A DNA stretch of 55,093 bases from a virus (taxonomy: Duplodnaviria > Caudoviricetes), in the IMG/VR virus record IMGVR_UViG_3300045993_000169, positions 1-55,093 of that record. One strand, given 5' to 3'. Positions within the stretch are counted from its first letter, which is position 1. Each line of letters begins with the position of its first letter. This document shows positions 1 through 55,093 of this stretch, piece after piece. Made by a program: the position numbers and the translations under genes. The notes beneath the pieces are model-generated. The model was not told the origin of the DNA and did not search any database. It worked only from the letters and a program-made list of their open reading frames with translations.

Positions 1-61
1 ATGCACAAGGGGGGTCTCTTTTGCGAGGCCCCCCCGCCGGTCCCAAAAATTTTATAAAAAA

Positions 62-319
62 TTAGGAAACGACTTGAGCAACCTCTTTTGCTTCAACACG
101 AAGATAAATTCCTAAAACATTTTCTTCAACAATTTCTTCAATTGCTTGCTCAATAGCAAGTGTCTGATCGGCTTCAGATAGTTCATCTGATGTCTTGACA
201 ATCCTAGCAAGGAAGGACAAGGTGTAGTACCCTTGTGCCTCATCGTATGCTCTCCACTCATTGAACTGCATGAAAGGATTGTAAGGATTGTCTTCTGTTG
301 TTAACATGTGTATAGTCAT
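62..319 (-). CDS. hypothetical phage protein (acidic)
   Basis: ORF 62..337; GAAGGAGG RBS favours the MTIHML start at 319; follows the RNAP gene. Confidence 0.7.
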   Translation of the reverse strand: MTIHMLTTEDNPYNPFMQFNEWRAYDEAQGYYTLSFLARIVKTSDELSEADQTLAIEQAIEEIVEENVLGIYLRVEAKEVAQVVS

Positions 320-323
320 GTCC

Positions 324-3056
324 TTACCCTCCTTCACTTAGTGATGTCTTCAATGTAGTAACAGACACACCCAAAGCAGAAGCAATCTCTGCCTGTGTTG
401 CACCATTCTTTGCCATTGCCCTAGCCCTTGACTGATTAGCTGTAGTCATTAGAACCTTAGCCCTTGGTGTAGCCAACTGCTTGATCTGATCTAGATCAGC
501 ATTGTCAAGGATCTTATCCAACCTATCACGACTAATAGCACCAGCCTGTATAGCAGCCCATTCACTATCTGTTAGTACTATCTTAGGCTTCTTAGCGCCT
601 GTCCTAGTACGGGCAGTCTCAAGGGCCATGTACTTCATCTTCTTCTTCTCAGAGTTCTCCATGTCCTTGTTAGAGTCTATCAAGGCTTGGATCTTGGCCC
701 CTGCTATGACCTGGGCCTGTCTTTCAAGGGGGCTGTTTCTTTGGGCGAGGATCAGTTTGGCATTGAGGGAGGCTACTTCAGTAGCATAGGCGGTCTTAGC
801 AGACTTGTTTACTTTGGTAGGGGGGGTATTAATCATCTCTAACCTAGCCATGTTGGCAAGGCCCTTCATCTTGTTAGAGTGATCAGCATAGACCCTCTCT
901 ATAGGGGTGCCTTCATGATTAGGCCCTGACAATAGGGTACGTGCATCAGTAGTCTCAACTAATGCCTTTGATTTCTGGGTGGGGTACTTAACCTTCTCTG
1001 TTACCACACCTGTTCTCTTGTTAGTGGTAGTCCTAACATAAGACTCGCCTGTTGGCACAAAGATTAAAGCACCAGTCTTGCGATCTATAGGACCGCCATC
1101 TTTTGCTGATTGGAGCTTGTATTTAGGAACATCTACCCTATGCCTAGCCCTAGAGATCAGGGTTGCAGCACCTGCATTAGCCTTGCCCTGATACTTAGTT
1201 TTGAGTTGAGCAATCCCATTGTCTACAGCAGACTGTTTGTAGTTGAGGTTATGCTTCTCAGCATCGATGACCACCATTGAATGCCGAACTGCTCGAGCAA
1301 GCTCGGTTGGCGTTGCGCCCATGATAGTCATGTCTGTAATGAGGTTAGAAACAACACCCATTTGAACGCCCTTTGTATGGACGCTCATAGGCACCATGCC
1401 TTCATAAGCAGGATACTTGTCTTTAGGGTTGAAGTTCTTCAGTCCTGCCAATGCTGGTGCAGTCTTGACACTACGACTGTTGTTTGGGATGACAAGAACT
1501 GTGTCACCATCGAAGTCTGCCCCAGAAAGGCGCTCTGCTACCTTCGAGTTGATACCAATCGCATCTGATGCAGCACCTAGAAGCTTCTTTGCATCAGGCT
1601 GCCTGTTATTGACAATCAGTTCTGGGATCTCGAAGATACCACCATGAGGAAAGCGAATTAGAGCAACTCGTTCTCCATCATTGAACTTGGGGGCATAAAC
1701 TTCGTTATCCTTCATCTTGTTTACAGGGAGAATAACATGTGTTCCCTGTCTTGGCATGGCTGCTGCTTTAAGATGTACAGCCGATGAGTCTGCTGAGTCT
1801 GCATAAGACTTAAGCAACTTGACACGAACAGCAGCATTCGTCAAGGATGATATTTCATCAAGATCAAGCGTCTTTTTCTCGAAAGTTTTGGCTAGCTGTG
1901 CCTTAGCAAACTCGGTGTTCTGTTTAGAGAGCATCTGAGAGGACAAGCTTTTTGACCATTTCTCCCATTGACCTTCATCATTGACAATGTTCATCGCAGA
2001 GCGAACGGTGTGGGGGATTTCTGCACCGTTTTCATCAAGCTTCTTAAGCTGACGAACAACAGCGCCAAATGGATTTGCCTCGTCCATCTTTCCTGTTTTT
2101 TTGTCGATCTTGATTGGCTTCATGGCATCATGCTTATCGCCAGTATCACTCTTGTTCGTGTTGAACATGAGATCTACACCTTTAGGCAGGTCATCTTTGA
2201 ACATGGCCATACCTTTAAGGTAGTGCGTACCGTCAACAGCGATACGAACCTGAGCATAGTTCTTTCCGCCTAAAGAAAGATCGTCTACATTACGACGAAC
2301 ATAGACAACACCATCAGCATCAGAGCCACCTTGTTCTGCATATCGGATCTTAACCCGACTTGATGAAACTGATATTGGAGGCTCAATTCCTGACCAAGAA
2401 AGGCCGTTGTCCTCAGTGAACTCCATAAGCGGCTTGATCTTGCCGATGTCTTTCGCAATGTCGGCATACGTAGTTCCCGGAACAGCAAGACAAGTAATCG
2501 TCGTCTTGTTTGTGGTCCCAAGCTGATCTACCTGAACCTTTGTGCGGTAGTATCCCTTTTCCTGTAGGACAGCAACGGCTTTGTCCAACTTATCTCGACT
2601 AACACCAAGAATATGGTGTTCAACGCCAGCACCAATATCGACTACACCTAAAGCATCAACTTTGTCTTTCAACATGTTCGCTGTGGACATGAGTTGATCA
2701 GCCTTGAGCTTTGTAGAAGGATCACGAAGAGCACGAACCGAAGATTCGTTAATACCCATCTGTATACCAATGGCCATGTTGCTCATACCACTGTCATGCA
2801 GTTTGTTAGCCATAGAGATATCCGCTTGCTTCTGAGCATTCTTGTAAATCGACTTCTTTGCCTGAAGCTCAGCCCTTGACATATCCATGCCTTTAGCAAT
2901 CTGAGTATCTGTTAGCCCTTGCTTGTGCATTCCCTCAACGTAGTCAAGAAAGCTCTTGTTGCGCTGAGTCTCTGTATCACCACTACCCCAAGGATAACGA
3001 CCAGACTTGTGGAGAGTGCCGATGTGGGAAAGGTAGTTCTCTTCAGAAATTATCAC
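324..3056 (-). CDS. putative single-chain two-barrel (DPBB) DNA-dependent RNA polymerase, YonO/cellular-RdRP-like, with HTH domains
   Basis: GADFDGD (ADFDGD at nt 1503-1520) preceded by LIRFPH; DG..QVR..LKG motif; HSMVVIDAEKH resembles RdRP HS.AVDFPK; HTH-like segments at both termini. Confidence 0.8.
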   Translation of the reverse strand: MIISEENYLSHIGTLHKSGRYPWGSGDTETQRNKSFLDYVEGMHKQGLTDTQIAKGMDMSRAELQAKKSIYKNAQKQADISMANKLHDSGMSNMAIGIQMGINESSVRALRDPSTKLKADQLMSTANMLKDKVDALGVVDIGAGVEHHILGVSRDKLDKAVAVLQEKGYYRTKVQVDQLGTTNKTTITCLAVPGTTYADIAKDIGKIKPLMEFTEDNGLSWSGIEPPISVSSSRVKIRYAEQGGSDADGVVYVRRNVDDLSLGGKNYAQVRIAVDGTHYLKGMAMFKDDLPKGVDLMFNTNKSDTGDKHDAMKPIKIDKKTGKMDEANPFGAVVRQLKKLDENGAEIPHTVRSAMNIVNDEGQWEKWSKSLSSQMLSKQNTEFAKAQLAKTFEKKTLDLDEISSLTNAAVRVKLLKSYADSADSSAVHLKAAAMPRQGTHVILPVNKMKDNEVYAPKFNDGERVALIRFPHGGIFEIPELIVNNRQPDAKKLLGAASDAIGINSKVAERLSGADFDGDTVLVIPNNSRSVKTAPALAGLKNFNPKDKYPAYEGMVPMSVHTKGVQMGVVSNLITDMTIMGATPTELARAVRHSMVVIDAEKHNLNYKQSAVDNGIAQLKTKYQGKANAGAATLISRARHRVDVPKYKLQSAKDGGPIDRKTGALIFVPTGESYVRTTTNKRTGVVTEKVKYPTQKSKALVETTDARTLLSGPNHEGTPIERVYADHSNKMKGLANMARLEMINTPPTKVNKSAKTAYATEVASLNAKLILAQRNSPLERQAQVIAGAKIQALIDSNKDMENSEKKKMKYMALETARTRTGAKKPKIVLTDSEWAAIQAGAISRDRLDKILDNADLDQIKQLATPRAKVLMTTANQSRARAMAKNGATQAEIASALGVSVTTLKTSLSEGG

Positions 3057-3616
3057 TGATTCAGCATCTCCATTCTAATTGCTTGAATGCGCTTGTCGAA
3101 GGTGATGATTCTATCCATGATATGAACAATGACATCAGGGTCGCCTTCATAGATCTTGATTTCATCATTCTGGTAGATCCGAAGTTCCATCTCGATCTCG
3201 AAAGGCTTAACTCGATACTCAAGACAGAATAGTGCCGCATAGACCTCTAACTGGTGTTCCGACGTTTTGGTGACACCAGTCTTTAAGTCATGAATCCGAA
3301 GTTTGCTACGATGGAAGGATATGGAGTCAGCAGTTCCAAAGCAGTTGTCTGAGTAGTACAGAACCTGCTCTGAAGCCATTCGATACCCAATCGCATCGTT
3401 GACATAGAGATGAAGAGTCTTCGGTGTCTTCGGAAGTTTGATCCCTAAGCGAATAGCCTCATGAGCAAACTCATGCAACTCAGTTCCCTTGCGAGCAGCA
3501 AGAGCCGCAATATAGACCCGATCGATCTTCTCGTCTTCGTAGTTTATCCAGTGGTGTTTAGATGCGCTTAGAAAGGCGTGCTGCCCGAGGAGATTTGAAT
3601 GCTCTTTGAAGATCAT
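3053..3616 (-). CDS. PD-(D/E)xK exonuclease, Cas4/RecB-like
   Basis: GTELH, GTAD, HDLKTG and QLxxY motifs. Confidence 0.75.
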   Translation of the reverse strand: MIFKEHSNLLGQHAFLSASKHHWINYEDEKIDRVYIAALAARKGTELHEFAHEAIRLGIKLPKTPKTLHLYVNDAIGYRMASEQVLYYSDNCFGTADSISFHRSKLRIHDLKTGVTKTSEHQLEVYAALFCLEYRVKPFEIEMELRIYQNDEIKIYEGDPDVIVHIMDRIITFDKRIQAIRMEMLNQ

Positions 3617-3878
3617 CTAACACCTCCTCTTCATTCGCAGGATAAATGAAGGCAGCGTAGGACATCTTGTCTAGCTCATAGATGTACCACTCTTGGTTTG
3701 GGCGAACCGGAGAATCTTCTTCCGCTTTCACTTCCAGCATTGCCCAACGGTCTTTCCACAATATGGTGAGATCAGGTACGCCTTGCATGTACTCCGAATC
3801 ATTCTTGAGGATGACGCAACCTTTGAACCTACGGCGAAGCTCTTTTATTAGCTGTGCTTGGTAGTCTCGTTCAAGCAT
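3558..3878 (-). CDS. VRR-NUC domain nuclease / Holliday junction resolvase-like
   Basis: ExxxQ, GVPDL and LEVK motifs. Confidence 0.8.
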   Translation of the reverse strand: MLERDYQAQLIKELRRRFKGCVILKNDSEYMQGVPDLTILWKDRWAMLEVKAEEDSPVRPNQEWYIYELDKMSYAAFIYPANEEEVLDDLQRAFKSPRAARLSKRI

Positions 3879-3935
3879 GAGAGCCTCCTATCCAAAAATA
3901 GAGGAAGAGTAAGCAGGCTTGCTTTCCCTCCATCT

Positions 3936-3960
3936 ATTATAGTCCGCGAATTTCGTGCGT
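3936..3960 (-). promoter_or_regulatory. variant copy of phage promoter motif upstream of the nuclease-RNAP operon
   Basis: ACGCAC-N13-TATAAT, same spacing as the other copies. Confidence 0.55.
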
Positions 3961-3968
3961 GATAATAC

Positions 3969-4475
3969 TTATTCTTCAACAACCCGGAACTCCTGTCCTG
4001 TAGGGAACACATAGGTCCTGTTGAGTGTTGCTATTGCAATCTCCCTGTCGAGCAAACCATACTTGATGGCCGCTTCCCACGAAGTCTCGAAGTGCTCATC
4101 AGTGTGAATCTCAAATATGGGGATGGTGAATCCACGTAGGTCATTGAGGAACTGCTTGTGGTACTTGATTGCAAACCAACGCGGACGCCACATCAAATTG
4201 ATTGCTCTGTTGTCACCTCTTACTCCATTGACGTTGATGGGTGTGTTGAACCTTTCGTTTGCTGGTGGCTCGAGGAAGGCATGAGCGACGATAGGAGCAA
4301 CAGAAAGCGTGACCTGTCGTTTCAGTGTTTCGTGTATCATCCCGATCTTGTATGCGCCAGACTGATTCTCTGACGGATGCATGACTCGCCCTGTGTCCTC
4401 ATTCCGAACAATCCCCATATCACTCACTGAGTAGTTGGGGAAGCCCAAATCTTCTAGGGTCACTTTACGTTCCAT
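3969..4475 (-). CDS. NUMOD4/HNH-like endonuclease, probably with degenerate HNH site
   Basis: YSVSDMGIVRN (NUMOD4-like); VAHAF..INVNGVRGDNRAINLMW lacks the usual His; GAAAGGAG RBS before 4475. Confidence 0.6.
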   Translation of the reverse strand: MERKVTLEDLGFPNYSVSDMGIVRNEDTGRVMHPSENQSGAYKIGMIHETLKRQVTLSVAPIVAHAFLEPPANERFNTPINVNGVRGDNRAINLMWRPRWFAIKYHKQFLNDLRGFTIPIFEIHTDEHFETSWEAAIKYGLLDREIAIATLNRTYVFPTGQEFRVVEE

Positions 4476-4493
4476 GGTGCTCCTTTCCATCAC

Positions 4494-4821
4494 TTTAAGT
4501 ATTTAAGTATTAACTCCATTATTTCGTCAAAAGAAAAACTTCATATACAGACCTTAATACTTATTCCCTATATGCATTATAAGTATTAAAGAAGAGATTC
4601 TGAGAAAGTATTAGGGCTGTTTTTGACAGATTTGGCAGAGGCGCTTTTTGGTATAATGCCTGCTCAGAGGCTTATAGCCCCTTTTTTGCTCTGCCAAATC
4701 TGAAATGGTTTTTTTTCGACCCCATTATACGTAGTCTAGAAACCAGTATTAATACGTAAAAAGAGAGGCTCGGGAAAGACCTCTCTTCAAAACCATTTCA
4801 GATTTGTCCTCAGATTTGTCC
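4494..4821. other. AT-rich intergenic region with nested inverted repeats, candidate replication origin
   Basis: IRs 4554-4564/4579-4589, 4627-4640/4689-4702, 4695-4712/4789-4806; CAGATTTG core 4 times. Confidence 0.5.
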
Positions 4822-5988
4822 TCAGAAGGTGACTCCGAAGCTACTTTCATTGAAGTTCTTCTTTCCCGACAAGGACTTTGTGATCGCCTGATCTATCACA
4901 GAGTCAGACTTTAATACGTAATAATACAGGTTTGTATACTGTGTATTTAGCCTGTCTATGCGTCCGTGGGCTTGATGCCAGTTCTTGTAAGAATATGGCA
5001 GACTATAGAACACCATAGCGTCAGTCTCTACACAGTTCCACCCCTCACTTCCGGCAACATACTGGACAATGTACACCCAAGAATCTGTGTCGGGAATATC
5101 CTCATGCTTGTGGCCACTCCATTCAGCTAGGGGGACTTCCCCAGCAAGAGTGAGAAGTTGGTCGCGCTCTACGTTTAGGTTGTAGAACACAATCAACTTC
5201 GGATGCTTTTCCAAGAGGCTACGGACGGCTTGGACTCTCGACCAATCAGAGTTGACTACCTTCCGCATTAGGTGGAACATCTCAGCAACATCCTTGATAG
5301 GACGCTCTTCATAGACATGCCATCTTTGTTTGAGGACTTGGTTGAACTTCTCAACATCATAGTTCACATGGACATCTTCTTCATGCCTGAGGGTTTGTCT
5401 CATGTATGGCATTTCGACGAGGATGTCGTTCCGAAGCCTGACCAACCTTCCGACATTGACGTAACGATCGACCTTAGGGAATTTTGAATAGTTGTTGAAG
5501 ATAACGTGCTCGCGCTTGAACTCTGTCCGATTCTTATAAAAGCCATTAGCGACGAATACGGGGATGTAGTCGAGCCAATTATCTCCGGGGGTTGCGCTAA
5601 GAAGAATCCAGCGATTGCGCTTTGCAATCTTGATAAAGGCTTTGGCCCAAGCTCCTGAGCCCACAAGTCTTTGTTCATCAAAGATGAAGAACGCATCAAC
5701 TACCTCCGCGTAGTTTTGGATGTTGTTCCAACTGTCGATAGTCAACACCCCAGCAACAGTTGCGTCCTTAGTCTTTCCCACCCCATATGCAGCGAACTCC
5801 CCCTGCCAGTCAAGAGAGTCACGCTTCTTAGCCGTTGTGATGACATACACATCTTTAGGCGCTTCTGCCTTCATGTAGTATGCCACAGCAGTCATCGATT
5901 TACCTGTGCCGACACCGCCCCACAATATGGAGCCGTTCCGCAACTTCTCGACAGCCACTTGCTGATGTGGATACAGCTCCAATTTCAT
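4822..5988 (-). CDS. SF2 (SNF2/DEAD-like) helicase
   Basis: GVGTGKS, FDEQR, SATP and QAHGRIDR motifs. Confidence 0.9.
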
Positions 5989-5990
5989 GG

Positions 5991-6332
5991 CTACTCCTTT
6001 CTATTGAGTTCCGGCCATGCAGAACTATCTATCGATATGAAGACACCTATTAGATCGGCAGACTCAATGACCATTGAATCTTCATTAATCACCAGATTGT
6101 TTAATGTGACATGCACATTTAGACTCGTCAAGTTGTACACGGTGCTAATTTCTAATGAGATCTCTCCAGTTTCCTCATCACGTCCGAACAAACCAGCCAT
6201 ACCAATCCGTTCGGTATAACCGCCGTTCCCAACAGGTATGGTGTCTTTCCTCATCGAGATAGCACCCGGAAGAATAAGACGTCCGTCTAGGGTTTGCTTA
6301 CCCTCAATAGCTACAACTCTTCGTGTCATCAC
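5991..6332 (-). CDS. hypothetical protein
   Basis: ORF with AGGAGGAG RBS, tightly packed. Confidence 0.65.
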
Positions 6333-6341
6333 TCCTCCTTT

Positions 6342-6656
6342 CTAAATTCGGATTTCTCCTTGTGGACCTTCATTACGCCAATCTTCAAATGGGATGAAAC
6401 GACGTCCAGCTTTTCGTTCTTCATCTCGATAGTCTCGCCATGTGTTCATATCGACATCATATTGATTGATTGGAACCGAAGACTTTGGAGTATGGACCCA
6501 GACGTTCTCGTCGATGTCGTACTCGTAGTTCTTGCCGACTCTCTTATCGAGAGTCGTGACGTCGGTTCCACAACTGACACACGCGACGATCAGTTCGATA
6601 TTGTCTGTGATTCCAGCAGTGATAATGTTGTGTCGGCAGGTTTCAGGATTTGTCAC
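6342..6656 (-). CDS. hypothetical protein, CxH/CxxC zinc-ribbon-like
   Basis: CRH..CVSC; overlaps upstream stop. Confidence 0.6.
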   Translation of the reverse strand: MTNPETCRHNIITAGITDNIELIVACVSCGTDVTTLDKRVGKNYEYDIDENVWVHTPKSSVPINQYDVDMNTWRDYRDEERKAGRRFIPFEDWRNEGPQGEIRI

Positions 6657-6967
6657 AGGTTCACCTCATGCTCTGGTTCTGGATCGGGTCCGAACCATTC
6701 GTATGGCTCTTTGGTGTTGTATCTGTTCCGACGAAGAATGGAGTTCGCAGCATCGAGTTCTTGCTCATACACCTCGACGTTCTGGACATCCTTCTGGAAC
6801 AGTTTGAGTGGATCTGGTCGATGAGGCCTATCCATTGCACCCTTACGAAGCTTAGGCTTTTGTTTCTTGATCAAGACCTCTACGACCCGTTCCCATTGCC
6901 AGTCATCAACCTTCTCGCCGAGTAGGCCTTCTAGATCCTCACGAGTCATTTGTATTTTGTGGTCCAC
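6653..6967 (-). CDS. hypothetical protein
   Basis: ORF in coupled minus-strand string. Confidence 0.6.
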   Translation of the reverse strand: MDHKIQMTREDLEGLLGEKVDDWQWERVVEVLIKKQKPKLRKGAMDRPHRPDPLKLFQKDVQNVEVYEQELDAANSILRRNRYNTKEPYEWFGPDPEPEHEVNL

Positions 6968-7226
6968 GTTTTTTCATCCCCTTCTCTTTGTCTATGAGTT
7001 CCTTACGTCGAGCAGAGTGCTTCCACTCAAAGCTTCGACCCATACGATCGTTGATCAGATCTAGTTCTTTGACGTCCCATGGGTCAATCTCGAGACAAGG
7101 AAAGCGAGAAGTCTTGTTGACACGATGCTTACTCGGTGCACCGTGGTTGTCACAAGTCCATGTTCGCCCCACAAGAGAATATGAGCAGTTGATTGTTGCT
7201 CCAAGCTTTACCGCCATAACGGCCAC
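6939..7226 (-). CDS. hypothetical protein
   Basis: ORF in coupled string; Cys/His residues. Confidence 0.55.
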   Translation of the reverse strand: MAVMAVKLGATINCSYSLVGRTWTCDNHGAPSKHRVNKTSRFPCLEIDPWDVKELDLINDRMGRSFEWKHSARRKELIDKEKGMKKRGPQNTNDS

Positions 7227-7435
7227 CTGTGCTCTCGTCTTTGTTTAAGCAATGTGTCGAAGTGTATCATTGACCGTTCACGCTGATCTTTAGCTGCGAA
7301 CTGCTCAACAATTTGGTTGTATCTGACTTCGATTTCCAGTCTCAGTTTTTCAACGTCACTGACGACTTTCTTTTTAGCTGCGCGTCGCTTGATGTAATCG
7401 GATCTCTGTTTACTGCTCATCACTCCGCCCCTCAA
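7208..7435 (-). CDS. hypothetical protein
   Basis: ORF in coupled string; start may be 7420. Confidence 0.55.
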   Translation of the reverse strand: MRGGVMSSKQRSDYIKRRAAKKKVVSDVEKLRLEIEVRYNQIVEQFAAKDQRERSMIHFDTLLKQRREHRWPLWR

Positions 7436-7625
7436 TCAAACGCTTGATGTTTGCAAGAGCCTCTTCAAACGTATCCTCATACCCATAGATCTTCCAGTCA
7501 TATGGGTCGTCTGGATTCTCGCGCGTCTGTATAGCCCATCTGCCACCCGGAGTCTGTCGAAGACCGTACTTCCCATCCAGAGTCTTGTACAAACCGAGTT
7601 CATTCATCTTGAGTCCGATACGCAT
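7410..7625 (-). CDS. hypothetical protein
   Basis: AAGGGGAG RBS. Confidence 0.65.
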   Translation of the reverse strand: MRIGLKMNELGLYKTLDGKYGLRQTPGGRWAIQTRENPDDPYDWKIYGYEDTFEEALANIKRLIEGRSDEQ

Positions 7626-7634
7626 GATCTCCCC

Positions 7635-7838
7635 TTAAATTGGTAGTTCGTCTCCGAGTCGACATATCTCTGCAGTCAAAGCATCGAGAATCGGTTGGTC
7701 AACGATCTCTTGCTTTTGGTAACCATGCCTAACACCGATCAAATATGCCCGACGGTTTGTTGGGGTATCACTGATCCCCACCGAAAGCATGACCGGTATA
7801 ACGTGTTCGTAGATCTTCTGGATCACATCTTTTTCCAT
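7635..7838 (-). CDS. hypothetical protein
   Basis: GGGGGAG RBS. Confidence 0.65.
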   Translation of the reverse strand: MEKDVIQKIYEHVIPVMLSVGISDTPTNRRAYLIGVRHGYQKQEIVDQPILDALTAEICRLGDELPI

Positions 7839-7846
7839 TACTCCCC

Positions 7847-8029
7847 CTACTGACTTAGACGCTTCTGGATGGCTTCGATGGACATCTTGATGTCGGCAAC
7901 ACGCTTGGCTGCAGATTCAGCCTTAGGCTCTTCGATAGCCAATTCGATACGAAGCTTCTTGAGTGTATGCGCATCGATCGCTGAACGAAGCGAGGACGTT
8001 AGGTCTTTGGTTGTGGACGAAATGCTCAT
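7847..8029 (-). CDS. hypothetical protein
   Basis: GGAGG RBS. Confidence 0.65.
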   Translation of the reverse strand: MSISSTTKDLTSSLRSAIDAHTLKKLRIELAIEEPKAESAAKRVADIKMSIEAIQKRLSQ

Positions 8030-8053
8030 AATTCCTCCAGTGTTAAAAATGGC

Positions 8054-8087
8054 AAAACCTAAAGCCCTTGTGTTAAGGGCCGTAGGT
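8054..8087 (-). terminator. cassette-type intrinsic terminator
   Basis: ACCUA-CG-GCCCUU/AAGGGC-UU-UAGGU followed by UUU. Confidence 0.7.
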
Positions 8088-8094
8088 CTGAAGA

Positions 8095-8358
8095 CTACTT
8101 CTTGTAGTAGTGTTGAGCAATGTCGTAGAATGCAAATTGCATCTTGCGGTATTCGTTGCGTTCTTTTCCACTGATTGAACTGTCATTCACCTTTGCGTTC
8201 ACTCGAGCAGCGTCAGCTTTCCATGCCTCTACGGTTCCGTATTTTGCGGAAGCCATATGGCCGTTGAGCATAAGGTGGTCGGTGATCTTCTTGGAGAATG
8301 CGATCGCAGTGAAACTAGCGGCAATAAGTGCGTAAGCAACAATCTTGTCTGGTTTCAT
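8095..8358 (-). CDS. cassette gene, small membrane protein
   Basis: GAAAGG RBS, N-terminal hydrophobic helix; flanked by promoter and terminator. Confidence 0.7.
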   Translation of the reverse strand: MKPDKIVAYALIAASFTAIAFSKKITDHLMLNGHMASAKYGTVEAWKADAARVNAKVNDSSISGKERNEYRKMQFAFYDIAQHYYKK

Positions 8359-8383
8359 GCCAATACCTTTCGTAGGGGTCTTC

Positions 8384-8408
8384 ATTATAGGCAAGGTTTT
8401 TCCTACGA
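8384..8408 (-). promoter_or_regulatory. phage promoter motif
   Basis: TCGTAG-N13-TATAATGA. Confidence 0.75.
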
Positions 8409-8415
8409 GTTTGAC

Positions 8416-8447
8416 AAAACTAAAGGGTCGGTTAAGACCCCCCAGTT
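8416..8447 (-). terminator. cassette-type terminator
   Basis: GGGUC/GACCC hairpin followed by UUUAGUUUU. Confidence 0.6.
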
Positions 8448-8464
8448 CCTACGCCAGAAGCGTA

Positions 8465-8674
8465 TTACTCCTCGGCTTTGTCGGTGTTTACCTTGATGAT
8501 CTGATCCTTGTCGAGCGTGAGGATCATTTCGCTACTGAACCTCGTCCGGACGGGAGACCAGAGCGAGATTGTCGCTTCATCGAAGTGAGTGACCACTTGG
8601 GTAATACGAAACCATGCGCCACCGATCTTGAGGTAGTCGCCAGCAACAACATTTTTTGCACACTTGTGAGTCAT
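8465..8674 (-). CDS. hypothetical protein
   Basis: AAAGGA RBS. Confidence 0.65.
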   Translation of the reverse strand: MTHKCAKNVVAGDYLKIGGAWFRITQVVTHFDEATISLWSPVRTRFSSEMILTLDKDQIIKVNTDKAEE

Positions 8675-8711
8675 GTGGTTCCTTTACAATTAGTTGGGTT
8701 GACAAAAAGGC

Positions 8712-8747
8712 AAGACCTAAAGCCCCGGTTAGGGGGTCCTAGATCTT
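8712..8747 (-). terminator. cassette-type terminator
   Basis: + strand AAGACCTAAAGCCCC..GGGG..TAGATCTT hairpin. Confidence 0.65.
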
Positions 8748-8754
8748 GTTGAGA

Positions 8755-9042
8755 CTACTTCCTCACAATTTCTTGTGCGGCATCGGCGGCGACGGTCAGG
8801 TAAGTTCCATCGCTCAAGGCGTAGATGAAGTTCCCGGCTTTGGTCTGGTCATTGATCCATCCGACGATCTCGTCAGCGTGCTCGTTCCATGCTGCTACGT
8901 CGACGTTATACTGTTTGTTGGTATAGACGACGACGGCAACGAAGGCGGCAACGCTTCCGGCGATGATGGAGGCGGCAATGATGTCCTCAGAGTGGTTACT
9001 CATCCAGCTCTTGAGCTTCTGGCTCTTGGTTGGGGTGGTCAT
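8755..9042 (-). CDS. cassette gene, single-TM membrane protein
   Basis: hydrophobic IIAASIIAGSVAAFVAVVVY; GAAAGG RBS. Confidence 0.7.
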   Translation of the reverse strand: MTTPTKSQKLKSWMSNHSEDIIAASIIAGSVAAFVAVVVYTNKQYNVDVAAWNEHADEIVGWINDQTKAGNFIYALSDGTYLTVAADAAQEIVRK

Positions 9043-9079
9043 TTCGATTTCCTTTCAATTGGTCTGTGTGAAGGGTCTC

Positions 9080-9104
9080 ATTATAGGGGAGGATTTTCCT
9101 GCGA
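9080..9104 (-). promoter_or_regulatory. phage promoter motif
   Basis: TCGCAG-N13-TATAATGAGA. Confidence 0.8.
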
Positions 9105-9269
9105 CTCCAGATATGCGAGCGTCTTGAGCTCTTCGATCCTACATAGAGCACAGACGTCGATTCTTTCCCCATCAACAGTTGCACAGTCTTTGATATCAAG
9201 GATCTTGAAGCAGAGACAACACATGAACTTCTTCGGGTTGTAGTCAGCCCATTGTGTAGGATATGGCAC
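9081..9269 (-). CDS. small zinc-finger protein
   Basis: CCLC..CALC; its stop codon lies within the promoter TATAAT. Confidence 0.6.
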   Translation of the reverse strand: MPYPTQWADYNPKKFMCCLCFKILDIKDCATVDGERIDVCALCRIEELKTLAYLESQENPPL

Positions 9270-9493
9270 TACTCCTCCTTAGGCTCTTCTATGCAGTAGA
9301 GTCCGTCTTCGGGATTCAGAGCGAAAGACTTCATTGTCATGGTTACTTTGACTCCAGTAGAAAAGCCTTCCGCAATATCTTCTGTGTTGAAGAGAAGATC
9401 GCTCGTCTTGTAGAAAACGATCTTTTGAGTCTTACCAGTGCCAAGCTGTTCGACAGTGATAACGATTTTCTGGTATGGAACTTGATCGTCCAT
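9269..9493 (-). CDS. hypothetical protein
   Basis: AAGGAGG RBS, coupled. Confidence 0.65.
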   Translation of the reverse strand: MDDQVPYQKIVITVEQLGTGKTQKIVFYKTSDLLFNTEDIAEGFSTGVKVTMTMKSFALNPEDGLYCIEEPKEE

Positions 9494-9729
9494 CAGTTAC
9501 TCCTCCTTGGCGGCGCCCACTTTGGGTCGTACATTGTTGCAGCAGCTTTTGATGGACACATGAATGATCCTGTGCAACGAAGTCCTGTGGTCTGACTCTT
9601 GTGCTTACGAATCATTCCGTCGCTATTCCGTACGGCGATGTTCTTCCCACACTCACAGCAATAGCCAAACATTGTGCTTGGCAAAGCAGTTCGATTCACC
9701 TTTGGCGTTGGTGATTTAGCAAGCCTCAT
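9493..9729 (-). CDS. small zinc-finger protein
   Basis: CxxC..H..CxGS pattern. Confidence 0.65.
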   Translation of the reverse strand: MRLAKSPTPKVNRTALPSTMFGYCCECGKNIAVRNSDGMIRKHKSQTTGLRCTGSFMCPSKAAATMYDPKWAPPRRSN

Positions 9730-9869
9730 TTAGTTTCCCTTTTTGAAAATTGTCCTACGCGGTAAAAATTGGATTAGCCATATGTGTGGGCTGCTGTTTC
9801 AAACCAGTAACCATTCAACCAACGGTTCCTACACAGCATAGGTGTATAGTTGGCACCTCATAGATATGG

Positions 9870-10103
9870 CTAGCTCTTCGGCGACAAGTCAGTAACACGC
9901 TTGTCAACGAAGTCGATCACGATCTGGATCTCAGAACAGGTTGTCTCAAATTTTGCATCTTCGGTCGTAACCGTGTCTGCGTGCCTCAGGTTCTCGATCC
10001 GAACTGCCTCTGCGTGCCGAGCTCTCTCGATGTTAAGCAAGCGATTCGCCTCGTTCTTAGTCTCTTGGAGTGATTCGATCATAGATATGGTTTCTTCATC
10101 CAT
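9870..10103 (-). CDS. hypothetical coiled-coil protein
   Basis: AGAGG RBS before MDEET; resembles 10338..10571. Confidence 0.6.
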   Translation of the reverse strand: MDEETISMIESLQETKNEANRLLNIERARHAEAVRIENLRHADTVTTEDAKFETTCSEIQIVIDFVDKRVTDLSPKS

Positions 10104-10107
10104 GTCG

Positions 10108-10341
10108 CTACCTCTGCAGTACCGAGGGCATGATGCGAACGCCGTTCGAAACCGGCACCACGTTGCACCCATAGGAGCGCGAGTGAATGCCGAGGATCAT
10201 GAGCTGGCCTCGAACCTTTCGGGCGTAGAACTTGCATCCGTTCTCATCTCCAGAGATGAATCCGACCTCGGTGAGATTTGGCGTGTCGAGAGCCAGTGCA
10301 CGAGTGACAATCGGATCATCCTGAGCAAGCTGATAGATCAT
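10108..10341 (-). CDS. hypothetical protein
   Basis: ATGA overlap with upstream gene. Confidence 0.6.
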   Translation of the reverse strand: MIYQLAQDDPIVTRALALDTPNLTEVGFISGDENGCKFYARKVRGQLMILGIHSRSYGCNVVPVSNGVRIMPSVLQR

Positions 10342-10571
10342 TTGGCGTCCTTTCCAAGGTGCTCGTTGATTCTGGCGATCAAACCGTTCAGTTCTGCAAC
10401 CCGTCGTTCGTTGTACTCGTTCTCAAGGCGAACAATAGCCTCGTACCGAGCGATCTCAACACTGATGACGCTCTCGTGACGAGTTTCCTCGGTACGCAGT
10501 TCGTCGAGGATTGCGTCCTTAGCCTGCTCGAAAGATATGACAGGCTTCTTGTTCAGGTCATCAAGATTCAT
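10338..10571 (-). CDS. hypothetical coiled-coil protein
   Basis: ORF with RBS. Confidence 0.6.
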   Translation of the reverse strand: MNLDDLNKKPVISFEQAKDAILDELRTEETRHESVISVEIARYEAIVRLENEYNERRVAELNGLIARINEHLGKDAK

Positions 10572-10579
10572 AGCTTCCC

Positions 10580-11050
10580 TTACTTCTTGACGCGGACGGT
10601 CTTGGTCGTACCCATCATGCTGAACTCGAAAGTCAGTTCGTCGTTCTTGAAGGTGAAAGGCTTGGTCTTCTCAGATGAACCCATCATTGATGCAGACAGA
10701 GCCTCGACATCAGCCTTGGAAATAACCACGGTGCCGTCCGTAGCCTTTGCAGATGGGCTCCATGAACCCTGCCAGAACAGGCTCTTGGTGTCCTTGTCAA
10801 CGAGCTGGACAGTGATGAGGTCACCCTTGATCTTGACTTCCATACCGGGCGTGATCGGATCTGTGACCCACGTGCCATTCCAAGAATATGGTGCAGGAGC
10901 GACGGCAACCACAGCAACCTCCGGAGCGTTTGTCGTTGGATTTGAGGCCGCTGAAGGGGCCTTCTCGGGGCTTGTAGAGGGTTCTGAGGAGCACCCAGAA
11001 AGAAGAGCGAACGAGCAGACAACAATGATCAAAACGAAGTACTTTTTCAT
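10580..11050 (-). CDS. lipoprotein
   Basis: MKK + hydrophobic core + LSGC lipobox, Pro/Ser/Thr linker. Confidence 0.8.
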   Translation of the reverse strand: MKKYFVLIIVVCSFALLSGCSSEPSTSPEKAPSAASNPTTNAPEVAVVAVAPAPYSWNGTWVTDPITPGMEVKIKGDLITVQLVDKDTKSLFWQGSWSPSAKATDGTVVISKADVEALSASMMGSSEKTKPFTFKNDELTFEFSMMGTTKTVRVKK

Positions 11051-11164
11051 GACAATTTCCCTTTGCTAGTATTGTTTGGATAGTGCGGGTGGTCTGACGG
11101 TGCACAGACAGTACCGGCTTCTAGTTCTTGGTGTTACGGTAGCACCCAAAGCATTTGAACGGAG

Positions 11165-11896
11165 TTACTTCAACGTGGGAAGAGCCTCAATGAGCTTGAA
11201 GATATAACGTTGCATCTCAGCGTTCGAGATCTCAAGTCGCTCGACTCTGGTCTCGTACTCGCCAATCGTCTCGTCACGCTCTTTGAGATCGTAAGCCAAG
11301 CCCTGGCTCTCATAAAGAGCCTCGTCCTTAATCTTATCCATCCTGTACAACTCATCCTTCAGAGACAGAATGGTGCCACGGCACTCCTCGAAGTTTCGAG
11401 CAATGGTTCCGTTCTGCTGATTGGATATGGCCAGATCGTCTCGGAGATGAGCAACGGTGGTTCTCGTCGTGCTAAGCTCTGATCGAGTCTCACGGAGTTC
11501 GGCCGAGACATCACCGACTTCGATGTTTAGCTCTTCGATGCGCTTGTTGCAGGAGAGGTGCACGTTCCGCTTGGCGTACTTCCTCTTGGGCGGCTGTCCG
11601 GCAGCCCTCTCAGCACGTTTCCTAGCCGTGGTCTCTGCACGCTTGGCTGCAGTTGCTGCTGGGTTCTTCGGGATTCCACTAGGCATGACAATTTCCTTTT
11701 CTGATATTTGGGTGACGCTCTTGTTTTCATTGGCCTTGAACTCTTGCGCAACACGTCTGCGATAGTCACGAAGTCGATCCTGCTCCGTGCTTCGGTCGAC
11801 TTGCATCTCAATCAAGTTAGTCAACGCACTAGCAGTTGACCTCTTGCGCAGAACAAAACTCTTTTTACGCTTCACACGACCACGACGACGGGTCAT
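11165..11896 (-). CDS. basic N-terminus + coiled-coil protein (internal start at 11686 likely)
   Basis: MPSGIPKNP at 11686 has its own RBS and parallels MPSGHPKDP at 29292. Confidence 0.6.
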   Translation of the reverse strand: MTRRRGRVKRKKSFVLRKRSTASALTNLIEMQVDRSTEQDRLRDYRRRVAQEFKANENKSVTQISEKEIVMPSGIPKNPAATAAKRAETTARKRAERAAGQPPKRKYAKRNVHLSCNKRIEELNIEVGDVSAELRETRSELSTTRTTVAHLRDDLAISNQQNGTIARNFEECRGTILSLKDELYRMDKIKDEALYESQGLAYDLKERDETIGEYETRVERLEISNAEMQRYIFKLIEALPTLK

Positions 11897-11931
11897 AGCG
11901 ATACCTTTCTATAATTGGGTGATGCATAATA

Positions 11932-12345
11932 CTATCGCAGGTGCTGGTTTTCCAACTGTCGATGCATCCTCATGATGACCTCTTCGCCAACACTGTCGGG
12001 TCGGTTGTTGTCTCGCCGAATGGCTTCCTCAAGACTGATCATGAAGATATGGAGTTGGACTTCTGCTCCCAGTTCAGTGCAGAACTTGATGAGACGATTG
12101 CGATTCGACTTGTTGACGTTGGTGTCAGCCACGATGATGTCGACCTGATCGTAAAGGAGAACCTCCTCGATCTTGTCGTAAGCACATACCGTAACCAACT
12201 GCTCGCTGTCTCCATGTTTGAGACCCAACTCAAGTCGGATGTCGTCTCGACAAACGATAACCGCTCCTGTTCGGGCAGCCTCTTCCCTCGCCCAAGTCGA
12301 CTTACCTGAGGCTGGGATTCCAACACAAAGTGTAACTGTTGACAT
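11932..12345 (-). CDS. P-loop kinase, polynucleotide-kinase-like
   Basis: GIPASGKS Walker A, RDDIR, DTN, RxxxR lid. Confidence 0.85.
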   Translation of the reverse strand: MSTVTLCVGIPASGKSTWAREEAARTGAVIVCRDDIRLELGLKHGDSEQLVTVCAYDKIEEVLLYDQVDIIVADTNVNKSNRNRLIKFCTELGAEVQLHIFMISLEEAIRRDNNRPDSVGEEVIMRMHRQLENQHLR

Positions 12346-12376
12346 TTAGTTCCCCTTAAAAATGTGAGTGTGATTG

Positions 12377-12455
12377 ATGCACCCGGGACCACACCCCCTA
12401 CGAATATGGTCCCGACGCTCTGCGCTTAAGCCGGTTTAGACTCCCGCAGAGGAGT
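12377..12455 (-). ncRNA. pistol self-cleaving ribozyme
   Basis: ACUCC UCUGCG GGAGU CUAAACCG GC UUAAG CGCAGA GCGU CGGGACCA..UGGUCCCG GGU GC: P1, 6-bp pseudoknot, AAA, AG, GCGU, P3, G^U site; P2 only 2 bp. Confidence 0.85.
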
Positions 12456-12457
12456 TG

Positions 12458-12889
12458 TTATAGATGATGTGCTTCAACAAAGAGGCGACTCCCAATCTTC
12501 TCAGAGAGATCAGTCTGCTCCAGCTTCTCATCCCGAATCTCCTTTGCAGCAGCGGCTCGATCAGCCGTATCCTGTGCGAACTCTTCATCCTGAGCCAGAT
12601 CAAAGCTGTTCTTGAATGCCGAATCGGTATAAACCTTGAACCCACTACCAGCAATCAGGATATGATCTGTGATGTATGCCTTGGTCTGCTTGTCACTGCG
12701 AGGCTCCTTCACATTGACCTTAATGAAAGGCACCTGAATCCGCTGCTTCCGGAAGCTCTCAACCTCGACAGTACCTCCACACCATTCAGCCACATCCTTG
12801 AGGTTCTCGGCAGTTACCTGAATCTCCTTGACGAAGAAAGGCTTGCGCTTGTAGATCAAAGGCTCGATCTTTTTCTTATGCGTGGTCAT
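12458..12889 (-). CDS. conserved hypothetical phage protein
   Basis: YKRKP..EIQ pattern; resembles 13614..13949. Confidence 0.7.
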   Translation of the reverse strand: MTTHKKKIEPLIYKRKPFFVKEIQVTAENLKDVAEWCGGTVEVESFRKQRIQVPFIKVNVKEPRSDKQTKAYITDHILIAGSGFKVYTDSAFKNSFDLAQDEEFAQDTADRAAAAKEIRDEKLEQTDLSEKIGSRLFVEAHHL

Positions 12890-12935
12890 AATTCTGTTCC
12901 TCTTTCCGACTTTGGTCTTGCTGATGTAATGAAAC

Positions 12936-13268
12936 TCAGAGCTGATTGAGCTTTTCCCTGATGACGTCTCGCTTCTTCCAGACGACGTAGACCGTCACTC
13001 CGACAGCAATGAGTGCCAGCGTCTTGAGCTTCGGATGAGACTTCTTCGCGATGGTGACAGCAACCGTGGTCTCAGGCTCTGCATAAAGCAAACGCAACAT
13101 GCTCTCGCCCATGTCCGATCCGCCCCAGTAATACAGAGCATCATCCATGTCGGAAGCCTTGTCCATATCACCGAGAGCGGACTTGTACCACTGCATCATC
13201 CTGTCGAGTTTGAGTGCATCGATACTCGGAGTGCCTTCGAACACATGTGGAATTGTTGTAGACATCAT
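12936..13268 (-). CDS. membrane-anchored hypothetical protein
   Basis: C-terminal hydrophobic helix; AAGGAG RBS. Confidence 0.65.
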   Translation of the reverse strand: MMSTTIPHVFEGTPSIDALKLDRMMQWYKSALGDMDKASDMDDALYYWGGSDMGESMLRLLYAEPETTVAVTIAKKSHPKLKTLALIAVGVTVYVVWKKRDVIREKLNQL

Positions 13269-13313
13269 ACTCCTTCTGAAATTGGTATTAGTACAGGGGG
13301 TGGGTGGTCGGGC

Positions 13314-13505
13314 TCAACTCTCGGCGCGTGTCACGTCGATTGAATCGTCCTGTCCAACTCGGTAAAGCAGGATCTTCTTTCCCTGAACGAGCTTACTGGT
13401 ATTGCAGTGTGACCCATCGTCACGGTGAATAATGACCTCAGTTGGGATGAGCTTGCTTCGAAGCATCATCACGCGACGGTTGTGGGTGTAGCACCTGATC
13501 TTCAA
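13314..13505 (-). CDS. hypothetical protein
   Basis: TTG start overlapping upstream TGA. Confidence 0.45.
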   Translation of the reverse strand: MKIRCYTHNRRVMMLRSKLIPTEVIIHRDDGSHCNTSKLVQGKKILLYRVGQDDSIDVTRAES

Positions 13506-13603
13506 TTGATCCTCCAGACAACGAAATTGAGTAACATGACAGTACCCATAGCAATAAAATACCCTGACCAAAAGGACAACCAGTGAATCTTCTTCAACTG
13601 CAT
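13502..13603 (-). CDS. small membrane protein
   Basis: MQLKKIHWLSFWSGYFIAMGTVMLLNFVVWRIN. Confidence 0.5.
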   Translation of the reverse strand: MQLKKIHWLSFWSGYFIAMGTVMLLNFVVWRIN

Positions 13604-13613
13604 TCCAGTACCC

Positions 13614-13949
13614 CTATGCTGGATCGTATGTTGCCTGAAAATCTGCTGCGGTTGAACTTGTGAACACACCATCTTCGAATATGATCCAGTCGCCATAACT
13701 GGCTCGAACATCGCCATCCTGTGTATGGATAACGAATGCGCCGTTTGCTGGATCGAGATAGACACCAGAGTCACCAGCCTTACCGCCACCGCCCTCTGGA
13801 ATAAGAGTGTCTGGTTCATTGGCATTGCCCAACAACCAGTAGAACTCACCCACATTCCTGACCCAGTCGATGACGTCCATAGTCTCTACGGCAGTCCCAA
13901 CTAACTGTCGAGCCTCAATCGTGTAGAGACCGTTACGATACATCGGCAC
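13614..13949 (-). CDS. conserved hypothetical phage protein
   Basis: GGAGG RBS, GTG start; IEARQ..GDWII pattern. Confidence 0.65.
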   Translation of the reverse strand: MPMYRNGLYTIEARQLVGTAVETMDVIDWVRNVGEFYWLLGNANEPDTLIPEGGGGKAGDSGVYLDPANGAFVIHTQDGDVRASYGDWIIFEDGVFTSSTAADFQATYDPA

Positions 13950-13950
13950 T

Positions 13951-14145
13951 TTATCCTCCCATTTTTCGAAGCAGGAGCCCAGCATTGTCCAAAGCATACG
14001 CTCGGGCACGATTATTGCTGAGCAAATAACAGTTGCAAGTCTTCGAATCCCTAGATGCCGAACATGTTGGAGCATGAGCAACCTTCGGTTCGATACTTGT
14101 TAGTACAGCGACGACAGCTTCTTGACGCTCAGATCTGCTCGGCAT
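13951..14145 (-). CDS. hypothetical protein, H/C metal-binding motif
   Basis: HAPTC..CNC; start uncertain. Confidence 0.55.
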   Translation of the reverse strand: MPSRSERQEAVVAVLTSIEPKVAHAPTCSASRDSKTCNCYLLSNNRARAYALDNAGLLLRKMGG

Positions 14146-14446
14146 TCTTATCAACTCTTGTCTTTCGATTGGTACGATCTCCACCTTGGCGAAGTGGCCA
14201 ACGTTCCATAGCGTCCATGAATGTCAACTCAGGGACGATCTGATTGCTGTAAGCACCGGTAGTTGCATCGGCACCAACTCGAAAGGCTGCACGATACACA
14301 AGCTCCCGAGGAAGACGACTCACAAACCACCCGAAAAGCTTCTCTCGCCTGTGTGTGACGTTGTAATACCAGAGCCAGTTCCATTTGACACTGAGTTTTG
14401 TACGCCATGGAAGATCCTTGAACGGAACATCCTCGTCCTCACTCAT
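14129..14446 (-). CDS. hypothetical protein
   Basis: GAGGAG RBS. Confidence 0.65.
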   Translation of the reverse strand: MSEDEDVPFKDLPWRTKLSVKWNWLWYYNVTHRREKLFGWFVSRLPRELVYRAAFRVGADATTGAYSNQIVPELTFMDAMERWPLRQGGDRTNRKTRVDKNAEQI

Positions 14447-14597
14447 CAGTACTCCTCAATGGAGGAGCCAACGGCGGGTTCAACGATCCGGGACACATCT
14501 GTGATCCGAGATAGCTGTGCTGAACCAGCATATGATCATCCCGAAGGTCTTTGATGTGATGACAATATGGACAACGACCTTGCTCCAACTCACTCAT
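14439..14597 (-). CDS. small zinc-finger protein (52 aa, not in ORF track)
   Basis: MSELEQGRCPYCHH..H..CPGS fills the gap between coupled genes. Confidence 0.65.
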   Translation of the reverse strand: MSELEQGRCPYCHHIKDLRDDHMLVQHSYLGSQMCPGSLNPPLAPPLRSTDE

Positions 14598-15078
14598 CAG
14601 TACGACCTCCACGAGAAGGAACGTCGTCCATGTCTGCGTACTTCAGCTCGAGAGCATCCTCTTCGATGGTCACGAAGATTGACTGGAGATATGCCTTGAT
14701 CCCAGTCTTTCCGTTGACAGCCCACTCGTAGGGACGAACGATCATGTCGACCATTTTGATGTCAGCCCAGTCGAGAAGCTCGATCTCATCCTCACCCAGA
14801 TGGTTTCGACCTCGAGATGTGATCATGACAATCCTCGGAGGACGACCCTTGAAGTTGACGGACACCTGCAGATATGCTTGCTCGATGTCGCCTTCCTCAC
14901 GAGCCTTGAGCCACTTGACATTCCATCCGTCCTTAGCCATCGCAGTAGCGACGTCCTCATCCAGAAGAACAGCGAAGTTCCGATCACCCTCTCGGTTGTA
15001 CTGGCCTTCCTTACCAGCGAAGTTGCGGAAGATGATGCGGACATCCTCCATGATGACGTTTTTGTCGTCGTAAGCCAT
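14590..15078 (-). CDS. single-stranded DNA-binding protein (phage type)
   Basis: IIFRNFAG..GIKAYL, acidic C-terminus, lies near the polymerase. Confidence 0.7.
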   Translation of the reverse strand: MAYDDKNVIMEDVRIIFRNFAGKEGQYNREGDRNFAVLLDEDVATAMAKDGWNVKWLKAREEGDIEQAYLQVSVNFKGRPPRIVMITSRGRNHLGEDEIELLDWADIKMVDMIVRPYEWAVNGKTGIKAYLQSIFVTIEEDALELKYADMDDVPSRGGRTDE

Positions 15079-15507
15079 TTAGTTCTCCTTGATTGTGACT
15101 TCGAGGGAGTCAAGATATGCCCTGACTCCAGTTTTACCAGTATCAGTGTGCCAATGACAGGGATAGACGACGAGATTGACGTTGTCGAATTCGACAGTAT
15201 CGAGCATTCCGATCTCCTCTTTGGTCATGAGGATATGACCATCGTCAGTGACCTTGACGATCGTGGATGGCATCGGTCCGTTGAAGTCAATAGCAACTCG
15301 AATGAAGGGCTTCTTCTCGCCATAGAGTTCTCTGGATGCAATCCATCGAATCGTCCAGCCTTGCTTAACTAATGAATCAGCCATCTCCTTGTCGAGGAGA
15401 ATCGAGAAGCTAGGCAAGATCTCAAACTCTCCTGCGAAATCTCTGAAGATAAGCTTTGCGTTTTTCAGGATGAGGTTTTCGATGATCGTGTCGTCGGTCG
15501 TGTCCAT
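15079..15507 (-). CDS. SSB paralog lacking the acidic tail
   Basis: LIFRDFAG..GKTGVRAYL aligns with the adjacent SSB. Confidence 0.65.
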   Translation of the reverse strand: MDTTDDTIIENLILKNAKLIFRDFAGEFEILPSFSILLDKEMADSLVKQGWTIRWIASRELYGEKKPFIRVAIDFNGPMPSTIVKVTDDGHILMTKEEIGMLDTVEFDNVNLVVYPCHWHTDTGKTGVRAYLDSLEVTIKEN

Positions 15508-15509
15508 AA

Positions 15510-15899
15510 TTAGTCCTCCGTATAAATTTCGACCGGGATTCCGGCCTTTTCTGCTTTCCGGATACAATCTGCTGTGCCAATAGAGCCTTCGTGCAGGAAC
15601 GCCAGACAAATATCCGCACCAGAGTCAACCATTCTCTGATTACGAATAGGTCCAGCAGCCTTATGTTGCTTCTTCCAGTTCGCTGTGTAAGGCTCAATGG
15701 TGAAACCAAATGCCTCTGCACATATCTCAGCGAAAGTGTCAGCACCTTTTGCTCTGCCAACAATTACCACAGTGTCCTTCGGTCGACCAGCCTCTTCCCA
15801 TGTCGAGAATATGGCATGTCTAACGATTGCCTTGTCTCGCCAGTCGCGGGCTCCAGTGATCAGGATTCGATAGGTCACTGGAGCCTTCTTCTTGGCCAT
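15510..15899 (-). CDS. SLOG-superfamily protein (DUF2493-like)
   Basis: ILITGARDW, GxAxGAD, AAGPIRNxxM, GT motifs. Confidence 0.8.
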   Translation of the reverse strand: MAKKKAPVTYRILITGARDWRDKAIVRHAIFSTWEEAGRPKDTVVIVGRAKGADTFAEICAEAFGFTIEPYTANWKKQHKAAGPIRNQRMVDSGADICLAFLHEGSIGTADCIRKAEKAGIPVEIYTED

Positions 15900-15901
15900 C
15901 G

Positions 15902-16132
15902 TTACAGCGAGCCGTCAGCCAGATTGGCGTACAACTCGTTCAGCGCATCGATATAACCATCCAACTCGGCGTCAATCCGTGCCTGATACGAGATGTTGGC
16001 CTTGATAGCGACGACAAACAGAACGACGATGACAGTAACGCCAGCGCCCATAATGAGTCCCTCTTCGTGTCGAAGGGCCCATGACTTGAATCGACTGTAC
16101 CTTGACTCCTCCATCACGATACCCTCCATCAC
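15902..16132 (-). CDS. single-TM membrane protein
   Basis: central hydrophobic helix. Confidence 0.6.
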   Translation of the reverse strand: MMEGIVMEESRYSRFKSWALRHEEGLIMGAGVTVIVVLFVVAIKANISYQARIDAELDGYIDALNELYANLADGSL

Positions 16133-16407
16133 ATCAACCTCTGAGAACGGACAACCTCGACGAGATTGTCATGAGTCCGCTGGGCCTCTTCAGACATGCG
16201 CATGAGCGTGGTCTTCAGAGTCTTCACGGTGTTCTTGATGTCGTTGAAAGCGATCCGCAACTCCGGGTCGAGTCGAGAACTGGACGTGAACTGCGTGAGG
16301 TAGTCGATAGCCATGCCAGCCTCGAGCTCGAGCTCACGAGTCGAACTCGGCTTCGGAGGAACGACGATCTGGGTTGGGGGAACAGCAGGTGCGTTCTGTT
16401 CAGTCAT
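16129..16407 (-). CDS. hypothetical protein
   Basis: AAGGAG RBS before MTEQN. Confidence 0.65.
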   Translation of the reverse strand: MTEQNAPAVPPTQIVVPPKPSSTRELELEAGMAIDYLTQFTSSSRLDPELRIAFNDIKNTVKTLKTTLMRMSEEAQRTHDNLVEVVRSQRLM

Positions 16408-16681
16408 TTGGAACTCCTTGATATTTGGCGGTGAGTTGGGCGATGCCGTGGTCAACTGCAGACTGCTTGTAGTCGAGATTGTGCTTCTCGGAGCCGAGAA
16501 CAACCTGCGAGTGTCGGATAGCACGAGAAAGCTCTGCCTGCTTGGCACCATTAATCATCATGGCCCCGATAAGATCCGAGATTGCTTTCATCTGATCATG
16601 ATATGCCTCAGTTGAGACAGGAGTCATACCCTCATACGCAGGATATGACAGCAGTGGATCGAAGCCGTTCAAACTTGTCAT
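16400..16681 (-). CDS. stand-alone paralog of an RNA polymerase subdomain
   Basis: GAGGAGG RBS; 51/86 ungapped identities to about aa 538-623 of the 910-aa protein. Confidence 0.8.
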   Translation of the reverse strand: MTSLNGFDPLLSYPAYEGMTPVSTEAYHDQMKAISDLIGAMMINGAKQAELSRAIRHSQVVLGSEKHNLDYKQSAVDHGIAQLTAKYQGVPND

Positions 16682-16691
16682 GCGAACCTCC

Positions 16692-16805
16692 TCAATTGTG
16701 TGGATCACAGTGGCAGTGACAGTGCTCACTACCGCAACGAATTTTTGGGTGAGTTGTTTCCCGACAAAGGCAAACGAGTGGCGTGAGAACTGGTTCATCA
16801 GCCAT
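16692..16805 (-). CDS. Cys/His-rich microprotein (37 aa, not in ORF track)
   Basis: MADEPVLTPLVCLCRETTHPKIRCGSEHCHCHCDPHN; GAGGAGG RBS. Confidence 0.6.
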   Translation of the reverse strand: MADEPVLTPLVCLCRETTHPKIRCGSEHCHCHCDPHN

Positions 16806-17268
16806 TGTCATCCTCCTCGGGGGAGTCGTCAATGAAGACACTGTAGGAGACAAGACCAACAGCCTTCGTCACCGTGTCAAGGATATGCTGAGCCAAGTCG
16901 GGCTTGATGTCGGAGAACGAGATGTTCATGTAGACGTTTTTGTCGGACACCAACGTGGTCGGGTTCCCACTTCCATCCGTATGGCAATGACACCCCTCGC
17001 TTCCACATTCGATTCCGACATGTTCGCTTGCGCAACCACACATTTTTGCTCCTTGGTCTTTTGTGATCTTGTTTGTCAGCTCAGTTAGCCCATACTCCGA
17101 ATATGGTTCCGTTTTGTCATACCACTCAATCGCCGCCGCACGCGTACGAAACCCAAGCTTGTGTGGGTCATTGATCGGAGGGTACTCATCAGCACTTGCG
17201 AAGTACTCCTGCATGATGAATTCCCCAGCCTCGTTCTTACGAAGAATCCACCCGTTGTCGGCACTCAT
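16798..17268 (-). CDS. hypothetical protein with CxC..H..CGSExCHCH motif
   Basis: AAGGAG RBS; motif shared with the downstream microprotein. Confidence 0.65.
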   Translation of the reverse strand: MSADNGWILRKNEAGEFIMQEYFASADEYPPINDPHKLGFRTRAAAIEWYDKTEPYSEYGLTELTNKITKDQGAKMCGCASEHVGIECGSEGCHCHTDGSGNPTTLVSDKNVYMNISFSDIKPDLAQHILDTVTKAVGLVSYSVFIDDSPEEDDNG

Positions 17269-17425
17269 AATCTTTCTCCTTTTCTTGTCGTAACATTTGA
17301 CTTAGATTACGTTCGTATTCGGCAATGGTCAAAGGGTCTGTGATCTCAACATCCAGCATGATAGTTCGCTGAAAGTCTTTAGAGAACACAAATCCTTTGA
17401 CCACTAACCGTTGTTTTTCAGGCAT
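17237..17425 (-). CDS. hypothetical protein
   Basis: ATG just after the polymerase stop. Confidence 0.5.
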   Translation of the reverse strand: MPEKQRLVVKGFVFSKDFQRTIMLDVEITDPLTIAEYERNLSQMLRQEKEKDYECRQRVDSS

Positions 17426-17426
17426 G

Positions 17427-20400
17427 TCATTCCACGAACGACTCGTAATCACCAAACTTGTTGATGGTCTTGATGGCTTCTCGGGTGATGTAGTCGAAAT
17501 ATGCCATGTCGATCTGAAGGTTATCCACGCCAAGAGCCTTTACCATCTCAGCTTCAAGCCAGAAATAACCCTTCGTACCTGTTACTGCATACTGCTTTTC
17601 ATCCTTAACCCGCCAGAGAATTCCTCCACCAGACTCAGGTTTCACCGGAACAAAGCGTCCCGTCCTACCAACAAAGTGAAATGCCTCATAGGCCATGGGC
17701 TTCTTGTCCTCGTCGAAGGCGAGATACATTGCACCCTGAGTGACCTGTTTGGTCTCACAGTAGTCGTCAAACGTGAGATCCTGAACGTCGAACAGCGTCT
17801 TGAAGACATAAGGATGCTGGAACTGAGCACCCACGGCTGTCCACATTTTGGTGTGCGGATTCTCCTTCTCATTGATCCGAGCAATATAGACGGCTTCGTT
17901 CACAAGACAAAGCTTGTTGTACGTAGCCTCATGCTCGAAGGTGTAACCATACTCAAGACCAAACAGAGAAACCATCTCGATGATCTCCGGTGTTGCATTG
18001 GGAATCTTGATCGAGTCGGTCTTGATGTGAGCAACCGTGAACCCAAGACTCTGGACGTACTCCTTGAGATCGATCATAAACAGGGCACCACGCTTCGCCA
18101 CAATGTTGTCGACGTTACGAATATCCCTGAACGGGTTGTCGAACTTAGCTGAGGTCAAGCCATAGACAATGTTGATCACAATCTTGAGCGCATACGAAAG
18201 CGCCTTTGCCTGTGTCTCATCCTTCAAATATGGTGCCAGCTTTCCACCGAGCATCTTTCGTGCATCGTTGTACTCGCCATGCTTGATTGCCAACCGAGCA
18301 TTCTTGAGATCGGAGAAGTTTGGCGTGTAATCTCCGAACATGTTAAGCACTTCGATGGTAGTTGGATGCATCGAAGCAATATCCAGCAGGGCAACGTTCT
18401 CGTACATACCCGGTTCAGCGTAAACGTATCCGCCTTCACCAGTTTCCTCACCCTTGTAGGTACTCTTCCCAAGCTCAAACTCATAACCCGGGAACTCTTC
18501 GCTCAGATCCGTGTACTGGAACTGCTTCTGAGGGAACTTGTCATTACCAAATATGATCTTTGCAGTGTGCTTCTGCGTCGTGTCATTCACGGTAAGACCA
18601 CTCAGGTCTGCAAGGATCTGACGAGCGATGAAGTCCTGCTTGCGTGACTCGAAAGTCGCCTCAGTGGCAGTCACGTCGTTGCAGCAGTAGTCAACCACAC
18701 GCTCAACATCTTCATCCTTAACAGGCTCATCCCACGGAATATCCATCTCGATGTGGGGAAGCCCTAACTCGATCTCGTACTTCTTCAGCCCCTGCTTCTT
18801 CGAGGTGAAGTCGTAAATATCCGTGTACGAGAGGTTGTATGCCTCACCAAACATCGCACCGTGATCATTGGCTATGATCTTCTGCGACAGCAGGTAAAGT
18901 TGTTCGTTGTTGTACCCCATGTACCTTCCATACAAGATATGGTTGTCGTATCGGCGGTTGTTGAAGCCCACCAACTTAAAGCCAAACAGAGATTCAACCT
19001 TCTGCGCATCAGGGTTGATCATCCGAACGACGTTGTCGTCCCCCGCATACTTCCAGCACACAACGAAGAGGTTTGGGTAAACCTCAATGTCGAAGAAGAC
19101 GATGCGCTCGTCCGTAGCCTGTGCCAAAAATGGCTGGGCATCATCCTTCCCATGGAACTTCATCTTCTGCACGATCTTGAGAGCCTGCATCGGCTGGTTG
19201 CTGCTGTTGTTCGCGAATGCAACAATCGTAGGACGCATGTCAGTCAGGTCATAAGACAGATCCGAGTCATAGGCGTCATCAAGGATCTTCTGGATGAAGT
19301 CGATTGACGGTTTGGTTCCCGGATGAATCTCCTTTCGCAGATTTCTAGCGATAAGATCTCGAAGACCTTTCTCGCTCTGAATTGTGTTCGATGGGAGCAT
19401 CTTCTTCTTCTCCTTAATTGGCAGCCCACTATTGATAGCGGCTACGGGAACGTTGTTACACTTAGTGAGCTTTCTGCGCAAAGCGCTGTTGCCCGTATAG
19501 ACTTTTACCTCAATACCTGTCGAATATTCAGGCGCGAGTTCTGCGACGTCACCGTCATAGACATAGTGCAGATGCACACCACCCTCACCCTTACTGATCT
19601 CAGCATATGTTGCTGGCCAGTTACTTGCGGCAGCGAGGTTCTGTTCGAGCGACTTCTCCCCATGTTCATTCTTGAGATCAAAGTCGATCACAATATGGTT
19701 CTCAGGGATCTGGACATAGTGCAGTTTTGAGGTGTCAATCTCAGACAACTTCGTTTTGACAGAGGACCACCTTCGTGCTGGTGTCCCATCATCATTTGCA
19801 TACTGAGCCGGATAGTCTCCGTACAAGGTGTCAAATATGGAGACATACTCATCCATCACCAGCGAGAAATTCGTATCGTTCTTTGCTGGCATCTTGAACG
19901 GACGAGCGGTGAACCCAGAGTAGTAACTCCTCAACACGACCCCATCAATATTGGTCCTGTCGTGAAACTCTGAGAAGTAGTTCCGCAACTCTTCACGAAC
20001 TTTGTACTGCGGAAGCATACGCTCAATGCCTGTGTCCCCACAGTATTCTTTGTACAACTGATAGGCTTGCCTGAGCGTCGCTCCATTCTGCTCCTTGAAT
20101 ATGTCGTAGTTCGCCTCAATGAAGTTGAAGAAGATGTCAGTCTGAAGCATCATCTCAAGGGGACGATACGAATTGTAGTAGTTCTTGCCCATCTTGCGAT
20201 AGACATCGAGACAATGTTGCGCGATAGCGCCATGCTCGAATTCGATCTTAGCCATTAACGCATGGTAGTGGTTGGCTGGGATCTTGACACCAGTTGGGTG
20301 GACGTCGATCAGACGCCTGATGATTCCCGACTTAGCATCGGAGATCTTAACTGGCTGGTTGGTACCCATGAATAAGAAAGCATTCACCCGAGCGGTATAG

Positions 20401-21182
20401 CTAGGCTTGTACTTCTCGTTCATGGTCATGTCTTCATGCGCGATGATTGAGTTAAGCTTGGTGTTGTCCTCAATCTTCGATAGATCCCCATCGTGCTGCA
20501 GTGCCACGAGTGGGTTGTCCTTGAACACCTCTGTTGCAAAAGCTCCATTCGAAGAACCAAGCGCCTTTGCTTCAAACGATGTTGTGTAACCAACAAACAA
20601 GTCCTGCAGAATGTTTAGAACGGTTGACTTACCTGTACCAGCAGGACCATACAGGACGATGAACTTCTGGATCTTCTTTGAGTCACCAGAAACCACAGCC
20701 CCAATAGCCCATTCAATCTTAGCCCTCTCCTCAACAGAATATAGAGTTCCGATGAGTTCGTCCCATGCGCTATAGTCACCAGCCGCTAGAGGATATGGAA
20801 GGCGCCGACTCACGTAGTCGGACTTCTTGGTTTCAACATTTGCAAACGTCAGATTCTGATCTAACTGATGACTATTGTCACTGACATTCTGCATAAATTT
20901 TCGAAAGGTGCTCCAAGTATTGGTACCGAAAGAGCGAAGGTACTTCACATTACACGCGGGTCCACCTGAGGTCTCTTTCTCAGCAAACTGGCGGAGGTCT
21001 TCGTCTACAAGACGTTGCACATCATACTCGTCTGTAGACCAAAGCTTCCTTTCATCGTCCCAGATTGCATAGAACGATCGTCCTCGAACCATAAGATCCT
21101 TCGAACGTCCAACAGTGAAGTCTGGATATATCTCCAAGCCTCCGCCCTTAGTCTCTCTCGTGCTGATTTGATAGAAGTCCAT
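17427..21182 (-). CDS. fused SF3/D5-like helicase - AEP primase - family B DNA polymerase with 3'-5' exonuclease
   Basis: GPAGTGKS; IDFD and HLHY; DIE, FN..YD, Y..ND; DIASMHP, KxxxNxxYG, KTDS. Confidence 0.85.
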   Translation of the reverse strand: MDFYQISTRETKGGGLEIYPDFTVGRSKDLMVRGRSFYAIWDDERKLWSTDEYDVQRLVDEDLRQFAEKETSGGPACNVKYLRSFGTNTWSTFRKFMQNVSDNSHQLDQNLTFANVETKKSDYVSRRLPYPLAAGDYSAWDELIGTLYSVEERAKIEWAIGAVVSGDSKKIQKFIVLYGPAGTGKSTVLNILQDLFVGYTTSFEAKALGSSNGAFATEVFKDNPLVALQHDGDLSKIEDNTKLNSIIAHEDMTMNEKYKPSYTARVNAFLFMGTNQPVKISDAKSGIIRRLIDVHPTGVKIPANHYHALMAKIEFEHGAIAQHCLDVYRKMGKNYYNSYRPLEMMLQTDIFFNFIEANYDIFKEQNGATLRQAYQLYKEYCGDTGIERMLPQYKVREELRNYFSEFHDRTNIDGVVLRSYYSGFTARPFKMPAKNDTNFSLVMDEYVSIFDTLYGDYPAQYANDDGTPARRWSSVKTKLSEIDTSKLHYVQIPENHIVIDFDLKNEHGEKSLEQNLAAASNWPATYAEISKGEGGVHLHYVYDGDVAELAPEYSTGIEVKVYTGNSALRRKLTKCNNVPVAAINSGLPIKEKKKMLPSNTIQSEKGLRDLIARNLRKEIHPGTKPSIDFIQKILDDAYDSDLSYDLTDMRPTIVAFANNSSNQPMQALKIVQKMKFHGKDDAQPFLAQATDERIVFFDIEVYPNLFVVCWKYAGDDNVVRMINPDAQKVESLFGFKLVGFNNRRYDNHILYGRYMGYNNEQLYLLSQKIIANDHGAMFGEAYNLSYTDIYDFTSKKQGLKKYEIELGLPHIEMDIPWDEPVKDEDVERVVDYCCNDVTATEATFESRKQDFIARQILADLSGLTVNDTTQKHTAKIIFGNDKFPQKQFQYTDLSEEFPGYEFELGKSTYKGEETGEGGYVYAEPGMYENVALLDIASMHPTTIEVLNMFGDYTPNFSDLKNARLAIKHGEYNDARKMLGGKLAPYLKDETQAKALSYALKIVINIVYGLTSAKFDNPFRDIRNVDNIVAKRGALFMIDLKEYVQSLGFTVAHIKTDSIKIPNATPEIIEMVSLFGLEYGYTFEHEATYNKLCLVNEAVYIARINEKENPHTKMWTAVGAQFQHPYVFKTLFDVQDLTFDDYCETKQVTQGAMYLAFDEDKKPMAYEAFHFVGRTGRFVPVKPESGGGILWRVKDEKQYAVTGTKGYFWLEAEMVKALGVDNLQIDMAYFDYITREAIKTINKFGDYESFVE

Positions 21183-21196
21183 CTACCCTCCTCTCG

Positions 21197-21724
21197 TTAC
21201 TCTCGTTCCTTCAAATATGCGGACATCTGATACCAGATCTCGATGTCTCGCTGGTCGCGTTCAGGATACCTCAGCGGAAATAACCCTCCGGCGCCATCAG
21301 GATTATACGTTCTCCAGATTACTTGGTCTAGCGCTGCCTCAATTTCTTCGGTCGGAATATGGGACTTATCGTTGTAAGCACGAAACTCTAGATTCTCCAT
21401 GAATTCCCAAAACCACTCGAGGGGCTCGCCTCCTGCTTCAAAGGCAAGCCTCCTCGAAAGGCCTATCAGCAACTCAAACACAGAACAACCTAGATTCATC
21501 CAGTCGAGGCTCACATCCTCGAGTTCTTTATCATCGATGAATTCGTACCGTAGATCTTTTCCGTCTTCTGCTCGGTTGTCATCGTTTGGAACAAACCAGA
21601 CGAACTCTTTACGATAGAGCAGTCTGAATATGGACCAGTAGGTCCGTGACGGGTTCTTCAGTGTTACCGAGCCGACTTGACTGTAGAGCCATGTGAGATA
21701 TAGCTCGTCCAGTTCGGTGTTCAC
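21197..21724 (-). CDS. conserved hypothetical phage protein
   Basis: DDNRAEDG..GGLFP; coupled to neighbours. Confidence 0.75.
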   Translation of the reverse strand: MNTELDELYLTWLYSQVGSVTLKNPSRTYWSIFRLLYRKEFVWFVPNDDNRAEDGKDLRYEFIDDKELEDVSLDWMNLGCSVFELLIGLSRRLAFEAGGEPLEWFWEFMENLEFRAYNDKSHIPTEEIEAALDQVIWRTYNPDGAGGLFPLRYPERDQRDIEIWYQMSAYLKERE

Positions 21725-22659
21725 TCATCGTCACCCCGGAACCGACGATTCTTCGGGCGACGATCATGATTCTCCCGCTGACGAGAACCATGACGGTCTG
21801 AGTGTTCGATGTGATCTTCCGGATCGACGAATCCAAGAACAATCTCGGCGTACTTACCAGTACTCCGCACAACCTCGAAGTCGAGTTCGAGACGATCGTT
21901 CCGGACGTAGACGATGTTCGGGTCTCGTGACCCATGACCAAACAACTTGGTGGCTTCCAAGCCAATGGTCTCGTCAACATCCGGAATCGGACGCTCTCGC
22001 TCGTCTACAAGGACGTCATCACCATCGAAATATGTGACAGTGACCTGATTGTGCTCGTCCTCATTCTCGTTGTACTCATCTTCATGCACAATGTAAGGCT
22101 CACCCGGAGTTCGTCCAGCAAGTTCTGCTTCATAACTCCACTCGCCGTCATCTTCGACTGGAGCATTGTCGACGAATATGTTCTTGACCTGAGTAGGAAG
22201 CTTTCGCTCGATCTTCTTGGGCGCAGGCTCCTTCTCATCCATCTGATCTGAAATATTCTCAGAGGTCTCGCCTTCGCCCTTGTACCGGACCATTGCCTCG
22301 GTTGCTTCCTTGACAGCCTCGAGCACCTCTTCTGGAGCATCAATGCCAAGATTTGCAACGACCATTTCGGGTGAAGAGAAGTTGCCCTGCTTGTGCTTCG
22401 ATGCGTAGAAAAGCTTTGCTTCCGCGATCTCCTGCGCAGCAATCTTCTCGTACTTAGGCTCAAGCACCTTCCTCGCGATGAAATATCCCGCAGTTGCACC
22501 GATAGAGAGGGCAATGACTCCCACCCCAGCAAGCAACCACGGGTTGTTCTTCACGATGTTGATCGGCTCTTCCATGGCATCAATGGTCTTGTCCATGATA
22601 TCGAGCGTCTCTTCGATTGTGTCGAGCGTCTCTTCAACGATCTTTTCTTTGACAGCCAT
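21721..22659 (-). CDS. membrane-anchored acidic hypothetical protein
   Basis: TM helix near N-terminus, acidic C-terminal half. Confidence 0.75.
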   Translation of the reverse strand: MAVKEKIVEETLDTIEETLDIMDKTIDAMEEPINIVKNNPWLLAGVGVIALSIGATAGYFIARKVLEPKYEKIAAQEIAEAKLFYASKHKQGNFSSPEMVVANLGIDAPEEVLEAVKEATEAMVRYKGEGETSENISDQMDEKEPAPKKIERKLPTQVKNIFVDNAPVEDDGEWSYEAELAGRTPGEPYIVHEDEYNENEDEHNQVTVTYFDGDDVLVDERERPIPDVDETIGLEATKLFGHGSRDPNIVYVRNDRLELDFEVVRSTGKYAEIVLGFVDPEDHIEHSDRHGSRQRENHDRRPKNRRFRGDDE

Positions 22660-22670
22660 AATTGGTTCTC

Positions 22671-23579
22671 CTAGATCTTGTCGAATATGGTGCCGTCGAC
22701 ATTGAAGTCGAGGAGGATGGAACCCTCACGGCCATTTACAAAAGCACGAGCACGTTCGCTATCAGCGTTGTACATGCCGAAGTCAACGAAGTTGTCGCCA
22801 ATGCCATCCTTGGTCATACGCCATCCAACGACAGCGCCTTCCTTGGACCGATCAATACCTAGAGAGTCGTAAACCTCATTGAGGAATACGTGACCGCGAG
22901 CACGGAGCCTGTCGTTCGCCCAGTCCTGCTGGCACTGGAGGAACATCCGGTTGTACTCGGGATTACGCTGCCAAGATGAAGAGTACTCGTCGAAGAACCG
23001 AGCATAAACAGACGCTCCGTTCGGACCAACTCTCGAAACCATCTTGGTCTTGGGCTCGCCCTTGTCCGTTTCCTCAAGAATCTCTCGAGTCTCCGAACCG
23101 TAGCGAAGCTCACGCTCCTTGTCTTCACCAACTTCGGTAAGGACACGTGCCCTATATTCAGCGAAGCCCTTTTCGACCGCAGCGTAAGCAGCAGTCAGTC
23201 CGATGTTTCGCTTCGTCAGGATGATGTGCGATCCTGTGAGGCAGGTAATCGAGATGACACCAATCGTAACGGCTGGCCAGTACAGCTTTGCGATTGCCAT
23301 CGCTCCACGAACGTAGATCACGGCCTTGTCCTGCTGCCAGTCCCGATCTGAGTACTTCGGGTTTCCGGTTTCATGCAGGTCATAGGCCTTGCAAAGCTTG
23401 TCGTTGGTCTCATCGATCACGTGGTCAAGATTGAGCGTTGACCGAGATGCGAGAACAACGGTTGCCACTACGCCAACAACACCAGTACCGAAGAGAATAA
23501 CCGGTGAGTGCTTCTGTCCAAGAAGAAACTGACGAGCGACTTTGGACGTTACAACGTCTTTGATTGAACTGAGGTTCAT
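22671..23579 (-). CDS. conserved membrane-associated protein (DUF6353-like)
   Basis: HSP.IL TM, AAY, F..Y, LN.VY..LG..GW; paralog of 29548..30333. Confidence 0.7.
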   Translation of the reverse strand: MNLSSIKDVVTSKVARQFLLGQKHSPVILFGTGVVGVVATVVLASRSTLNLDHVIDETNDKLCKAYDLHETGNPKYSDRDWQQDKAVIYVRGAMAIAKLYWPAVTIGVISITCLTGSHIILTKRNIGLTAAYAAVEKGFAEYRARVLTEVGEDKERELRYGSETREILEETDKGEPKTKMVSRVGPNGASVYARFFDEYSSSWQRNPEYNRMFLQCQQDWANDRLRARGHVFLNEVYDSLGIDRSKEGAVVGWRMTKDGIGDNFVDFGMYNADSERARAFVNGREGSILLDFNVDGTIFDKI

Positions 23580-23589
23580 TCCTATCTCC

Positions 23590-23721
23590 TTAAAGTTTAT
23601 TTTGCATTCTGAGCCGCATGGTTATGGCAACGACTTGCGCCTTTGTCATCTTGTCAACCTTTTCGGCCCATTGCTTGCTGGGATATGCCTTCTTGAGCAA
23701 CTCGCGCTCTGGGTTGGCCAT
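23590..23721 (-). CDS. small hypothetical protein (43 aa, not in ORF track)
   Basis: MANPERELLKKAYPSKQWAEKVDKM..; TGATG coupling. Confidence 0.65.
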   Translation of the reverse strand: MANPERELLKKAYPSKQWAEKVDKMTKAQVVAITMRLRMQNKL

Positions 23722-24383
23722 CAGTCAAGAAGTTCCGGCTTTGGAAGGTCAAGGAGATAGCCGTTGCTTACACGACTGACTCCAGCACCACGAATATCCA
23801 CCCAGCCATACTTCTCATCGGTGAAGTTCCCCGAGACACCAACAAGATCGTACAGATCAGCAACTGTTGCTGATTCGTACTTTGAAACCAGATCGAAAAG
23901 CCTGTCGACGACCTCCTCAGCCTCAACACGTGTTGGAAGAACGATCTCGTCGAAGTTATGAGCAGCCCGTGAACGCTGACTCATGTTTCGAGGCTGATCG
24001 TCGCGGCGGTCACGATCATTCCGATTCGAGTTGTGACCCGAATATCGGTTGTAGCTGACGAAACCGTTCGAACTACTGTGACGAGACCGCGAAGAACTTC
24101 GATTCATCGGACGGTTGTCACCATAGATCCGTCGGTCGATTCCCTCACGAAGGGCATCTGCGAAGAGATCTCTTGCCTGTGGAATAAGAACCTCAAACCA
24201 CACATACACCACGGCGTTCTTAGCGTTCTCACCAATGAAAACATCCTTGAACTTTTTTCCCAGCGGCTTTTTTCTGATGATCGCTGTACCAGTGGTAACC
24301 CGCTCGACCTTCTTGGGTTCGGGCTTCGCCACAGGTTCTGGCTTTTGCTTATTGCTGTTGCTGGGGAATTCGCTTCCTGCCAT
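23721..24383 (-). CDS. conserved hypothetical protein
   Basis: GAGGA RBS; C-terminal VADLYDLVG..YGW..LPKP domain. Confidence 0.75.
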   Translation of the reverse strand: MAGSEFPSNSNKQKPEPVAKPEPKKVERVTTGTAIIRKKPLGKKFKDVFIGENAKNAVVYVWFEVLIPQARDLFADALREGIDRRIYGDNRPMNRSSSRSRHSSSNGFVSYNRYSGHNSNRNDRDRRDDQPRNMSQRSRAAHNFDEIVLPTRVEAEEVVDRLFDLVSKYESATVADLYDLVGVSGNFTDEKYGWVDIRGAGVSRVSNGYLLDLPKPELLD

Positions 24384-24408
24384 AATTTTCGTCCTCAATT
24401 CAAAAGAG

Positions 24409-24442
24409 AAAACCTAAAGCCCGGGTTAGGGGCTGTCGGTTT
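24409..24442 (-). terminator. cassette-type terminator
   Basis: + strand AAAACCTAAAGCCC..GGGCT..GGTTT. Confidence 0.7.
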
Positions 24443-24453
24443 GAGTTTGTATG

Positions 24454-24717
24454 TCAGTCTTTCTTGGTGTGGGGAAACGAGCTGATCTGCTCGAAGGCGT
24501 CGAGGATCGTATCAAACTTATCGTCGGTCCAGTCTTCTGCCTTATCTGATATCATCTCTCCGATCACAAACGCGCCGATGTAAAGTTGCACGACTTGGCG
24601 CTTCTTATCAGTGACGATGTTTTGATGGATGAGGGTAATGATAACAGCAGTAACACTGTATCCGACTACTCGTCGAGTAATCTTCTTGGCTAGAGCAATC
24701 TTCTGTTTCTTAGTCAT
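24454..24717 (-). CDS. cassette gene, membrane protein
   Basis: two hydrophobic segments; own promoter and terminator. Confidence 0.7.
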   Translation of the reverse strand: MTKKQKIALAKKITRRVVGYSVTAVIITLIHQNIVTDKKRQVVQLYIGAFVIGEMISDKAEDWTDDKFDTILDAFEQISSFPHTKKD

Positions 24718-24740
24718 GATGTTCCTTCCATAGGGGTCTC

Positions 24741-24765
24741 ATTATAGGGGGCGTAATTCTTGCGT
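24741..24765 (-). promoter_or_regulatory. phage promoter motif
   Basis: ACGCAA-N13-TATAATGAGA. Confidence 0.75.
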
Positions 24766-24880
24766 GAAAGAGGGCGCATGTTTCGGGGAAGCCTCGGCTG
24801 TCGTTTAAAGTTCGCATCCGGAATAAGGGCGAGACCCTTACAAAAGGACCCTTTGCGAACTCCCCCATCACGAATATAGA

Positions 24881-25459
24881 CTACTGCTGAAGACCGTCGC
24901 TACGAGTCTTCATTGCCGTCAGCAGTTCCTCGCGAGTCATGTCCTTCGGGTCCTTGGGCCCAGTCACGACAGTTCCCTCAACAACCTTCGGCTCCTCAGG
25001 AAGAGGAACGTCCTGCACAGGCTCCTCGGGCGGTGGTACATCCTGCACGTGCTTCATCATCTCCGGCGGAAGGACAGTCATGTCCATATTCTCACTCATC
25101 TCCGCAGGGACAATTCCCTTGATGAACTCAGCGCTTGCTGGTGCATTCGTAACAAGCTCCATGAATAGGATGGAATATGCGTCCGTCTCCATGAACCTCT
25201 TGGTGATCTCAGGAGACTTCTCGAGGCCCTTGTTGTCGTCTCGACGGAGTCCATAGGCCTTCCCGATGATGTCCTCGAAGGCATTGATGATCACTTCGCC
25301 ATCCTGATCGGCGATGATCTTCTGAAGCGACTCAGCAAAGCCTCCACCCTTTCGCATGAGCTCCATCTTGGCAATATCAACCTGCCGAAGGTTGAACCAG
25401 AAGGTTTCAGTGAGCGAATTTCCATCGAGGTCTTTGTACGTAATGGTCTTCTTGAGCAT
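24881..25459 (-). CDS. conserved hypothetical phage protein
   Basis: MLKKTITYKDLDG..; Pro-rich duplicated VQDVP.PEEP tail. Confidence 0.75.
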   Translation of the reverse strand: MLKKTITYKDLDGNSLTETFWFNLRQVDIAKMELMRKGGGFAESLQKIIADQDGEVIINAFEDIIGKAYGLRRDDNKGLEKSPEITKRFMETDAYSILFMELVTNAPASAEFIKGIVPAEMSENMDMTVLPPEMMKHVQDVPPPEEPVQDVPLPEEPKVVEGTVVTGPKDPKDMTREELLTAMKTRSDGLQQ

Positions 25460-25480
25460 TGGTGTATCTCCTAGCTTGGT

Positions 25481-25603
25481 TTAGCGTGGAATATCGGTGT
25501 TTGTCAGGTACTCTTCGGTCGTTCTTCGATCCTTCTCAAGAAGCTTTCCCAGCATGACTCCAAGAACTCCACCGACAAACAGCAACAGGAACTTCTTCTC
25601 CAT
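25481..25603 (-). CDS. small membrane protein (40 aa, not in ORF track)
   Basis: MEKKFLLLFVGGVLGVMLGK.. Confidence 0.55.
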   Translation of the reverse strand: MEKKFLLLFVGGVLGVMLGKLLEKDRRTTEEYLTNTDIPR

Positions 25604-25614
25604 GTCAGAACCCT

Positions 25615-25746
25615 TCAGTGCTTGTTAATAGGATCGGGCGGGAAGAAATGGTTGATCGTACGATTGATTGCATGTGCCGCGAGAAATCCTGCAGAAACTC
25701 CCGCGACAACCACAAAGTAACGCACCTTTTCGAGCTGATTACGCAC
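25615..25746 (-). CDS. small membrane protein (43 aa, not in ORF track)
   Basis: GAAGG RBS, GTG start, hydrophobic core. Confidence 0.5.
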   Translation of the reverse strand: MRNQLEKVRYFVVVAGVSAGFLAAHAINRTINHFFPPDPINKH

Positions 25747-25755
25747 GATACCTTC

Positions 25756-26169
25756 TTAGATGTCTGCGTTGAAATGGATAGATCCGTCAGTCTTGACGCT
25801 CACATGAGACGTTGGCCTCGGAGCCTCTGTTGTGTGAAAATATGGAAGGACACCCATCTCATCCCAAGTTCCCTCAACCACAGCAGCCTTGAGGAGAAGC
25901 AAGTAGTTCAGGTTGTCTGTGATCTTCTCGGTCCAAAGCTCAAGATCGAAGGTCTTGTCGCTCTCACACATGTCATAGATCGAGACCGTGTGCTTGACCA
26001 TCATCCCGGCAACAGCCTGAGTGACAGAGCAGCCACGAATATCCGCAGCAACCTTGAAGTTGTGTAGACGATCGGTGTCAGTCGCATACTCTTCAGCCTT
26101 CCCGACCAGCACCTCCCGGCACTTCTGGATTTGCTGGTCGAGAACGTTGGCGAAGTCTTTTGTCTGCAC
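25756..26169 (-). CDS. all-alpha nucleotide-modification-associated protein (DUF1599-like, tentative)
   Basis: K..EYA..D.L.NF..KH..D..NY.LL pattern. Confidence 0.5.
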   Translation of the reverse strand: MQTKDFANVLDQQIQKCREVLVGKAEEYATDTDRLHNFKVAADIRGCSVTQAVAGMMVKHTVSIYDMCESDKTFDLELWTEKITDNLNYLLLLKAAVVEGTWDEMGVLPYFHTTEAPRPTSHVSVKTDGSIHFNADI

Positions 26170-26171
26170 TA

Positions 26172-26618
26172 CTACTCCTTGAATTTTGTTTTGATGTTGG
26201 TCGCAAACTGTCGAGCCTTGTACTCAGCCTTGAGCTTGCGGTAGTACTTCTGGCCCTCTGCGTATAGGACCTTGTCGTATCCGGTCTGGTGCAGAATATA
26301 GGCCACACCAACCAAAACGAGAACACCAGTGGACATGCTCCGACGATCCCCGCGGAGAATGCCCTTCACGTTCTTACCAATCGCGTTCGATCGGTCGATG
26401 TGCTGACGCTCCTGAGCAGCCTTGATCGCGTGCTTCGCCATATCCTGAGCAGCGTAAGCACGTTCGAAGGCCTCTTCATAGCCGGGAATACTTGTTGCCT
26501 TCTGCGCAATCGCTGCGTTGAGAAGCTTTCGACGCGTTCCAGCACCTTCACCGAAGAACATCTCAGCACGAGCCCAGTTAAACGCATCAACTGCAGCAAG
26601 TTTGTCGACGTTTTTCAC
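26172..26618 (-). CDS. conserved hypothetical membrane-anchored protein
   Basis: GEGAGTRRKL motif, C-terminal TM. Confidence 0.7.
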   Translation of the reverse strand: MKNVDKLAAVDAFNWARAEMFFGEGAGTRRKLLNAAIAQKATSIPGYEEAFERAYAAQDMAKHAIKAAQERQHIDRSNAIGKNVKGILRGDRRSMSTGVLVLVGVAYILHQTGYDKVLYAEGQKYYRKLKAEYKARQFATNIKTKFKE

Positions 26619-26866
26619 TTTGGTCCTTCCTCATTGGTGATGATCAGATTGAACTCGACGTAATCACGAAGCTCGGTCAGAATATGCTTAGGGACGTAAG
26701 GTCCCATGGTGGCGAGCATGTGATCGACCAGAGCCTTCTGCCGGTTCTTGAATACCTCATCGGACTTCAAGAGTTCCCGAACCGTGTGACGAAGGGCAAG
26801 GCCCGTACCAACGGCTCCGACAAGAATACCTACGCTCATGCCGGAGCCGAAACTGTTGAGACTCAT
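26615..26866 (-). CDS. membrane-anchored hypothetical protein
   Basis: MSLNSF start with GAAAGGG RBS. Confidence 0.6.
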   Translation of the reverse strand: MSLNSFGSGMSVGILVGAVGTGLALRHTVRELLKSDEVFKNRQKALVDHMLATMGPYVPKHILTELRDYVEFNLIITNEEGPK

Positions 26867-26868
26867 AA

Positions 26869-26985
26869 CTACCCTTTCAGATCCTTTTCGTGCTGAGCAA
26901 TGTGGCAAGGACAGGCACAAATATAGTCGTCCTTAATCGAGTCAGGACAGTTCTCATGCTCTCCAGACACGCAGTAGCCACTCAT
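26869..26985 (-). CDS. Cys/His-rich microprotein (38 aa, not in ORF track)
   Basis: MSGYCVSGEHENCPDSIKDDYICACPCH..; ATGA overlap. Confidence 0.65.
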   Translation of the reverse strand: MSGYCVSGEHENCPDSIKDDYICACPCHIAQHEKDLKG

Positions 26986-27239
26986 GATAAGTCGACCTCG
27001 TGCTGAACGAACCACAAAGACTCGGGATCAAACTCGACAGATGTCCCCTTCGGCATTGAGGACTTGGTCGTCCCAAAGAAATTGAACACATGCCCCTTTG
27101 GAATATGGTGCTGCTTCTCCACCTGCCATTCGACCTCTGCCGTTGTGGGACTCGCAGCGATACCGACCTGCACGAGAAAGAACACGTCCGTACCTTCATC
27201 CGACTGCTGGATGAATATGCCCCTCGGGATGGAACTCAT
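26982..27239 (-). CDS. hypothetical protein
   Basis: ATGA overlap. Confidence 0.6.
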   Translation of the reverse strand: MSSIPRGIFIQQSDEGTDVFFLVQVGIAASPTTAEVEWQVEKQHHIPKGHVFNFFGTTKSSMPKGTSVEFDPESLWFVQHEVDLS

Positions 27240-27805
27240 GAGTGCACCCCTTCAACCGGAACTGGCTTCGGGAGAACCAACATGTAACCAGAACGGACAC
27301 GACTGACACCAGAGCCAGCGAGGTTTGCCCAGCCCCACTTGGTGTCCTCATATGTTCCGTTGAGGCCTACAGCGTCATAGAGATCGCCAACAGAAGCCAC
27401 GTCATACTTCACGATCATCTGGAAGAGCCGTTCCAGAACTTCTTCAGCATCAGCCTCCGTAGCCAGAACGATGTCGAGAACCTGCTTCTTCACTGGTGTG
27501 ACCGTCTGAACCTTGCCCGGCTCTGCCTTGTCGTTAGCGCGCAACTTCTCCAGTTCGTCGTAGGCAGTCTCGCCGATACCCGACTGCCCAGTCAGGACCA
27601 TGAACGGGAAGTTTTCGGGGACGTGCAGATCGCAGAACTTAATCGGACTGCCATCAACCTTGATAAACGTGATGAGGACGCGTCCGAAGATGTCCTTGAG
27701 CGGCTTGTTCGTGACGCAGTACTTGCTGCCACTCAGGTAGAAGCGATCCTTCTCCTGAATCTCAGCAGCAGTCTTCTTGATGGAGTACTTCGCGGGCTTT
27801 GTCAT
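27236..27805 (-). CDS. chimeric protein whose C-terminal domain is paralogous to 23721..24383
   Basis: IVL.T..EAEEV..RLF..KY..V.DLYD.VG..GW..GVSRV..GY.L.LPKP shared. Confidence 0.7.
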   Translation of the reverse strand: MTKPAKYSIKKTAAEIQEKDRFYLSGSKYCVTNKPLKDIFGRVLITFIKVDGSPIKFCDLHVPENFPFMVLTGQSGIGETAYDELEKLRANDKAEPGKVQTVTPVKKQVLDIVLATEADAEEVLERLFQMIVKYDVASVGDLYDAVGLNGTYEDTKWGWANLAGSGVSRVRSGYMLVLPKPVPVEGVHS

Positions 27806-27816
27806 GACAATTCCTT

Positions 27817-28110
27817 TCAGATTTTGTAAAGCGCGGAATCAAATATGGATTGAGCGTGGAACACACCTTGGTCCATGTTCTTGCTATGGCTGTGTGCTCC
27901 CTTGTGACCATTCCGACGAAGACAGGAACGTACGATGTCGCAGTCCCGATCAACCTCGTTGTTCTCGATCTTGATCTCGACGATCCCATTCATCTGGAAA
28001 CCGATCATCGAGGGAATGCCTTCCAAATATGCCGTGAGGTCCGTGTAAGACTCGAACTCTCTAGGCATCTGGATAGCATTGTCGTGGAAGTCGAGTCTTA
28101 CTTTGAACAT
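27817..28110 (-). CDS. hypothetical protein
   Basis: GGGGA RBS before MFKVRL. Confidence 0.55.
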   Translation of the reverse strand: MFKVRLDFHDNAIQMPREFESYTDLTAYLEGIPSMIGFQMNGIVEIKIENNEVDRDCDIVRSCLRRNGHKGAHSHSKNMDQGVFHAQSIFDSALYKI

Positions 28111-28292
28111 TTGATTCCCCGTTCCTTGTCCCACAGATACTGCGAGGCAAGATAGATTGGACTTGGCGTGCAATCTGCACAGAACGACGTAGGGTACTCA
28201 ACACCCAAATATGCACCGCAGCCTTCGCAGTGCTGGATTCGGACGTAGTGTCCCTCACCTGCATACTCGTAGTACGTTTTGTCCTCAGTCAT
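28098..28292 (-). CDS. small zinc-finger protein
   Basis: CEGC..CADC. Confidence 0.6.
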   Translation of the reverse strand: MTEDKTYYEYAGEGHYVRIQHCEGCGAYLGVEYPTSFCADCTPSPIYLASQYLWDKERGIKCSK

Positions 28293-28494
28293 AATTGACA
28301 GTTCCTTTGTAGTGAAGTGGGCATGGAATATAGCCACGATTGTCAGGCACACCAAGTCGATGCCAGATGCTCACCGGAGGATTGAACACCCAATCCGGGA
28401 GCCACGAGAATGCTGTAAACCAGACGATGCAACACGTCGGGAATCCATAGTGTCGTCCCTGTCGAATATGGAAGCGCAGGTTGAGAAACTTCAT
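28285..28494 (-). CDS. small hypothetical protein
   Basis: G.HYGFP.CC..GYIPC..H. Confidence 0.6.
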   Translation of the reverse strand: MKFLNLRFHIRQGRHYGFPTCCIVWFTAFSWLPDWVFNPPVSIWHRLGVPDNRGYIPCPLHYKGTVNYD

Positions 28495-28528
28495 AACACT
28501 TTTCCCTTCAAAGCAATTTGGCAAAGAC

Positions 28529-28561
28529 AAAAGAAGAGCCCGTGTTAGGGGCTCCTCTCTT
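28529..28561 (-). terminator. terminator hairpin
   Basis: GAGCCC/GGGCUC hairpin followed by UUCUUUU. Confidence 0.6.
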
Positions 28562-28582
28562 GGGACGATCAGGGTGGGGTGG

Positions 28583-28777
28583 TCAGGACTCGATGGTCTC
28601 GACGACGGTCTCCACGATCTCTTCGATGGAGGAGGAATCGGACTTCAGCTTGACAACGAGCACGGCGACGACGGTGACAGCGACTGCTGCGACGGCGACG
28701 CGAATGGCGTTGGTCTTGGTGAAGAGGGACTTCTTCTCGACGGGGAGGGTGGTGATGTCGGGAGTGTTCTCGGACAT
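28583..28777 (-). CDS. cassette gene, single-TM membrane protein
   Basis: VAVAAVAVTVVAVLVV; GAAAGG RBS. Confidence 0.7.
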   Translation of the reverse strand: MSENTPDITTLPVEKKSLFTKTNAIRVAVAAVAVTVVAVLVVKLKSDSSSIEEIVETVVETIES

Positions 28778-28805
28778 GGTGGTACCTTTCTGGTTGATGG
28801 GTCTC

Positions 28806-28830
28806 ATTATAGACCCGGTATTTCTTGCGA
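28806..28830 (-). promoter_or_regulatory. phage promoter motif
   Basis: TCGCAA-N13-TATAATGAGA. Confidence 0.8.
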
Positions 28831-28836
28831 GGTGGA

Positions 28837-29292
28837 TCAGGAAATCGACGAAGCCAGATCCAGAACTGTGAACATACGACGCTCTGCATTTCCAGCATTG
28901 ATCTGGGCAGCATCAAGTTTCATCCGAAGTCGCCCGATCTCATCCTCAAGATCGTCACGATGCGCTTGAGTTGACTTGAGTTCCTTCTCGAGTTCGTGGA
29001 TGCGAACCTCAGACGCAGATATGGTGACCGTGTTCTTGGTCCCTCTCTGAGTGTACGTACGCTTGGCCTTACCAACTGCAATGGCAGTCTGGCGCTTGGA
29101 TCGAGTCTTACTGGGGTACGCCTCAGGATTCTCCTTCCGCGCCTCAGCAATCGTTCTCATAGGCTGTCCAGTCAACTTCGACCGAAGGGCCTCGAGAGCC
29201 TCATCGCTCTTCTTCTCCTCAGCACGCTTCGCTCTGTTTGCTTCCAGAACGGCAGCGTGAGCGACTGGATCTTTTGGATGTCCACTAGGCAT
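28837..29292 (-). CDS. basic coiled-coil protein
   Basis: AAGGAG RBS before MPSGHP; parallels the 11686 protein. Confidence 0.65.
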   Translation of the reverse strand: MPSGHPKDPVAHAAVLEANRAKRAEEKKSDEALEALRSKLTGQPMRTIAEARKENPEAYPSKTRSKRQTAIAVGKAKRTYTQRGTKNTVTISASEVRIHELEKELKSTQAHRDDLEDEIGRLRMKLDAAQINAGNAERRMFTVLDLASSIS

Positions 29293-29318
29293 AACGGGTC
29301 TCCTTATATTTGGGTGAA

Positions 29319-29537
29319 TCAGTGAACTTGCGTTTCCTTCAGCGAAAAAGTGCCGTACTGAATCCACCAGTCAGCATCTTTGCCTTGCATGTATCGATGA
29401 CCAGCCTTATGTTTTCCATCGACTTCATCCTGAATCCATCGTTTTGCAGCCGTCACGTCAGTAGCGAGTGCTCTAAAAACAGCAAAACCATTCATGGAGT
29501 CGACGTCGTGCTGTTCAATAACAATTACGGTCTCCAT
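29319..29537 (-). CDS. hypothetical protein
   Basis: GAAAGGA RBS. Confidence 0.65.
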   Translation of the reverse strand: METVIVIEQHDVDSMNGFAVFRALATDVTAAKRWIQDEVDGKHKAGHRYMQGKDADWWIQYGTFSLKETQVH

Positions 29538-29547
29538 CAGAATCCTT

Positions 29548-30333
29548 TCAGTGAATCCGGTGGTAATCCCTTACCGGAGCAACTCGGAACTCAATTGCAA
29601 TGCAAGGACGCTGGTCATCAGACAGAGTTCCAGTGAACTTGCACTCTAACGGCTTCTCACTTGTCCAACCGACTTCATCAGAATATGCCGTCGTGGCAAG
29701 TCCGATGTTGTCGTAGAAGTCGCCGAGAGATGCGTAGCCATCGCTCAGCATTGTGTAATTGATGTCGTTCTGAGCCTTCTTGAGCGTCTCCATGTCACTC
29801 GTGAAATATCGCCCAGAGAAAGAGTCGAAACAGAGGACTTCGCCGTTTCCTGTGATGATGACCTCACGATCACCGACAGGATTCCGACGAACCTGATCTT
29901 GCATGACTTCATCGTGGATCTTCTGTTCCTTGCCCTGACCGATTTTCTCGACGACCTTTTCCTTGTATTCGGTGAAGGCCTTCTCGGAGATGGAGTATGC
30001 GGCAGCCACCGCAGCAGCCCGACGTGTTCCGATACGGTTGGCGCCGATGATGCACACTACGGTCGCGACAACCGTACCAATCGCTGGGATGTACTCCTTC
30101 CATACGAGGACGATCTTCTCCTTGGGCTCCAGAATATGGGGCGGGTTGCCATTTGCACTCTTGCTGATTCGATACTGCTCATCTGCGATGATCTCGACAG
30201 CCTTGATAGTTGCCGTCCCCGTAAGGAAAGCCACACCAAGCGTTCCTGTGACAGCGACAGCAGTAAGAATCGCAGGCGAGTGGTCAATCGCCAGTTTCTC
30301 AACTCGTTTTGCTACCTCAACAAACGTAGTCAT
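29548..30333 (-). CDS. conserved membrane-associated protein (DUF6353-like)
   Basis: HSPAILT TM, AAAY, SGRYF, GW; paralog of 22671..23579. Confidence 0.7.
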   Translation of the reverse strand: MTTFVEVAKRVEKLAIDHSPAILTAVAVTGTLGVAFLTGTATIKAVEIIADEQYRISKSANGNPPHILEPKEKIVLVWKEYIPAIGTVVATVVCIIGANRIGTRRAAAVAAAYSISEKAFTEYKEKVVEKIGQGKEQKIHDEVMQDQVRRNPVGDREVIITGNGEVLCFDSFSGRYFTSDMETLKKAQNDINYTMLSDGYASLGDFYDNIGLATTAYSDEVGWTSEKPLECKFTGTLSDDQRPCIAIEFRVAPVRDYHRIH

Positions 30334-30574
30334 GCTTGTGCTCCTCTAGTTCGTGTTCAGCATCGATAGAAGCGTTGATGCCATCAACGCCCTCGAAATA
30401 TCGGTTCTTCTCAAGACACTTTCTCACAAAGAAAGCCGATGCTGCGATGATGACAAAGAGAAAAGCCACGCCGTCAAATTTCTCACGAATGACGAGTGAC
30501 AGAAGGACTCCCATCATAGCGGCAATATAAACTATGCAGGCGTAGAAACGTCCACGCATAACAAAACCTTTCAC
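30317..30574 (-). CDS. two-TM membrane protein
   Basis: two hydrophobic helices; GTGA overlap with deaminase stop. Confidence 0.6.
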   Translation of the reverse strand: MKGFVMRGRFYACIVYIAAMMGVLLSLVIREKFDGVAFLFVIIAASAFFVRKCLEKNRYFEGVDGINASIDAEHELEEHKHDYVC

Positions 30575-30978
30575 TTCGAATTCGGGTAGATCGTCCTTAC
30601 AATCCCAGAACCTGCGATGAGTTTTGCGCAATCTTTGCAAGGCTCACAGGTGACATAGATAGAGGCACCAACAAGTGATGTCCTCGCATAGAGAAGGGCG
30701 TTGGCTTCTGCATGGATGGATACGCAGTTGTCGTATGCCGATAAGGCACTGACGTCATCGTAAGACATCCGACCTCGTGGGCAATGACCAGCAAGACATC
30801 CCGGCATCCCAGAGGGAGCACCGTTATATCCTGTCGAGAGAATGCGATGACCGGCATCGACAATAACAGAGCCTACTTGTCTTCGGCGACAGTCGGCTCG
30901 TAGTGAAACTGCGTCAGCGAGGTTCAGGAAGTATGCGTCCCATGGTGGGCGATAGTCATCCACGACGACGCATCTCAC
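30571..30978 (-). CDS. dCMP deaminase
   Basis: GYNG, HAEAN, PCxxC motifs. Confidence 0.9.
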   Translation of the reverse strand: MRCVVVDDYRPPWDAYFLNLADAVSLRADCRRRQVGSVIVDAGHRILSTGYNGAPSGMPGCLAGHCPRGRMSYDDVSALSAYDNCVSIHAEANALLYARTSLVGASIYVTCEPCKDCAKLIAGSGIVRTIYPNSK

Positions 30979-31078
30979 GGACGAAGATCCAGATGAGCCA
31001 TAGACCTCCGGTGATGGTAGTCAGGACGACATCGAGGATGAAGTTCCAGAAGCCGTAGCGACGACGATTGTTTGCCAT
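30956..31078 (-). CDS. small membrane protein (40 aa, not in ORF track)
   Basis: MANNRRRYGFWNFILDVVLTTITGGLWLIWIFVREMRRRG; AAGGAG RBS. Confidence 0.7.
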   Translation of the reverse strand: MANNRRRYGFWNFILDVVLTTITGGLWLIWIFVREMRRRG

Positions 31079-31108
31079 TGTGGTTCTCCTTCAGAGTTGG
31101 TTAGGCAG

Positions 31109-31208
31109 AAAAAAATGAGAACCTATGACTACATCTAGTAGGACGTGTTCGTTGCAGTAACGGACAACGTCAGACTCATTGCGGTAACGGGCCCATAGGG
31201 TTCTCATT
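31109..31208 (-). ncRNA. candidate promoter-driven small RNA with two CCGUUACY loops
   Basis: terminal IR AATGAGAACC(C)TATG followed by U7; 15-nt internal repeat. Confidence 0.6.
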
Positions 31209-31230
31209 ATAGGGGGTGACTTTCTTGCGA
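31206..31230 (-). promoter_or_regulatory. phage promoter motif
   Basis: TCGCAA-N13-TATAATGAGA. Confidence 0.8.
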
Positions 31231-31261
31231 GGTCAAAAATGAAACCACATACATTGCTCGC

Positions 31262-31354
31262 GTGTACCATCAAAGACGATTTTTGCACGGAGTTAGGTGT
31301 GCCATTATAAATGACTTTTGCACCGCAGTGTACCATCAAAGACGATTTTTGCAC
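31262..31354. repeat. three 27-bp direct repeats inside a candidate small RNA (31236-31370)
   Basis: 31262-31288 and 31328-31354 identical, 31297-31323 diverged. Confidence 0.8.
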
Positions 31355-31371
31355 TGACTATGTGATTCCAA

Positions 31372-31464
31372 ATAATGAGAGAGAAATCTGATATGGTTCG
31401 GTGTCGTAGTGTCACGTCTCCGAGTGGTGCCGTAGTGTCACGGCTCCGATTTCTCTCTCATTAT
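31372..31464 (-). ncRNA. candidate small RNA with twin hairpins closed by a 17-bp IR
   Basis: IR 31372-31388/31448-31464; 24-nt repeats 31400-31423 and 31426-31449. Confidence 0.6.
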
Positions 31465-31484
31465 AGGGGGTGAAATTCTCGCGA
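31460..31484 (-). promoter_or_regulatory. phage promoter motif
   Basis: TCGCGA-N13-TATAATGAGA. Confidence 0.8.
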
Positions 31485-31486
31485 GG

Positions 31487-31882
31487 TTAAACGGTCCCCA
31501 ATCCGATGATCTCGTAATGAAGACCTTGAAGATGATCGGTATGCCCATTCAGATGCTTTGACATTACCGTCACAGCGTTGCCGGTCTCTTCCGCACAATC
31601 TTTGACTGTCTCCCAAATTTGATTCGTCTCAAGACACTTGACGAACTTATGGGCATACCCACCAAGATTCACATTGTTCGAGACTGTTATGACCGGTGCT
31701 ATAACGGGTGCTATAACAGGCGCGATGACAGGAGCAACCGTGTTAACGATCTGGGTTGAAGTCTGATTAAACTTCACGAAAAGCAAAGTCCCAGCGACGG
31801 TAACTGCAGCAGTGACACCGATCGCAATGTAGACGTTCTTGTTCTCTTGGAAATGCGTCTTGATCTTGTCACGCTGGGCCAT
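31487..31882 (-). CDS. membrane-anchored protein with NUMOD1-like DNA-binding domain
   Basis: TM helix, (APVI)x4 linker, VKCLETNQIWETVKDCAE; start uncertain. Confidence 0.6.
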   Translation of the reverse strand: MAQRDKIKTHFQENKNVYIAIGVTAAVTVAGTLLFVKFNQTSTQIVNTVAPVIAPVIAPVIAPVITVSNNVNLGGYAHKFVKCLETNQIWETVKDCAEETGNAVTVMSKHLNGHTDHLQGLHYEIIGLGTV

Positions 31883-31925
31883 GTTCAACAATGTATCTTC
31901 CCCTTCGGTTTTGGGTGGGCGAGGC

Positions 31926-32064
31926 AAAAAAATGAGATCGAGGTAAACGCTCCAACTAAAAGCGTTTCGTTAACTAGCTGTTTGTACCTTGCTAGCACAT
32001 CAGGTAGGATTCGAACCTACACATTAGTGTCTTGATCTCCGGGTTTGCACCAGAGCTCTCTCTC
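31926..32064 (-). ncRNA. candidate structured small RNA containing a tRNA T-arm
   Basis: GUAGG-UUCGAAU-CCUAC at 32004-32020, further hairpins, closing stem followed by U7. Confidence 0.6.
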
Positions 32065-32089
32065 ATTATAGGACGAGTAATTCCTGCGA
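32065..32089 (-). promoter_or_regulatory. phage promoter motif
   Basis: TCGCAG-N13-TATAATGAGA. Confidence 0.8.
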
Positions 32090-32389
32090 GGGATAGCGAA
32101 TCATGAAGGCTGGTTTACACTTTCCGCGCTTTGAAAAACCAAACTTCTCGTAGAGTTCCTCAAGTTGAGTATCGTTCAATGTAGTTTGTATTGGGTGGCC
32201 ATACCGCTGAGCAGAGAGCGTAAGTGTAAAACCGTGCTTATCAGCATACTGAATGACCTCGTCTAAAACAGCATTCGCTTGCCCCTGATGCCTAACAGGA
32301 GACCACAGACTCGACACAGAATATAGATTAGGTTCGATGTAGATGAGTCTGACTGAAGCTTGACCGTTCTTAAACTCTATGGGTTTCAT
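32066..32389 (-). CDS. GNAT-family acetyltransferase
   Basis: RHQGQA motif A, LYEKFGF. Confidence 0.75.
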   Translation of the reverse strand: MKPIEFKNGQASVRLIYIEPNLYSVSSLWSPVRHQGQANAVLDEVIQYADKHGFTLTLSAQRYGHPIQTTLNDTQLEELYEKFGFSKRGKCKPAFMIRYPSQELLVL

Positions 32390-32413
32390 GTAGTCTCCTT
32401 ACACGAATATGAC

Positions 32414-32446
32414 AAACCTTAAGCCCCAGTAAAGGGGCGTCGGGTT
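32414..32446 (-). terminator. cassette-type terminator
   Basis: GCCCC/GGGGC hairpin within AACC/GGUU. Confidence 0.65.
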
Positions 32447-32630
32447 AGAGGTCCAATGCTTCAAGTGCGGTTTTGAACTTGGATACGGTCTTGCTCGTCT
32501 TCTTCTTCATGTCGTCCAACTCGGCCTGCATCTTCTTGGCTCCAACCAGCATAGTTACTAGTGTGGCGCTCGAGACGATGAGGCTGAGTGACGAGACAGT
32601 GATGAGGGCGACGGTAGTCGATGTATTCAT
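32445..32630 (-). CDS. cassette gene, small membrane protein
   Basis: GAAAGG RBS, hydrophobic N-terminus. Confidence 0.7.
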   Translation of the reverse strand: MNTSTTVALITVSSLSLIVSSATLVTMLVGAKKMQAELDDMKKKTSKTVSKFKTALEALDL

Positions 32631-32661
32631 TTCAATGCCTTTCGTAGGGCGTATGGGTCTC

Positions 32662-32686
32662 ATTATAGGGCATGTTTTTCCTACGA
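32662..32686 (-). promoter_or_regulatory. phage promoter motif
   Basis: TCGTAG-N13-TATAATGAGA. Confidence 0.8.
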
Positions 32687-32693
32687 ATATGGC

Positions 32694-32727
32694 AGACCTA
32701 AAGGCCCGGTTAGGGGTCCTTAGTTCT
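32694..32727 (-). terminator. cassette-type terminator
   Basis: + strand AGACCTAAAGGCCC..GGGTCCTTAGTTCT. Confidence 0.65.
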
Positions 32728-32734
32728 TGAGCGT

Positions 32735-32914
32735 TCAGTCAACGAGGTTGTAGAACTCTTCGAACAGGTCGTGGTCCTTGAGGAACTGGTTGTGCTGGGA
32801 AATTCCGTTCTTCATCAGTACACAGGCCGTGGTGGTAACGACGAGTGCGGTGACGAGGATTCCGGTCTTGTGGGCAACAACGAAGTTCTTCGCTTTGACG
32901 GCGATGTCGTTCAT
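32735..32914 (-). CDS. cassette gene, small membrane protein
   Basis: AAGGAG RBS; paralog of 33258..33461. Confidence 0.7.
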   Translation of the reverse strand: MNDIAVKAKNFVVAHKTGILVTALVVTTTACVLMKNGISQHNQFLKDHDLFEEFYNLVD

Positions 32915-32944
32915 GGTCTTCTCCTTGTGGTGGTGAATGGTCTC

Positions 32945-32969
32945 ATTAGAGGACATGAAAAACTCGCGA
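32945..32969 (-). promoter_or_regulatory. phage promoter motif
   Basis: TCGCGA-N13-TCTAATGAGA. Confidence 0.8.
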
Positions 32970-32973
32970 AGTC

Positions 32974-33009
32974 AAAACCTAAACCACGTGAATATGGTGT
33001 GGTGTAGGT
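32974..33009 (-). terminator. cassette-type terminator (GAATATGG-loop subtype)
   Basis: + strand AAAACCTAAACCACGTGAATATGGTGTGGTGTAGGT. Confidence 0.7.
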
Positions 33010-33019
33010 CCTGAGGTCA

Positions 33020-33157
33020 TCAGTTGATGATGATTTCGTATGAACGAGTTCCGTCGAGATGTGTGATGGTGTTGATCTTCTGGCCTTTTCGAGCTGCGTG
33101 AGCAAGCTGTAAAGAGCCGTAAAAGTCAGCCATCTTAGTAACGAGGTACTTCTTCAT
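33020..33157 (-). CDS. cassette gene, 45 aa (not in ORF track)
   Basis: MKKYLVTKMADFYGSLQLAHAARKGQKINTITHLDGTRSYEIIIN; AAGGAG RBS. Confidence 0.7.
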   Translation of the reverse strand: MKKYLVTKMADFYGSLQLAHAARKGQKINTITHLDGTRSYEIIIN

Positions 33158-33185
33158 GGTCTTCTCCTTTAATGGATGTGATCTC

Positions 33186-33210
33186 ATTAAAGGGCAGGTA
33201 AAACCTGCGA
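33186..33210 (-). promoter_or_regulatory. phage promoter motif
   Basis: TCGCAG-N13-TTTAATGAGA. Confidence 0.8.
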
Positions 33211-33214
33211 GGGC

Positions 33215-33250
33215 AAAACCTAAACCGCGTGAATATGGTGCGGTGTAGGT
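33215..33250 (-). terminator. cassette-type terminator (GAATATGG-loop subtype)
   Basis: near-identical to 32974-33009. Confidence 0.7.
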
Positions 33251-33257
33251 CCTGAGG

Positions 33258-33461
33258 TCAGGCGTTCAGTTCGGCGAGCATTTCCGGGTTGTAGTACTCC
33301 ATCAGGTCGATTCCCTTTTCGGTGAGGAACTCGTCGAACATCTTCTTGTTGTACTGTTGTAGGGCGATCGCTGCGATAGCGACGGCTCCTAGAACATATG
33401 CAGCCTTGTGGGATGTGACGTTGTTCTTCGCTTTGAGGGCGACGGACTTGACTTTGTTCAT
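33258..33461 (-). CDS. cassette gene, small membrane protein
   Basis: KAKN.V..HK, TM, EFL.E..L.EYY. Confidence 0.7.
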   Translation of the reverse strand: MNKVKSVALKAKNNVTSHKAAYVLGAVAIAAIALQQYNKKMFDEFLTEKGIDLMEYYNPEMLAELNA

Positions 33462-33495
33462 GGGGAAATTCCTTTCGGTTGTGAATCATGGTCTC

Positions 33496-33520
33496 ATTAG
33501 AGGGCAGGAATATGCTGCGA
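33496..33520 (-). promoter_or_regulatory. phage promoter motif
   Basis: TCGCAG-N13-TCTAATGAGA. Confidence 0.8.
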
Positions 33521-33523
33521 AGG

Positions 33524-33562
33524 AAAAAACCTAAAGCCCTTGTAATAAGGGCCTGTCGGTTT
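33524..33562 (-). terminator. cassette-type terminator
   Basis: GCCCUU/AAGGGC hairpin followed by UUUAGGUUUUUU. Confidence 0.7.
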
Positions 33563-33570
33563 GGGTGAAT

Positions 33571-33840
33571 CTACTTGGAGGTGAGTTTCGCAACCTTCGC
33601 GAAGAAGATCTTATCGTACTCGCCGGTGGAGCCGTCGGAATCATCCACGACGTTGTTGTACTCTCCACGCAGGCTCTCGAAGAACATCTCTTTACTAACC
33701 TTCCGGACGATCATTGGATCGATGTCGGAATGGTTCTTAACGAGTTCTTCGGTGGAGCCTACATAGGATACGTACATCACGGTGGGGATGGCGGCGGCAG
33801 CAAGAGCGATGACTGACAAGATGATCTTGGTTTTGGTCAT
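33571..33840 (-). CDS. cassette gene, N-terminal TM protein
   Basis: AAAGGA RBS. Confidence 0.7.
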   Translation of the reverse strand: MTKTKIILSVIALAAAAIPTVMYVSYVGSTEELVKNHSDIDPMIVRKVSKEMFFESLRGEYNNVVDDSDGSTGEYDKIFFAKVAKLTSK

Positions 33841-33867
33841 GGTACTGTCCTTTGTTAGTAGGGGTTC

Positions 33868-33892
33868 ATTATAGGGCATGAAAATCCTGCGA
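33868..33892 (-). promoter_or_regulatory. phage promoter motif
   Basis: TCGCAG-N13-TATAATGA. Confidence 0.8.
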
Positions 33893-33896
33893 AGCC

Positions 33897-33932
33897 AAAA
33901 CCTAAACCACGTGAATATGGTGCGGCGTAGGT
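33897..33932 (-). terminator. cassette-type terminator (GAATATGG-loop subtype)
   Basis: + strand AAAACCTAAACCACGTGAATATGGTGCGGCGTAGGT. Confidence 0.7.
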
Positions 33933-33939
33933 CTTGAGA

Positions 33940-34188
33940 CTACTTCGTGTTCAGAAGCAGTTTGTATGCATCGAATTGGGCTTCATCCATGGCAACCACG
34001 GCCCAACCGTAGTCATCCCGAAGCTCACGGATAAACTCGTTAACGACATCGGCCTTGACCGGAGCGGTGGGCATACCAAATTTCTTGGTAAGCACTACTC
34101 CGATCACGACTCCTGCAATAGCGGTAGTGGTGAGGATGGGAACTAGGTTCTCGTGGACTGCCTTTTTGAAGTTCTTGACGGTTAACAT
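33940..34188 (-). CDS. cassette gene, single-TM protein
   Basis: GAAAGGA RBS. Confidence 0.7.
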   Translation of the reverse strand: MLTVKNFKKAVHENLVPILTTTAIAGVVIGVVLTKKFGMPTAPVKADVVNEFIRELRDDYGWAVVAMDEAQFDAYKLLLNTK

Positions 34189-34216
34189 GTCTGTTCCTTT
34201 CTTGGGGGTTGGTCTC

Positions 34217-34241
34217 ATTAGAGGGGGTGAATATGCTGCGA
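34217..34241 (-). promoter_or_regulatory. phage promoter motif
   Basis: TCGCAG-N13-TCTAATGAGA. Confidence 0.8.
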
Positions 34242-34245
34242 AGGC

Positions 34246-34278
34246 AAACCTTAAGCCCCGGTTAGGGGGCGTCAGGTT
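34246..34278 (-). terminator. cassette-type terminator
   Basis: + strand AAACCTTAAGCCCC..GGGGC..AGGTT. Confidence 0.65.
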
Positions 34279-34284
34279 AGTGGA

Positions 34285-34524
34285 CTACTTGTTAAGTCGG
34301 CGTTCTGTGAACTTCACGTTCAACCCGAAGAGAGTGCGCTCTTGGCGTCGGAGGACTTCGCGGTAGCCGTCGATGATGGACTTGAGGTGATGGGTCATAC
34401 CAGTGACATAGATGCTGTCTCTGATGTAAACCATCTTCTCGAGTTGGTCGGCGGAACTGCGAAGGCTCTCAACGACGCTGTTAAGCTCGTCTTTTTCTTC
34501 GGGTGTAAGGACGTAGGGGTTCAT
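34285..34524 (-). CDS. cassette gene, hypothetical protein
   Basis: GAAGGA RBS. Confidence 0.7.
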   Translation of the reverse strand: MNPYVLTPEEKDELNSVVESLRSSADQLEKMVYIRDSIYVTGMTHHLKSIIDGYREVLRRQERTLFGLNVKFTERRLNK

Positions 34525-34551
34525 GGGAATTCCTTCCTTGTAGGGGGTCTC

Positions 34552-34576
34552 ATTATAGGGAAGGAAAACCCTGCGA
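34552..34576 (-). promoter_or_regulatory. phage promoter motif
   Basis: TCGCAG-N13-TATAATGAGA. Confidence 0.8.
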
Positions 34577-34580
34577 AGGC

Positions 34581-34615
34581 AAACCTAAACAGCGTGAATA
34601 TGGTGCTGGTTAGGT
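34581..34615 (-). terminator. cassette-type terminator (GAATATGG-loop subtype)
   Basis: + strand AAACCTAAACAGCGTGAATATGGTGCTGGTTAGGT. Confidence 0.7.
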
Positions 34616-34621
34616 CTGAGA

Positions 34622-34801
34622 TCAGTGGCGGGGTCGGTGCCATCCTTTGTACGTTCTACTGATGCGGCGATAGCGATCGATGGTCGCAACCTGTTCGAGT
34701 TCGAAGTCGTCAAAGAACACCTTGTTGGCGTCAAATTCTGCTTCGTATCGAATACGTTGTGCGTCGTCAAGCTCTTTCGCTCGGCGTTCGTAGATGTCCA
34801 T
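34622..34801 (-). CDS. cassette gene, hypothetical protein
   Basis: GAAAGGA RBS before MDIYERR. Confidence 0.7.
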   Translation of the reverse strand: MDIYERRAKELDDAQRIRYEAEFDANKVFFDDFELEQVATIDRYRRISRTYKGWHRPRH

Positions 34802-34828
34802 GATGTTTCCTTTCGGTCGATGGGTCTC

Positions 34829-34853
34829 ATTAAAGGGCAGGTAAAACCTGCGA
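34829..34853 (-). promoter_or_regulatory. phage promoter motif
   Basis: TCGCAG-N13-TTTAATGAGA. Confidence 0.8.
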
Positions 34854-34935
34854 CTTCGACCCAAAAGTTCCTCCGCGGGATTTTTTGGATTGCAAATTTT
34901 GAGAGGCCTTGTAAAAGAAACGACCCACAAAAATA

Positions 34936-34972
34936 GAGGGCGCGCAAGAGTTTTTAGTTCTTACACGCCCTC
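34936..34972 (-). terminator. terminator hairpin
   Basis: GAGGGCG..AAGA/UCUU..CGCCCUC followed by UAUUUUU. Confidence 0.65.
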
Positions 34973-35006
34973 CACCTTCGAGGGCTGCCTGTAATAGGTC
35001 AGCGTG

Positions 35007-35294
35007 TCACTTAATGAATTTCATCAAGAAGGGGACGGCTTTGGTGGTCACGATGTTGGATCGTTCGAATATGGTAAACATCCCTCCGATGAACACATTA
35101 CCAATAACGATGAGTACAGTGTTGGGGTTCAGCTCCTCAGGCTTTTCTTCGGCTATGAGGTTGCTGAGCGTCTTGACTGCTTTCAGGGTTTCTTTGTAAT
35201 TGGTGTCATCGGGAGTGAGGTTTCTCAGATCCCAAACGAATTGGTCGCGAGCCTCCATAAGCTGAGTCTTCTCAGTTTTGGTCCAGAAGGACAT
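35007..35294 (-). CDS. cassette gene, membrane protein
   Basis: AAGGAG RBS; C-terminal TM and FE..V.TKA. Confidence 0.7.
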   Translation of the reverse strand: MSFWTKTEKTQLMEARDQFVWDLRNLTPDDTNYKETLKAVKTLSNLIAEEKPEELNPNTVLIVIGNVFIGGMFTIFERSNIVTTKAVPFLMKFIK

Positions 35295-35321
35295 GCTTAC
35301 TCCTTAATAGTAGGGGGTCTC

Positions 35322-35346
35322 ATTATAGGCGAGGTTTTACTCGCGA
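35322..35346 (-). promoter_or_regulatory. phage promoter motif
   Basis: TCGCGA-N13-TATAATGAGA. Confidence 0.8.
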
Positions 35347-35360
35347 CCCTACGCATAAGG

Positions 35361-35672
35361 CTACTTGTTGATGGTGAATATAACCTTGTCCTTCAAATCG
35401 AGGTCTGCCGGGTCAGACTCGAGGTTCAGAGAGAAGACCTTCGTTCCATCAGGGACCTGCGTGACATCGATGTTTCCATCGGCTGGAGCCTCAGCATTGG
35501 GCACCCAAAAGGCTGCCTGAAACGTCACAACCAGAGCGCCGAATATGGTGAGAAGCTCGGTCGAGGTAAATCCATCTGCAGAAGCGACGATTGCGGCCGT
35601 GATAGCAGCAGCAAGGCCAGCGACAAATGCCTTGGCGGATTTCGCGCTCAGCATAAGTTTGAAGTTGTTCAT
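35361..35672 (-). CDS. holin-like membrane protein
   Basis: two TMs (KAFVAGL.., ..WVPN), end of tail module. Confidence 0.6.
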   Translation of the reverse strand: MNNFKLMLSAKSAKAFVAGLAAAITAAIVASADGFTSTELLTIFGALVVTFQAAFWVPNAEAPADGNIDVTQVPDGTKVFSLNLESDPADLDLKDKVIFTINK

Positions 35673-35715
35673 TTTAGGCTCCTGTAGTCTATGTGAAGCA
35701 TGGTATGGCACGTTC

Positions 35716-36405
35716 TTAGCCCTTTGGTGCTAGGTCGATGATGGATATGAGGAATGTGATAACGCCTATGACAGCAAGCACGATTCCAATATATAAACCA
35801 GCAGCGCCACGGTTATCCGTGCGGTTTTCAAAACCCTGCGACCGTTGTTCCTTAACGGTGATTCCGGAGGCTATGATCGTGTTGACCTGAAGTTTCAATT
35901 CATCAACCTGCTTCGTCAAAGATTGCACTTCACTGAGCGACAGGTCACGGTTGGTTTTGATTGTCTCAGACGTTGCTGTCTCAGATTTGCTAATTGCCAG
36001 AGCATTCGACTCGTTCTGCGCAACGGCCTGTTTTTCTTGTGCAGCGAAGGCCGCGTCAACAGCCAGCTTGTTATCCCTCGCCTCACGCTCAGTACGAGTA
36101 TCACGTTCCTTGAACTGGAGTCCAACCGAGGAGAATCTCTCATCAGTTAAAGACCTTAGATGAGACACTTCTTCATTGATCTTATCTGGAAGGTTGTCTA
36201 TCACAATCATACGAAGAGCAGTTGCTTGCTCCATTGCATCCACTTTGACCGTAAACAGGTCCCGAAGACCCTTTAGTTCTCGATGCCGCTCGGCTTCGCG
36301 ACGTACAAGATCCTCTTTAATGACCTCTACTTCGCGAAGAATTGCTTGAGTTGTTAACGCAGTTGGATCTGATGCTCGGTTTCTAAACGCTTGTTCTTCT
36401 GGCAT
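35716..36405 (-). CDS. coiled-coil protein with C-terminal TM (lysis-module associated)
   Basis: AAGGAGG RBS before MPEEQ. Confidence 0.6.
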   Translation of the reverse strand: MPEEQAFRNRASDPTALTTQAILREVEVIKEDLVRREAERHRELKGLRDLFTVKVDAMEQATALRMIVIDNLPDKINEEVSHLRSLTDERFSSVGLQFKERDTRTEREARDNKLAVDAAFAAQEKQAVAQNESNALAISKSETATSETIKTNRDLSLSEVQSLTKQVDELKLQVNTIIASGITVKEQRSQGFENRTDNRGAAGLYIGIVLAVIGVITFLISIIDLAPKG

Positions 36406-36460
36406 CGGCGGCCTCCTTTTCTTGGCTTTGGGCACCCCTCCCATGAATTTAGACATATTC

Positions 36461-37447
36461 CTAACCAGTTTGTTTCCAAACACCAGCCGCCCTACTCCAT
36501 GGTTGCGCCAATTTCCACACACCTGCGACATTCACGTATGGTATGGCTTCTTTCCATACGCCATTGACAAGCACACGAGCGCCAGCAATAGTTCTTGCAG
36601 ATTTTACAACAGACCAAGGTCCTGTTCCAGTAGAACTGATTCCTCTAGCCCACCAGTAATATGTTGTTCCGGGTAGAAGCCCTGTAACGGTGCTTGTTCC
36701 ACTAGCCGTAATAATCGTAGCACCTGTTGTTGTATTTGCTGTATTTCGAGCGAGTTCCCACCGGGACCATGTGGTATAGACGCCCATGTCATTGCCTGAA
36801 AATTTGGCAATCATTGACGTCTGAGATATAGATGATAAAGTAACTTGAGATGGTGCTGCCGGTAGCTTTAGAGTCTTCATAGATCGTACAGAAGACCACG
36901 CGCCATACCCAACGGCATTCTGTCCACGCGCCCAGAAGTAGTAAACCGTTCCTGGGACTAGACCAGTAACAGAAAGCGTTCCATCAGAGGTAAATATGGA
37001 GGCACCACTGGTTGTGTTTACATTGTGACTAGCCAGTTGCCATTTGATAATCGTTGCTCCGCCATCACCATTACCACTAAACGTAGTGTAGACAGATGTC
37101 TGTGTAATGGACGAGAACGTAACTGGTACTGGCGGAGGAGGAACCGTATCACGATTGATAGCATGAGTAATAGTCGTTGGTCCACCAAGACCAGATGTGC
37201 CTGTGGCATTCAGCGTCAGACGTACTGTCTGGTTCGTACTAACATTCCCAGACTTAACCAGATACCAATCAGCGCCGGTGGGATAATCGAAACTACCACT
37301 AGACGTGCCATTTAAATACCAGCTAGCAGTTGCGCCATTAATCCAAGTCTGAGTGGACCCGGCCTTAACGTATAGGTAGACCATAGATCCAGTATCCCGG
37401 ATCATAAGAGAACCACCGTTGCCGGTTCCTGTAGTCCAATCAGTCAT
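36461..37447 (-). CDS. minor tail / adhesion protein with two fibronectin type III domains
   Basis: two GL.PGT.Y..WARG...G.G.WS repeats. Confidence 0.8.
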   Translation of the reverse strand: MTDWTTGTGNGGSLMIRDTGSMVYLYVKAGSTQTWINGATASWYLNGTSSGSFDYPTGADWYLVKSGNVSTNQTVRLTLNATGTSGLGGPTTITHAINRDTVPPPPVPVTFSSITQTSVYTTFSGNGDGGATIIKWQLASHNVNTTSGASIFTSDGTLSVTGLVPGTVYYFWARGQNAVGYGAWSSVRSMKTLKLPAAPSQVTLSSISQTSMIAKFSGNDMGVYTTWSRWELARNTANTTTGATIITASGTSTVTGLLPGTTYYWWARGISSTGTGPWSVVKSARTIAGARVLVNGVWKEAIPYVNVAGVWKLAQPWSRAAGVWKQTG

Positions 37448-37455
37448 GGCAACCC

Positions 37456-37692
37456 CTAAACAGTCTTGAAGTAGATATCGCCGTCATTACCACCAGTTGG
37501 GTTGGCAGTACCAGACGTAATGCCTGATGCCGAGCGATATGAGGCCTTTCCGACTGGAATAAGTGCCTTTGCTAAAGCGACTAGATCTCGCGTACGGTTG
37601 ATCTCTCGTCCGCCCCAACGAACACGACCCTCTTCTCCCGTATCGGGAACAAGAGGGAATGCCGCAGCGGCTGCAGCGTCTCCAACAGCCAT
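37456..37692 (-). CDS. small tail-associated protein
   Basis: GTANPTGGNDGDIY motif; AAGGAGG RBS. Confidence 0.7.
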   Translation of the reverse strand: MAVGDAAAAAAFPLVPDTGEEGRVRWGGREINRTRDLVALAKALIPVGKASYRSASGITSGTANPTGGNDGDIYFKTV

Positions 37693-37716
37693 GTTAAACC
37701 TCCTTCACTAAGTGGG

Positions 37717-39075
37717 TCATTCTTGTACCGCCCATGTCTCTTCTGGGTTGTTCTCGAGGTCGACCCAGAACTGGTTGTACTTCCATGCAATCCATGAACC
37801 AGGCTCGATGAACTGGTTGATAGCAAGAGTCGGGTAAGAACGATCGCCTTCTTTGTCTGATACAAAGATCTGCTCTGTGACCTGCATCTTGTTTGTTACA
37901 CCGTCAACATTACGCATCTCAACCATGTCGCCGAGATTGTAGTTCAAGCCATACTTGTAGTCACTGTTCTGATTGATCTCGCCATCAAACGCAGAATATC
38001 GACGACACTTGGCAAGCTCTTCCAGACCTCTGCGCCGCAACTGTGGTTCGACAGCAATCCTTTCGGCAGCAGCCATAGACAGATCAGCCGCTGCTTGAGC
38101 CACATTTGCTGCGGATCTAGCGTTTGTCGCAGCTAGTTTCTCACCCGCAGTTGATGTCGGTGTAATATTCGACTCGAGGTTGCTTGCTGTAGTCTGCTTT
38201 GCTTTTGCTGCTGTCTCCTCGACGGTATCAGGGACCACGACAGTAATATCAGTTGGCTTCACAAGAAGTACTCGTCGTTCGAAGCCTGCTGTGGTCGGAT
38301 CGACCTCCTCTGGATAGACGACAGCAAATCCCTGTTCGGTGAAGACATAGGCAACGTTCTTGTACATCTCCATCGTTGTCAACTCAGACGTGTTCTGCAG
38401 ATTGTCGAGATCTGGAGAGAAAACCACGGCAGGAAAAGTTGTCTGCGTGGTGGTCCGATTACTACCCGCGTAAATATCGAAACGCAATTGTGAGGTGTCG
38501 AAGTTTCGGTACAGACGGAAGCCTAGATCGTAGATGTCACAGAGATCCTTGATCACCTTGTATACCGTGTCTGGCTCGATCCAAACCGTGATCGCTTCCG
38601 ACGGCATAGGATTCGTGTCGGCTGGAAATATGGTGCCTTGGACATAGAAAGGTATCGGGTCAGCAGGGTCGAGATACTCAGTACCGTATGTTGTACACAT
38701 GGTCCTGAATATAGCCATGGTAATGGCGTAGACAGTTCCGGTGATACCCCACTTTGCCTCGACGCCTAGATCATTGAGATGTTTCTTGGCAACCCGATCC
38801 TCCATGATCATCTCCAAGGAACGTCCCTTTAGAGTGAGCATGTTTCGGCCCTCAGAATCAGTCTTGTCTTCGATAGTCTCGACTGTCATCACTCGATATG
38901 ACTCGTTGAGGGCCAGACGAGTTCCAGTGACAAACAATCGACGATTCTCTAGCGTTGAGTTGAGTACCAACTCGAAGTCTCCATAAGCTGAGAAACGCTC
39001 AGTCCAGATGATCGACTCAAACCTGTCTACGACCGTTTCGCGACGAAGCAGATTATCGAGTGTGTACACCTCCAT
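37717..39075 (-). CDS. minor tail protein (siphovirus Gp37-like baseplate hub)
   Basis: FES.IWTERF...GDFEL; Y.LGD.V; position after Dit. Confidence 0.8.
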   Translation of the reverse strand: MEVYTLDNLLRRETVVDRFESIIWTERFSAYGDFELVLNSTLENRRLFVTGTRLALNESYRVMTVETIEDKTDSEGRNMLTLKGRSLEMIMEDRVAKKHLNDLGVEAKWGITGTVYAITMAIFRTMCTTYGTEYLDPADPIPFYVQGTIFPADTNPMPSEAITVWIEPDTVYKVIKDLCDIYDLGFRLYRNFDTSQLRFDIYAGSNRTTTQTTFPAVVFSPDLDNLQNTSELTTMEMYKNVAYVFTEQGFAVVYPEEVDPTTAGFERRVLLVKPTDITVVVPDTVEETAAKAKQTTASNLESNITPTSTAGEKLAATNARSAANVAQAAADLSMAAAERIAVEPQLRRRGLEELAKCRRYSAFDGEINQNSDYKYGLNYNLGDMVEMRNVDGVTNKMQVTEQIFVSDKEGDRSYPTLAINQFIEPGSWIAWKYNQFWVDLENNPEETWAVQE

Positions 39076-39896
39076 TACAAGCCTCCATACCTTCTGTTAT
39101 ACGAAATGTTGAAAGGTATCGCAACGCCAGTGGCGTAGACCCGAAGATAATTATCACCGGGAGTGAGTGTGATCCAACTTGATTGCGGTGAGATGCCATA
39201 CAGAACTGAGCTCTGAGTACCAGAACGGGTACGCCATGCTCCTTTTATTCCTGGAACTGTATTGATAATCAATTGATCACCAGCAATGAGTGGTGCCGAG
39301 AAATCAAGTTGCTTAAGCAAACCGCCCGACGATCGTTGGTAGATCGTGAACTCTGAGATTGCCCGATCAGCATTCAGAATAAAGACGAGACCCGAATCAA
39401 CCGATCCTTCGTAGTCGATAAGGGTCTCGACCTCTGTTGCGACAGTCCCACTTGACAATAGGATCTGAGTGTTGTCGATGAAATCTGGATCGAAGCATAT
39501 GATCGAGATATCAACGGCAGGCTCCTTCGTGAAGAACGGAGTCTCAAACGTCTCCACTCTCCCCCGAATAACCACCGAAGAATTGTTTGAGTCACGAAAG
39601 GTGAGTATGACCTCACTCTTTGGCATGAAAAACGTATAGAGCCTTTGCCGGAGATCCTGTACTGAGTCCACAATATAGTCGGGCTCAAGGCCTAACCGAA
39701 ACTTGAGGTTCCGAGTCTCCCTCCGGCTGGAATGGTACTGTTCTCCATCCAGCCGGGCGAACGATGATGACACTAAGGTTGCCTTTACCGGGTCTAACCC
39801 CTCGATCTGTTCGAGGATAAGACCCGCAGACACGTCGTCGAGCGGAAGGATAAGCAGATCGCCCTGAGTTGTTCGAACTTCGACTTGGGTGAGCAT
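39075..39896 (-). CDS. distal tail protein (Dit)
   Basis: directly after tape measure; IEGLDP..L.PGDN. Confidence 0.8.
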   Translation of the reverse strand: MLTQVEVRTTQGDLLILPLDDVSAGLILEQIEGLDPVKATLVSSSFARLDGEQYHSSRRETRNLKFRLGLEPDYIVDSVQDLRQRLYTFFMPKSEVILTFRDSNNSSVVIRGRVETFETPFFTKEPAVDISIICFDPDFIDNTQILLSSGTVATEVETLIDYEGSVDSGLVFILNADRAISEFTIYQRSSGGLLKQLDFSAPLIAGDQLIINTVPGIKGAWRTRSGTQSSVLYGISPQSSWITLTPGDNYLRVYATGVAIPFNISYNRRYGGL

Positions 39897-42800
39897 TACG
39901 TTGCCAGAGCTCCTTTCGCTACGGACAGTTGGTTCTTGGTTTGACGATAAATCTCAGCAGAAGACAGAGCCTTCGGCGAGTTGTTGTTCTGGATGAAAGT
40001 CATCCCATCATTGGGTGTTGCTTGCGCTACTACCTGAGCAACAGCCGTCTTGTTACTCTGATATCCAGCAGAAGCGTCCTTAGCCGTCGAATATGTGGCT
40101 CCAACAGAGATCTGCTGTGCTGCCAAGAGGCTGCCAATCAGGCCAGCACCCTTCTGAACCTTTGACAGATCGATTATAGGTGTAATGACGGGCACAATAT
40201 CAATAGGACCACTCACCAGATCTGCCATACCCGAGATCGACTTACGCATTGTTTCGATGGCAACGCGACCAACATTCTCGGTCTCATCAGATACGAGATG
40301 CGAGAAGTCGGTCACACCATTAGCCATACCCTCATCCATGCCCATACCAAGCTCATGGAACTTCTTCGAGGGAGAGTTGATCTTAAGGAAGCTCTTAGCT
40401 GCCTCAAACGCTCGAGAGGCAACTCCCTTGGCAGCATCAACAACAACACCACCCATTGCTTTTAGTCCACTAGCCATGCCCTTGACCATCGCAATGCCAA
40501 GCCTTCCACCAGCTTCACCAATCGCAGCAGAATTCTTGTTAATTGCTGTGGTCAGTCCGTTGATGAACTTGATAATAAGGTTGGCACCAGCCTGAATGAT
40601 CTTTCCGAGGTTGTTTGCCACACCTCTGATGAAACTAGTAATGACATTGACGCCCGCCGTAACGATCCTTGGCAGTTGCTTGGCTAGAGCATTCAGGAAG
40701 TTCACAATGATATTGCCTGCTGCTGTGACAATCTTACCGATGTTTTTGGCGATACCGGTTAGGATACCCGTAACCAGTTTCATTCCTGCAGTAACCAAGC
40801 GAGGTATGGCTTTAACCAAAGTATCTACCAAGAGAAACAGCATTCTTACCAGTGTAGATATGATCACTGGTGTTAGTCTTGCAATCGCTGTAACAAGCGA
40901 TAGAAGAACAACAGTGATCGCGTTTGTAATCGCTGGACCACCAGTTGCAATCACCTTAGCGAATGCAATGATGCCTAGACCAATCTGTGTCAGGAGCATC
41001 GGAATAAGACCGATCAAACCACTGACAATACCGACAACCATGGCGGTTGCAGCCACTCCAGCCACACTGAGAATTGTCAAACCTGTCGCAAACAGCATCA
41101 AACCTGCTCCGGCAAACAGCATCCCAACTCCCAATAGGGTGACAGCAATGCCAAATCCGAGAAGTGTCGGAATAACCGGGGTAAGAAGCAGACCAGCAAT
41201 ACCAATCACAGCAAAGACCGCGGCGAGCATGAAAAGACCCTTGCCGATTGCTTCCCACTCCATGTTCCCCAGTGCTAGGAGAACTGGTGTAAGAACCGCA
41301 AGTGCACCCGCAATAACAATGAGTGCTAAAGCACCGGGTCCTGCCAATATCATCGCTGTCACGGCGATAGCAATGATGGCCAACGCACCAGCAAGCACGA
41401 TAAGAGCCTTGGCAATGTTCTCCCAAGGCATAGTTCCGAAAGTCATGAGGACTGGTGCAAGAATCTGTAGTGCAGCAGCAACAACGATCAACGCTGCGGC
41501 TCCAAATATAGCTGTGGTCATAGCGTTCATAGCCACGGCAATAATCAGAAGAGATCCAGCAAGGACGATCAAGCCCTTAGCGATTTCTTCCCAAGACATA
41601 CTGCCCATCTGCCCAAGAGCATCAGCAATCATGCCAAGAGACGCTGCGACAACGAGGACTGCAGCCGCCGAGAGAAGTGATGATGGTGGAATAAGCTTAA
41701 GCGCGATCGCCATGATGGCAAGACCACCAGCCATAGCAACTAAGCCACGACCAATCTCTTCCCAACTCAAAGCTGAGAGATCTGTTAAGGCACTCGCCAG
41801 AATCTTGATGCCAATCGCCATAAGCAGAATACCGGCGCCTTGCGCCATACCACCCTTGTCTGCTCCTGAGAATTTGGTGAAGAAAGTGAGTGCAGCGAGA
41901 ATAACACCAACTCCGATGAGTCCCTTAGCTAGTTCTTCCCAACTAAGAGCACCGAGATCAGTTACTGCACCTACAAGCAGTCGGATAGCAATAGCCATAA
42001 GAATAAGACCAGCAGCAGAGCGGATCATTCCCTTGGAGTTAGTTTCCATGCCCTTTGAGGCGAGCACTAATGCACCAAGCAAGACCACAACTCCAGTCAA
42101 ACCCTTTGCCAGTTCACCCCAACTCAACTTTGCCAACTTAGTGACGGCAATAGCCAGAATATCAATGGCAACAGCGAAGAGAATCATGGCCGCAGCAATG
42201 ACGGGCATCTGAACTGCACCCTTAAGCCCAGCAATCTTGCTGAATACAGACATCGCTGCCAAGAGTTGAACCATCATGACTGAGATTGCTGTAAGAGCTT
42301 TAGTGAGCTTAGCTGAATCAATCATGGACAAAGCCACAACAGACAATGTCAAGATCCCAATAGCAATGGCGATCTTCATCAACGTACCAGCCTTGAGGTT
42401 CTGCTGCATCGTCGTGAAAGTCTCAGTCAGACCACCAAATGCTTCTTTGATCGAACCCAGCACGCCACCGGTGAGATCAGTACTGACCTCAACGCCAAAC
42501 TTTCCGCCACCACCAAGGAACTTCTTGATCATGATGATAAGACCGGCAAGAAGACCAGTGTTAATGCTGTCAAGCACTGTTGCGTAGTCGATCTTACCGA
42601 AACTTTCTTGAATCGTCTTACCAACATTTGAGAAGAACGTAGAAAATGCAGTAGCAAGAGGAGCAAAGGTTACAGCCGCCGCAGCCATAAAGCCACCGAT
42701 ACTAGCCCAGACCTTCGCGATTCCCTCGCCGATCTTTCCTAGTGGCGACAGACGCTTTCCAAGAGCATCAATTCCACCACTGAATCCGCTGGTGTCGATA

Positions 42801-44458
42801 TTGGCGAAACCGCCAAAGATCTTTCCGATGATTCCGAAGAACGACTTGAGGACTCCGATGACTATAACAATCGGGTCACCAAGTTTGGAGAAGAACTTTG
42901 TCAGACCGTCTCCATCACGAATGGCTGCACGCAGACCAGTAAACCAGTCTCCGATCTTGGCCAACGTGGTCAAGAAGCCGCCGGAGGCACCTGAAGTCAC
43001 TGCACCGAAAAGTCGTGCGAAGAAACCAATGACCTGAACTAAAACCATCCGGCCAATGTCTAGGATGGCGAAGAAACCCTGAAAGACCCGTTTGATCTTA
43101 AAGGCTGTATCTGATCCTATTTTGAGTTTCTCGGTGAAGTGCGCGAAACCTGCCGTAAAGGCATAGAGTTGAGTAACAGTTGTTGCTGGGAAGATGCCAC
43201 GAAAAGCTTCTTTAATTGGAGTAAGGACTGACATCAAGCCCTTGAAGGCATCTCCGATACCCTTGATGAGTAGATCGCGCCCACCCATCTCTTTCCAGCC
43301 ACCGATGAGTGCATTTCGAGACGCGGCTGAGGCACCAATCATTTCACCAATGACATTGTTGACGTTGGTCCACATCTTAGGCGCTTCATTGAAGTCGCCA
43401 AGAATGAGTTCCCAAGTAGCAGCCCAACCAGACTGAGCAGACTCCTGCAGAGTTCCGATTAACTGGGTGCCTGTCTTAACAACAGTCGCGGCTTTCTTTG
43501 CCGTCTGTGCTTGTGCCTGAATAGCCACGATCTGAGATGCAGTAAAACCTTGCGCGGCGAGGTCGGCGTCCTTCAGGTCCCCCGTAAAGGTGGCTAGAGA
43601 GGTCGTCAGGACGTCAGAAGTTAGCCATGACTGTTTGCCCGGCTTTGCCATGATCGAGTCTCTGAACGCCTTGCCGTTGACTGTGACATTCTTCATCGGA
43701 CCGACGAGTTTCACTGCAGAGGCGGGCAACTTACCCATAGCAACAGCAGTTTCGACGAGGTTTCGCTTGAAAATTGTGCCACCCATACCAGCATTAGTCA
43801 CAGAGTTCCAAGACTCGAGTGTGACTTTACCCTCAGAAATTGCCTGAGAAAGTTGGTACATAGCAGTAGAAGCTTGTTGCGAGTTTGAACCCGAGAGTGC
43901 TGCCAAGTTGGCAATACCCTTGATTGAGTTGACCGAAGTCTCCAAGTCAACACCAGCCGCAGTGAACGTACCAATGTTCTTGGCCATCTCACCAAAGTTG
44001 TAGATGGTTTTGTCGGAATATTCGTTCAAGTCATTTAGAGCAGCGCTTACCTGACTAAGATTCGTGCCAGCAGCTTGCGTATTGGCAAGAATCGTCTGAA
44101 TCGAGGTTAGTTTCGTCTCGTACTCAGTCATACCAGACATGATAGGGGCGATAGTCAAAGACTTAGCAAGATTCAAACCTGCAGTAACAGCCTTGTTGAC
44201 AATGTTCGTGAGTGCAGTAATCGCGATAACGGACATCGCTGTAAATTTGGACGCAATCTGGTCGACACCAGTCGAGATGTTCGAAAGATTTAGGCCCTTG
44301 CTGGCCACAGCATTGATGTCGTTGAGGCCTTTGGTAGCACCCTCAAGCTTTAGGCCCGTCTTCAATGCAGTCAGAGACCCAAGCGTGGATCTGATGCCAC
44401 TCTCAAACTGGGCATTGTCGAACTTCATCTGTACAACGCGAGAGTCAATACTGCTCAT
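39896..44458 (-). CDS. tape measure protein
   Basis: about 1520 aa, Ala/Gly-rich with periodic W, C-terminal I.SPS. Confidence 0.95.
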   Translation of the reverse strand: MSSIDSRVVQMKFDNAQFESGIRSTLGSLTALKTGLKLEGATKGLNDINAVASKGLNLSNISTGVDQIASKFTAMSVIAITALTNIVNKAVTAGLNLAKSLTIAPIMSGMTEYETKLTSIQTILANTQAAGTNLSQVSAALNDLNEYSDKTIYNFGEMAKNIGTFTAAGVDLETSVNSIKGIANLAALSGSNSQQASTAMYQLSQAISEGKVTLESWNSVTNAGMGGTIFKRNLVETAVAMGKLPASAVKLVGPMKNVTVNGKAFRDSIMAKPGKQSWLTSDVLTTSLATFTGDLKDADLAAQGFTASQIVAIQAQAQTAKKAATVVKTGTQLIGTLQESAQSGWAATWELILGDFNEAPKMWTNVNNVIGEMIGASAASRNALIGGWKEMGGRDLLIKGIGDAFKGLMSVLTPIKEAFRGIFPATTVTQLYAFTAGFAHFTEKLKIGSDTAFKIKRVFQGFFAILDIGRMVLVQVIGFFARLFGAVTSGASGGFLTTLAKIGDWFTGLRAAIRDGDGLTKFFSKLGDPIVIVIGVLKSFFGIIGKIFGGFANIDTSGFSGGIDALGKRLSPLGKIGEGIAKVWASIGGFMAAAAVTFAPLATAFSTFFSNVGKTIQESFGKIDYATVLDSINTGLLAGLIIMIKKFLGGGGKFGVEVSTDLTGGVLGSIKEAFGGLTETFTTMQQNLKAGTLMKIAIAIGILTLSVVALSMIDSAKLTKALTAISVMMVQLLAAMSVFSKIAGLKGAVQMPVIAAAMILFAVAIDILAIAVTKLAKLSWGELAKGLTGVVVLLGALVLASKGMETNSKGMIRSAAGLILMAIAIRLLVGAVTDLGALSWEELAKGLIGVGVILAALTFFTKFSGADKGGMAQGAGILLMAIGIKILASALTDLSALSWEEIGRGLVAMAGGLAIMAIALKLIPPSSLLSAAAVLVVAASLGMIADALGQMGSMSWEEIAKGLIVLAGSLLIIAVAMNAMTTAIFGAAALIVVAAALQILAPVLMTFGTMPWENIAKALIVLAGALAIIAIAVTAMILAGPGALALIVIAGALAVLTPVLLALGNMEWEAIGKGLFMLAAVFAVIGIAGLLLTPVIPTLLGFGIAVTLLGVGMLFAGAGLMLFATGLTILSVAGVAATAMVVGIVSGLIGLIPMLLTQIGLGIIAFAKVIATGGPAITNAITVVLLSLVTAIARLTPVIISTLVRMLFLLVDTLVKAIPRLVTAGMKLVTGILTGIAKNIGKIVTAAGNIIVNFLNALAKQLPRIVTAGVNVITSFIRGVANNLGKIIQAGANLIIKFINGLTTAINKNSAAIGEAGGRLGIAMVKGMASGLKAMGGVVVDAAKGVASRAFEAAKSFLKINSPSKKFHELGMGMDEGMANGVTDFSHLVSDETENVGRVAIETMRKSISGMADLVSGPIDIVPVITPIIDLSKVQKGAGLIGSLLAAQQISVGATYSTAKDASAGYQSNKTAVAQVVAQATPNDGMTFIQNNNSPKALSSAEIYRQTKNQLSVAKGALAT

Positions 44459-44835
44459 GCTGATGTCACCGCCATCCATACCTTGTTTGCGATTGAGTCA
44501 AATACGGGTCTCATTGCGGGGTTAATGTAGTCCCGTCCTTGAACGTAACCACCAGTTCCTGTGCCATACCCATACTGAAGCATGATAGCCACTGGGAATC
44601 CGCCCTCAATGTTGGTGTTAGTCCAAGATATGGTGTAGATGCCACCGCCGCCACTTACCTGAGAGCCCCAAGACGATGAGGCTAACCGACTGTCAACTGG
44701 GGTTGCTGAGGCCAATGCATTGACCCCTTCTTGTGCGGCTGACTTTAGCACGCTAAGGATGTTAACCTTAGACACTTTAGTAAGAAAGGCTTCCGTCTTG
44801 TTAAAGGAGCCTGAGTGAACAAATGTAATGCCCAT
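44455..44835 (-). CDS. tail completion / HK97 gp10-like protein
   Basis: ATPVDS..SW; YGYGT..G..YI.PA. Confidence 0.7.
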   Translation of the reverse strand: MGITFVHSGSFNKTEAFLTKVSKVNILSVLKSAAQEGVNALASATPVDSRLASSSWGSQVSGGGGIYTISWTNTNIEGGFPVAIMLQYGYGTGTGGYVQGRDYINPAMRPVFDSIANKVWMAVTSA

Positions 44836-44856
44836 TGTGGCTCCTTAATGGTCTAG

Positions 44857-45294
44857 TTAATCTGTTCTATCAAGCTTTCTGATGACAAGACGGATTAAAT
44901 GGTTGAGTTGTGCTTTGTTTGTCTGATCGTGAACTGCCATAAGTTTGACTCCAGTTGCAAGATCCTTCAACGCAGCAATCAATTGAGGTTGGGTCAAAGA
45001 CGTTCCAGCGAACGCTAGCATGTTGTTTGCTGCAGTGATAATGGCGACGTTCTGAGCAGACTCATTGCGATTAATTTCAAGAGCTGTGGTAGCAAGTAGC
45101 GTAATTTCCACACTATTTGTTATAGCAACAGAAGACACCTTAGCGTTTTCTACTGCCGTGTTTGCAGTCTCTTGATCGACTCCAGGTATTGTTATAACCC
45201 ACTCGTCTGGACCGGCGTTTGTTACATAAGCTCCATCGATGTCGATTTGTCCGAAGTAACTTTCCGGGTCACTAGTAACCACTACGTCAGTCAT
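44857..45294 (-). CDS. hypothetical virion-associated protein
   Basis: ORF with RBS in tail module. Confidence 0.6.
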   Translation of the reverse strand: MTDVVVTSDPESYFGQIDIDGAYVTNAGPDEWVITIPGVDQETANTAVENAKVSSVAITNSVEITLLATTALEINRNESAQNVAIITAANNMLAFAGTSLTQPQLIAALKDLATGVKLMAVHDQTNKAQLNHLIRLVIRKLDRTD

Positions 45295-45303
45295 TACGAA
45301 TCC

Positions 45304-45837
45304 TTATCCATGGGCAATCCACATACAAGAAGTAATCGTTGTGTTGGCTCGGTAGATCCAAGCAGTAAAACCTTGTGTTGTAACACCCGTGACTGAGGCG
45401 CCTTGTACTGTTGTTCCTATAACCGATGAGTTCGGCACGATTACAACATTTGGAATAGTTGCAAAAGCTGTAGGAAAAGTCACAACCTTGCTTGTTGCTA
45501 CATTTGTTACTGGTGTAATATCAACAAGTCCAGATTGAGTTTTCTTAATAAGTTGGGCATCTGTATATGCTTTTGCTGCAGTTAGGTTTGCTACATCCTG
45601 ACTCTGAACATAGGTCTGTGTGGTATCGAAAAATGCGTCGTCCTGACTGTCTGCATATGCTCGAATTGCTGTTTCATCAGCAGGAGTACCGGGAAGACCT
45701 CGCAGATTACCGGCGACAACTTGCGAGCCATCATGCTTCGTCAGAACAAGATTGTCTCCAACAACTACTCCATCAACCACAGAAGCCGACTCAATTTCGA
45801 GCATTCGAGCAGCAGTAAGTCCAGTAACGGTAGCCAT
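45304..45837 (-). CDS. minor tail / decoration protein with fibre-tip-like C-terminus
   Basis: QSG..VTFPTAF..P..WIA.G. Confidence 0.65.
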   Translation of the reverse strand: MATVTGLTAARMLEIESASVVDGVVVGDNLVLTKHDGSQVVAGNLRGLPGTPADETAIRAYADSQDDAFFDTTQTYVQSQDVANLTAAKAYTDAQLIKKTQSGLVDITPVTNVATSKVVTFPTAFATIPNVVIVPNSSVIGTTVQGASVTGVTTQGFTAWIYRANTTITSCMWIAHG

Positions 45838-45850
45838 GAGGCCTCCTGTC

Positions 45851-46576
45851 TTATAGAGAGCTGAGAGTATAGCTTGTTTGATCGATCATAACGGCAGTAT
45901 CCCATGTAATCTGGAAAGTCGTGGAATCGAGCATCTGAATTGCTTCGTCTGGTCCTGTCGCAGTGAAAGACCCGTCACCGTTGTCAATAACTCTAAATAG
46001 TGAGTTGACCTCAAATATCTCGAGTACTTCTTCGGGTGTTGGCATTTGAGGCGGTCGTCCCTCGGAGCCATATAGCACATCCTCAAAAGCTGAAACAGTC
46101 CAAGCATATGCTTTTGAGACATCGATAACTAAGTGCGAACTAGCCGAAGCACCATTAATAGGCCTAGCCCTAGTTGTGAAATCCCAACTAAATGCTGATG
46201 CATCTGACTGATCGTACGTGGGTGTATCTGGAGACAGAAGAATGTTGTACACGAGGTGGATCTTGTACGACCTGCTTGTCATCACACTATAACTCAACCC
46301 GAAAGTCTTTTGCCGTCTTGGCACAAGCACGGTTTCATAGAACGACTCAGGATATGTGAAAGCCTCAATCGTACCGGCAAACTCGCCAGCCCTACTGCGA
46401 TTGTCAACCTTCACCCCATCGAGATAGCGAGGTGTTCTATCAGACTCAGTCGGAGCCTCCTGCACAGAAACTAGACCATTCCAAGCCTCACCGGCACCGT
46501 TTGGTGGGTAGAACACGCCACGATCCACGCCATACTCGTAGATTCGATTGTCGTTGCTTTCCCAGTTCAGTCTCAT
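45851..46576 (-). CDS. major tail protein paralog 3
   Basis: YEYGVDRGV..WNGL..EAFTYP..YKIHLVYN. Confidence 0.75.
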   Translation of the reverse strand: MRLNWESNDNRIYEYGVDRGVFYPPNGAGEAWNGLVSVQEAPTESDRTPRYLDGVKVDNRSRAGEFAGTIEAFTYPESFYETVLVPRRQKTFGLSYSVMTSRSYKIHLVYNILLSPDTPTYDQSDASAFSWDFTTRARPINGASASSHLVIDVSKAYAWTVSAFEDVLYGSEGRPPQMPTPEEVLEIFEVNSLFRVIDNGDGSFTATGPDEAIQMLDSTTFQITWDTAVMIDQTSYTLSSL

Positions 46577-46598
46577 GTCAAGACATCCTTAGTTCGTC

Positions 46599-47231
46599 TC
46601 AAGCGAACAGAGTTATGAGTTCGTCTGGACTTGGAAGTCGAGGGTCATTGAACTCTGACCCATAGAGAATATCCTCCAGAGCGATAAGCGTTGCACCAAG
46701 AGTCATTCGTGAGTCAATGACAAGATGTGCTGTTGGCTTATAGCCAGTAATCGATGGCGATAAAGTCGTTATGTCCCAACTCAACGTCGATGGATCTGGT
46801 GAATCGCTGGTTGTGGTGTGCTGTCGGTCCGAAGGCGCTGCCAATGCGTTATAGACAATATGAATCTTGTACGCATGATTCGACATGTCTACGTCGTTAC
46901 CTATCTTCGTTCGATAGGAAAAGTTGAATGACTTTCTAGGCTGTTGGGTAACGAACAGACCGTTTTGGACAGAAACTACACCATCGCAGACAGCAAACTC
47001 TGGCGGATTGTAAAAGGCTTCGAGGTTTGCGGTATACTCTTCGGCTGCAGCAATGTTAAGAAACTTGACACCATCGATGTAGTAGGGCTTTGCTTCTCCT
47101 CCAGACGAAGACTCTGAGATCGAGATCAATCCAGCCCAAGCAACTCCACTGTCAGCGATATAGAGAACCCCGCGGTCAACCCCAGTTTCATAGAATCGCT
47201 CACCTGCCACGCCCCATTCTAGTTTTGCCAC
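46599..47231 (-). CDS. major tail protein paralog 2
   Basis: YETGVDRGV..YKIHIVYN..LEDILYG. Confidence 0.75.
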   Translation of the reverse strand: MAKLEWGVAGERFYETGVDRGVLYIADSGVAWAGLISISESSSGGEAKPYYIDGVKFLNIAAAEEYTANLEAFYNPPEFAVCDGVVSVQNGLFVTQQPRKSFNFSYRTKIGNDVDMSNHAYKIHIVYNALAAPSDRQHTTTSDSPDPSTLSWDITTLSPSITGYKPTAHLVIDSRMTLGATLIALEDILYGSEFNDPRLPSPDELITLFA

Positions 47232-47243
47232 GTCAAGGTCCTC

Positions 47244-47786
47244 CTATCCTGTCGTATTGAGTTTTGCTCTACGTGCTGCGTTAAGATCACGGTTGCGTTG
47301 TCCCAGATCTCGCCGACTCATCTTTTTCTCTGGAGTATTCTTCTGATTGCAGACTCGTACCAAAGTCAACAGACGGTTCAAATGCCAAGTCTGGACCTCG
47401 AACGGGATGCTAAGTGCAACCAACCAGTAGTAGATGATCTCTGCTGTAATGATTTCACGACTATGACTATGGTTGTCTCTCTCGTTAAACCATGTGGCTG
47501 TCATCTTAGCATTAATGTAATCGTTTATCTCTTGGAAATTTTCATTTGAAAGTTTCTGGAAAACCTCCGGAGGAACATTGGGGGTAAGTGCCATAGCAGT
47601 GACATACCACAACGTCTCTTCGGAAGTCTTCTCATCAGGACCTAAGAAAGGCTTCTCAAAGAAAGACTCCCATTTTGAAAGGGACGCCAGAGAGTGCTCC
47701 AACTCCAAGGTAAACGACTCGGAAGTAACAAACTCGTTCTTCTCGTTGTCGAATCCCTCAGACATTGTGACTGTAATTGAAAGCAC
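47244..47786 (-). CDS. tail assembly chaperone (probable)
   Basis: LEHSL.S.SKWES; follows the major tail gene. Confidence 0.6.
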
Positions 47787-47813
47787 TCTCTGGCTCCTTT
47801 CTGAATCAGATGA

Positions 47814-48470
47814 CTACGGCAGATCGGTAAACAGAGCGATGACTGCGTCGGGCATCGGAAGAGCCGGTTCCACAGCGAGAACGCCATAGAGGAGATCTTC
47901 CAAAGCCAACAGGTCGGCCGGGTCCACCTTGGTCGAGTCAATTGTAAGAACTGCAGTCGGCTTATGGCCGGTAACGGCGACCGGAGTGGTCGTAATTGCC
48001 CAACTGAACGTCAGCGCTTCAGGAGAATCGTTGATCGTGGCGTATGCCTTCTCAGAAGGGGCCGCCAGAGCGTTGTAGACAAGATGGAGCTTGTACCCTG
48101 CCTCGGTTCCAGTCAGGTCGTCTCCGACCCTCGTACGGTAGGACAGACCGAATGGGGTCCGAGCCTGCTGACCGACGAGAACGCCCTTCTTTGGAGCTGC
48201 CGTGCCGTCACACACCCCGAACTCTTCGGGATAGGTGAATGCCTCGATGGTTCCGCCAAACTCTTCAGCGGAAACGAGGTTCAGATACTTGATGTTGTCG
48301 GCGTACTGAGGACTTGCCTCAGCACCTGAGGGCGACTCGGTAACGGCGGTCAGACCATTCCAAGCAAACCCGGTGTTGTACACACCAGCCACAGGAATGT
48401 AGAGAACGCCGTGATCGACGCCCGTCTCATAGATCCGTTCGCCGGTCTTGTCCCATGTGATAGCCACCAT
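47814..48470 (-). CDS. major tail protein
   Basis: YETGVDHGV..YADNIKY..EAFTYP..LEDLLYG. Confidence 0.85.
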   Translation of the reverse strand: MVAITWDKTGERIYETGVDHGVLYIPVAGVYNTGFAWNGLTAVTESPSGAEASPQYADNIKYLNLVSAEEFGGTIEAFTYPEEFGVCDGTAAPKKGVLVGQQARTPFGLSYRTRVGDDLTGTEAGYKLHLVYNALAAPSEKAYATINDSPEALTFSWAITTTPVAVTGHKPTAVLTIDSTKVDPADLLALEDLLYGVLAVEPALPMPDAVIALFTDLP

Positions 48471-48482
48471 GGTACTTCCTTT

Positions 48483-48788
48483 CTAGAAGTAAAGATTGAA
48501 GACATCGTGGTTGAGGTTGTCTGCCGTAAAGAACCTATTATGGGCACACATAGGCAGGGCGGCGACCTTATCCGGAATCAAACTGTCTGGATTCCGGTCA
48601 ATAACGGTCACCTGATACCGCTTGGTGTAGCGATATGGGTTGTTGCTAGCGAACTGCGCAACCGCGATGTCTCTCATGTAGACAATACACGGATACTGCA
48701 TTTGCACATTGGCTGGTGGTTGGAAGTACACTGACTCAGAACCCAGAATAGTCTCAAGGAGATCCTGGAGTTGTAGCCTTAGGGCCAT
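48483..48788 (-). CDS. tail terminator
   Basis: VYFQPP..YPCIVY motif. Confidence 0.75.
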   Translation of the reverse strand: MALRLQLQDLLETILGSESVYFQPPANVQMQYPCIVYMRDIAVAQFASNNPYRYTKRYQVTVIDRNPDSLIPDKVAALPMCAHNRFFTADNLNHDVFNLYF

Positions 48789-49095
48789 TGTATACACCTC
48801 CCAACCGCAAAAGTAGGCGGGGACTCTCTACGGTAACATCTGAAACTTCCCAAAGAGTCCCCGCCCACTCGACATAGCGAATGGCAAAGAAACGTTCACC
48901 AGCATATGCATCAGCAACGATACTGATGGAATTGCCGACCGTCAGATCATCATTAACCTGTTGGCCATCTTGAAGTTTTCTTGAATTGCGGACGACGTCA
49001 CCATAGTAGTTACGCGCTGTGATGACGTCATCCCAAACTCCATCGGCAATTTCCACAGATTCACCGTATCCAATTGCTCCGTGAAACTTTGCCAT
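48754..49095 (-). CDS. head-tail adaptor / head closure protein
   Basis: position after capsid; conserved-looking motifs. Confidence 0.65.
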   Translation of the reverse strand: MAKFHGAIGYGESVEIADGVWDDVITARNYYGDVVRNSRKLQDGQQVNDDLTVGNSISIVADAYAGERFFAIRYVEWAGTLWEVSDVTVESPRLLLRLGGVYNGPKATTPGSP

Positions 49096-49113
49096 CGTAG
49101 AACTCCTCTTGGA

Positions 49114-51186
49114 CTAGAGGGTGTAGGTGTAGGTCCAGTCGGTGTCCTGATTGTGCACGAAGCTGTAGGTCGCCTGAGGAACGGCGTTGACCTCAGTGGT
49201 CTCCGTGATAACAACCGGTCCAGCAGCCTGCGTGACACCAAGGATCTGGTAGTCAATACCCGCAGTGGTCGGAATCGTGATGGTGTGGTTGACCGGGTTG
49301 TAGGTCGGAACAACCGGCGTGACAACAGTACCCGAAACGCGCTTGACCACAACAGCCGACTTCGGCTTGGTCAGGGCACCCGAGACGCGAGTCTCAATCA
49401 GGTACTTGTACTGGTTGTAGTCGATGTCGAAGTCGTCGAACATTGAGATGCTGCCACCCTTGTCGGCACCGAGGGTGTAGTCAGCAATGTTGACCACGAT
49501 GGCGAAGAGGTCGGGCACGTTCTCCATGACCTCAACAACGACGATCTTCTCGACGCGAAGCGCTGCGGCCAGCTCGACCTCAGTCATGTACAGACGACGG
49601 CCAACCTTGTCCTTGAGCAGGATGAGGTCTGTGAGAACCGAGTCCGTGGTGTAAAGCGTCGGAGTGCCGGTGCCCTTGTAGTAGGTCCGTGCACGCAGAA
49701 TCGCCTCGACGATCGCGTCGCCACTGATGTTGCTGGCAACCGTGATCTGGTGGGCATACATCTCGTCATCGAACGCGATTGGACGAAGGTGGGTCTCGTC
49801 AATCTTGTCCTCAGACTCCGGGTCGCGACCGTCACCGATGAGCACAGCGCGAGCCAGCTCCTCGTCAAGCATGACGCGCATCTCAGCCTTGAGCCAAGAA
49901 ACAACGTCGAGGTCCGTGATGTCGACGATGTCGTCCCGGTCCAGCTTCTGCTTCTTGTAGATCGTGGTCGGAGTGGTCACTCGCTTCAGGAGCTTGATGA
50001 CCTCTTCCTTCTTCAGGCTCGCCTTGACGTAACCCTTCGCACGCGCCTCATCCGCAGTCAGGTCGACCGCAGTGGACTTGATTCGAGAGAACGGGGAGTG
50101 CTTGGCACCGCCGATGACCGACTGCACCCACTCCATACGACGCCCGATGACATCGGGGACTCCGGTGACCGACTGAGCGTCGGGGAACAGGAAGTCAATG
50201 TTCTCGATGCCGTACTCCACAGCGTGAGCGAGGAAGGACTCCTTGTACGAACCCAACCGCTGGGCGTCGTCGACGATCGCCTTGAGCTGGTCGTGAGAGA
50301 GGGTGGGACGCTCCTGCTGGTTGACGCCGTTCTGCTCGAAGACATTGGTCATGTCGACAGTTCCTTCCGTGTGGTTGAGGTTTCCCTCGTTGTTGGTCGT
50401 GCCCTCATCGGCATTGTCGTCAGAGGAGTGTGCGGCGGTACCAGACTGAGCAGCTTCAAGAGCAGCCCCGATCATGAAGTGGACGACATTCTTCTGCTCT
50501 TCAGTGAGCGAGTCGTAGACGTCCTTGACAGTCTTGTCGGAAGACGCCGGAGCATCTCCAGATGCGTGCTCTGCAGTATCGGGCTGTGCCGACTCAACAG
50601 CGTCGCCAATCATGGCGTGCACAACTTCCTTCTGCTCATTGGTGAGAGCATCGTAGACGTCCTGAGGAGTTGCCTCGACAGCGACAGTCTTCTCCTTGGC
50701 GACATCCGCCGTCTTAGACGAGTCGTCATGTTCAAGAGTGAGCCCGGTGTAAATGATTGCCTCCTCTTCGAGCGTTTCGATGTCACCATCGGAATGCGCA
50801 ATAGCGATGTTGTCGATGAGTGCACCCGGATTGGCACCTGAGAGTACGAGACTGACCTCTCGGATGACGCCGTGGAACACCTGCTTGGAACGCTCAACCA
50901 ACTGATTGGCGTAGATGGACAAAGCCACGATGTCCCCGTGCTGGACAAGGGCCTTGGCGTTGGTTCCGCCAGAGTTTGCGTTGAAGAACGCGTATGCGTA
51001 AACGCCATCCGGACGAGCCTCGAGCAGCGCGTGCCCAAGAACATTGGCGGGATCATTGTGGCCATGCTGCCAGACGAGTGGAACCTTCAGTCCGTCCATA
51101 CCCTTGAATGCTTCGGGCATGATGGTCCGACCGTCGGAGCACTTGAGGCCAGCCTTGGTTGCGTAACCGCTAAAATCTGCTCCCAT
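49114..51186 (-). CDS. prohead protease-scaffold-major capsid protein fusion
   Basis: FSGYA, WQH.H, LSI, EVSLV..GANP protease motifs; acidic linker; HK97-like capsid domain; AAGGAG RBS before 51186. Confidence 0.85.
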   Translation of the reverse strand: MGADFSGYATKAGLKCSDGRTIMPEAFKGMDGLKVPLVWQHGHNDPANVLGHALLEARPDGVYAYAFFNANSGGTNAKALVQHGDIVALSIYANQLVERSKQVFHGVIREVSLVLSGANPGALIDNIAIAHSDGDIETLEEEAIIYTGLTLEHDDSSKTADVAKEKTVAVEATPQDVYDALTNEQKEVVHAMIGDAVESAQPDTAEHASGDAPASSDKTVKDVYDSLTEEQKNVVHFMIGAALEAAQSGTAAHSSDDNADEGTTNNEGNLNHTEGTVDMTNVFEQNGVNQQERPTLSHDQLKAIVDDAQRLGSYKESFLAHAVEYGIENIDFLFPDAQSVTGVPDVIGRRMEWVQSVIGGAKHSPFSRIKSTAVDLTADEARAKGYVKASLKKEEVIKLLKRVTTPTTIYKKQKLDRDDIVDITDLDVVSWLKAEMRVMLDEELARAVLIGDGRDPESEDKIDETHLRPIAFDDEMYAHQITVASNISGDAIVEAILRARTYYKGTGTPTLYTTDSVLTDLILLKDKVGRRLYMTEVELAAALRVEKIVVVEVMENVPDLFAIVVNIADYTLGADKGGSISMFDDFDIDYNQYKYLIETRVSGALTKPKSAVVVKRVSGTVVTPVVPTYNPVNHTITIPTTAGIDYQILGVTQAAGPVVITETTEVNAVPQATYSFVHNQDTDWTYTYTL

Positions 51187-51202
51187 TTTGACTGTCTCCT
51201 TC

Positions 51203-52504
51203 CTAACTTGTTTGTACTGAGATTGCTGGCTCCGACGGAACCGGCATGTTGCTGTTGTTGAACCCATTGACCGTTGTTCTGATCGGCTTGGGGATCGGCG
51301 GAGTTGCCGATGGTTGAGGCATGTTGCTGTTCTGGAGCTTGTCGGCCTTTGGATCGGTCGACGGTTTGACACCGATGGCCTGTCTGAGCTCATTCGAACT
51401 CATGACTTCGTTCCGAGCCAACTTATCGGCAATGTCCGCGAACTCTGTGAGAGGTACGAGCTTGAACGGATCTCGGAAGTAGGCAATTGATTGGAGTTGT
51501 GACCGAGCAGTCTTAGTCAGGAAGGTTCGCTTCATGGCTTCAGTGATGGCAGCAAGAACCGGTTCAATCGTTCGGTTCATGTAGTTAAGCATTGCCTTCT
51601 CGTCAGCCGTTCCGTTCATAACCTCCGCTGTTAGACCCAGTTGTGCGTACAACTCCATTGTCAGATAGGTCACCTGAGCAAGCAAGTTGTTCTCGGCTGG
51701 TCGGTTGAGTTGGGTGATCTTCTCGGTACCGTCTGTATAGGCGATCCCGTACTTGCTACCCTTCAACTGGAACTCAACATCCGCACGTCTTTGTTCAGCC
51801 TGTTGCCTACGAGCCTCAGACTTGATGATGTATGGAAGCTGGATGATCAGATCGAGTTTTCCAGAACTAGACGCCTCATCAACAGCATCAAGCATGTTGA
51901 GTTTTCGAATGAGACGACTAAGAGTCGAGTTCTTCTCGTTCATCACCGAGTAAAGTGGATTCTCGACGATTGCAACGAGTCGTTTCTCGAGAGTGAGGTC
52001 CTGCCGGTTGCCAGTGGCTTCGTTATAGAGGCTGACTTTGACGTGACGAGGATACCAAGTCACGACTTCACCAACCCGCATGGTCTTAATGTCGAATGCA
52101 CCTGACGTCGACGGATCGAGTGTAGTATCTACCGGAACGATAGCCACAACACCCTTATCGAAGAGCGTCATCGCGACATCCTGACGGAATGCTCGAGCTG
52201 CTTGGTCTAGATTAGCCTCAATCGTGAGACAGTTATTAAGACCTGTGTCAAGATCTTCGGTATAACGCTTGTCTTTGTCCAGACGAACATGCCGAATATC
52301 GATTGATGCAACATCGATGCTCAACCGCGTATAGATCGAGGAGATGATAGAACGCTCATTCGAATAGCGAAGTCTAACTCGGTCAGGCCGAGCACCATAC
52401 GACGCTACCCCACCTTGCCCGAAAGAATACTCAGCAAATGAATCAGTGGGGGTCTGGTTTGTGAATGCGTTCCATGCATGGGCCAATCTTGCGCCTAATG
52501 CCAT
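51203..52504 (-). CDS. portal protein
   Basis: size and position; TIEP, S.NE.R...G..P motif. Confidence 0.85.
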   Translation of the reverse strand: MALGARLAHAWNAFTNQTPTDSFAEYSFGQGGVASYGARPDRVRLRYSNERSIISSIYTRLSIDVASIDIRHVRLDKDKRYTEDLDTGLNNCLTIEANLDQAARAFRQDVAMTLFDKGVVAIVPVDTTLDPSTSGAFDIKTMRVGEVVTWYPRHVKVSLYNEATGNRQDLTLEKRLVAIVENPLYSVMNEKNSTLSRLIRKLNMLDAVDEASSSGKLDLIIQLPYIIKSEARRQQAEQRRADVEFQLKGSKYGIAYTDGTEKITQLNRPAENNLLAQVTYLTMELYAQLGLTAEVMNGTADEKAMLNYMNRTIEPVLAAITEAMKRTFLTKTARSQLQSIAYFRDPFKLVPLTEFADIADKLARNEVMSSNELRQAIGVKPSTDPKADKLQNSNMPQPSATPPIPKPIRTTVNGFNNSNMPVPSEPAISVQTS

Positions 52505-52540
52505 GAGTCACCTCCTTTCTTAGGATATGGTTGTGGATCA

Positions 52541-52939
52541 TCAGTACATGCTTCGCTTCTGCTTGTACTCGATCCGACGAGACCTGACTGAAGTGCCAGC
52601 CATTACCGTCATGCCATAGGGAAGTAGGAGGATTGATGCTGCTTTCTCACCCTTTGTCATTCGAGCAGCAATGACTCGATCTGGGTTCTTCAGCATCGTC
52701 GCTTTCGTCTCTATTAACTCAAGCTTCGCCTTAGACTGGGCAGCAGAACCTTTCTCCATTGCGTCAGCTACAGCTTTTTGATTCTTGTATTTAGCACGAT
52801 TCTGGCCAACAGTCGCTCGAGCAGTGCGAATCTGAGTTGCAGTCGCTTGTGCTCGAGAATGTTTACCCCACTGCATTCCCATAACGCCATAGTGAGCCAT
52901 AACCTCTTCGATCGGAGGCTTGTCTTCTACCTGTGTCAT
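52541..52939 (-). CDS. head-region protein with HYG..GM.WG N-terminal tag
   Basis: MAHYGVMGMQWG. Confidence 0.7.
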   Translation of the reverse strand: MTQVEDKPPIEEVMAHYGVMGMQWGKHSRAQATATQIRTARATVGQNRAKYKNQKAVADAMEKGSAAQSKAKLELIETKATMLKNPDRVIAARMTKGEKAASILLLPYGMTVMAGTSVRSRRIEYKQKRSMY

Positions 52940-54615
52940 GCTTTACCTCCAATTGTCTTTGGTCTGAGCCCGAGTTCTCGCTGGGCTTTGTTGATCTCAT
53001 CGGTTGTTAGCTTTCTAACACTACCAACCTTGAGCGTGTTCTCAGGATCAAGCAGAATTAGTGGAGCTTTGGTAACAAGTCGACGGTCATTGTCATCTGG
53101 AAGAGCATTGTAGCCCTTCTTCTGCAAAGACTCGAAATATGCCTGTGCTAATGGGTTCTTCTTGTCGCCTTGCATGTGGACAAAGTCGTACCAAGTCTTT
53201 AAACCAAGTTCTTGCGTGTCGTACTTCTTGAGTTTGGTGTTGTATCCACGCTCTGACAAGAACTGACGTCCACTGATTGGAGCATTCCGGCCAGCAAGTT
53301 TGATCGAAGGAGTATCTAGCAGTTGCAAATATGTGTCAACACGTTCCTTCTCAGAAGGTGACGACAACTTCTTAACTGTTGAGTACTCCATCTCATAGCT
53401 GGCGTTCTTGTATGTCTTCTTACCGCCACCCTTTTTACCAGCGAGGGGTCCTATGGCAGGGAAAGCAGCCCGATAGTACTCTGAGTCTTCCATCAATCTG
53501 GATGCAAATAACGCACCCTTGACTTGTGCCGACGGGCCCATACTAATGCGTCGAATGGTCGTGTCTATAGCAAAGTTCTCGCCCTTTGTAGACAGAGCAG
53601 TATACTCAGCATGTGACATGGTCATAAATATGGGTTCATCTTTAACCATGTTCCACATGTACTGGTTCAAAGCTTTAGAACTGGCTTTTCTGTCGCGTCG
53701 AGTTTCAGTAGATCGATCCTGACTTTTGCTTACACCCCAATGCATACCAAGTGTTCCGTAGTGCTTGACGATCTTGTCGGGGAAGACCAACTGCCTTTGT
53801 GCCTTCAGAATATCCTCAGAAGAAAGCGGTTTGACTCGAAGGTTCTGCAGACTTCCTTTAGCATCAATGACTAGCCATGGTTCTTTGGCTGTGATGTTTC
53901 GGTCATTGTCATCAACAATCGCGTTGTAGCCCTTAGCCTGCAAGGACTTGAAATATGCGGAGTTGATTGGCAAGTTCTTGATGCCGTTATCCTTCGTGAA
54001 CTTCTGGTAATACATCATACCCAATTCGAGCGACTCAAGTTTCTTAGCCTGATGTCCGTAACCTTGCTCGGTCAGCCACTGCTTTCCGGTGATCGTCTTT
54101 CCATCAGCAGTCTTAATCGCGCGCTCATCCATAAGACGAACGAATGCGTCAACACGCTCTTTCTCAGAAGGTGACTTCAGTTTGACAACAACCTTCATTG
54201 TCACTTCATGGTAACCTTCAGAGGGACGACGGTAAGAGCCCAAGAACTTCGACGAAGGCATGATTCCGCGATAGATCTGTGCATCACTTCGAGTTCTCGA
54301 TACGAACAGATTGTTCTCAATCGTTCCATCGGGGTTTCGAGTAGTACGTCGCATGGTCTTGCCGACTGCGACTGTAACCTCTTTGGTCGAAAGGGCATCA
54401 TACTGGGATTTGGTCATACCCTTACGATTGATCGACTGACCGAAACGAGTTTTGAGTTCAGACTTCTGCTCCTTACGGAGATTCTTCTGACTTGCATTCC
54501 GCTCAGATCGCTGCGAATATGTCTCTCTAGTGACGCCCCACTTCATGCCCTTAACACCGAAGTGTTCTAGCGCTGGCTCGGGCGCTGAAGGTCTATCTCG
54601 TTCGGGGATGAGCAT
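52936..54615 (-). CDS. head-region protein with an internally duplicated domain, each half with the H.G..GM.WG tag
   Basis: SPSEKERVD and YF.SLQ.KGYNA..DDNDR each occur twice. Confidence 0.75.
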   Translation of the reverse strand: MLIPERDRPSAPEPALEHFGVKGMKWGVTRETYSQRSERNASQKNLRKEQKSELKTRFGQSINRKGMTKSQYDALSTKEVTVAVGKTMRRTTRNPDGTIENNLFVSRTRSDAQIYRGIMPSSKFLGSYRRPSEGYHEVTMKVVVKLKSPSEKERVDAFVRLMDERAIKTADGKTITGKQWLTEQGYGHQAKKLESLELGMMYYQKFTKDNGIKNLPINSAYFKSLQAKGYNAIVDDNDRNITAKEPWLVIDAKGSLQNLRVKPLSSEDILKAQRQLVFPDKIVKHYGTLGMHWGVSKSQDRSTETRRDRKASSKALNQYMWNMVKDEPIFMTMSHAEYTALSTKGENFAIDTTIRRISMGPSAQVKGALFASRLMEDSEYYRAAFPAIGPLAGKKGGGKKTYKNASYEMEYSTVKKLSSPSEKERVDTYLQLLDTPSIKLAGRNAPISGRQFLSERGYNTKLKKYDTQELGLKTWYDFVHMQGDKKNPLAQAYFESLQKKGYNALPDDNDRRLVTKAPLILLDPENTLKVGSVRKLTTDEINKAQRELGLRPKTIGGKA

Positions 54616-54632
54616 TCAACGCCTCCTTCCAG

Positions 54633-54875
54633 TTAAGCCTGCAATCGATCCAGAATATCCACAGGGTTTGGGAAGTCCTGTGGCGAGAAGTCTCGAAAAG
54701 CTCCAGTGGTCTTGTGAACAGAGAAGAAAGGATCGAGATGACCTTCAAGAGGATCTGGGTTAGGCGCTAGAAAGAGAAAGAAGTCGCCTTCTTCTGTAGC
54801 GCCTTTAACTACACTTCCTGCGGGAAGTTTCTTCAACACAATTTGACGTGCTTCAACAAGCGTCAACGGCTTCAC
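54633..54875 (-). CDS. hypothetical protein
   Basis: GGAGG RBS; FFSVHKTTG. Confidence 0.6.
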   Translation of the reverse strand: MKPLTLVEARQIVLKKLPAGSVVKGATEEGDFFLFLAPNPDPLEGHLDPFFSVHKTTGAFRDFSPQDFPNPVDILDRLQA

Positions 54876-54883
54876 GGTTCCTC

Positions 54884-55093
54884 CTATGCGTTAGTAGCCC
54901 AGCGGGACAAGAACTTCATGTCTAACGGCATGTTGTCCAATCGTGTAAGTTCAGCACCAGCGGGTATACCCCAATGCTCTGTTAGTTTACCTAAACCTTT
55001 AGAGGCGTCATACATTACGCCCTTCTGACTGTCAAAGATCATGGGTTTTCCACCGATAATCTCATAAGCCATACTGTGTCCAAATGATTTGAA
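54884..55093 (-). CDS. 3' end of a gene truncated by the window edge
   Basis: frame open to the edge; IFDSQ..RLDN. Confidence 0.55.
   Translation of the reverse strand, partial: FKSFGHSMAYEIIGGKPMIFDSQKGVMYDASKGLGKLTEHWGIPAGAELTRLDNMPLDMKFLSRWATNA

Follow-up and report, generated by a model that had tools for sequence, protein, structure and literature searches.

Single-chain RNA polymerases (RNAPs) of the two-barrel superfamily, such as YonO, are regarded as models for the enzyme from which all cellular RNA polymerases descend. For bacteria and phages, the only such enzyme with biochemical tests that we found is YonO, encoded by the Bacillus prophage SPbeta. According to PMC5467207, it is a processive DNA-dependent RNAP, whose promoter and any need for extra factors were stated as yet to be determined. 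All two-barrel RNAPs have eight invariant residues in common: four aspartates, an arginine, a lysine, a second arginine and a proline (PMC2919709).

Another mode of phage transcription is that of the virion RNAPs (N4 vRNAP, the crAss-like enzymes and the tape-measure-fused enzyme of Thermus phage P23-45), which are delivered with the DNA and act on early genes through promoters specific to the phage. N4 vRNAP has a T7-like fold and is a member of another fold family. The enzymes of P23-45 and of crAss-like phages are of the two-barrel type as well (bioRxiv 10.1101/2022.12.01.518664). The phage protein described here is phage-encoded and a single chain, like YonO, both being about 840-910 aa long; its resemblance to the virion RNAPs lies in the proposed working mode only.

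The gene, its genome and its family

The DNA analysed (the window) is a 55,093-base virus record with a CheckV completeness of 93%. It comes from an uncultured phage with 49% G+C found in wetland metagenomes, and four sequencing runs contain it, none of them RNA. The record carries phage genes for a portal, a capsid-protease fusion, minor tail proteins, a primase-polymerase, a helicase and nucleases, while the tRNA and Rfam scans of the record each gave 0 matches.

One ORF with a GTG start encodes the 910-aa protein (Table 1). It coincides exactly with the ORF for which a preliminary description had proposed a phage-encoded, single-chain two-barrel RNAP, and all the strings quoted there are found in its translation. 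The gene closes a replication and recombination block (helicase, HNH, VRR-NUC, Cas4-type exonuclease), and its GTG start shares 4 bases with the stop of the Cas4-type exonuclease gene upstream.

The whole length of the protein is covered by a match to PHROG 4291 ("RNA-dependent RNA polymerase"), in which residues 3-908 align with positions 6-907 of the 909 in the profile (E 0, 1259.8 bits). This family comprises 2027 cluster representatives at E <= 0.001, and relatives are present in 250 of 50,697 phage records, 249 of them full-length. Lactococcus phage 1706 orf75 and the actinobacteriophage 'HTH domain-containing protein' of clusters BI, AM, AU, DJ, EL and CC also belong to PHROG 4291. Among the matches listed, 40 such relatives show full-length homology to the 910-aa protein at 39-58% identity, and in 39 of these 40 the gene is likewise penultimate at the right genome end. 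The present copy is a new, rather distant member; its closest relative in the phage collection is that of Streptomyces phage Bilo (58% identity). As the preliminary description had guessed, annotation mostly sees an HTH protein only: among the matches listed, 26 of 40 are labelled HTH or DNA-binding, 5 RNA-dependent RNA polymerase, 8 hypothetical and 1 structural protein.

Judged from its sequence, the 910-aa protein is a single-chain RNAP of the two-barrel superfamily, in the YonO / cellular-RdRP-like branch. This identification is correct and not new, the family having been published before. In 2010, the phage 1706 homologue appeared as a YonO-like two-barrel polymerase family (PMC2919709), and the HTH, RdRP and DxDGD architecture of exactly this family was described together with an HHpred match of 95.7% over 286 columns to RdRP (bioRxiv 10.1101/842583). 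The known relatives have N- and C-terminal HTHs and the DxDGD loop as found here (same two sources). The novelty implied earlier therefore falls away, and the gene itself adds one more member to a family that earlier publications had predicted. The main text of both family papers, as far as available, makes no mention of promoters, of a terminal element or of virion delivery. Our literature search for an enzyme assay on any family member found none; a text search for the motif strings and DUF7211 gave nothing relevant among the matches listed, and the word 'promoter' is absent from the survey papers on Arthrobacter, Gordonia and Microbacterium phages.

Table 1. Positions in the 55,093-base window of the polymerase gene, its conserved parts, the genome end and the promoter-like sites
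Feature	Position	Strand	Basis
RNA polymerase gene	324..3056	-	PHROG 4291 match, residue conservation, AlphaFold model
N-terminal invariant short motif, residues 9-26	2979..3032	-	alignment, DUF7211 comparison, model
N-terminal helical DNA-binding region, two HTH-like units (residues 38-112)	2721..2945	-	PHROG, profile search, model
First beta module block D248-G249 ... Q269.R271 ... K281-G282 (active-site basic residues)	2211..2315	-	alignment, hhalign, model
R468-F-P470-H471, second beta module	1644..1655	-	alignment, hhalign
DFDGD metal-binding loop (D514, D516, D518)	1503..1517	-	Pfam scan, alignment, hhalign
Two long helices after second module: M566-G567..N571-L572..D575 and D598..K601	1251..1361	-	alignment, hhalign, model
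C-terminal HTH (residues 875-903), sigma region 4 / resolvase type	348..434	-	Pfam scan
Small, highly conserved last gene, 81-91 aa, PHROG 4303	62..337	-	always adjoins RNAP gene
Conserved right-terminal element (G run, TCGCA box, C run, TGCAT)	1..40	.	comparison with relatives
Promoter-like site 1 (TCGCA box, 14 nt, TATAAT-like hexamer, GAGACC)	35314..35349	-	matrix scan
Site 2	34821..34856	-	matrix scan
Site 3	34544..34579	-	matrix scan
Site 4	34209..34244	-	matrix scan
Site 5	33860..33895	-	matrix scan
Site 6	33488..33523	-	matrix scan
Site 7	33178..33213	-	matrix scan
Site 8	32937..32972	-	matrix scan
Site 9	32654..32689	-	matrix scan
Site 10, long leader	32057..32092	-	matrix scan
Site 11, then structured, apparently non-coding stretch	31452..31487	-	matrix scan
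Site 12, long leader	31198..31233	-	matrix scan
Site 13	28798..28833	-	matrix scan
Site 14, sole one passing sigma-70 two-hexamer rule	24733..24768	-	matrix scan
Site 15, upstream of block ending with helicase, nucleases, RNAP gene	9072..9107	-	matrix scan
Site 16, last before RNAP gene	8376..8411	-	matrix scan

Putative catalytic core and DNA-binding regions

The protein can be divided into a putative catalytic core (about residues 225-640) and two flanking modules. In an alignment of 67 relatives, each 42-52% identical to the 910-aa query, D248, G249, Q269, R271, K281, G282, R468, P470, H471, D514, D516, G517, D518, D598 and K601 are invariant (67/67), as are about 50 further core positions. 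The strings noticed earlier contain these residues: AQVRI (residues 268-272) and LKG (280-282), both preceded by D248-G249; LIRFPH (466-471, positions 1644-1661); RLSGADFDGD (509-518, positions 1503-1532); and ELARAVRHSMVVIDAEKH (585-602, positions 1251-1304). Because of this invariance, they are not chance matches.

D248, R271, K281, R468, P470, D514, D516 and D518 fit the eight-residue two-barrel set (PMC2919709), and the order and spacing of these signature residues are as expected. R468 and D514 are 46 residues apart, compared to 45 in QDE-1 (R962 to D1007; PMC2919709) and 43 in YonO (R492 to D535). In the first module the R-to-K spacing is 10 as against 5 in QDE-1 and YonO, and R271 and K281-G282 align with YonO R266 and K271-G272 only in a permissive hhalign run. 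D248 lies 23 residues ahead of R271 and its alignment to YonO D249 is offset, the assignment of this fourth aspartate being by order only.

Profile comparisons give the same picture at marginal scores. Against the Pfam RdRP family PF05183 the protein scores 14.5 bits, under the cut-off of 23.8, and 40 of 53 members of its own family have a PF05183 match at E <= 0.1 that lies around the DxDGD loop (best 8.7e-5); by this measure, the protein is a distant relative of PF05183 and not a formal member. The only hhalign match to the YonO alignment places R.PH and DxDGD in register (E 0.02). With trimmed cores (E 0.0073), five colinear blocks are shared with YonO, namely R..KG, R.PH, DxDGD, G..SN.IT and ID..K, the last two being colinear with the motifs of the two long helices. 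The hhalign probabilities against YonO alignments are only 2-5%, and hhalign of the family against the single YonO sequence gave nothing useful (probability 1.2%). Unlike the 910-aa protein, YonO has no Pfam match at E <= 0.1, hence no HTH match, and its alignment ends in four invariant cysteines instead of an HTH.

A sequence search of the PDB with the whole protein gave no match, and one with the core alone a single irrelevant match. The family profile found HTH-type matches only, plus 8h2n_A (E 0.19), the P23-45 tape-measure RNAP, which is the only RNAP among the sub-threshold matches and whose match spans the stretch of the DxDGD loop.

The AlphaFold2 model (pLDDT 86, pTM 0.77) has two beta-rich modules that hold the invariant residues, with helical HTH regions on either side. 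A cluster of seven strands (235-360) holds D248, R271 and K281; another of six strands and two short helices (438-524) holds R468, and its final strand is preceded by the loop that contains DFDGD. In the model, the two modules only show that beta-rich units sit where the putative double-psi barrels are expected.

HTH domains had been claimed for both ends of the protein, and they are found at both, the N-terminal pair being more weakly backed than the C-terminal one. The C-terminal module is predicted to be helical and to end in a sigma-region-4-like HTH. This HTH exceeds the Pfam cut-offs of HTH_23 (25.8 against 24.6 bits) and HTH_7 (25.1 against 23.8), while Sigma70_r4 / r4_2 reaches 22.7 bits against a cut-off of 25.7 (residues 885-907). 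In the family, HTH_23 matches 53 of 53 members and Sigma70_r4_2 51 of 53 (E <= 0.1, best 1.1e-12). The N-terminal module would consist of a short invariant peptide, two HTH units and a winged-helix-like unit. PHROG 3855 'HTH DNA binding protein' matches residues 72-109 (E 1.2e-7), sigma-factor and other HTH chains give sub-threshold profile matches at residues 31-129, and the model places helices at 36-45, 50-56, 61-88, 93-100 and 104-111.

The predominance of HTH labels (26 of 40 among the matches listed) would also suit a protein whose polymerase core is vestigial and which serves as an HTH-based DNA-binding regulator or as a packaging factor that binds cos, comparable to a terminase small subunit. 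A weak match to PHROG 309 'terminase small subunit' covers residues 747-903 (E 5.7e-5), the Terminase_5 HTH family is matched by 28 of 53 members, Bilo has no annotated terminase small subunit, and the gene adjoins cos, where the terminal element has the same TCGCA box as the promoter-like sites. Nevertheless, invariance of the eight catalytic-site residues and about 50 core positions over 67 sequences is unexpected for a dead enzyme, and no other part of the model is predicted as well as the core (pLDDT 90-97). We regard a vestigial core as very improbable.

Promoter-like sites and the likely role of the polymerase

Our new finding concerns 16 promoter-like sites of the form TCGCA-N14-TATAAT-GAGACC, all on the gene strand of the window (Table 1). 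A matrix built from them recovers 16 sites on this strand and 0 on the opposite one, and the best of 20 shuffles scored 2.9 compared to a threshold of 12. The core 10-mer with at most one mismatch occurs in 17 copies against 3.4 expected, a number reached by 0 of 100 shuffles. Thirteen of the 16 sites are followed, at a distance of 29-43 nt, by a small ORF that has a ribosome-binding site. An origin of the CATATT excess in codon usage was rejected, since the motif occurs in all three frames. Hairpins with a T-rich tail after the stem cluster about 47 nt upstream of the sites; they look like ordinary terminators, and their interpretation as N4-like promoter hairpins was rejected.

Related sites are found in RNAP-bearing phages of Streptomyces, Gordonia, Arthrobacter, Bifidobacterium and Lactococcus (five genera, two phyla). 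The candidate promoter is about 35 nt long and has 5 to 16 copies per genome in the seven genomes examined. With the window, Gravy and Bilo as its sole training genomes, a matrix detects 7 sites in Mudcat, 5 in BitterVaud1, 9 in P162 and 1 in 1706, and in the seven genomes together 58 sites on the gene strand versus 1 on the other. Of the 43 sites in the five actinobacterial-type genomes, 41 have CGC at the fixed position -18..-16 and the upstream box 14 nt away from the hexamer. This box is missing in the two Lactococcus phages (0/10 and 1/11 sites), where the site versions have a T run at the would-be -35 position.

The sites also co-occur with the enzyme. Among IMG/VR records with at least two exact copies of the motif 14-mer, 12 of 21 encode it, and so do 5 of the 5 such records that are at least 90% complete; for single-copy records of at least 35 kb, the counts are 14/26 and 9/13. 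The base rate for comparison is 250 of 50,697 phage records. This co-occurrence says nothing on who reads the motif, because motif and enzyme both mark one phage lineage.

We think it probable that the protein is a sigma-independent phage transcriptase using the 16 sites. As the phage's own DNA-dependent transcriptase, the polymerase would need no sigma factor: its HTH domains would read the TCGCA box 14 nt upstream of the A+T-rich TATAAT-like element, and transcripts would start at or just past the conserved GAGACC. Expression of the small early genes, of the replication block and of the operon with the polymerase gene itself would depend on the 16 sites. We infer DNA dependence and the replacement of sigma by the HTHs, as proposed earlier, with indirect support from the conserved promoter-like motif, which is of non-sigma-70 type and has an upstream box. 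The family is large, occurs in phages whose hosts are harmless and easy to grow, and has its predicted DNA-binding domains built into the enzyme. With the candidate promoter as template, it would be a ready-made testable system for promoter finding and, possibly, a compact orthogonal transcription tool.

TATAAT also serves bacterial sigma-70 factors universally as the -10 element, and a -35 element is often missing from actinobacterial promoters, so a host enzyme could use the sites. The protein might then be an active two-barrel RNAP working like YonO, in mid-infection, with host-read promoters and for late genes only. The 16 sites would be strong early or middle host promoters of sigma-70 type, and the phage enzyme would have its own promoter at another place, such as close to the joined cos ends ahead of the head genes. 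Such a role agrees with the hexamer, a perfect -10 consensus in most sites, and with YonO, which transcribes the SPbeta late operon from one start site (PMC5467207). Furthermore, the structural module (35.7-55 kb) has none of the 16 sites within or ahead of it, so the late genes need another promoter or read-through across cos; the RNAP gene is penultimate before cos and directly upstream of the head genes once the ends join; and virion delivery would be unnecessary.

The details of the sites fit this poorly. In a sigma-70 two-hexamer scan (-35/-10-like, 16-18 nt apart) just 1 of 16 sites passes, the TG extension is present at 0 of 16, and sigma-70-like sites are not enriched in the record (13 against 13.3 expected; 2 against 9.5 expected). 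Conservation covers about 35 nt, including the spacer and bases past the hexamer, across phages of two phyla that differ in sigma factors and -35 needs; the T run at the -35 position of the Lactococcus versions also argues against it, and a second conserved motif class was not seen in the record. We therefore consider a YonO-like late role unlikely.

YonO, the only tested relative, transcribes late and not early genes, which counts against an early transcriptase (PMC5467207). Its one start site for late genes differs from the 16 candidate sites found here before early and middle genes.

The position at the end of the replication and recombination block raises another alternative, namely that the enzyme is no transcriptase and makes RNA primers or short RNAs for replication or recombination, or copies RNA like the cellular RdRPs and QDE-1, with the neighbouring helicase and nucleases. 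RdRP is the nearest Pfam family, a DUF5906 NTPase of primase-helicase type is fused to one relative, and QDE-1 is active on DNA and RNA templates (PMC9508822). QDE-1 and the cellular RdRPs have the same eight active-site residues in the same order, the fourth aspartate here being matched by order only; by contrast, the HTH domains and phage setting of the 910-aa protein point to DNA templates. At least three predicted sequence-specific DNA-binding domains and a multi-copy oriented motif better fit promoter recognition, YonO is a processive DNA-dependent RNAP, and the phage already has a 1251-aa primase-polymerase (PHROG 4210, E 0; primase-family matches at residues 117-428). A role in priming or RNA copying is accordingly improbable.

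The genome end and possible carriage in the virion

For a sigma-independent transcriptase, the source of the first molecules matters: the RNAP gene lies behind the early-gene class of sites, so virion delivery or host recognition is needed at the start. Since the gene is itself behind this site type, the first molecules would probably come in with the virion, which is the weakest step of the proposed mechanism.

Two hints point to a virion-carried enzyme. The GenBank record of phage 1706 labels the homologue orf75 'structural protein', and one protein, P0022, is a fusion of a portal (Phage_portal E 2.9e-29) with the RNAP core; it is a metagenomic singleton, and another long form of the family is fused to the replication-type NTPase DUF5906 instead. 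This database label and one fusion are what suggest presence in the virion, and the enzyme is much smaller than the virion-carried phage RNAPs.

The record ends at the point where the 3' cohesive overhang of its relatives begins. We tentatively propose a self-sufficient transcriptase that is carried in the virion, loaded on the first-ejected end and able to run the early or whole programme without host RNA polymerase, a possibility that we hold with some doubt. One or more sigma-4-like HTHs would read the TCGCA box of the 16 promoters and of the terminal 40-bp element. The polymerase would be packaged on the right DNA end, last packaged and first ejected, loaded by way of its DUF7211-like N-terminal peptide, and would enter the cell with this end to run the early, perhaps the whole, programme. 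If the enzyme is virion-carried, a large siphovirus group would join the N4-like and crAss-like phages in bringing its own transcription machinery; if this whole scheme is true, the family would be a minimal model for how an ancestral-type two-barrel polymerase recognises promoters, kept in phages of two phyla.

A complex prediction of the RNAP with its small conserved neighbour scored 0.00, a 'no answer' that is neutral either way. In the N-terminal peptide, H11, G13, S18, G19, R20 and G24 are invariant; the peptide is low-confidence or unstructured in the model and, as a further hint at the virion, has a weak likeness to DUF7211, which is carried by two head-module proteins. At E <= 0.01, this likeness is seen in 12 of 67 real N-termini compared to 0 of 67 shuffled ones.

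The polymerase and its family

The open reading frame listing of the window gives the polymerase gene as a single ORF with exactly the limits shown in the table. The motif strings from which the preliminary description had read a two-barrel-type RNA polymerase with built-in HTH domains are all present in its product, and this reading is well supported by sequence and model. An AlphaFold2 model built on a 67-row alignment is confident (mean pLDDT 86, pTM 0.77), and its predicted layout is how a two-barrel polymerase should look.

Features of the polymerase (residues) and of the window (positions)
Feature	Location	Strand	Basis or remark
N-terminal peptide, poorly defined	residues 1-33		AlphaFold2 model
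Helices	residues 36-136		AlphaFold2 model
Small helix-plus-hairpin unit	residues 145-202		AlphaFold2 model
Low-confidence linker	residues 212-223		AlphaFold2 model
Strand-rich module with D248, R271, K281	residues 235-360		AlphaFold2 model
D248-G249 ... AQVRI ... LKG block	residues 248-282		
Two long helices	residues 381-428		AlphaFold2 model
Second strand-rich module with R468, DFDGD loop before last strand	residues 438-524		AlphaFold2 model
LIRFPH	residues 466-471		
DFDGD	residues 514-518		
Two 20-residue helices with G..SN.IT and ID..K blocks	residues 559-602		AlphaFold2 model
ELARAVRHSMVVIDAEKH	residues 585-602		
Small beta domain	residues 640-697		AlphaFold2 model
Helical C-terminal region, HTH at end	C-terminus		AlphaFold2 model
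Right-end element	1-40		ends in TGCAT
Last gene, 81-91 aa	62-337	minus	PHROG 4303
Polymerase gene, 910 aa	324-3056	minus	GTG start
ORF paralogous to part of polymerase, 132 aa	16400-16798	minus	PHROG 4291, E 4.5e-25
Primase-polymerase, 1251 aa	17427-21182	minus	PHROG 4210, E 0
Structured region after site 11	31214-31459	minus	
Four terminator-like hairpins	32996-34602	minus	
DUF7211 head-module protein	52541-52939	minus	E 5.2e-8
DUF7211 head-module protein, 559 aa	52936-54615	minus	E 3.9e-16

Across 67 relatives that are 42-52% identical to the query, D248, G249, Q269, R271, K281, G282, R468, P470, H471, D514, D516, G517, D518, D598 and K601 never vary. Among them are an Asp, an Arg and a Lys in a first block, followed by Arg-x-Pro 46 residues before DxDGD. 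This set fits the pattern of eight residues that Ruprich-Robert and Thuriaux (PMC2919709) describe as invariant in all two-barrel RNA polymerases, given for QDE-1 as D709, R738, K743, R962, P964, D1007, D1009 and D1011.

Only the C-terminal HTH passes the Pfam cut-offs. The Pfam RdRP family gives a sub-threshold match at the DxDGD loop (E 0.015), and 40 of 53 relatives match it at E <= 0.1, all under the cut-off. Compared by hhalign with an alignment of 25 YonO homologues, the polymerase yields a single match with R.PH and DxDGD in register (E 0.02, probability 2.4%). With trimmed cores and permissive extension, five blocks are colinear (R..KG, R.PH, DxDGD, G..SN.IT and ID..K; E 0.0073, probability 5%). 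Because the motif blocks align, at marginal scores, we consider the kinship with YonO, as judged from sequence, to be real in motifs and very distant.

The polymerase matches PHROG 4291 ('RNA-dependent RNA polymerase') over its entire length (E 0). When 1.84 billion cluster representatives were searched without a profile, 2027 relatives reached E <= 0.001, of which 856 had E <= 1e-30. In the phage collection the family is found in 250 records, full-length in 249, with a best match of 58% identity; the hosts include Arthrobacter (95), Gordonia (55), Streptomyces (54) and Lactococcus (13). Among the 40 matches listed, the annotation is HTH or DNA-binding in 26, hypothetical in 8, RNA-dependent RNA polymerase in 5 and structural protein in 1, bearing out the expectation that automated annotation could easily see just an HTH protein.

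The window polymerase adds a new member to a family that earlier publications had predicted. The 2010 study (PMC2919709) counts the protein of Lactococcus phage 1706 as one of five YonO-like families. A later preprint (bioRxiv 10.1101/842583) describes HTH domains at both ends and the DxDGD loop, reports an HHpred match to PF05183 (95.7%, 286 columns) and suggests RNA polymerase activity. Our literature searches found no biochemical work on any family member.

The genome, a virus record of 55,093 bases, is 93% complete, with nearly all genes on the minus strand. They encode a portal, a capsid-protease fusion, minor tail proteins, a helicase, an HNH endonuclease, a VRR-NUC-like endonuclease and a Cas4-type exonuclease whose gene overlaps the start of the polymerase gene. 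The 1251-aa protein combines primase/helicase-type and DNA-polymerase-type regions on one chain, and phages Bilo (Streptomyces) and Gravy (Gordonia) carry the same fusion, annotated 'DNA primase/polymerase'.

Residues 40-131 of a separate 132-aa ORF are paralogous to polymerase residues 536-627, directly after the DFDGD loop (57% identity, E 4e-32); K601 is kept and the invariant D598 is replaced by G. This ORF matches 256 places in 250 records of the phage collection, nearly all of them full-length genes, so that a free-standing fragment of this type seems rare. One IMG/VR record (G046) holds a different partial second copy of the polymerase.

Promoter-like sites and their candidate reader

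A repeat search revealed a family of about 36-nt repeats which, on the gene strand, read TCGCA(G), 14 nt, a TATAAT-like hexamer and GAGACC. The weight matrix derived from these repeats detects 16 sites, every one of them on the gene strand (threshold 12; the best of 20 shuffles reaches 2.9). With one mismatch allowed, the core 10-mer occurs 17 times compared to 3.4 expected. Twelve sites fall within 4.1 kb directly after the tail and lysis genes, each preceding a small ORF. The remaining four precede the replication genes and the block ending in the helicase, the nucleases and the polymerase gene, and the structural module contains none. In 13 of the 16 cases a start codon with a ribosome-binding site follows at a distance of 29-43 nt, and hairpins with T-rich tails about 47 nt upstream of several sites make up terminator-promoter cassettes.

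The motif is also found in other phages encoding the enzyme: 10 near-identical copies in Gravy, 5 in Bilo, 7 in Mudcat (Arthrobacter), 5 in BitterVaud1 (Bifidobacterium), 10-11 of a TATAGT variant in 1706, and about 10 in P162 (Lactococcus), where the hexamer and the bases before it are kept and GA(A/G)A follows. A matrix whose training set was limited to the window, Gravy and Bilo recovers the sites of Mudcat, BitterVaud1 and P162, and in seven genomes it gives 58 matches on the gene strand versus 1 on the other. In the five genomes of actinobacterial type, CGC occupies the fixed position -18..-16 relative to the hexamer in 41 of 43 sites; the same holds for 0 of 10 sites in P162 and 1 of 11 in 1706. 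The sites start directly after the tail and lysis genes in all phages compared, and one lies just upstream of the nuclease-polymerase block in Mudcat and, weakly, in Bilo and Gravy.

Among IMG/VR records with at least two copies of the motif 14-mer, 12 of 21 encode the enzyme, including 5 of 5 that are at least 90% complete; the nine without it are 8-61% complete. For single-copy records of at least 35 kb the figure is 14 of 26 (9 of 13 when at least 90% complete), and the base rate is 250 in 50,697 phage records. Two markers of a single lineage would be expected to co-occur in this way, and the linkage alone does not identify the reader. The long conserved stretch, the fixed 14-nt spacing and the hosts of two phyla argue for a reader encoded by the phage, and the HTH-bearing polymerase would be the obvious candidate.

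We weighed two readings. YonO is described as a processive DNA-dependent RNA polymerase for SPbeta late genes, whose promoter that study leaves undefined (PMC5467207). The window polymerase could likewise be a YonO-like late-gene enzyme, the 16 sites being read by the host; we regard this main rival as rather unlikely. A sigma-70 scan (two hexamers 16-18 nt apart) is passed by only one of the 16 sites. Sigma-70-like sites are not enriched in 1-10000 (13 versus 13.3 expected), and in 24000-36000 they are fewer than expected (2 versus 9.5 +/- 3.2 in shuffles). We favor, as the probable reading, a sigma-independent phage transcriptase using the 16 sites. The window adds a concrete candidate enzyme-promoter pair.

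The segment poor in sigma-70-like sites, 24000-36000, contains 14 of the 16 phage-specific sites. After site 11 lies a region with no convincing ORF and no Rfam match. Its predicted folding energy, -74.9 kcal/mol, is much better than in shuffles (z = -4.27) and is reached by 0 of 200. The fold is closed by a long stem and contains two small hairpins that resemble each other, together with a hairpin of about 30 nt present in three repeats. The region could encode a non-coding RNA of the phage, or its repeats could serve to bind protein.

The four terminator-like hairpins share an 11-nt loop containing CATATT, and their stems show compensatory changes (CAGC/GCTG, CCGC/GCGG, CCAC/GTGG). Plain intrinsic terminators do not usually show loop conservation of this kind. 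CATATT itself is strongly strand-biased: 56 on the gene strand versus 3 on the other in the window (about 13-15 expected on each), 59 versus 0 in Gravy, 77 versus 7 in BitterVaud1 and 6 versus 0 in Bilo, with no bias in the Lactococcus phages and Mudcat. Since it occurs in all three reading frames, it is a polar signal at the DNA level. Might it serve in priming, as a Chi-like sequence or in packaging?

Proposed delivery of the enzyme, and the right DNA end

The polymerase gene lies behind the same type of site as the early genes, and therefore something must start the cycle. Three clues from sequence records hint that the enzyme may be carried in the virion, and the window also offers a delivery hypothesis testable in culturable relatives.

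First, the GenBank record of phage 1706 labels the polymerase homologue orf75 'structural protein', as it does eight other proteins, and its homology-based calls carry 'putative'; the ReqiPoco6 record copies the label. Second, the metagenomic relative P0022 (1789 aa) fuses a portal protein (Phage_portal E 2.9e-29, PHROG 12) to the core of the polymerase; the HTH regions of both ends are missing. P0030 and P0271 are further long forms sharing its linker or core; all three are singletons. Third, the N-terminal peptide, which is invariant and, in the model, unstructured, resembles DUF7211 (PF23847), a motif of 25 residues with which two head-module proteins of the window phage begin. A profile of 8 DUF7211 copies matches 12 of 67 polymerase N-termini at E <= 0.01, versus 0 of 67 shuffled. 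Against these hints, the fusion partner of one long form is DUF5906, an NTPase of replication type, and in two others a 2H phosphoesterase forms the N-terminus.

In total, fused forms are seen in seven metagenomic relatives (P0011, P0021, P0022, P0030, P0271, P0272, P0273). Besides the two phosphoesterase fusions and the single portal and NTPase fusions, three have long N-terminal extensions without a Pfam family match; portal-type forms lack both terminal HTH regions. The 559-aa DUF7211 protein has an internal duplication, with a second motif copy near residue 285. None of the papers searched mentions DUF7211.

In 39 of the 40 matches listed of 250, a few hundred bases separate the end of the family gene from the right end of the record. 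At this terminus, eight genomes of two phyla share a 40-bp element consisting of a G run, a TCGCA box, a C run and TGCAT. In relatives a 9-10-nt 3' overhang directly follows the terminal TGCAT (overhang sequences of P162 and 1706: PMC4110766). In gene orientation the window stops exactly at TGCAT, where this overhang starts, so that position 1, give or take the overhang, marks the physical right end of the virion DNA. The TCGCA box common to promoters and DNA end suggests that the same HTH may read both.

With 63-79% identity in the 120 matches listed of 240, the last gene exceeds the polymerase in conservation. In all relatives examined, namely Bilo, P162, 1706, Gravy, Mudcat, ReqiPoco6 and BitterVaud1, it comes after the polymerase gene.

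Follow-up and report, generated by a model that had tools for sequence, protein, structure and literature searches.

A strand-specific, promoter-like element of fixed geometry accompanies the gene for a two-barrel RNA polymerase in a phage lineage

Early and middle genes of this phage are preceded by copies of a ~30-bp element of rigid layout that we propose, with a probability of roughly 70%, to be a strand-specific promoter for the phage's own 910-aa RNA polymerase. This assignment, first put forward in an earlier note on the sequence, is supported by the co-occurrence of element and polymerase gene, searched from both sides, and by a conservation pattern that is not that of sigma-70; all the computational checks suggested in the note favoured it. 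If it is correct, the phage would start its genes with its own unusual RNA polymerase rather than that of the host, using a signal shared with phages of many bacteria. We found no description of the element in the published literature.

In the window, the whole 55,093-nt stretch of viral DNA that was analysed, the pattern WCGYRV-N13-THTAAT matched the minus (coding) strand 17 times, compared to 0.27 expected (100 shuffles, maximum 2), and the plus strand not at all. The search returned exactly the 17 copies listed in the earlier note, with the hexamer variants described there (12 TATAAT, 3 TCTAAT and 2 TTTAAT; Table 1); as the contig is ~93% complete, 17 is the count for the sequence in hand. 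The 13-nt spacer, reported as invariant, proved to be so: when spacings of 8–19 were allowed in a relaxed pattern, 17 coding-strand matches fell at 13 and none elsewhere, and this was also the only populated spacing in six relatives (27 vs ≤1), as it was across 80 metagenomic loci (33 vs ≤5). Some parts of the original description needed revision. First, the pattern is real but captures only part of the conserved block, which extends over ~30 bp (TCGCAgG-W5-C-N4-CC-TnTAAT-GAGAcC) and includes an invariant C located 13 nt before the base that follows the hexamer. Second, 16 of the copies are strong and form a general class, whereas site 3936 is an outlier belonging to a separate sub-class, without CC and without GAGA. 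The GAGA after the hexamer is present at 14 of the 17 sites and replaced by AGAT, GAAG and GAAC at sites 3936, 8384 and 33868. The structural region was indeed devoid of copies, with a best PWM score of 10.9 bits compared to 40.6–57.2 bits at the 16 sites, and in every genome examined the early/middle arm holds all sites and the structural arm none.

Table 1. Sites of the element and associated features in the window (sites are named by the start of the hexamer)
Feature	Positions	Strand	Class and sequence	Score	Context
Site 35322	35318..35346	-	General; TCGCGAG...CCTATAAT GAGA	42.7 bits	Ahead of ORF 35007-35294 (95 aa); first site past tail/lysis genes
Site 34829	34825..34853	-	General; TTTAAT	51.0 bits	Ahead of ORF 34622-34801 (59 aa)
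Site 34552	34548..34576	-	General	57.2 bits	Ahead of ORF 34285-34524 (79 aa)
Site 34217	34213..34241	-	General; TCTAAT	56.2 bits	Ahead of ORF 33940-34188 (82 aa)
Site 33868	33864..33892	-	General; then GAAC	54.2 bits	Ahead of ORF 33571-33840 (89 aa)
Site 33496	33492..33520	-	General; TCTAAT	49.8 bits	Ahead of ORF 33258-33461 (67 aa)
Site 33186	33182..33210	-	General; TTTAAT	49.3 bits	Ahead of ORF 33020-33157 (45 aa)
Site 32945	32941..32969	-	General; TCTAAT	54.2 bits	Ahead of ORF 32735-32914 (59 aa)
Site 32662	32658..32686	-	General	44.9 bits	Ahead of ORF 32445-32630 (61 aa)
Site 32065	32061..32089	-	General	40.6 bits	Ahead of non-coding unit (to ~31930), z -3.06
Site 31460	31456..31484	-	General	48.4 bits	Ahead of non-coding unit (to ~31367), z -7.29
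Site 31206	31202..31230	-	General	54.2 bits	Ahead of non-coding unit (to ~31116), z -2.74
Site 28806	28802..28830	-	General	47.6 bits	Ahead of ORF 28583-28777 (64 aa)
Site 24741	24737..24765	-	General; upstream box ACGCA	44.9 bits	Ahead of ORF 24454-24717 (87 aa)
Site 9080	9076..9104	-	General	53.2 bits	Ahead of ORF 8755-9042 (95 aa)
Site 8384	8380..8408	-	General; then GAAG	42.4 bits	Ahead of ORF 8095-8358 (87 aa)
Site 3936	3932..3960	-	Operon-class variant; ACGCA...C...TATAAT AGATGG	15.2 bits (window PWM), 18.4 bits (pooled PWM)	Heads operon of VRR-Nuc (3558-3878), Cas4 exonuclease (3053-3616) and polymerase gene
Terminator-like GC hairpin	8053..8081	-	TTTAGGTTTT tail		3' of ORF 8095-8358
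Terminator-like hairpin	24408..24434	-	TTTAGGTTTT tail		3' of ORF 24454-24717
Terminator-like hairpin	33524..33554	-	TTTAGGTTTTTT tail		3' of ORF 33571-33840, adjoins site 33496
910-aa two-barrel RNA polymerase, YonO/crAss-like	324..3056	-	GADFDGD catalytic loop	PHROG 4291 (E=0)	
Two head-module proteins (559 aa, 132 aa)	52541..54615	-	DUF7211 motifs		

Taking the base just 3' of the hexamer as +1, the putative promoter would comprise a TCGCA box (-25 to -21), an A/T-rich stretch whose last base is the invariant C (-13) and a T-TAAT block (-6 to -1), followed by GAGA as the initiating purine run. The general-class sites would each drive a single-gene unit: 13 small ORFs, whose Shine-Dalgarno and start codon lie 24–38 nt after the hexamer, and three structured non-coding RNAs, which the remaining sites directly precede. 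The non-coding unit of site 32065 includes a tRNA-like T-arm and that of site 31460 is closed by a 16–17 bp terminal stem. The 3' ends of these RNAs, proposed to pair with the 5' GAGA region, are complementary to it in all three units, and the complementarity reaches into the hexamer by 3 nt (31206), 5 nt (31460) and 3 nt (32065, as read from the sequence); part of it could stem from a terminator's U-rich tail. Most general-class units end in a hairpin and TTTAGGTTTT terminator, and tails analogous to that at 33524..33554 begin at 34589, 34254, 33906, 33224, 32983 and 32422. Hairpins with U-rich tails are the kind of terminator used by bacterial RNA polymerase, which counts against reading by the phage polymerase.

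It is highly improbable that the element is not a promoter but an operator, a partition-like or packaging-related HTH-binding site or a 5'-UTR RNA element, with transcription starting elsewhere. Such a role would suit the three HTH motifs of the 910-aa protein and the extension of the conserved block downstream into the would-be transcript (GAGACCCCTAC). However, the sites stand directly after terminator-like hairpins and 24–38 nt before a Shine-Dalgarno and start codon, or directly before a structured non-coding RNA; the generic scan found no other enriched promoter candidates, and strict strand polarity with a purine run at fixed distance is promoter-like.

Searching from the polymerase side, we found the element with the polymerase gene in all five GenBank relatives and across 80 metagenomic polymerase loci, the metagenomic loci holding 85 coding-strand sites compared to 5 on the other strand. 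Pooled-PWM matches of at least 11 bits on the coding and other strand numbered 14/0 in Lactococcus phage 1706, 10/0 in Gordonia phage Kenosha, 9/2 in D_HF5_2C, 7/0 in Bilo and 8/1 in Arthrobacter phage Uzumaki, compared to 0.2 in shuffled sequences; G001 has 12/0 sites. In polymerase-encoding phages of Streptomyces, Arthrobacter, Gordonia, an oral host and Lactococcus, the element keeps the same strand, spacing and genome position. Two IMG/VR polymerase loci (L130 and L131) contained no match above 14 bits to the window-only PWM (maximum 9.7), and 22 of the 55 metagenomic loci with at least 2 kb upstream had no site of at least 11 bits 300–2000 nt upstream of the polymerase ORF. Searching from the motif side, only two of 120 unrelated viral loci showed 5 strong same-strand sites, and the full records of both multi-site contigs encode the polymerase (E ~1e-238), compared to none of three records with chance-level motif matches. 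A blastn search with one 51-nt site against 50,697 phage records returned 97, of which 92 are Gordonia, Streptomyces or Rhodococcus records and 92 belong to polymerase-bearing clusters. Among the relatives examined, none kept the motif without the polymerase. Because all motif-bearing genomes fall in one lineage, this co-occurrence is not phylogenetically independent evidence.

The earlier argument that these are not sigma-70 promoters holds and can be strengthened by conservation, spacing and downstream sequence. A generic -35/-10 scan showed no enrichment (23 vs 22.8, 11 vs 17.9 and 6 vs 13.7) and flagged 2 of the 17 sites; no -35 element or TG extension was present at the sites, low-GC phages included. 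Within the hexamer, positions 1, 3 and 4 never vary (53/53 pooled sites), position 6 is not always T, and position 2 varies as claimed, being A in 47/53 pooled and 35/47 metagenomic general-class sites and G, C or T in 12/47 (TGTAAT in 8). This pattern is the reverse of sigma-70-type -10 conservation. In addition, purines occupy +1 to +3 in 53/53 pooled sites and pyrimidines alone occupy +6 to +8 in 21/53, and a Shine-Dalgarno adjoins the hexamer at G001 site 34895 and 1706 site 20661. These observations bear on the suggestion that the sites are ordinary strong early host sigma-A promoters, with the upstream box and GAGA an incidental likeness of duplicated cassettes. The hexamer does resemble TATAAT, actinobacterial promoters often have no -35 element, and the sites precede early-looking small genes. 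Yet the missing -35 and TG elements, the unenriched scan, the conservation pattern and the pyrimidines at +6 to +8 all speak against it, and a 30-bp architecture with exact spacing kept across Streptomyces, Arthrobacter, Gordonia, oral-host and Lactococcus phages is far more than cassette duplication in one genome would give, so we regard it as very unlikely. Since 12 of 17 hexamers read exactly TATAAT and 74–89% of sites have A at position 2, host sigma-A may nonetheless recognize the sites in part, most so those of the operon class.

An unlikely but more serious alternative resembles sigma appropriation: host RNA polymerase with sigma-A would use the TATAAT-like hexamer while a phage protein at TCGCA, ~13 bp upstream, replaces the -35 contact; this protein might be the HTH-bearing 910-aa protein in the role of a factor, or a small one that has escaped recognition. 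In T4 middle promoters, a -10-like hexamer is paired with a box roughly one helical turn upstream instead of a -35 element, and MotA and AsiA replace the -35 contact. The element here would share this plan, with a box-to-hexamer distance that may resemble that of the MotA box, and the frequency of perfect -10 hexamers, the sigma-region-4-like and other HTHs of the 910-aa protein and the intrinsic-terminator-like hairpins at unit ends would all fit; lineage-wide conservation is compatible with any phage-encoded reader. Unlike in T4, however, no MotA-, AsiA- or sigma-like domain, nor any other transcription-factor domain, was detected among the 30 non-structural ORFs screened, many of which carry no annotation. 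The hexamer conservation, the bases at +1 to +3 and +6 to +8 and the adjoining Shine-Dalgarno sequences also misfit sigma recognition, and the invariant polymerase catalytic loop retained by the 910-aa protein would be superfluous in a mere factor.

Reading by the polymerase itself is consistent with its domain structure. A DUF7211-like peptide and two HTHs form the N-terminus, and a sigma-region-4-like HTH lies at the C-terminus (~residues 875-907); Pfam matched Sigma70_r4_2 in 40/40 and Sigma70_r4 in 32/40 family members. The catalytic loop is invariant, and the YonO-like class is assigned from PHROG/Pfam RdRP-type signatures, the Pfam RdRP match being weak and found in 12/40 members; no solved polymerase was detectable by sequence. 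A T7-like (T7/Pol I fold) identity was rejected by PHROG 4291, the GADFDGD loop and the RdRP-type signatures. The fused HTH modules would read the duplex upstream boxes and the catalytic core would melt the T-TAAT block, with initiation probably at, or within a few bases of, the G/A that follows. A preprint reports that HHpred predicts the same polymerase class with N- and C-terminal HTHs (10.1101/842583).

Like T7 promoters, which are contiguous elements whose geometry is fixed, with conserved purines at initiation, many gene-front copies and hairpin terminators, the element is contiguous, rigid, followed by purines and found in front of many genes, alongside hairpin terminators; unlike them, it is longer, its upstream box lies ~20–25 bp from the presumed start and the accompanying polymerase lacks the T7/Pol I fold. 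Closer parallels come from two-barrel enzymes. YonO of Bacillus prophage SPbeta is described as a phage-encoded ~100-kDa single-chain two-barrel RNA polymerase with a DxDGD loop, responsible for transcribing a specific group of phage genes (PMC5467207). The 910-aa protein is likewise a phage-encoded single polypeptide with a multisubunit-RNAP-type catalytic loop, a likeness drawn from PHROG/Pfam signatures; differences from YonO are the multi-copy 30-bp element before early/middle genes and the HTH modules at both polymerase ends. Thermus phage P23-45 is reported to have single-chain two-barrel polymerases gp96 (virion) and gp64 (non-virion), each with its own motif, one AT-rich and one GC-rich, upstream of mapped TSSs, with support from ChIP-seq, cappable-seq and crystal structures; the motifs occur only in relatives encoding the enzyme, the same co-occurrence logic that we apply (PMC10770324). 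In contrast, the element here is known from sequence only and combines a -10 mimic with a further box at a distance of exactly 13 bp upstream.

The sub-class site 3936 stands before the polymerase's own operon, which raises the question of how the cycle would be started, since, if the phage polymerase alone read these sites, it would have to be there from the moment of infection. One possibility is that it is delivered with the virion, as suggested by three observations: the 1706 homologue is annotated 'structural protein', the late block adjoins the polymerase gene, and the N-terminus resembles the DUF7211 motif of the head-module proteins. When the two ends of the genome are joined, the operon itself continues into late/structural genes. 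Such delivery for early transcription would recall gp66 of crAss-like phage phi14:2 and the N4 vRNAP, although both are much larger and come from podoviruses, and N4 promoters are DNA hairpins. Alternatively, host RNA polymerase might read the operon-class sites, whose consensus is ACGCA...TATAAT-AGAwGG, with A at hexamer position 2 in 32/37 and purines at +6 to +8 in 32–35 of 37.

Scanning the window with the pattern of the candidate promoter (an upstream TCGCA box, a 13-nt spacer and a TnTAAT hexamer; sites are named by hexamer start and bases numbered from the first base after the hexamer) returned precisely the 17 minus-strand copies that an earlier note had claimed, against 0.27 expected. 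With a PWM built from these sites, 16 scored 40.6–57.2 bits and form a strong class, while site 3936 was an outlier at 15.2 bits that falls into a separate operon class; the claimed set thus holds as a strong class of 16 plus one site of another kind. The next best score elsewhere was 10.9 bits and the plus strand never exceeded 10 bits. The conserved block spans ~30 bp and reads TCGCAgG, five A/T, C, four variable bases, CC, TnTAAT and GAGAcC, and no spacing other than the 13 nt described as invariant was populated. The invariant bases of this candidate promoter are C-13, T-6, T-4 and A-3, plus the CGCA box. Thirteen sites lie 24–38 nt 5′ of a Shine-Dalgarno sequence and start codon of an ORF of 45–95 aa, three directly precede structured non-coding units, and the VRR-Nuc gene begins 58 nt after site 3936. 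The structural region, said in the earlier note to be free of copies, held no match to the pooled PWM in the window or in five relatives.

The window record (55,093 bases, 49.4% GC, estimated ~93% complete, classed linear) carries all genes on the minus strand. In phage orientation, head and tail genes are followed by a small-gene array, then by replication genes, ssDNA-binding proteins among them, and at the right end by VRR-Nuc, a Cas4 exonuclease and a 910-aa protein (see table). According to passages of a preprint (10.1101/842583), this is the layout of an actinophage/Firmicutes-phage supercluster whose members include Arthrobacter AM/AU, Gordonia DJ, Streptomyces BI, Rhodococcus CC and Lactococcus phage 1706. 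Megablast of 20 kb of the window found no match among GenBank phages. No terminase or endolysin was recognised among the screened window ORFs, which fits a location of the ~7% missing sequence past the left end of the window. The 559-aa ORF at that end (52936–55093 region) is not a terminase and belongs to PHROG 7502, a function-unknown family. A paralogous pair from another such family, PHROG 2152 (E 6e-79 and 4e-84), lies 6 kb apart.

Features of the window and their coordinates
Feature	Position	Strand	Remark
Portal	51203-52504	minus	head module
Capsid-protease fusion	49114-51393	minus	head module
DUF7211 head-module proteins	52541-52939 and 52936-54615	minus	motif [ED][ED]xhLxHYGxKGMKWG, ~16 residues from N-terminus
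Primase-polymerase	17427-21182	minus	replication genes
Helicase	4822-5988	minus	replication genes
910-aa polymerase	324-3056	minus	right end
PHROG 2152 paralogous pair	22671-23579 and 29548-30333	minus	non-structural arm
Terminator-like hairpins/tails, TTTAGGTTT(T)	8053-8081, 24408-24434, 32413-32422, 32974-32983, 33215-33224, 33524-33554, 33897-33906, 34245-34254, 34580-34589	minus	sequence-conserved tail
Non-coding units	31116-31209, 31367-31463, 31930-32068	minus	closed multi-branch folds, z -2.7, -7.3, -3.1

Co-occurrence of the motif with the RNAP gene, proposed earlier as a check, was borne out in that the same core was recovered in every polymerase-bearing relative compared. With the window-derived PWM, Streptomyces phage Bilo yielded 5 sites and Arthrobacter phage Uzumaki 6; each lies on the coding strand, and they start right past the holin gene. 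De novo word counts revealed over-represented words in Gordonia phage Kenosha (CCTATAATGAGACCCCTAC, count 7), oral phage D_HF5_2C (CCTATAATGA, 7–10) and Lactococcus phage 1706 (CTATAGTAGA, 10). Once aligned, the sites of all relatives share a single architecture. At a pooled-PWM threshold of ≥11 bits, sites on the coding and the other strand numbered 17 and 0 in the window, 14 and 0 in 1706, 10 and 0 in Kenosha, 9 and 2 in D_HF5_2C, 7 and 0 in Bilo and 8 and 1 in Uzumaki, compared to 0.2 for a shuffled window strand. Across 80 metagenomic polymerase loci (861,575 bases), 85 sites were on the coding strand versus 5 on the other, with a peak of 30 sites 500–1000 nt ahead of the polymerase ORF; no site lay downstream of it. 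Two results weaken the co-occurrence: two IMG/VR polymerase loci (L130, L131) gave no score >14 bits with the first, window-derived PWM, and 22 of the 55 metagenomic loci with enough upstream sequence had no site of ≥11 bits at the expected place.

Searches that started from the motif led back to the polymerase. A blastn search with one 51-nt site against 50,697 phage records matched 97, from phages of Gordonia (52), Streptomyces (38), Erwinia (5) and Rhodococcus (2). Most of the matches listed by a loose-pattern scan of IMG/VR were single chance ones. From the same listed matches, 120 unrelated viral loci with one loose-pattern match each (965,543 bases) were examined, among which 103 had no PWM match, 12 had one, and only L020 and L124 had five strong same-strand sites. 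The full records of these two loci (57.9 and 58.1 kb, 97% complete) have the polymerase gene at their right end, on the strand of the motif (E ~1e-238). The motif without an RNAP gene had been named as counter-evidence; both multi-site full records encode the polymerase, and three records with chance-level matches, one of them 100% complete, do not. The full viral record G001 (39% GC) contains 12 coding-strand sites, each of them placed between the tail genes and the polymerase; its other strand has none. There is good support for reading the sites as a promoter family that goes with the polymerase-bearing lineage.

The 910-aa protein matches PHROG 4291 (‘RNA-dependent RNA polymerase’) end to end (E=0) and Pfam RdRP weakly at residues ~505–593 (E 0.015, under the family cut-off), a domain matched in 12 of 40 family members at E≤0.01; the protein collection contains at least 8,000 proteins of the family. 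It contains GADFDGD, the DxDGD catalytic-loop signature that single-chain two-barrel phage RNAPs have in common with multisubunit RNAPs. D514, F515, D516, G517 and D518 of the loop are invariant across a 40-sequence alignment, and each of the six genomes compared encodes it. A C-terminal HTH was assigned to Sigma70_r4_2 in 40/40 family members and to Sigma70_r4 in 32/40, and two more HTH motifs lie near the N-terminus. The same prediction (DxDGD, RdRP by HHpred at 95.68%, HTHs at both ends) is made in passages of the supercluster preprint (10.1101/842583), where the polymerase is a signature gene of the lineage; the word ‘promoter’ is absent from that preprint. By sequence or profile, the protein matched no solved polymerase in the PDB. 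NCBIfam gave no match, and the ESM Atlas returned solely the protein's own family. None of the large window ORFs was recognised as a T7-like RNAP; rather than a Pol I-fold reader of the T7 type, the sole polymerase candidate is of the two-barrel type, and judged by its sequence the 910-aa protein is not T7-like. The element is likewise contiguous, with fixed geometry and an initiating purine run, as in T7-type promoters, but the enzymes are unrelated. HTH recognition helices were compared with box variants for covariation in six genomes, which represent few lineages only. A polymerase homologue on a 97%-complete contig (G002:C1:54920-57622, L219) contains one in-frame TAG, which may reflect a sequencing error, a pseudogene or recoding of the stop.

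Promoters of the sigma-70 family have a -35-like hexamer 16–18 bp upstream of the -10, whose A at position 2, the base flipped out by sigma, and T at position 6 are best conserved, and transcription starts 6–8 nt past the hexamer, usually at a purine. Several features set the element apart. First, its sole conserved box keeps a strict distance of 13 bp from the hexamer, in agreement with the earlier claim that box and spacer are wrong for sigma-70; no conserved -35-like hexamer is found at 16–18 bp, and a generic -35/-10 scan, enriched in no third of the window, picked up 2 of the 17 sites. Second, hexamer position 2 does vary as had been claimed, being A in 12/17 window sites, 47/53 pooled sites and 35 of 47 metagenomic general-class sites (the rest G 8, C 3, T 1). 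No variation occurs at positions 1, 3 and 4 or at the C at -13 (53/53 pooled sites), and position 6 is T in 52/53, a pattern other than the sigma-type one in which positions 2 (A) and 6 (T) are best kept. Third, +1 to +3 are purines in all 53 pooled sites and +4 in 50, and +6 to +8, where a sigma-type start would fall, are pyrimidines only in 21. Lastly, a strong Shine-Dalgarno sequence begins 1–5 nt from the hexamer in 6 of 162 pooled sites (7 more at +6), most clearly at G001 34895 (TATAAT-G-AAGGAGGTGAT-AAA-ATG) and 1706 20661; the transcript of sites with such an abutting Shine-Dalgarno must therefore begin at or before the first bases past the hexamer. Two further candidate features were rejected: a -35 hidden in the T-rich tail of the terminator (TTGnCn) lies 19 bp from the hexamer, which is too far, and is confined to paralogous cassettes, and a leaderless ATG (hexamer AT plus G at +1) is missing from the operon class and from 1706, and so is not general.

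The geometry of the element recalls T4 MotA-dependent promoters, and the main rival explanation is a promoter of this type, served by sigma appropriation. No MotA/AsiA-like domain was found, however, in the 30 non-structural window ORFs screened, which cover part of the small ORFs and many of which lack annotation, and these ORFs also held no sigma factor or other recognisable transcription factor. The sole HTH-bearing protein identified was the 910-aa protein. The best explanation is that the 910-aa two-barrel polymerase itself reads the element, to which we assign a probability of about 70% on present sequence comparisons. YonO is the founding single-chain two-barrel phage RNAP, and according to passages of a 2017 paper (PMC5467207) its promoter and any need for extra factors were still to be determined. 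The closest worked example is P23-45, described in passages of another paper (PMC10770324) as having two such enzymes, each with its own motif and with the same presence/absence logic. Neither full-text searches nor passages of papers on Arthrobacter, Gordonia, Microbacterium and Rhodococcus phages, nor those of the supercluster preprint, gave a published description of the sites.

To the question of promoter recognition by YonO-like single-chain two-barrel polymerases the element brings a concrete 30-bp candidate in a very large family, and members in cultured, non-pathogenic phage-host pairs (Arthrobacter, Gordonia, Streptomyces, Lactococcus) allow direct testing in vitro and in vivo. If the polymerase does read the element, a built-in sigma-region-4-like module could replace a sigma factor, the organisation of the ‘small membrane protein’ arrays in these clusters into gene-by-gene transcription units would be accounted for, and the pair could supply a compact orthogonal polymerase and promoter for Gram-positive hosts.

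The metagenomic sites split into a general class (n=47), with G at +1 in 43/47 followed by C-rich sequence, and an operon class (n=37) that precedes VRR-Nuc/Cas4/polymerase. The operon class has the same upstream half as the general class and AGAAGG past the hexamer, with A at +1 in 29/37 and G at +5 in 33/37, and beside window site 3936 it also occurs in Bilo, Uzumaki, D_HF5_2C and G001. In the general class, a transcribed leader, GAGACCCCTAC followed by the Shine-Dalgarno GAAAGGA, is kept across genera (the window, Kenosha, Bilo and several metagenomic loci), which suggests a 5′-UTR element or a downstream promoter contact.

If the polymerase transcribes its own operon, its first copies may have either of two origins. 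One is the host, which would make them itself; the operon-class hexamer is more sigma-compatible (A at position 2 in 32/37) and is followed by purines at +6 to +8. The other is the virion, with which the polymerase would enter as in N4 or crAss-like phages. Indirect pointers to this are that the 1706 homologue (orf75) is annotated ‘structural protein’ and that polymerase residues 6–51 match a left-end ORF at 46% identity in two genomes. In addition, the invariant N-terminal peptide of the polymerase resembles DUF7211 (hhalign 95.5%, E 1.5e-8; 15 control slices gave 0.06–0.67% and one 20.9%). DUF7211 is a 25-residue motif that, in each of the six genomes, lies close to the N-terminus of proteins whose genes neighbour the portal gene; it occurs twice in the 559-aa protein and as a variant at polymerase residues ~3–26, and may be a capsid-targeting signal for cargo proteins. 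A PDB search with a DUF7211 protein gave no match.

A fuller model, which we put forward tentatively, would make the enzyme a ‘holoenzyme in one chain’: a minimal two-barrel RNAP with sigma-like HTHs fused at both ends would read a duplex promoter composed of a -10 mimic and an upstream box, and its DUF7211-type N-terminal peptide, common to head-module cargo, would load it into the capsid, from which it would be ejected with the DNA for early transcription without a host factor. If true, this would be among the most widespread phage transcription systems, given the size of the family, and no description of it was found in the literature searched.

The polymerase gene is followed by further genes on its own strand in 18/18 contigs that extend ≥4 kb beyond it, and a terminase-sized ORF lies 2–3 kb downstream; the polymerase gene thus heads the late block once the genome ends are joined. 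Between the polymerase and this ORF the 18 contigs contained no motif (best score 5.8 bits). A G-rich sequence, GGGGAGGGG, was observed in 13 of the 18 (L152-L214), 200–1100 nt after the polymerase stop, between a small ORF and the left-arm genes, and is probably the genome terminus (cos).

Many units end in a GC hairpin and a conserved TTTAGGTTTT tail that adjoins the next site, with 9 such tails on the coding strand of the window and 0 on the other. The TTTAGGTTT(T) tail is also present in Uzumaki and Kenosha, and AGG is conserved within its U-tract, which is unusual for intrinsic terminators. In the three non-coding units the 5′ and 3′ ends are joined by a terminal stem, and the pairing of the 3′ end with the promoter region that had been noticed earlier was recovered in all three, the stems reaching 3–5 nt into the hexamer. 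As an argument against a sigma-70-type start this is suggestive and is confounded by the U-rich tails. The units belong to no known family, since ARAGORN called no tRNA in the window or five relatives and Rfam gave no match at E≤1 across 28–36 kb of the window. The 32065 unit holds a tRNA-like T-arm (GGTTCGAATCC), and similar promoter-driven tRNA-like sequences occur in D_HF5_2C (site 20072) and 1706 (site 25472).

Separately, the word ATATTC is highly strand-polar, with coding/other counts of 54/7 in the window (CCATATTY 27/1), 57/1 in Kenosha, 14/0 in Bilo and 467/175 in the 80 metagenomic loci; Uzumaki shows no such bias and 1706 the opposite one. RAATAT is nearly missing from the coding strand, with none in the whole of Bilo. 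The bias might reflect evasion of Type III restriction, a Chi/KOPS-like signal, a primase site or some signal related to the polymerase, among other ideas. All three codon phases contain ATATTC, which is enriched in the early/middle arm, with the highest density in the window at ~15000–40000.

Follow-up and report, generated by a model that had tools for sequence, protein, structure and literature searches.

The stretch of viral DNA analyzed here (the window, a 55,093-nt virus record about 93% complete) carries, on the minus strand at 12455–12377, an element whose homology to pistol ribozymes is near certain from covariance-model scores. On balance, we favor the explanation that it is an active pistol-class ribozyme, inherited within a group of actinophage-like siphoviruses and uncoupling two halves of an operon at the RNA level. 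Useful self-cleavage of this particular copy, judged from its sequence, is fairly probable. The pistol is a known ribozyme class to which, to our knowledge, no established biological role has been assigned.

The window is a siphovirus-type genome in which almost every gene lies on the minus strand. It encodes a 1251-aa primase-polymerase that shares 65% identity with the one found in Gordonia phages of the Deejayvirinae. The element lies inside this same-strand gene array, between an upstream open reading frame and a P-loop kinase gene, with its parts arranged as follows.

14590–15078: ssDNA-binding-type gene (Phage_ssDNA_bind), near the pistol
12458–12889, minus strand: upstream ORF, 143 aa, from the ORF list; function unassigned by PHROG; TAA stop at 12460–12458
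12455–12451 with 12444–12440, minus strand: P1 hairpin, 5 bp, read from the sequence; 5 of 5 pairs in the window and in its closest relative, L012
12450–12445, minus strand: P1 loop, 6 nt, the 5′ strand of the pseudoknot
12435–12439, minus strand: linker with the conserved AAA (12437–12435), which is invariant in 13 of 13 aligned pistols and fits the Rfam consensus
12430–12434, minus strand: P2 5′ strand, with pairing limited to C12430 and G12431, opposite G12380 and C12379
12425–12429, minus strand: loop 2, UUAAG; its U, U, A, and G columns do not vary among the 13 aligned pistols, and its fourth position holds A or G
12419–12424, minus strand: pseudoknot 3′ strand, six Watson–Crick pairs with 12450–12445
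12416–12418, minus strand: GCG triplet, invariant in 13 of 13 aligned pistols
12415–12402 with 12396–12383, minus strand: P3 hairpin, 33 nt, 14 bp, contained in both the MFE and the centroid fold
12401–12397, minus strand: P3 loop, 5 nt
12381–12382, minus strand: GU junction between P3 and P2, as in the Rfam consensus
12377–12380, minus strand: P2 3′ strand, with pairing limited to G12380 and C12379
12346–12381, minus strand: leader, 36 nt, predicted from the sequence to start with a 5′-OH after cleavage
11932–12345, minus strand: P-loop kinase, 137 aa, AUG at 12345; identified by Pfam, PHROG, structure match, and tblastn

All elements run in pistol order and spacing. The features that mark membership in the class are present: P1 with its 6-nt loop, a 6-bp pseudoknot, the AAA, purine–G, and GCG motifs, and P3 followed by a two-nucleotide junction. 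P1 begins 2 nt past the TAA stop of the upstream ORF, and the first P3 pair is U12415–G12383. Mapped by position, loop 2 appears to hold the equivalents of purine-32, of G33, and of the U whose partner is the U following the cut; the roles of these nucleotides are described in PMC6154101 and in section 10 of PMC8495972. The GCG triplet would likewise represent G40–C41–G42 (roles in PMC6154101), with G12418 as the predicted general base. The scissile bond is predicted to lie between G12382 and U12381. Junction length, two nucleotides, is reported as strictly conserved in pistols (Harris 2015, PMC4604425); the dinucleotide itself is GU in 10 and AU in 4 of the 14 other pistols compared. Nested folding returns the pseudoknot helix and P3 in place of P1, which is expected for a pseudoknot.

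An earlier note had read this layout and cut position from the sequence, and each element lies where it was placed, with pistol homology and compensatory changes in an orthologue in support (below). That note's P1 start, 2 nt after a stop codon, holds (stop at 12460–12458, P1 from 12455), as does its caveat that P2 has two canonical pairs, both Watson–Crick. Its 8-bp P3 needs correction: the hairpin has 14 bp and a 5-nt loop.

At 12250–12600, Pistol (RF02679) is the top Rfam family, at 22.0 bits against a gathering score of 34.5; the Rfam pistol model, which the earlier note had named as a test that could refute it, thus gives a subthreshold match, and this counts against the note. The match has E 0.055 when 351 nt are searched against all Rfam families and E 0.002 when the whole 55-kb record is searched against that family alone. 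In the latter search, 8 of 14 control genomes also gave matches when E values up to 10 were admitted, none above the cut-off, and no Rfam match at gathering level occurs anywhere in the window. We attribute the low score to the model's design, which is for a short P3 and a P2 of 4 bp, whereas the element has a 14-bp, 33-nt P3 and a 2-pair P2. The Rfam alignment stops at 12389, with P3 broken and the G-run of the P3 loop taken as the cut site. We rejected this alternative 3′ end, under which P3 would retain about 2 pairs and which L012 does not conserve.

Covariance models were built for the pistol 5′ half only, because a MAFFT alignment of whole pistols with long P3 was too poor. The first of these (R1), run over 100 sources (695,239 nt), returned 15 matches, with no others up to an E value of 1. 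A second model (R2), for which 13 pistols from related phages were used and the window and L012 left out, finds the window at 12455–12416 with 38.5 bits (E ~1.7e-10, on a rough calibration) and L012 with 42.5 bits; the next best match in the 55-kb window scores 6.4 bits. Given 38.5 against 6.4 bits, homology to pistols is not in doubt, and we are all but sure that the element descended from pistols.

The closest relative, L012 (an IMG/VR record, 96% complete), shares its gene order with the window and carries the pistol in the same place. Window positions 12463–12380 align to L012 9413–9495 over 84 nt, with 88% identity. When 7 kb of the two were compared, no other HSP of more than 30 nt was as similar at the nucleotide level; one 30-nt HSP has 90%, and the best gene match has 78% over 508 nt. 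The 75 aligned columns up to the GU junction contain 8 substitutions and 1 indel. All 8 substitutions fall in helices and keep pairing, and they include three double compensatory changes, one of them in the pseudoknot. There, C12446–G12423 became G–C in L012, with 6 of 6 pairs kept; in P3, A12407–U12391 became C–G, U12406–G12392 became G–C, and two C–G pairs became U–G by single changes, with 14 of 14 pairs kept. None of the 25 unpaired columns changed. When eight substitutions were placed at random, all 25 pairs survived in 0.3% of trials, or in 1.8% with transition bias. With two sequences, the shuffle control is weak, since 52 of 500 shuffles equal or exceed what was observed, and the slide control alone is clear. 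Selection acts on P1, the pseudoknot, and P3. Nucleotide homology between the window and L012 ends at 12380, 1 nt past the GU junction.

To place the element among related phages, we gathered relatives through the ssDNA-binding-type gene (14 viral loci and the best 80 of 379 metagenomic relatives) and scanned them with a descriptor comprising the AAA, loop 2, the 6-nt pseudoknot strand, GCG, and 6/6 complementarity to an upstream 6-mer. The descriptor matched the window and 16 loci. L023 (false), L026 (L012's contig), L031 (the same as L030), and L022 (the same as L021) were dropped before counting, which left 12 distinct pistols besides the window. L023, with two descriptor matches, was rejected as a false hit; P1 has only 2 pairs there and R1 finds nothing. 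Among the 14 descriptor-positive loci of 106, an Rfam gathering scan placed 11 above the gathering score (36.5–65.8 bits) and gave no confirmation for L012, L080, and L093. Two cultured phages carry unannotated pistols, Curtobacterium phage Pippin15 (51.0 bits in Rfam) and Gordonia phage Austin (44.0 bits). Each of the two pistols starts at most 7 nt from the upstream gene end and has an unannotated gap of 280–420 nt behind it.

The pistols of the metagenomic relatives lie on the same strand and in the same neighborhood, downstream of the ssDNA-binding (Phage_ssDNA_bind) gene cluster. Several relatives' pistols begin directly past the upstream stop codon, and their P3 is often long (14–100 nt). 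In a set of 13 pistols, all 143 cells of P1 and the pseudoknot are paired, and both partners have changed in 7 of the 11 pairs (3 of 5 in P1, 4 of 6 in the pseudoknot). The pseudoknot counts are partly circular, since the descriptor required 6/6 pairs; P1 pairing was no selection criterion. We regard this distribution as inheritance within a group of actinophage-like siphoviruses, a component of the overall account that we hold, cleavage included, to be somewhat probable.

Other routes to relatives were negative within their scope. Three Deejayvirinae genomes and two IMG/VR records contained a pistol in 0 of 5 cases; a single 11.2-bit match (E 0.65) among these five was rejected as noise. Loci found through the upstream ORF (2) and through the kinase (3) showed no pistol in an Rfam scan at E up to 1; a scan of this kind would miss a 22-bit match, and the kinase loci were re-searched with R1 and R2, again without a match. 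When 5 of the 14 viral relatives were scanned with Rfam under an E-value cut, no pistol was listed either, though L012 carries one, because such a cut on 60 kb has limited sensitivity. Close copies of 11900–12950 were absent among cultured phages by blastn. Exact-pattern scans for the same pseudoknot or linker returned 0 copies in viral contigs and 0 in metagenome contigs; with a relaxed linker, the scan of viral contigs returned the L012 contig only. The upstream ORF itself matches the profiles PHROG 35556 and PHROG 14977, both of unknown function, and has tblastn matches in 82 phage records (Gordonia, Streptomyces, and Rhodococcus phages).

The weak spot in this reading is P2. In the window this helix consists of two Watson–Crick pairs (C12430–G12380 and G12431–C12379) and a possible U–U pair; P2 has 4 pairs in the Rfam consensus and 5 in the crystallized trans construct. 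A U–U pair that extends pistol P2 at the cut site is described in section 10 of the review PMC8495972, and both of its U residues are retained in the window. The mutation tests described in the pistol study cover P1 and the pseudoknot, not P2 (PMC4604425). Over the first five positions, in-register P2 pairs were counted as follows.

5 pairs: L025, L055, and L107 (Pippin15)
4 pairs: L021, L080, L098, L101, L105, and L108 (Austin)
3 pairs: L030 and L092
2 pairs: L036, L093, and the window
1 pair: L012

Four or five pairs are thus present in 9 of 15 pistols, and for the window and L012 combined 3 of 7 P2 cells are paired. Most relatives' pistols have the linker AAA-UAG, which pairs with a downstream CUG, and 4–6 P2 pairs, whereas the window, L012, and L093 share the linker AAACC and at most 2 pairs. 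L093 is distant and has different P1 and P3 sequences, yet also has 2 pairs, which suggests that a short P2 is tolerated. As an isolated duplex, P2 has −0.7 kcal/mol in the window, −0.7 in L021, −0.4 in L080, and +0.7 in L092.

The sole indel between the window and L012 (1 nt) lies in the P2 5′ strand. A contig from run X3 with a window-like P3 shares the change that L012 has at 12423, is reported to lack 1 nt at 12433, and has one further difference; run X4 yielded no sequence here. The P2 5′ strand indels in L012 and in this contig look as if constraint were absent. The P2 3′ strand lies beyond the end of the L012 homology and has therefore been replaced in at least one lineage. A 43-nt assembly piece from run X1 (12380–12422), at about 3 times the depth of its flanks, ends at 12380 as the L012 homology does; X1 is possibly the source sample, and this piece is not independent evidence.

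What follows the pistol differs between the window and its relatives. Of the 12 relatives aligned, 9 have a conserved module at the start of the RNA that follows the cut. Its first hairpin is CUGUG...CACAG in seven and CGGAG...CUCCG in two, with two covarying pairs; a second, variable hairpin and an A-rich motif (AAACAAAAAACCG or similar) follow, beyond which the sequences diverge. Transfer RNA genes lie 0.3–2 kb past the pistol in L021/L022, L030/L031, and L092. In L012 the pistol is followed by the module, an 80-aa ORF, and a lipoprotein gene. The window, alone in this respect when set against the metagenomic relatives, is without the module: the kinase leader starts directly after G12380 and is followed by the kinase gene, a coiled-coil ORF of 243 aa, and the homologous lipoprotein gene. 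Most simply, in the window's lineage the noncoding module gave way to the kinase gene, and the P2 3′ strand was lost with it. Since L012 has the same pistol in the same place with no kinase behind it, the pistol is, on gene order, older than the kinase at this site.

As the earlier note had supposed, the downstream gene encodes a protein of the polynucleotide kinase family; by its sequence matches it is a polynucleotide-kinase-type (T4-Pnk-like) kinase domain, with activity predicted. It matches Pfam AAA_33 (2.3e-18) and PHROG 505 'polynucleotide kinase' (1.2e-30, covering positions 1–143 of 295, the kinase half), and scores below the NCBIfam equivalog cut-offs. Among solved structures, its best match is to the kinase domain of T4 Pnk (1LY1, 6.3e-11); the alignment runs from residue 2 to 131 of the kinase and from 2 to 143 of T4 Pnk and includes the P-loop and an RDD motif. 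It thus resembles T4 polynucleotide kinase (PseT/Pnkp) in its P-loop kinase fold family, with homologues in phage records annotated as polynucleotide kinase; unlike the T4 enzyme, it has 137 aa and lacks the 3′-phosphatase domain. By tblastn it has matches in 1107 phage records, the best at 46% to the polynucleotide kinase of Clavibacter phage CN1A. A Pfam scan of 38 window ORFs contained no RNA ligase. A Shine–Dalgarno-like AAGGGGA is present in the kinase leader at 12357–12351.

We infer the steps beyond anatomy, homology, and selection—co-transcription, cleavage, and its consequences—as follows. No promoter-like or terminator-like site adjoining the element was found on the minus strand, and the pistol is for that reason probably co-transcribed with its neighbors. 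Inside a same-strand array without such a site beside it, cleavage would therefore split a polycistronic RNA, in line with the earlier note. Once transcribed within the long minus-strand operon, the element would form P1, whose loop would pair with 12424–12419, and the 14-bp P3. The minimal P2, of two G–C pairs and the U–U pair, would set G12382–U12381 beside the UUAAG/GCG core. G12418, the G40 equivalent by position, would activate the 2′-OH of G12382, which would attack its own 3′ phosphate, so that the chain would break before U12381. Pistol cleavage chemistry yields a 2′,3′-cyclic phosphate and a 5′-OH (PMC4604425, PMC6154101). The upstream RNA would thus carry a 2′,3′-cyclic phosphate end and retain the folded ribozyme at its 3′ end, and the RNA of the kinase and the genes behind it would start with a 5′-OH, 36 nt before the AUG. 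The predicted effect is that the two operon halves are uncoupled at the RNA level.

The same observations can be read as those of a pistol relic, descended from an active pistol and made slow or dead by loss of P2. On this account P2 suffered twice, from indels to which its 5′ strand is prone and from the exchange of its 3′ strand when the kinase gene arrived, and the conservation reflects recent inheritance or a secondary role of the stable P1/pseudoknot/P3 fold, for example as a 3′-end or intercistronic structure. The pair counts fit it (2 in P2 of the window, 1 in L012), as do the end of L012 homology 1 nt past the GU junction, the deletion reported at 12433 together with the L012 deletion in the same tract, and the subthreshold Rfam score. 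A dead ribozyme, however, has no obvious need for a pseudoknot or for an intact AAA/UUAAG/GCG core, and since the split from L012 the pseudoknot and P3 have changed in compensatory fashion with 0 changes in the 25 unpaired core columns. The two P2 pairs of the distant L093 tell against the relic as well, and the isolated P2 duplex is equally weak in several pistols that pass the Rfam threshold. We consider a relic possible but rather unlikely. Resemblance by chance, or membership in another ribozyme class, is by comparison practically negligible, although the Rfam pistol score is below threshold. The closest candidate is the pseudoknot-containing hammerhead, described with near-identical connectivity and a stem–loop that forms a 6-bp pseudoknot (PDB 8YDC; PMC11300833). 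Unlike that ribozyme, the element has loop-2 and GCG core motifs of the pistol type, invariant across 13 aligned pistols, and no hammerhead family matches 12250–12600 at E up to 10 in Rfam. A leave-out model at E ~1e-10 and a syntenic orthologue with compensatory changes point the same way. Read against the hammerhead consensus, the element also appears to lack the hammerhead core motifs.

The earlier note had also proposed a feedback link, and this claim fares poorly. In it the ribozyme is active and the kinase phosphorylates the 5′-OH of its own cleaved mRNA, tuning its own level as phosphorylation alters mRNA stability or blocks religation. The geometry would fit, with the predicted cut 36 nt before the kinase AUG, and so would the T4-Pnk kinase type with its aligned P-loop and RDD motif and the 5′-OH left by pistol cleavage (PMC4604425). 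Against it, the kinase is absent from 14 of 14 other pistol loci, L012 among them, and, among the loci compared in that search, is present only in its own three homologue loci; it occurs in 0 of 5 whole pistol-bearing phage records, in a search that does find the kinase in the window as a control. Conversely, R1 and R2 find the pistol 5′ half in 0 of 6 kinase-homologue loci. The homologues in three actinophages (CN1A, GiJojo, and NiceHouse) are full-length, at about 300 aa, and abut or nearly abut the upstream gene, with a 65-nt gap in GiJojo and a 4-nt overlap in the other two. These other two, CN1A and NiceHouse, also encode an RNA ligase beside or near the homologue, and a kinase near an RNA ligase is the usual RNA-repair setting. 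A literature search over titles and abstract openings found no paper linking pistol ribozyme, bacteriophage, and polynucleotide kinase; in the text of Harris 2015 that we drew on, the kinase is a labeling reagent (PMC4604425). We judge such a feedback loop quite improbable. From these gene neighborhoods, the adjacency of the kinase looks incidental, the result of a single gene insertion instead of a regulatory link kept by selection across relatives, and it is a curiosity, not a system.

A bolder variant of the active-ribozyme account, which we regard as a long shot, would have the short-P2 AAACC subtype (window, L012, and L093) fully active, the cut site a boundary for swaps, and the kinase phosphorylating ribozyme-made 5′-OH ends, its own mRNA included. 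If so, P2 would be largely dispensable in cis. The module boundary would coincide with the cut, with a structured leader RNA downstream in most relatives and a kinase gene in the window. Through the kinase, RtcB-type religation could no longer undo cleavage, and the downstream RNA would have its lifetime set.

Set against known pistols (RF02679; env25, Lysinibacillus sphaericus, and Alistipes putredinis), the favored active ribozyme shares the P1 loop held in a 6-bp pseudoknot with the P2–P3 linker, the AAA linker, the UUAAG and GCG core, a P3 that opens with a U–G pair, and the GU junction. Location beside phage genes is a further likeness; pistols in such places were already known (PMC4604425, PMC6154101). 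It differs in its 22 bits (<34.5), its 2-pair P2, and a 14-bp, 33-nt P3 that the Rfam model cannot place. Its setting, an actinophage-like virus, differs from that of the pistols described in the excerpts of the literature drawn on here, where they are prevalent in Firmicutes and environmental DNA. With the relatives' pistols (11 metagenomic or IMG/VR loci, Pippin15, and Austin) it shares the 5′ half. What is new is modest: a subthreshold subtype with minimal P2 and long P3, its constant position across a phage group, and the coincidence of the predicted cut site with a module boundary. Curated thresholds miss real pistols when P3 is long and P2 short, and the minimal-P2 subtype is a natural experiment on how much P2 the pistol fold needs.

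Unannotated pistols thus occupy a fixed operon place in an actinobacteriophage group that includes cultured, tractable Gordonia and Curtobacterium phages, and these phages offer a system for testing the in vivo role of pistol cleavage. Our literature search found no paper joining the pistol and actinobacteriophages, although those copies are within reach of Rfam. With the 41-nt pistol 5′ half of L098 as query, matches occur in 12 records of cultured actinophages (of Gordonia, Curtobacterium, and Microbacterium), 11 of them with no annotation underneath; in Microbacterium phage Count, the match underlies an annotated NrdH-like glutaredoxin gene.

Of the 12 relatives aligned, 9 carry a common non-coding module immediately 3' of the pistol cleavage site; the window lacks it. 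The module comprises a first hairpin, followed by a second one that varies between loci and by a motif rich in A (AAACAAAAAACCG or a close variant).

Post-pistol module in related phage loci (L012 is the closest relative of the window)
L012:9494-9580, post-pistol module
L021:3224-3310, post-pistol module
L080:1180-1266, post-pistol module
L098:6207-6293, post-pistol module
L101:1355-1441, post-pistol module
L105:3973-4059, post-pistol module
L093:8690-8776, post-pistol module
L030:4318-4404, post-pistol module
L036:8629-8696, post-pistol module

The first hairpin occurs in two sequence forms—CUGUG...CACAG in seven relatives and CGGAG...CUCCG in two—so that two of its pairs covary. The outer part of P2 is made by a CUG that this hairpin overlaps, so the two helices may be alternatives, P2 forming before cleavage and the hairpin after it. 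No Rfam family matched the module at gathering level in the scanned loci.

The pistol stretch of the window also occurs in wetland metagenome assemblies. In run X1, the pistol core (12380-12422) assembled as a short piece of its own, roughly three times as deep as its flank and stopping exactly at 12380. Run X3 yielded an intermediate variant across window positions 12388-12460, with a window-like P3, a pseudoknot change and an upstream flank like those of L012, and a 1-nt deletion in the 5' strand of P2. The ribozyme appears to be common to several phage variants that differ on either side of it.

Pistols exceeding the Rfam threshold were also found in two cultured actinophages, in each case immediately after a gene end and inside an unannotated gap of 280-420 nt.

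Pistols in cultured actinophages
L107:2500-2591, pistol of Curtobacterium phage Pippin15 (Rfam, 51.0 bits)
L108:2501-2582, pistol of Gordonia phage Austin (Rfam, 44.0 bits)

Beyond these two, the 41-nt pistol 5' half matched 10 further records by blastn, including GTE7, Amore2, HayZem, GMA7, Microbacterium phage Count and three other Curtobacterium phages. No annotation lies under the match in 11 of the 12 cultured-phage records; in Count, it falls under an annotated NrdH-like glutaredoxin gene.

The kinase directly downstream of the window pistol (11932-12345, minus strand) is a kinase-only protein, whereas its homologues in Clavibacter, Streptomyces and Rhodococcus phages are about 300 aa long, combine kinase with phosphatase and often have an RNA ligase close by. 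A Pfam scan of 38 window ORFs showed neither ligase nor phosphatase.

In one related phage contig, a tmRNA-like gene (L025:10887-11596) precedes the pistol by about 700 nt; it scores 87.7 bits against Rfam tmRNA and contains long insertions. Other relatives carry two to three tRNA genes 0.3-2 kb downstream of their pistols; Rfam at gathering level identified no tRNA in the window.

Elsewhere in the window, a 910-aa protein (324-3056, minus strand) matches PHROG 4291, labeled "RNA-dependent RNA polymerase," end to end, and residues 875-907 form a C-terminal helix-turn-helix stretch resembling sigma-70 region 4. Possibly the phage encodes its own RNA polymerase in this protein; if so, that would be relevant to the choice of promoters driving the pistol-holding operon. 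Two families are represented by paralogues, all on the minus strand: Phage_ssDNA_bind in tandem (14590-15078 and 15079-15609) and DUF6353 about 6 kb apart (22671-23579 and 29548-30333). Since ORF 15079-15609 overlaps ORF 15510-15899 by 100 nt as listed, its true start probably lies further downstream.

Follow-up and report, generated by a model that had tools for sequence, protein, structure and literature searches.

Why would a phage genome encode one part of a putative RNA polymerase a second time, as a small gene of its own? This question is raised by the window analysed here, positions 1 to 55,093 of a Caudoviricetes virus record (IMGVR_UViG_3300045993_000169; Table 1). How phage polymerases of the single-chain two-barrel kind (YonO, crAss gp66, P23-45 gp64 and the 1706/actinophage type) transcribe is barely understood, and a selected free-standing copy of the bridge-helix/trigger-loop module of such an enzyme would be a ready-made probe of how this module docks and moves. 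In a BLASTP comparison, residues 40-131 of the small ORF product pair with residues 536-627 of the large protein without gaps (52/92 identities, 57%; 63/92 positives; E 4e-32). The ungapped similarity reported in the original prediction is thus real, with its count of 51/86 identities corrected to 52/92; the motifs that it listed (YPAYEGM, RHS, EKHNL, YKQSAVD, GIAQL and KYQG) are all present, IDAEK of the polymerase has indeed become LGSEK (D598 of the large protein is G102 of the small one), and the segment does follow the DFDGD loop, which lies 18 residues ahead. A tblastn search within the window retrieves the resident module (E 6.7e-31), and the next best match has an E-value of only 0.20, so that no third copy is present.

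Table 1. Position of the putative polymerase gene, the small ORF and their features in the window
Feature	Position	Strand	Remarks
Putative RNA polymerase	324..3056	-	910 aa; two-barrel, QDE-1/RdRP-like, phage 1706/YonO-type; HTH domains at both ends
Resident module, polymerase residues 536-627	1176..1451	-	Copied by the small ORF
DFDGD metal-binding loop, polymerase residues 514-518	1503..1517	-	Motif
Downstream neighbour	16129..16404	-	91-aa protein, no known family
Small ORF, long form	16400..16798	-	132 aa; upstream ATG at 16796-16798
Small ORF, short form	16400..16681	-	93 aa; exactly the bridge-helix/trigger-loop-like domain
Second long helix, small-protein residues 87-106	16481..16540	-	Ends in trigger-loop-like V-L-G102-S-E-K105
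First long helix, small-protein residues 63-82	16553..16612	-	Counterpart of polymerase helix 559-578, bridge-helix-like
Shine-Dalgarno sequence GAGGAGG	16687..16693	-	5 nt upstream of the internal ATG at 16679-16681; sequence reading
Upstream neighbour	16798..17268	-	156-aa Cys/His-rich protein, no known family

The product of the large gene belongs to phrog_4291 (E 0), and its AF2 model (pLDDT 84.4, pTM 0.73) matches QDE-1 chains in a Foldseek search (E 1.2e-9 to 8.7e-9, probability 1.00) as well as the phage P32 gp64 RNA polymerase (8f72; 1.2e-7) and RDR2 (3.4e-7). The TM-scores of these matches are low, 0.26-0.31, because the domain arrangement differs, and the match to the Pfam RdRP family (PF05183) stays under the cut-off (14.5 bits against 23.8; E 0.015) because the sequence is too divergent for a single-sequence HMM; using a family alignment, Koert et al. 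report an HHpred probability of 95.7% (10.1101/842583). The designation of this protein as an RNAP accordingly stands as far as the QDE-1-like fold and the phrog_4291 assignment are concerned, but it is a prediction that falls below the Pfam RdRP cut-off, and the gene is referred to here as encoding a putative two-barrel RNA polymerase. The DFDGD motif, invariant in 71/71 aligned homologues, corresponds to the DbDGD metal-A loop of the second double-psi barrel, and R468-F-P470, located 46 residues upstream, with R468 and P470 both invariant, matches the R-x-P Pro-gate loop, which in QDE-1 (R962-x-P964) precedes the first aspartate, D1007, by 45 residues (PMC9508822). The enzyme is a member of the polymerase family of the actinophage/Lactococcus 1706/Faecalibacterium phage supercluster (phrog_4291), shows up to 58% identity to the polymerases of Streptomyces phages Bilo and Scap1, and is encoded at the genome end. 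As far as the available portions of the published descriptions go, the supercluster polymerase is presented only as a full-length gene (10.1101/842583; for phage 1706, PMC2919709). Neither a biochemical study of the 1706/actinophage-type family nor a regulator of such a polymerase was found in the literature searches made here.

By its position and motifs, the segment of the polymerase that is shared with the small ORF appears to be the bridge-helix and trigger-loop module, an identity that the original prediction did not recognise. In QDE-1, RDR2 (Arabidopsis and maize) and gp66 of the crAss-like phage phi14:2, the corresponding region likewise follows immediately on the second-barrel DbDGD loop, and in QDE-1 and RDR2 it has the same order of linker, helices and lysine-bearing tip. 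The RDR2 chain runs from DPBB2 into a loop that crosses the secondary channel and continues with the bridge helix (885-896) and the trigger loop (923-939), with the trigger-loop lysine K923 equivalent to K1119 of QDE-1 (PMC8713982); the QDE-1 trigger loop spans residues 1102-1136 (PMC9508822). I597-D598-x-x-K601 of the window polymerase matches, by the motif [VI]-D-x-x-K, V1115-D1116-x-x-K1119 of QDE-1, where V1115, D1116 and K1119 are described as NTP contacts (PMC9508822). Twelve residues of the module (M566, G567, N571, L572, D575, M576, A589, D598, K601, H602, I615 and L618) are invariant in 71 polymerases. The likeness of the module to QDE-1 comes from topology, spacing and motifs, and sequence profiles do not reach QDE-1: phmmer finds no sequence match to it, and the A2 profile retrieves only HTH proteins and the catalytic loop of the P23-45 polymerase (E 0.19-0.28).

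The small protein matches phrog_4291 (E 4.5e-25) over profile positions 537-633 of 909 only. Unlike the situation in QDE-1, RDR2 and gp66, the module is here a separate gene product of 93-132 aa that contains no DFDGD motif, no barrels and no Asp triad; it is a domain-level homologue rather than a polymerase and, lacking the barrels and the catalytic aspartates, cannot polymerise. It is confidently predicted to fold alone as a compact helical bundle: pLDDT is 88-97 over residues 41-130, the helices of the model (63-82, 87-106, 110-116 and 119-127) coincide with those of the polymerase model at an offset of 496 residues, and the N-extension is modelled as a low-confidence helix (pLDDT 55-66). 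In the window copy, the first long helix carries the active-centre-facing changes G567>K, N571>D and D575>A, and the tip of the second one has the counterpart V-I-D598-A-E-K601 in the polymerase. The D>G change at this tip would remove the equivalent of the QDE-1 residue, D1116, that touches the 3'-OH of the incoming NTP (PMC9508822). Structure searches with the small model returned nothing from the PDB at E <=0.001 (Foldseek), generic helical bundles only with VIA-align wide (best Z 6.9), and only large viral HTH-bearing clusters from the ESM Atlas.

The 93-aa ORF of the original prediction is real, and its ribosome-binding site is in place; the short form is intact, but the frame is open further upstream, which yields the 132-aa form, and the long start, the short start or both may be in use. 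Residues 1-39 of the long form make up a variable, partly hydrophobic N-extension, with a maximum 19-residue Kyte-Doolittle hydropathy of 1.41 (residues 20-38), which is borderline and below the usual cut-off of about 1.6. The codon-usage score of the 39 extra codons is 0.048 in the ORF frame compared to -0.97 and -0.69 in the other frames; this value is reached by 0.7% of off-frame windows and is only at the 6th percentile among true coding windows. The short form has gene-like codon usage (0.33). The long-form ATG and the stop codon of the upstream gene overlap (TGATG), whereas at the other end the ATG of the downstream gene, preceded by AAGGAG, lies 8 nt within the end of the small ORF (ATGACTGA); the small gene is translationally coupled to both neighbours, inside a replication-gene block. 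A pattern scan of IMG/VR detected no relative of the upstream neighbour, and at E <=0.01 neither PADLOC nor NCBIfam yielded a family for the small ORF or its neighbours (four with PADLOC, three with NCBIfam), nor for the polymerase or P0042, one of the homologues discussed below. Four DNA runs gave low-depth contig pieces; those identical to the window occur in X2, X3 and X4 and hold no informative variants.

The small ORF and the resident segment differ in a manner typical of two coding sequences. Identity is 0.65/0.77/0.36 by codon position, with third positions near random, dN is 0.36 and dS is saturated (ML estimate 4.5). The dN/dS value is not near 1, and the earlier suggestion that the copy is intact, diverged and probably selected is supported by these numbers. 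The copy is old and constrained; judged from the sequence, the small ORF is a true paralogue of one polymerase module that stands by itself and is kept by selection. The nucleotide identity of only 59% (71% across the best 119 nt) rules out a donor cassette for gene conversion of the polymerase gene. The small copy of the window shows 57% identity to its own polymerase and up to 62% to foreign ones, and in another genome with a free module, G023, the order is reversed (49% to its own, 43-44% to foreign ones); given this inconsistency, nothing points to co-evolution of the copy with its cognate enzyme.

Stand-alone modules comprise a small, patchy family of about 23 metagenome clusters, six of which have an N-terminal membrane helix and two of which are fused to other domains. 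Members are complete ORFs that start about 0-90 residues before the L..F.P...Y motif, end within about 20 residues after K-Y-(Q) and contain no barrel sequence; the window ORF has an N-flank of 38 (or 0) residues and a C-flank of 2. Sixteen short proteins were scored by this definition, with P0054 and P0075 subsequently reclassified as pieces of full genes. Proteins with the same domain limits include P0002-5, P0018, P0021-23, P0036, P0071-73, P0149, P0154-157, P0159, P0160, P0163, P0170 and P0171, among which P0004 and P0021 are not present in IMG/VR. The ten short members whose contigs were checked come from contigs 1.2-47.6 kb long and are therefore not contig-end fragments, and contig sizes of 1.2-61 kb exclude truncation for most of the family. 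The split polymerases that start at the module (P0017, P0118, P0150 and P0151) look like truncated gene calls and were rejected, as were the short ORFs L192 and L235, which are frameshifted full genes. The N-terminal additions vary among the free copies. In 3 of the 18 aligned ones, the N-terminal 19-residue hydropathy is 1.8-2.3, and three more clusters share the TM-plus-linker sequence of these forms, in which the N-terminal TM helix leads into a basic stretch and then a linker. Among the fusions, P0172 combines a 63-aa module with a DUF3310/PF11753 domain (labelled nucleotide kinase in PHROGs), and in G026, the third genome with a free module, the module and DUF3310/PF11753 are encoded by adjacent genes; in P0042, the module is joined to 290 aa that make up a domain without a known family. 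Reuse of the module is evident from these membrane-anchored and fused variants.

The free module occurs in a few relatives and is absent from most of them. A second copy of the module was detected in 2 of the 42 other polymerase-bearing viral records and is absent from the remaining 40. Among the matches listed for isolate records (249-250 matching), essentially none contains a second copy; in these searches, places exceeded records by 6, 1 and 1, one excess being a full gene in two pieces. Within flanks of up to 10 kb around 237 polymerase loci, the sole genuine short ORF is the window's own, and all 237 polymerases carry their own module. In bacterial genomes, scanned with two patterns derived from alignment A1 that would miss divergent free forms, no free copy was found, all 20 loci being full-length polymerases of 742-992 aa (one cut by a contig end). 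The small gene is dispensable for the phage group that has this polymerase. In each of the three module-bearing records that were readable in full (the window, G023 and G026), a full polymerase gene accompanies the free module. Across these three genomes, the genes flanking the small gene are unrelated and give no hint of a partner.

A comparison of 128 polymerase-embedded modules with 15 free copies shows which parts of the module are kept. Eight residues (M566, G567, N571, D575, G580, I597, A599 and Q623) are conserved in at least 90% of the embedded modules versus 27-53% of the free ones, the first four in 99-100% versus 27-47%. Both sets preserve the core residues as well as H592-V595, K601, S609 and Y622; the free copies retain the hydrophobic core, the N-terminal strap L..F.P...Y....GM, the RAxRHSMV stretch and the trigger-loop lysine. 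The latter, K601, is found in 99% of the polymerases and 100% of the free copies (it is invariant in all 18 aligned ones), and D598 in 100% and 80%, respectively. R588 and K621 are also present in 100% of the free copies, where R591, Q608 and D612 show higher conservation than in the polymerases. In the free copies, constraint has apparently been lost on the bridge-helix face and on those residues of the trigger loop that point toward the active centre. This pattern leans somewhat toward a mimic directed at the polymerase over a decoy of the exposed active-centre face; the residues that are kept may be there for folding alone rather than for docking.

The occurrence of similar small genes in a few other phages suggests that the small protein is probably a selected mimic of the module. 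Its proposed role, to which we would assign somewhat less than an even chance, is that of a microprotein-like or dominant-negative fragment that modulates or poisons a phage polymerase. The docking surfaces offered by the small protein would be those of the resident module, so that it would compete for whatever this module binds, most plausibly the polymerase core during synthesis or folding of the polymerase chain. As an outcome, the activity of the phage's own polymerase, or that of a co-infecting relative, would be damped or shut off; forms that carry a membrane helix at the N-terminus would act in the same way, with the partner held at the membrane. Several observations count against this mechanism. 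A covalent tether holds the resident module in place, and the trigger loop of QDE-1 is packed rigidly on the bridge helix (PMC9508822), so that displacement from the folded enzyme is unlikely and, speculatively, action on nascent or unfolded chains would be needed. The small gene lies upstream of the polymerase gene on the same strand, and a poison made before its target would require additional regulation. The rarity of the gene and the missing sign of co-evolution with its own polymerase also count against such a role. More doubtful still is the broader proposal that the free modules represent a new class of module mimics, budded off perhaps several times in phages of this supergroup, that sabotage or gate two-barrel polymerases; such mimics, whether soluble, membrane-anchored or fused, might serve as weapons against co-infecting relatives that use an enzyme of this kind or as timed off-switches for the phage's own enzyme.

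Protein fragments can inhibit their parent proteins in vivo (PMC9245647). Like dominant-negative fragments and plant microProteins, the small protein is a single-domain paralogue whose parent is encoded in the same genome, and the catalytic face appears relaxed whereas the fold and possible docking surfaces are kept. The microProteins of plants, however, mimic dimerisation domains, not an internal active-centre module. A further parallel is TFS4, an archaeal cleavage-factor paralogue that has turned into an RNAP inhibitor (PMC5715097). The two share a concept, in which a helical protein paralogous to part of the transcription machinery, but no longer equipped with catalytic residues, acts, or in the present case would act, on the polymerase active centre; TFS4 differs in that it is not homologous, derives from an external factor instead of the polymerase chain and has a multisubunit RNAP as its target. 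The same concept applies to secondary-channel factors of the Gre/DksA type. Membrane-anchored anti-sigma factors are regulators that work by sequestration, and the six clusters with a TM helix would similarly tether the module at the membrane on its cytoplasmic side; these factors differ in having no homology to the module, and the N-extension in the window is only borderline hydrophobic. If it modulates the polymerase as proposed, the free module could be a natural inhibitor or modulator candidate for two-barrel enzymes and an example of an enzyme regulated by its own fragment; action on foreign polymerases, if true, would be a new mechanism of phage-phage competition.

Alternatively, the module could have been exapted for a new job outside the polymerase, as a binder of nucleotides, pyrophosphate or nucleic acid built on the kept basic/polar face (R588, R591, H592, K601 and K621), or as an adaptor for a phage protein. 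The full conservation of R588, K601 and K621 in the free copies and the stronger conservation of R591, Q608 and D612 than in the polymerases are compatible with this scenario, as are the two fusions, the adjacency to the DUF3310 gene in G026 and the variable N-terminal additions. In the ML trees, the 'free' label changes about 6 times, a number that would imply recruitment on several occasions; a single clade of all free forms is not rejected by the AU test (p 0.374). Nevertheless, one half of an active centre cannot form a ligand site alone, all three whole genomes with the module also encode the polymerase, the neighbours differ among them, and the fusions may be deletion accidents, so that we regard a function outside the polymerase as rather unlikely.

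Still less probable, in our view, is a decoy, which the original prediction suggested beside a dominant-negative switch and which would soak up a host defence sensor, or a protein or small-molecule inhibitor, aimed at the polymerase module, with the membrane-anchored forms parking the targeted factor at the membrane. The accessory, patchy occurrence of the gene is usual for counter-defence, purifying selection acts on it and the fold is kept, and the membrane-anchored variants fit sequestration. A decoy, however, should preserve what the attacker sees. Only the face of the module that is turned to the active centre and the secondary channel should be reachable in the assembled enzyme, and it is this face that is relaxed in the free copies (M566, G567, N571, D575, G580, I597 and A599), which counts against a decoy. 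To our knowledge, no defence system senses a two-barrel phage polymerase of this type. PADLOC, which covers defence genes and not anti-defence genes, yields nothing for the small protein or its neighbours.

That the small ORF is a functionless relic, namely a partial duplicate or captured fragment of the polymerase gene that is drifting, seems very improbable. Paralogues abound in the window, few relatives have the gene, and the window copy has lost an invariant catalytic-site residue (D598>G), as might be expected of a relic; if it were one, it would be a clean case for the persistence time of a polymerase fragment. Against this stand the frame that remains open over 92 codons with nucleotide identity down at 59%, the coding-type pattern of substitutions, the gene-like codon usage, the consensus Shine-Dalgarno sequence and the translational coupling. 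In addition, homologues with the same limits are found in phages of 31%, about 40% and 49% G+C, and the window copy belongs to a clade of four free-standing proteins (together with P0002, P0004 and P0005) supported at 95 (UFboot) and 97 (SH-aLRT). An exchangeable part, that is, an alternative 'cartridge' rather than an inhibitor, which would replace or complement the resident module in trans and alter substrate choice, fidelity or template, can hardly be entertained even though the trigger-loop lysine is present in all aligned free copies and the aspartate in 80% of them, and the window D>G change affects the residue that in QDE-1 contacts the 3'-OH (PMC9508822), because the loss of bridge-helix residues conserved in 99-100% of 128 enzymes is hard to reconcile with catalysis and no module-less polymerase exists among the 237 loci.

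Apart from the two copies of the module, the window contains several other sets of paralogous genes, namely three tail-tube genes and two genes each for ssDNA-binding proteins, phrog_2152 and phrog_4079.

The small ORF ending at 16400 aligns ungapped with residues 536-627 of the large protein (52/92 identical and 63/92 similar positions, E 4e-32) and is the sole additional copy of this segment inside the window. All the motifs listed in the original prediction are found in it, including the change of IDAEK to LGSEK. Identity between the small and large copies by codon position is 0.65, 0.77 and 0.36, with a dN of 0.36 and a saturated dS, a pattern that points to two coding sequences under long purifying selection and agrees with the original view of the ORF as intact, diverged and probably selected. 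The same values contradict a recent duplicate or a decaying fragment. The 93-aa form is preceded by a consensus Shine-Dalgarno sequence (GAGGAGG, spacer 5 nt); the frame is open for 39 codons further, where an ATG overlaps the stop of the preceding gene, and codon usage in this extension is clearly best, but weak, in the frame of the small ORF. Given this overlap and the start of the downstream gene, which lies 8 nt within the end of the small ORF, the small gene is embedded in a close-packed, translationally coupled gene row. The gene is real, selected and unusual.

The copied segment is read as the bridge-helix plus trigger-loop module of a two-barrel RNA polymerase (RNAP) because its elements follow the order, spacing and motif of those in the solved relatives QDE-1 and RDR2. 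In the phage protein, R468-x-P470 lies 46 residues before the first Asp of D514-F-D-G-D518, compared with 45 in QDE-1, and the DFDGD loop is followed by a non-helical strap (536-558), a 20-residue helix (559-578), a short turn with a near-invariant G580, and a second helix (583-602) terminating in V-I-D598-A-E-K601-H602, where D598, K601 and H602 are invariant. Across 71 aligned full-length homologues, the DFDGD residues, R468 and P470 are invariant, as are M566, G567, N571, L572, D575 and M576 of the first helix. The trigger-loop subdomain of QDE-1 (residues 1102-1136) is described as kept rigid via hydrophobic packing onto the bridge helix and as contacting the incoming NTP through V1115 (base), D1116 (3'-OH) and K1119 (gamma-phosphate) (PMC9508822); this lysine is equated with K923 of RDR2 and K1615 of phi14:2 (PMC8713982). 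The chain of RDR2 runs from DPBB2 through a loop that spans the secondary channel into the bridge helix and then the trigger loop (PMC8713982). Sequence-profile searches from the phage family did not reach QDE-1.

The large protein aligns over its full length with phrog_4291 ('RNA-dependent RNA polymerase'; E 0), carries a helix-turn-helix domain at each end, and matches PF05183 (RdRP) weakly, under the Pfam cut-off. The top solved match of its AF2 model, built from the 71-homologue alignment (pLDDT 84.4, pTM 0.73), is QDE-1 (Foldseek E 1.2e-9, probability 1.00), along with the phage P32 gp64 RNA polymerase (8f72, 1.2e-7), its relative P74 gp62 (8f5m, 1.4e-7) and plant RDR2 (3.4e-7); the match to bacterial beta-prime is weaker. 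Koert et al. (bioRxiv 10.1101/842583) describe this family as a putative RNA polymerase and as a signature of an Arthrobacter/Gordonia/Streptomyces/Lactococcus/Faecalibacterium phage supercluster, and the phage 1706 protein has been grouped with YonO-like two-barrel enzymes (Ruprich-Robert and Thuriaux, PMC2919709). Because the literature search found no biochemical study of this phage family, the label RNAP denotes a predicted activity, although the prediction is well-founded. The RNAP also contains a weak internal echo of the module (small-protein residues 49-83 against residues 708-743, E 0.010), and several full-length homologues show secondary partial profile matches around residues 170-200; such echoes could reflect chance or an ancient internal repeat. 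Full-length polymerase genes are also found within 148-427 kb chromosomal contigs of Lachnospiraceae, Butyrivibrio and other Clostridia (loci L243, L248, L250, L251, L253 and L256), so that some carriers are probably prophages; the known isolates are mostly described as lytic.

Free-standing modules form a family of their own. When 1.84 billion representatives were searched exhaustively with HMMER, 673 proteins were found at E up to 1e-3, mostly RNAPs of about 900 aa, but the best four matches are all short (132, 128, 96 and 100 aa). When the short matches were sorted on their flanks, their start residue and the lack of DFDGD, 16 candidates were left; P0054 and P0075, which group tightly with full-length genes, are probably fragments. 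The ten candidates checked for their contigs lie on contigs of 1.2-47.6 kb. With the clusters added by a profile search (P0154-157, 159, 160, 163, 170 and 171), the family comprises about 23 clusters at 90% identity. Six of these (P0018, 21, 22, 154, 156 and 157) have an N-terminal transmembrane helix (hydropathy 1.8-2.3 in the three tested), and since a conserved basic stretch and an acidic linker follow, the module would be cytoplasmic and tethered to the membrane. P0042 is a fusion of the module with a 290-aa domain that matches no known family, and in P0172 (200 aa, with 6 member sequences and contigs reaching 50 kb), a 63-aa version is fused to DUF3310. A viral record (G026, locus L239, 4699-5564, minus strand) encodes a 63-aa module that consists of the helices only, without the N-terminal strap, and shares 4 nt with the beginning of a DUF3310/PF11753 gene labeled 'nucleotide kinase' in PHROGs; P0172 is a relative, and the observation also covers P0170 and P0171. 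This adjacency or fusion is possibly a functional link or a deletion accident.

Comparison of 128 RNAP-embedded with 15 free modules on one profile (P0042, P0054 and P0075 left out) reveals uneven change. M566, G567, N571, D575, G580, I597, A599 and Q623 are at least 90% conserved in the RNAPs versus 27-53% in free forms. These positions map to the first helix, to the hinge glycine and to the tip; by analogy, they would be the residues turned towards template, NTP and catalytic center. The trigger-loop aspartate D598 drops from 100% to 80% (G in the window copy, N in two others), whereas the lysine K601 is kept (99% and 100%). Also kept in both sets are L539, F542, P544, Y548 and G553; L572, I573, M576, A581 and A589; H592-V595; and L604, S609, I615, L618 and Y622, and R588, R591, Q608, D612 and K621 are conserved as well or better in free forms. 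Thus, the free proteins have been released from the constraint related to catalysis, while the fold and at least one polar face are still constrained. In a model of the small protein built from free-standing relatives, residues 41-130 have pLDDT 88-97 and the helices coincide exactly with those of the RNAP model at an offset of 496 residues; the N-terminal extension is modeled as a helix with low confidence.

In a careful maximum likelihood tree built from 74 rows and 89 columns of the module, the window copy forms one clade with P0002, P0004 and P0005 (UFboot 95, SH-aLRT 97), so the window gene derives from an ancestor that was already free-standing; this clade is weakly joined to the RNAP of the window itself (43/88). 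The copy in G023, another viral record, clusters with the RNAP of that virus in a 4-row clade (87/89), and the free state requires 6 changes on the tree. When all 15 free forms are constrained to one clade, an AU test gives no rejection (p 0.374), and a quick 145-row tree has a branch (SH-aLRT 92) with 10/16 free forms and P0042 all on the same side. The family may have arisen once or several times.

The module gene is rare and patchy, and the phages in which it was found differ greatly in base composition. The 80 top-ranked IMG/VR matches to alignment A1 fall without exception in long frames (620-1,043 aa), the short ones being cut by contig ends, and among 237 loci taken with as much as 10 kb of flanking sequence, the small ORF of the window is the single genuine short ORF. 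Two other candidates, L192 (a 1,237-nt contig) and L235 (10007-10432), are frameshifted full metagenomic RNAP genes, the remainder of which tblastn finds in other frames; the frameshifts sit exactly around the module and produce short ORFs resembling free copies, which calls for caution in automatic counting of this family. Among 42 long viral records searched whole, the RNAP is present in 42/42; as for the distribution in relatives raised by the original prediction, a second, free-standing copy is found in two of these and is lacking in the rest. These are G023 (53.7 kb, direct terminal repeats, 31% G+C in sampled regions), with a small ORF of 105-123 aa whose product is also recorded, as a hypothetical protein, in an Anaerocolumna MAG, and G026 (61.4 kb, 39-40% G+C in sampled regions), with the 63-aa ORF. 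Three tblastn searches of 50,697 phage records matched 250, 249 and 250 records at 256, 250 and 251 places, with no free copy outside the large gene among the matches listed (60, 15 and 15), and a two-pattern scan of 185,579 species genomes gave 20 loci, 20/20 full-length RNAPs with no free copy. The three whole records with the module gene all encode the full RNAP.

We tentatively favor an RNAP-directed mimic that would offer the same docking surfaces as the module but lack its catalytic face, with the polymerase core as the obvious partner. The resident module is tethered, and in QDE-1 its packing is rigid, so competition would be plausible mainly during chain synthesis or folding. The target could be the phage's own enzyme, as a switch, or that of a co-infecting relative, as exclusion, which suits the rarity of the gene; the membrane-anchored forms suggest sequestration. 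Its logic would be that of microProteins, and also that of dominant-negative protein fragments (PMC9245647), for the small protein as a mimic. A new, RNAP-independent function is less likely but plausible considering the two fusions, the better conserved basic residues and the possibly multiple origins. That the small protein is a decoy is a little less likely again, an idea weakened because the face accessible in the assembled enzyme is the one that has drifted in free forms, although recognition via overall shape is possible. A relic is quite improbable, and an exchangeable catalytic cartridge even more so. The gene is homologous to a known domain, and paralogous fragments acting on their parent are known in other systems; full-text literature searches found no description of a free-standing bridge-helix/trigger-loop module or of a regulator of this phage polymerase family.

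Features of the virus record, in window coordinates
Feature	Position	Strand	Remarks
Portal	51203-52504	-	
Protease-major-head (capsid) fusion	49114-51393	-	phrog_3270 + phrog_7080
Three tandem tail-tube/major-tail-protein paralogues	45851-48470	-	phrog_2645
Tape measure	39896-44479	-	minor tail proteins next
Long run of small genes	between tail genes and primase-DNA polymerase	-	no assigned function
phrog_2152 genes (two)	22671-23579; 29548-30333	-	
phrog_4079 genes (two)	23721-24398; 27236-27805	-	
Primase/DUF5906-family A DNA polymerase fusion	17427-21182	-	1,251 aa; phrog_4210
Small ORF	16400-16681	-	93 aa; long form 16400-16798, 132 aa
Small protein with a hydrophobic stretch	15902-16132	-	76 aa; two genes downstream of small ORF; stretch probably membrane-spanning
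YspA/SLOG-type protein	15510-15899	-	three genes downstream of small ORF; PF10686 (YAcAr), E 3e-11
Two tandem ssDNA-binding genes	14590-15609	-	PF24083; helicase and nucleases follow
Large gene (putative RNAP)	324-3056	-	910 aa; close to record end

The window is a complete virus record (55,093 nt, 49.4% G+C, completeness estimate 93%) in which the minus strand carries every recognizable gene. No nucleotide-level relative is present in the phage collection; the closest relatives of the large protein are in Streptomyces phages Bilo and Scap1 (about 58% amino-acid identity). Members of the SLOG family, one of which is encoded downstream of the small ORF, are associated with nucleotide-derived ligands. 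No RNA run was found to carry the sequence. In one DNA run (X1), a 151-nt contig of depth 2, less than 90% similar to the window, connects 15795-15899 with 16696-16733 through 3 letters, skipping 796 nt of the window (15899/16696) that comprise the domain of the module plus both small genes downstream of it (91 aa, and 76 aa with the hydrophobic stretch). This is a weak hint of a relative without the three-gene stretch, perhaps an inserted cassette, from a contig too short and divergent to rely on. The paralogue content of the window is unusually high (tail, ssDNA-binding, phrog_2152 and phrog_4079 sets), and gene duplication seems common in this lineage.
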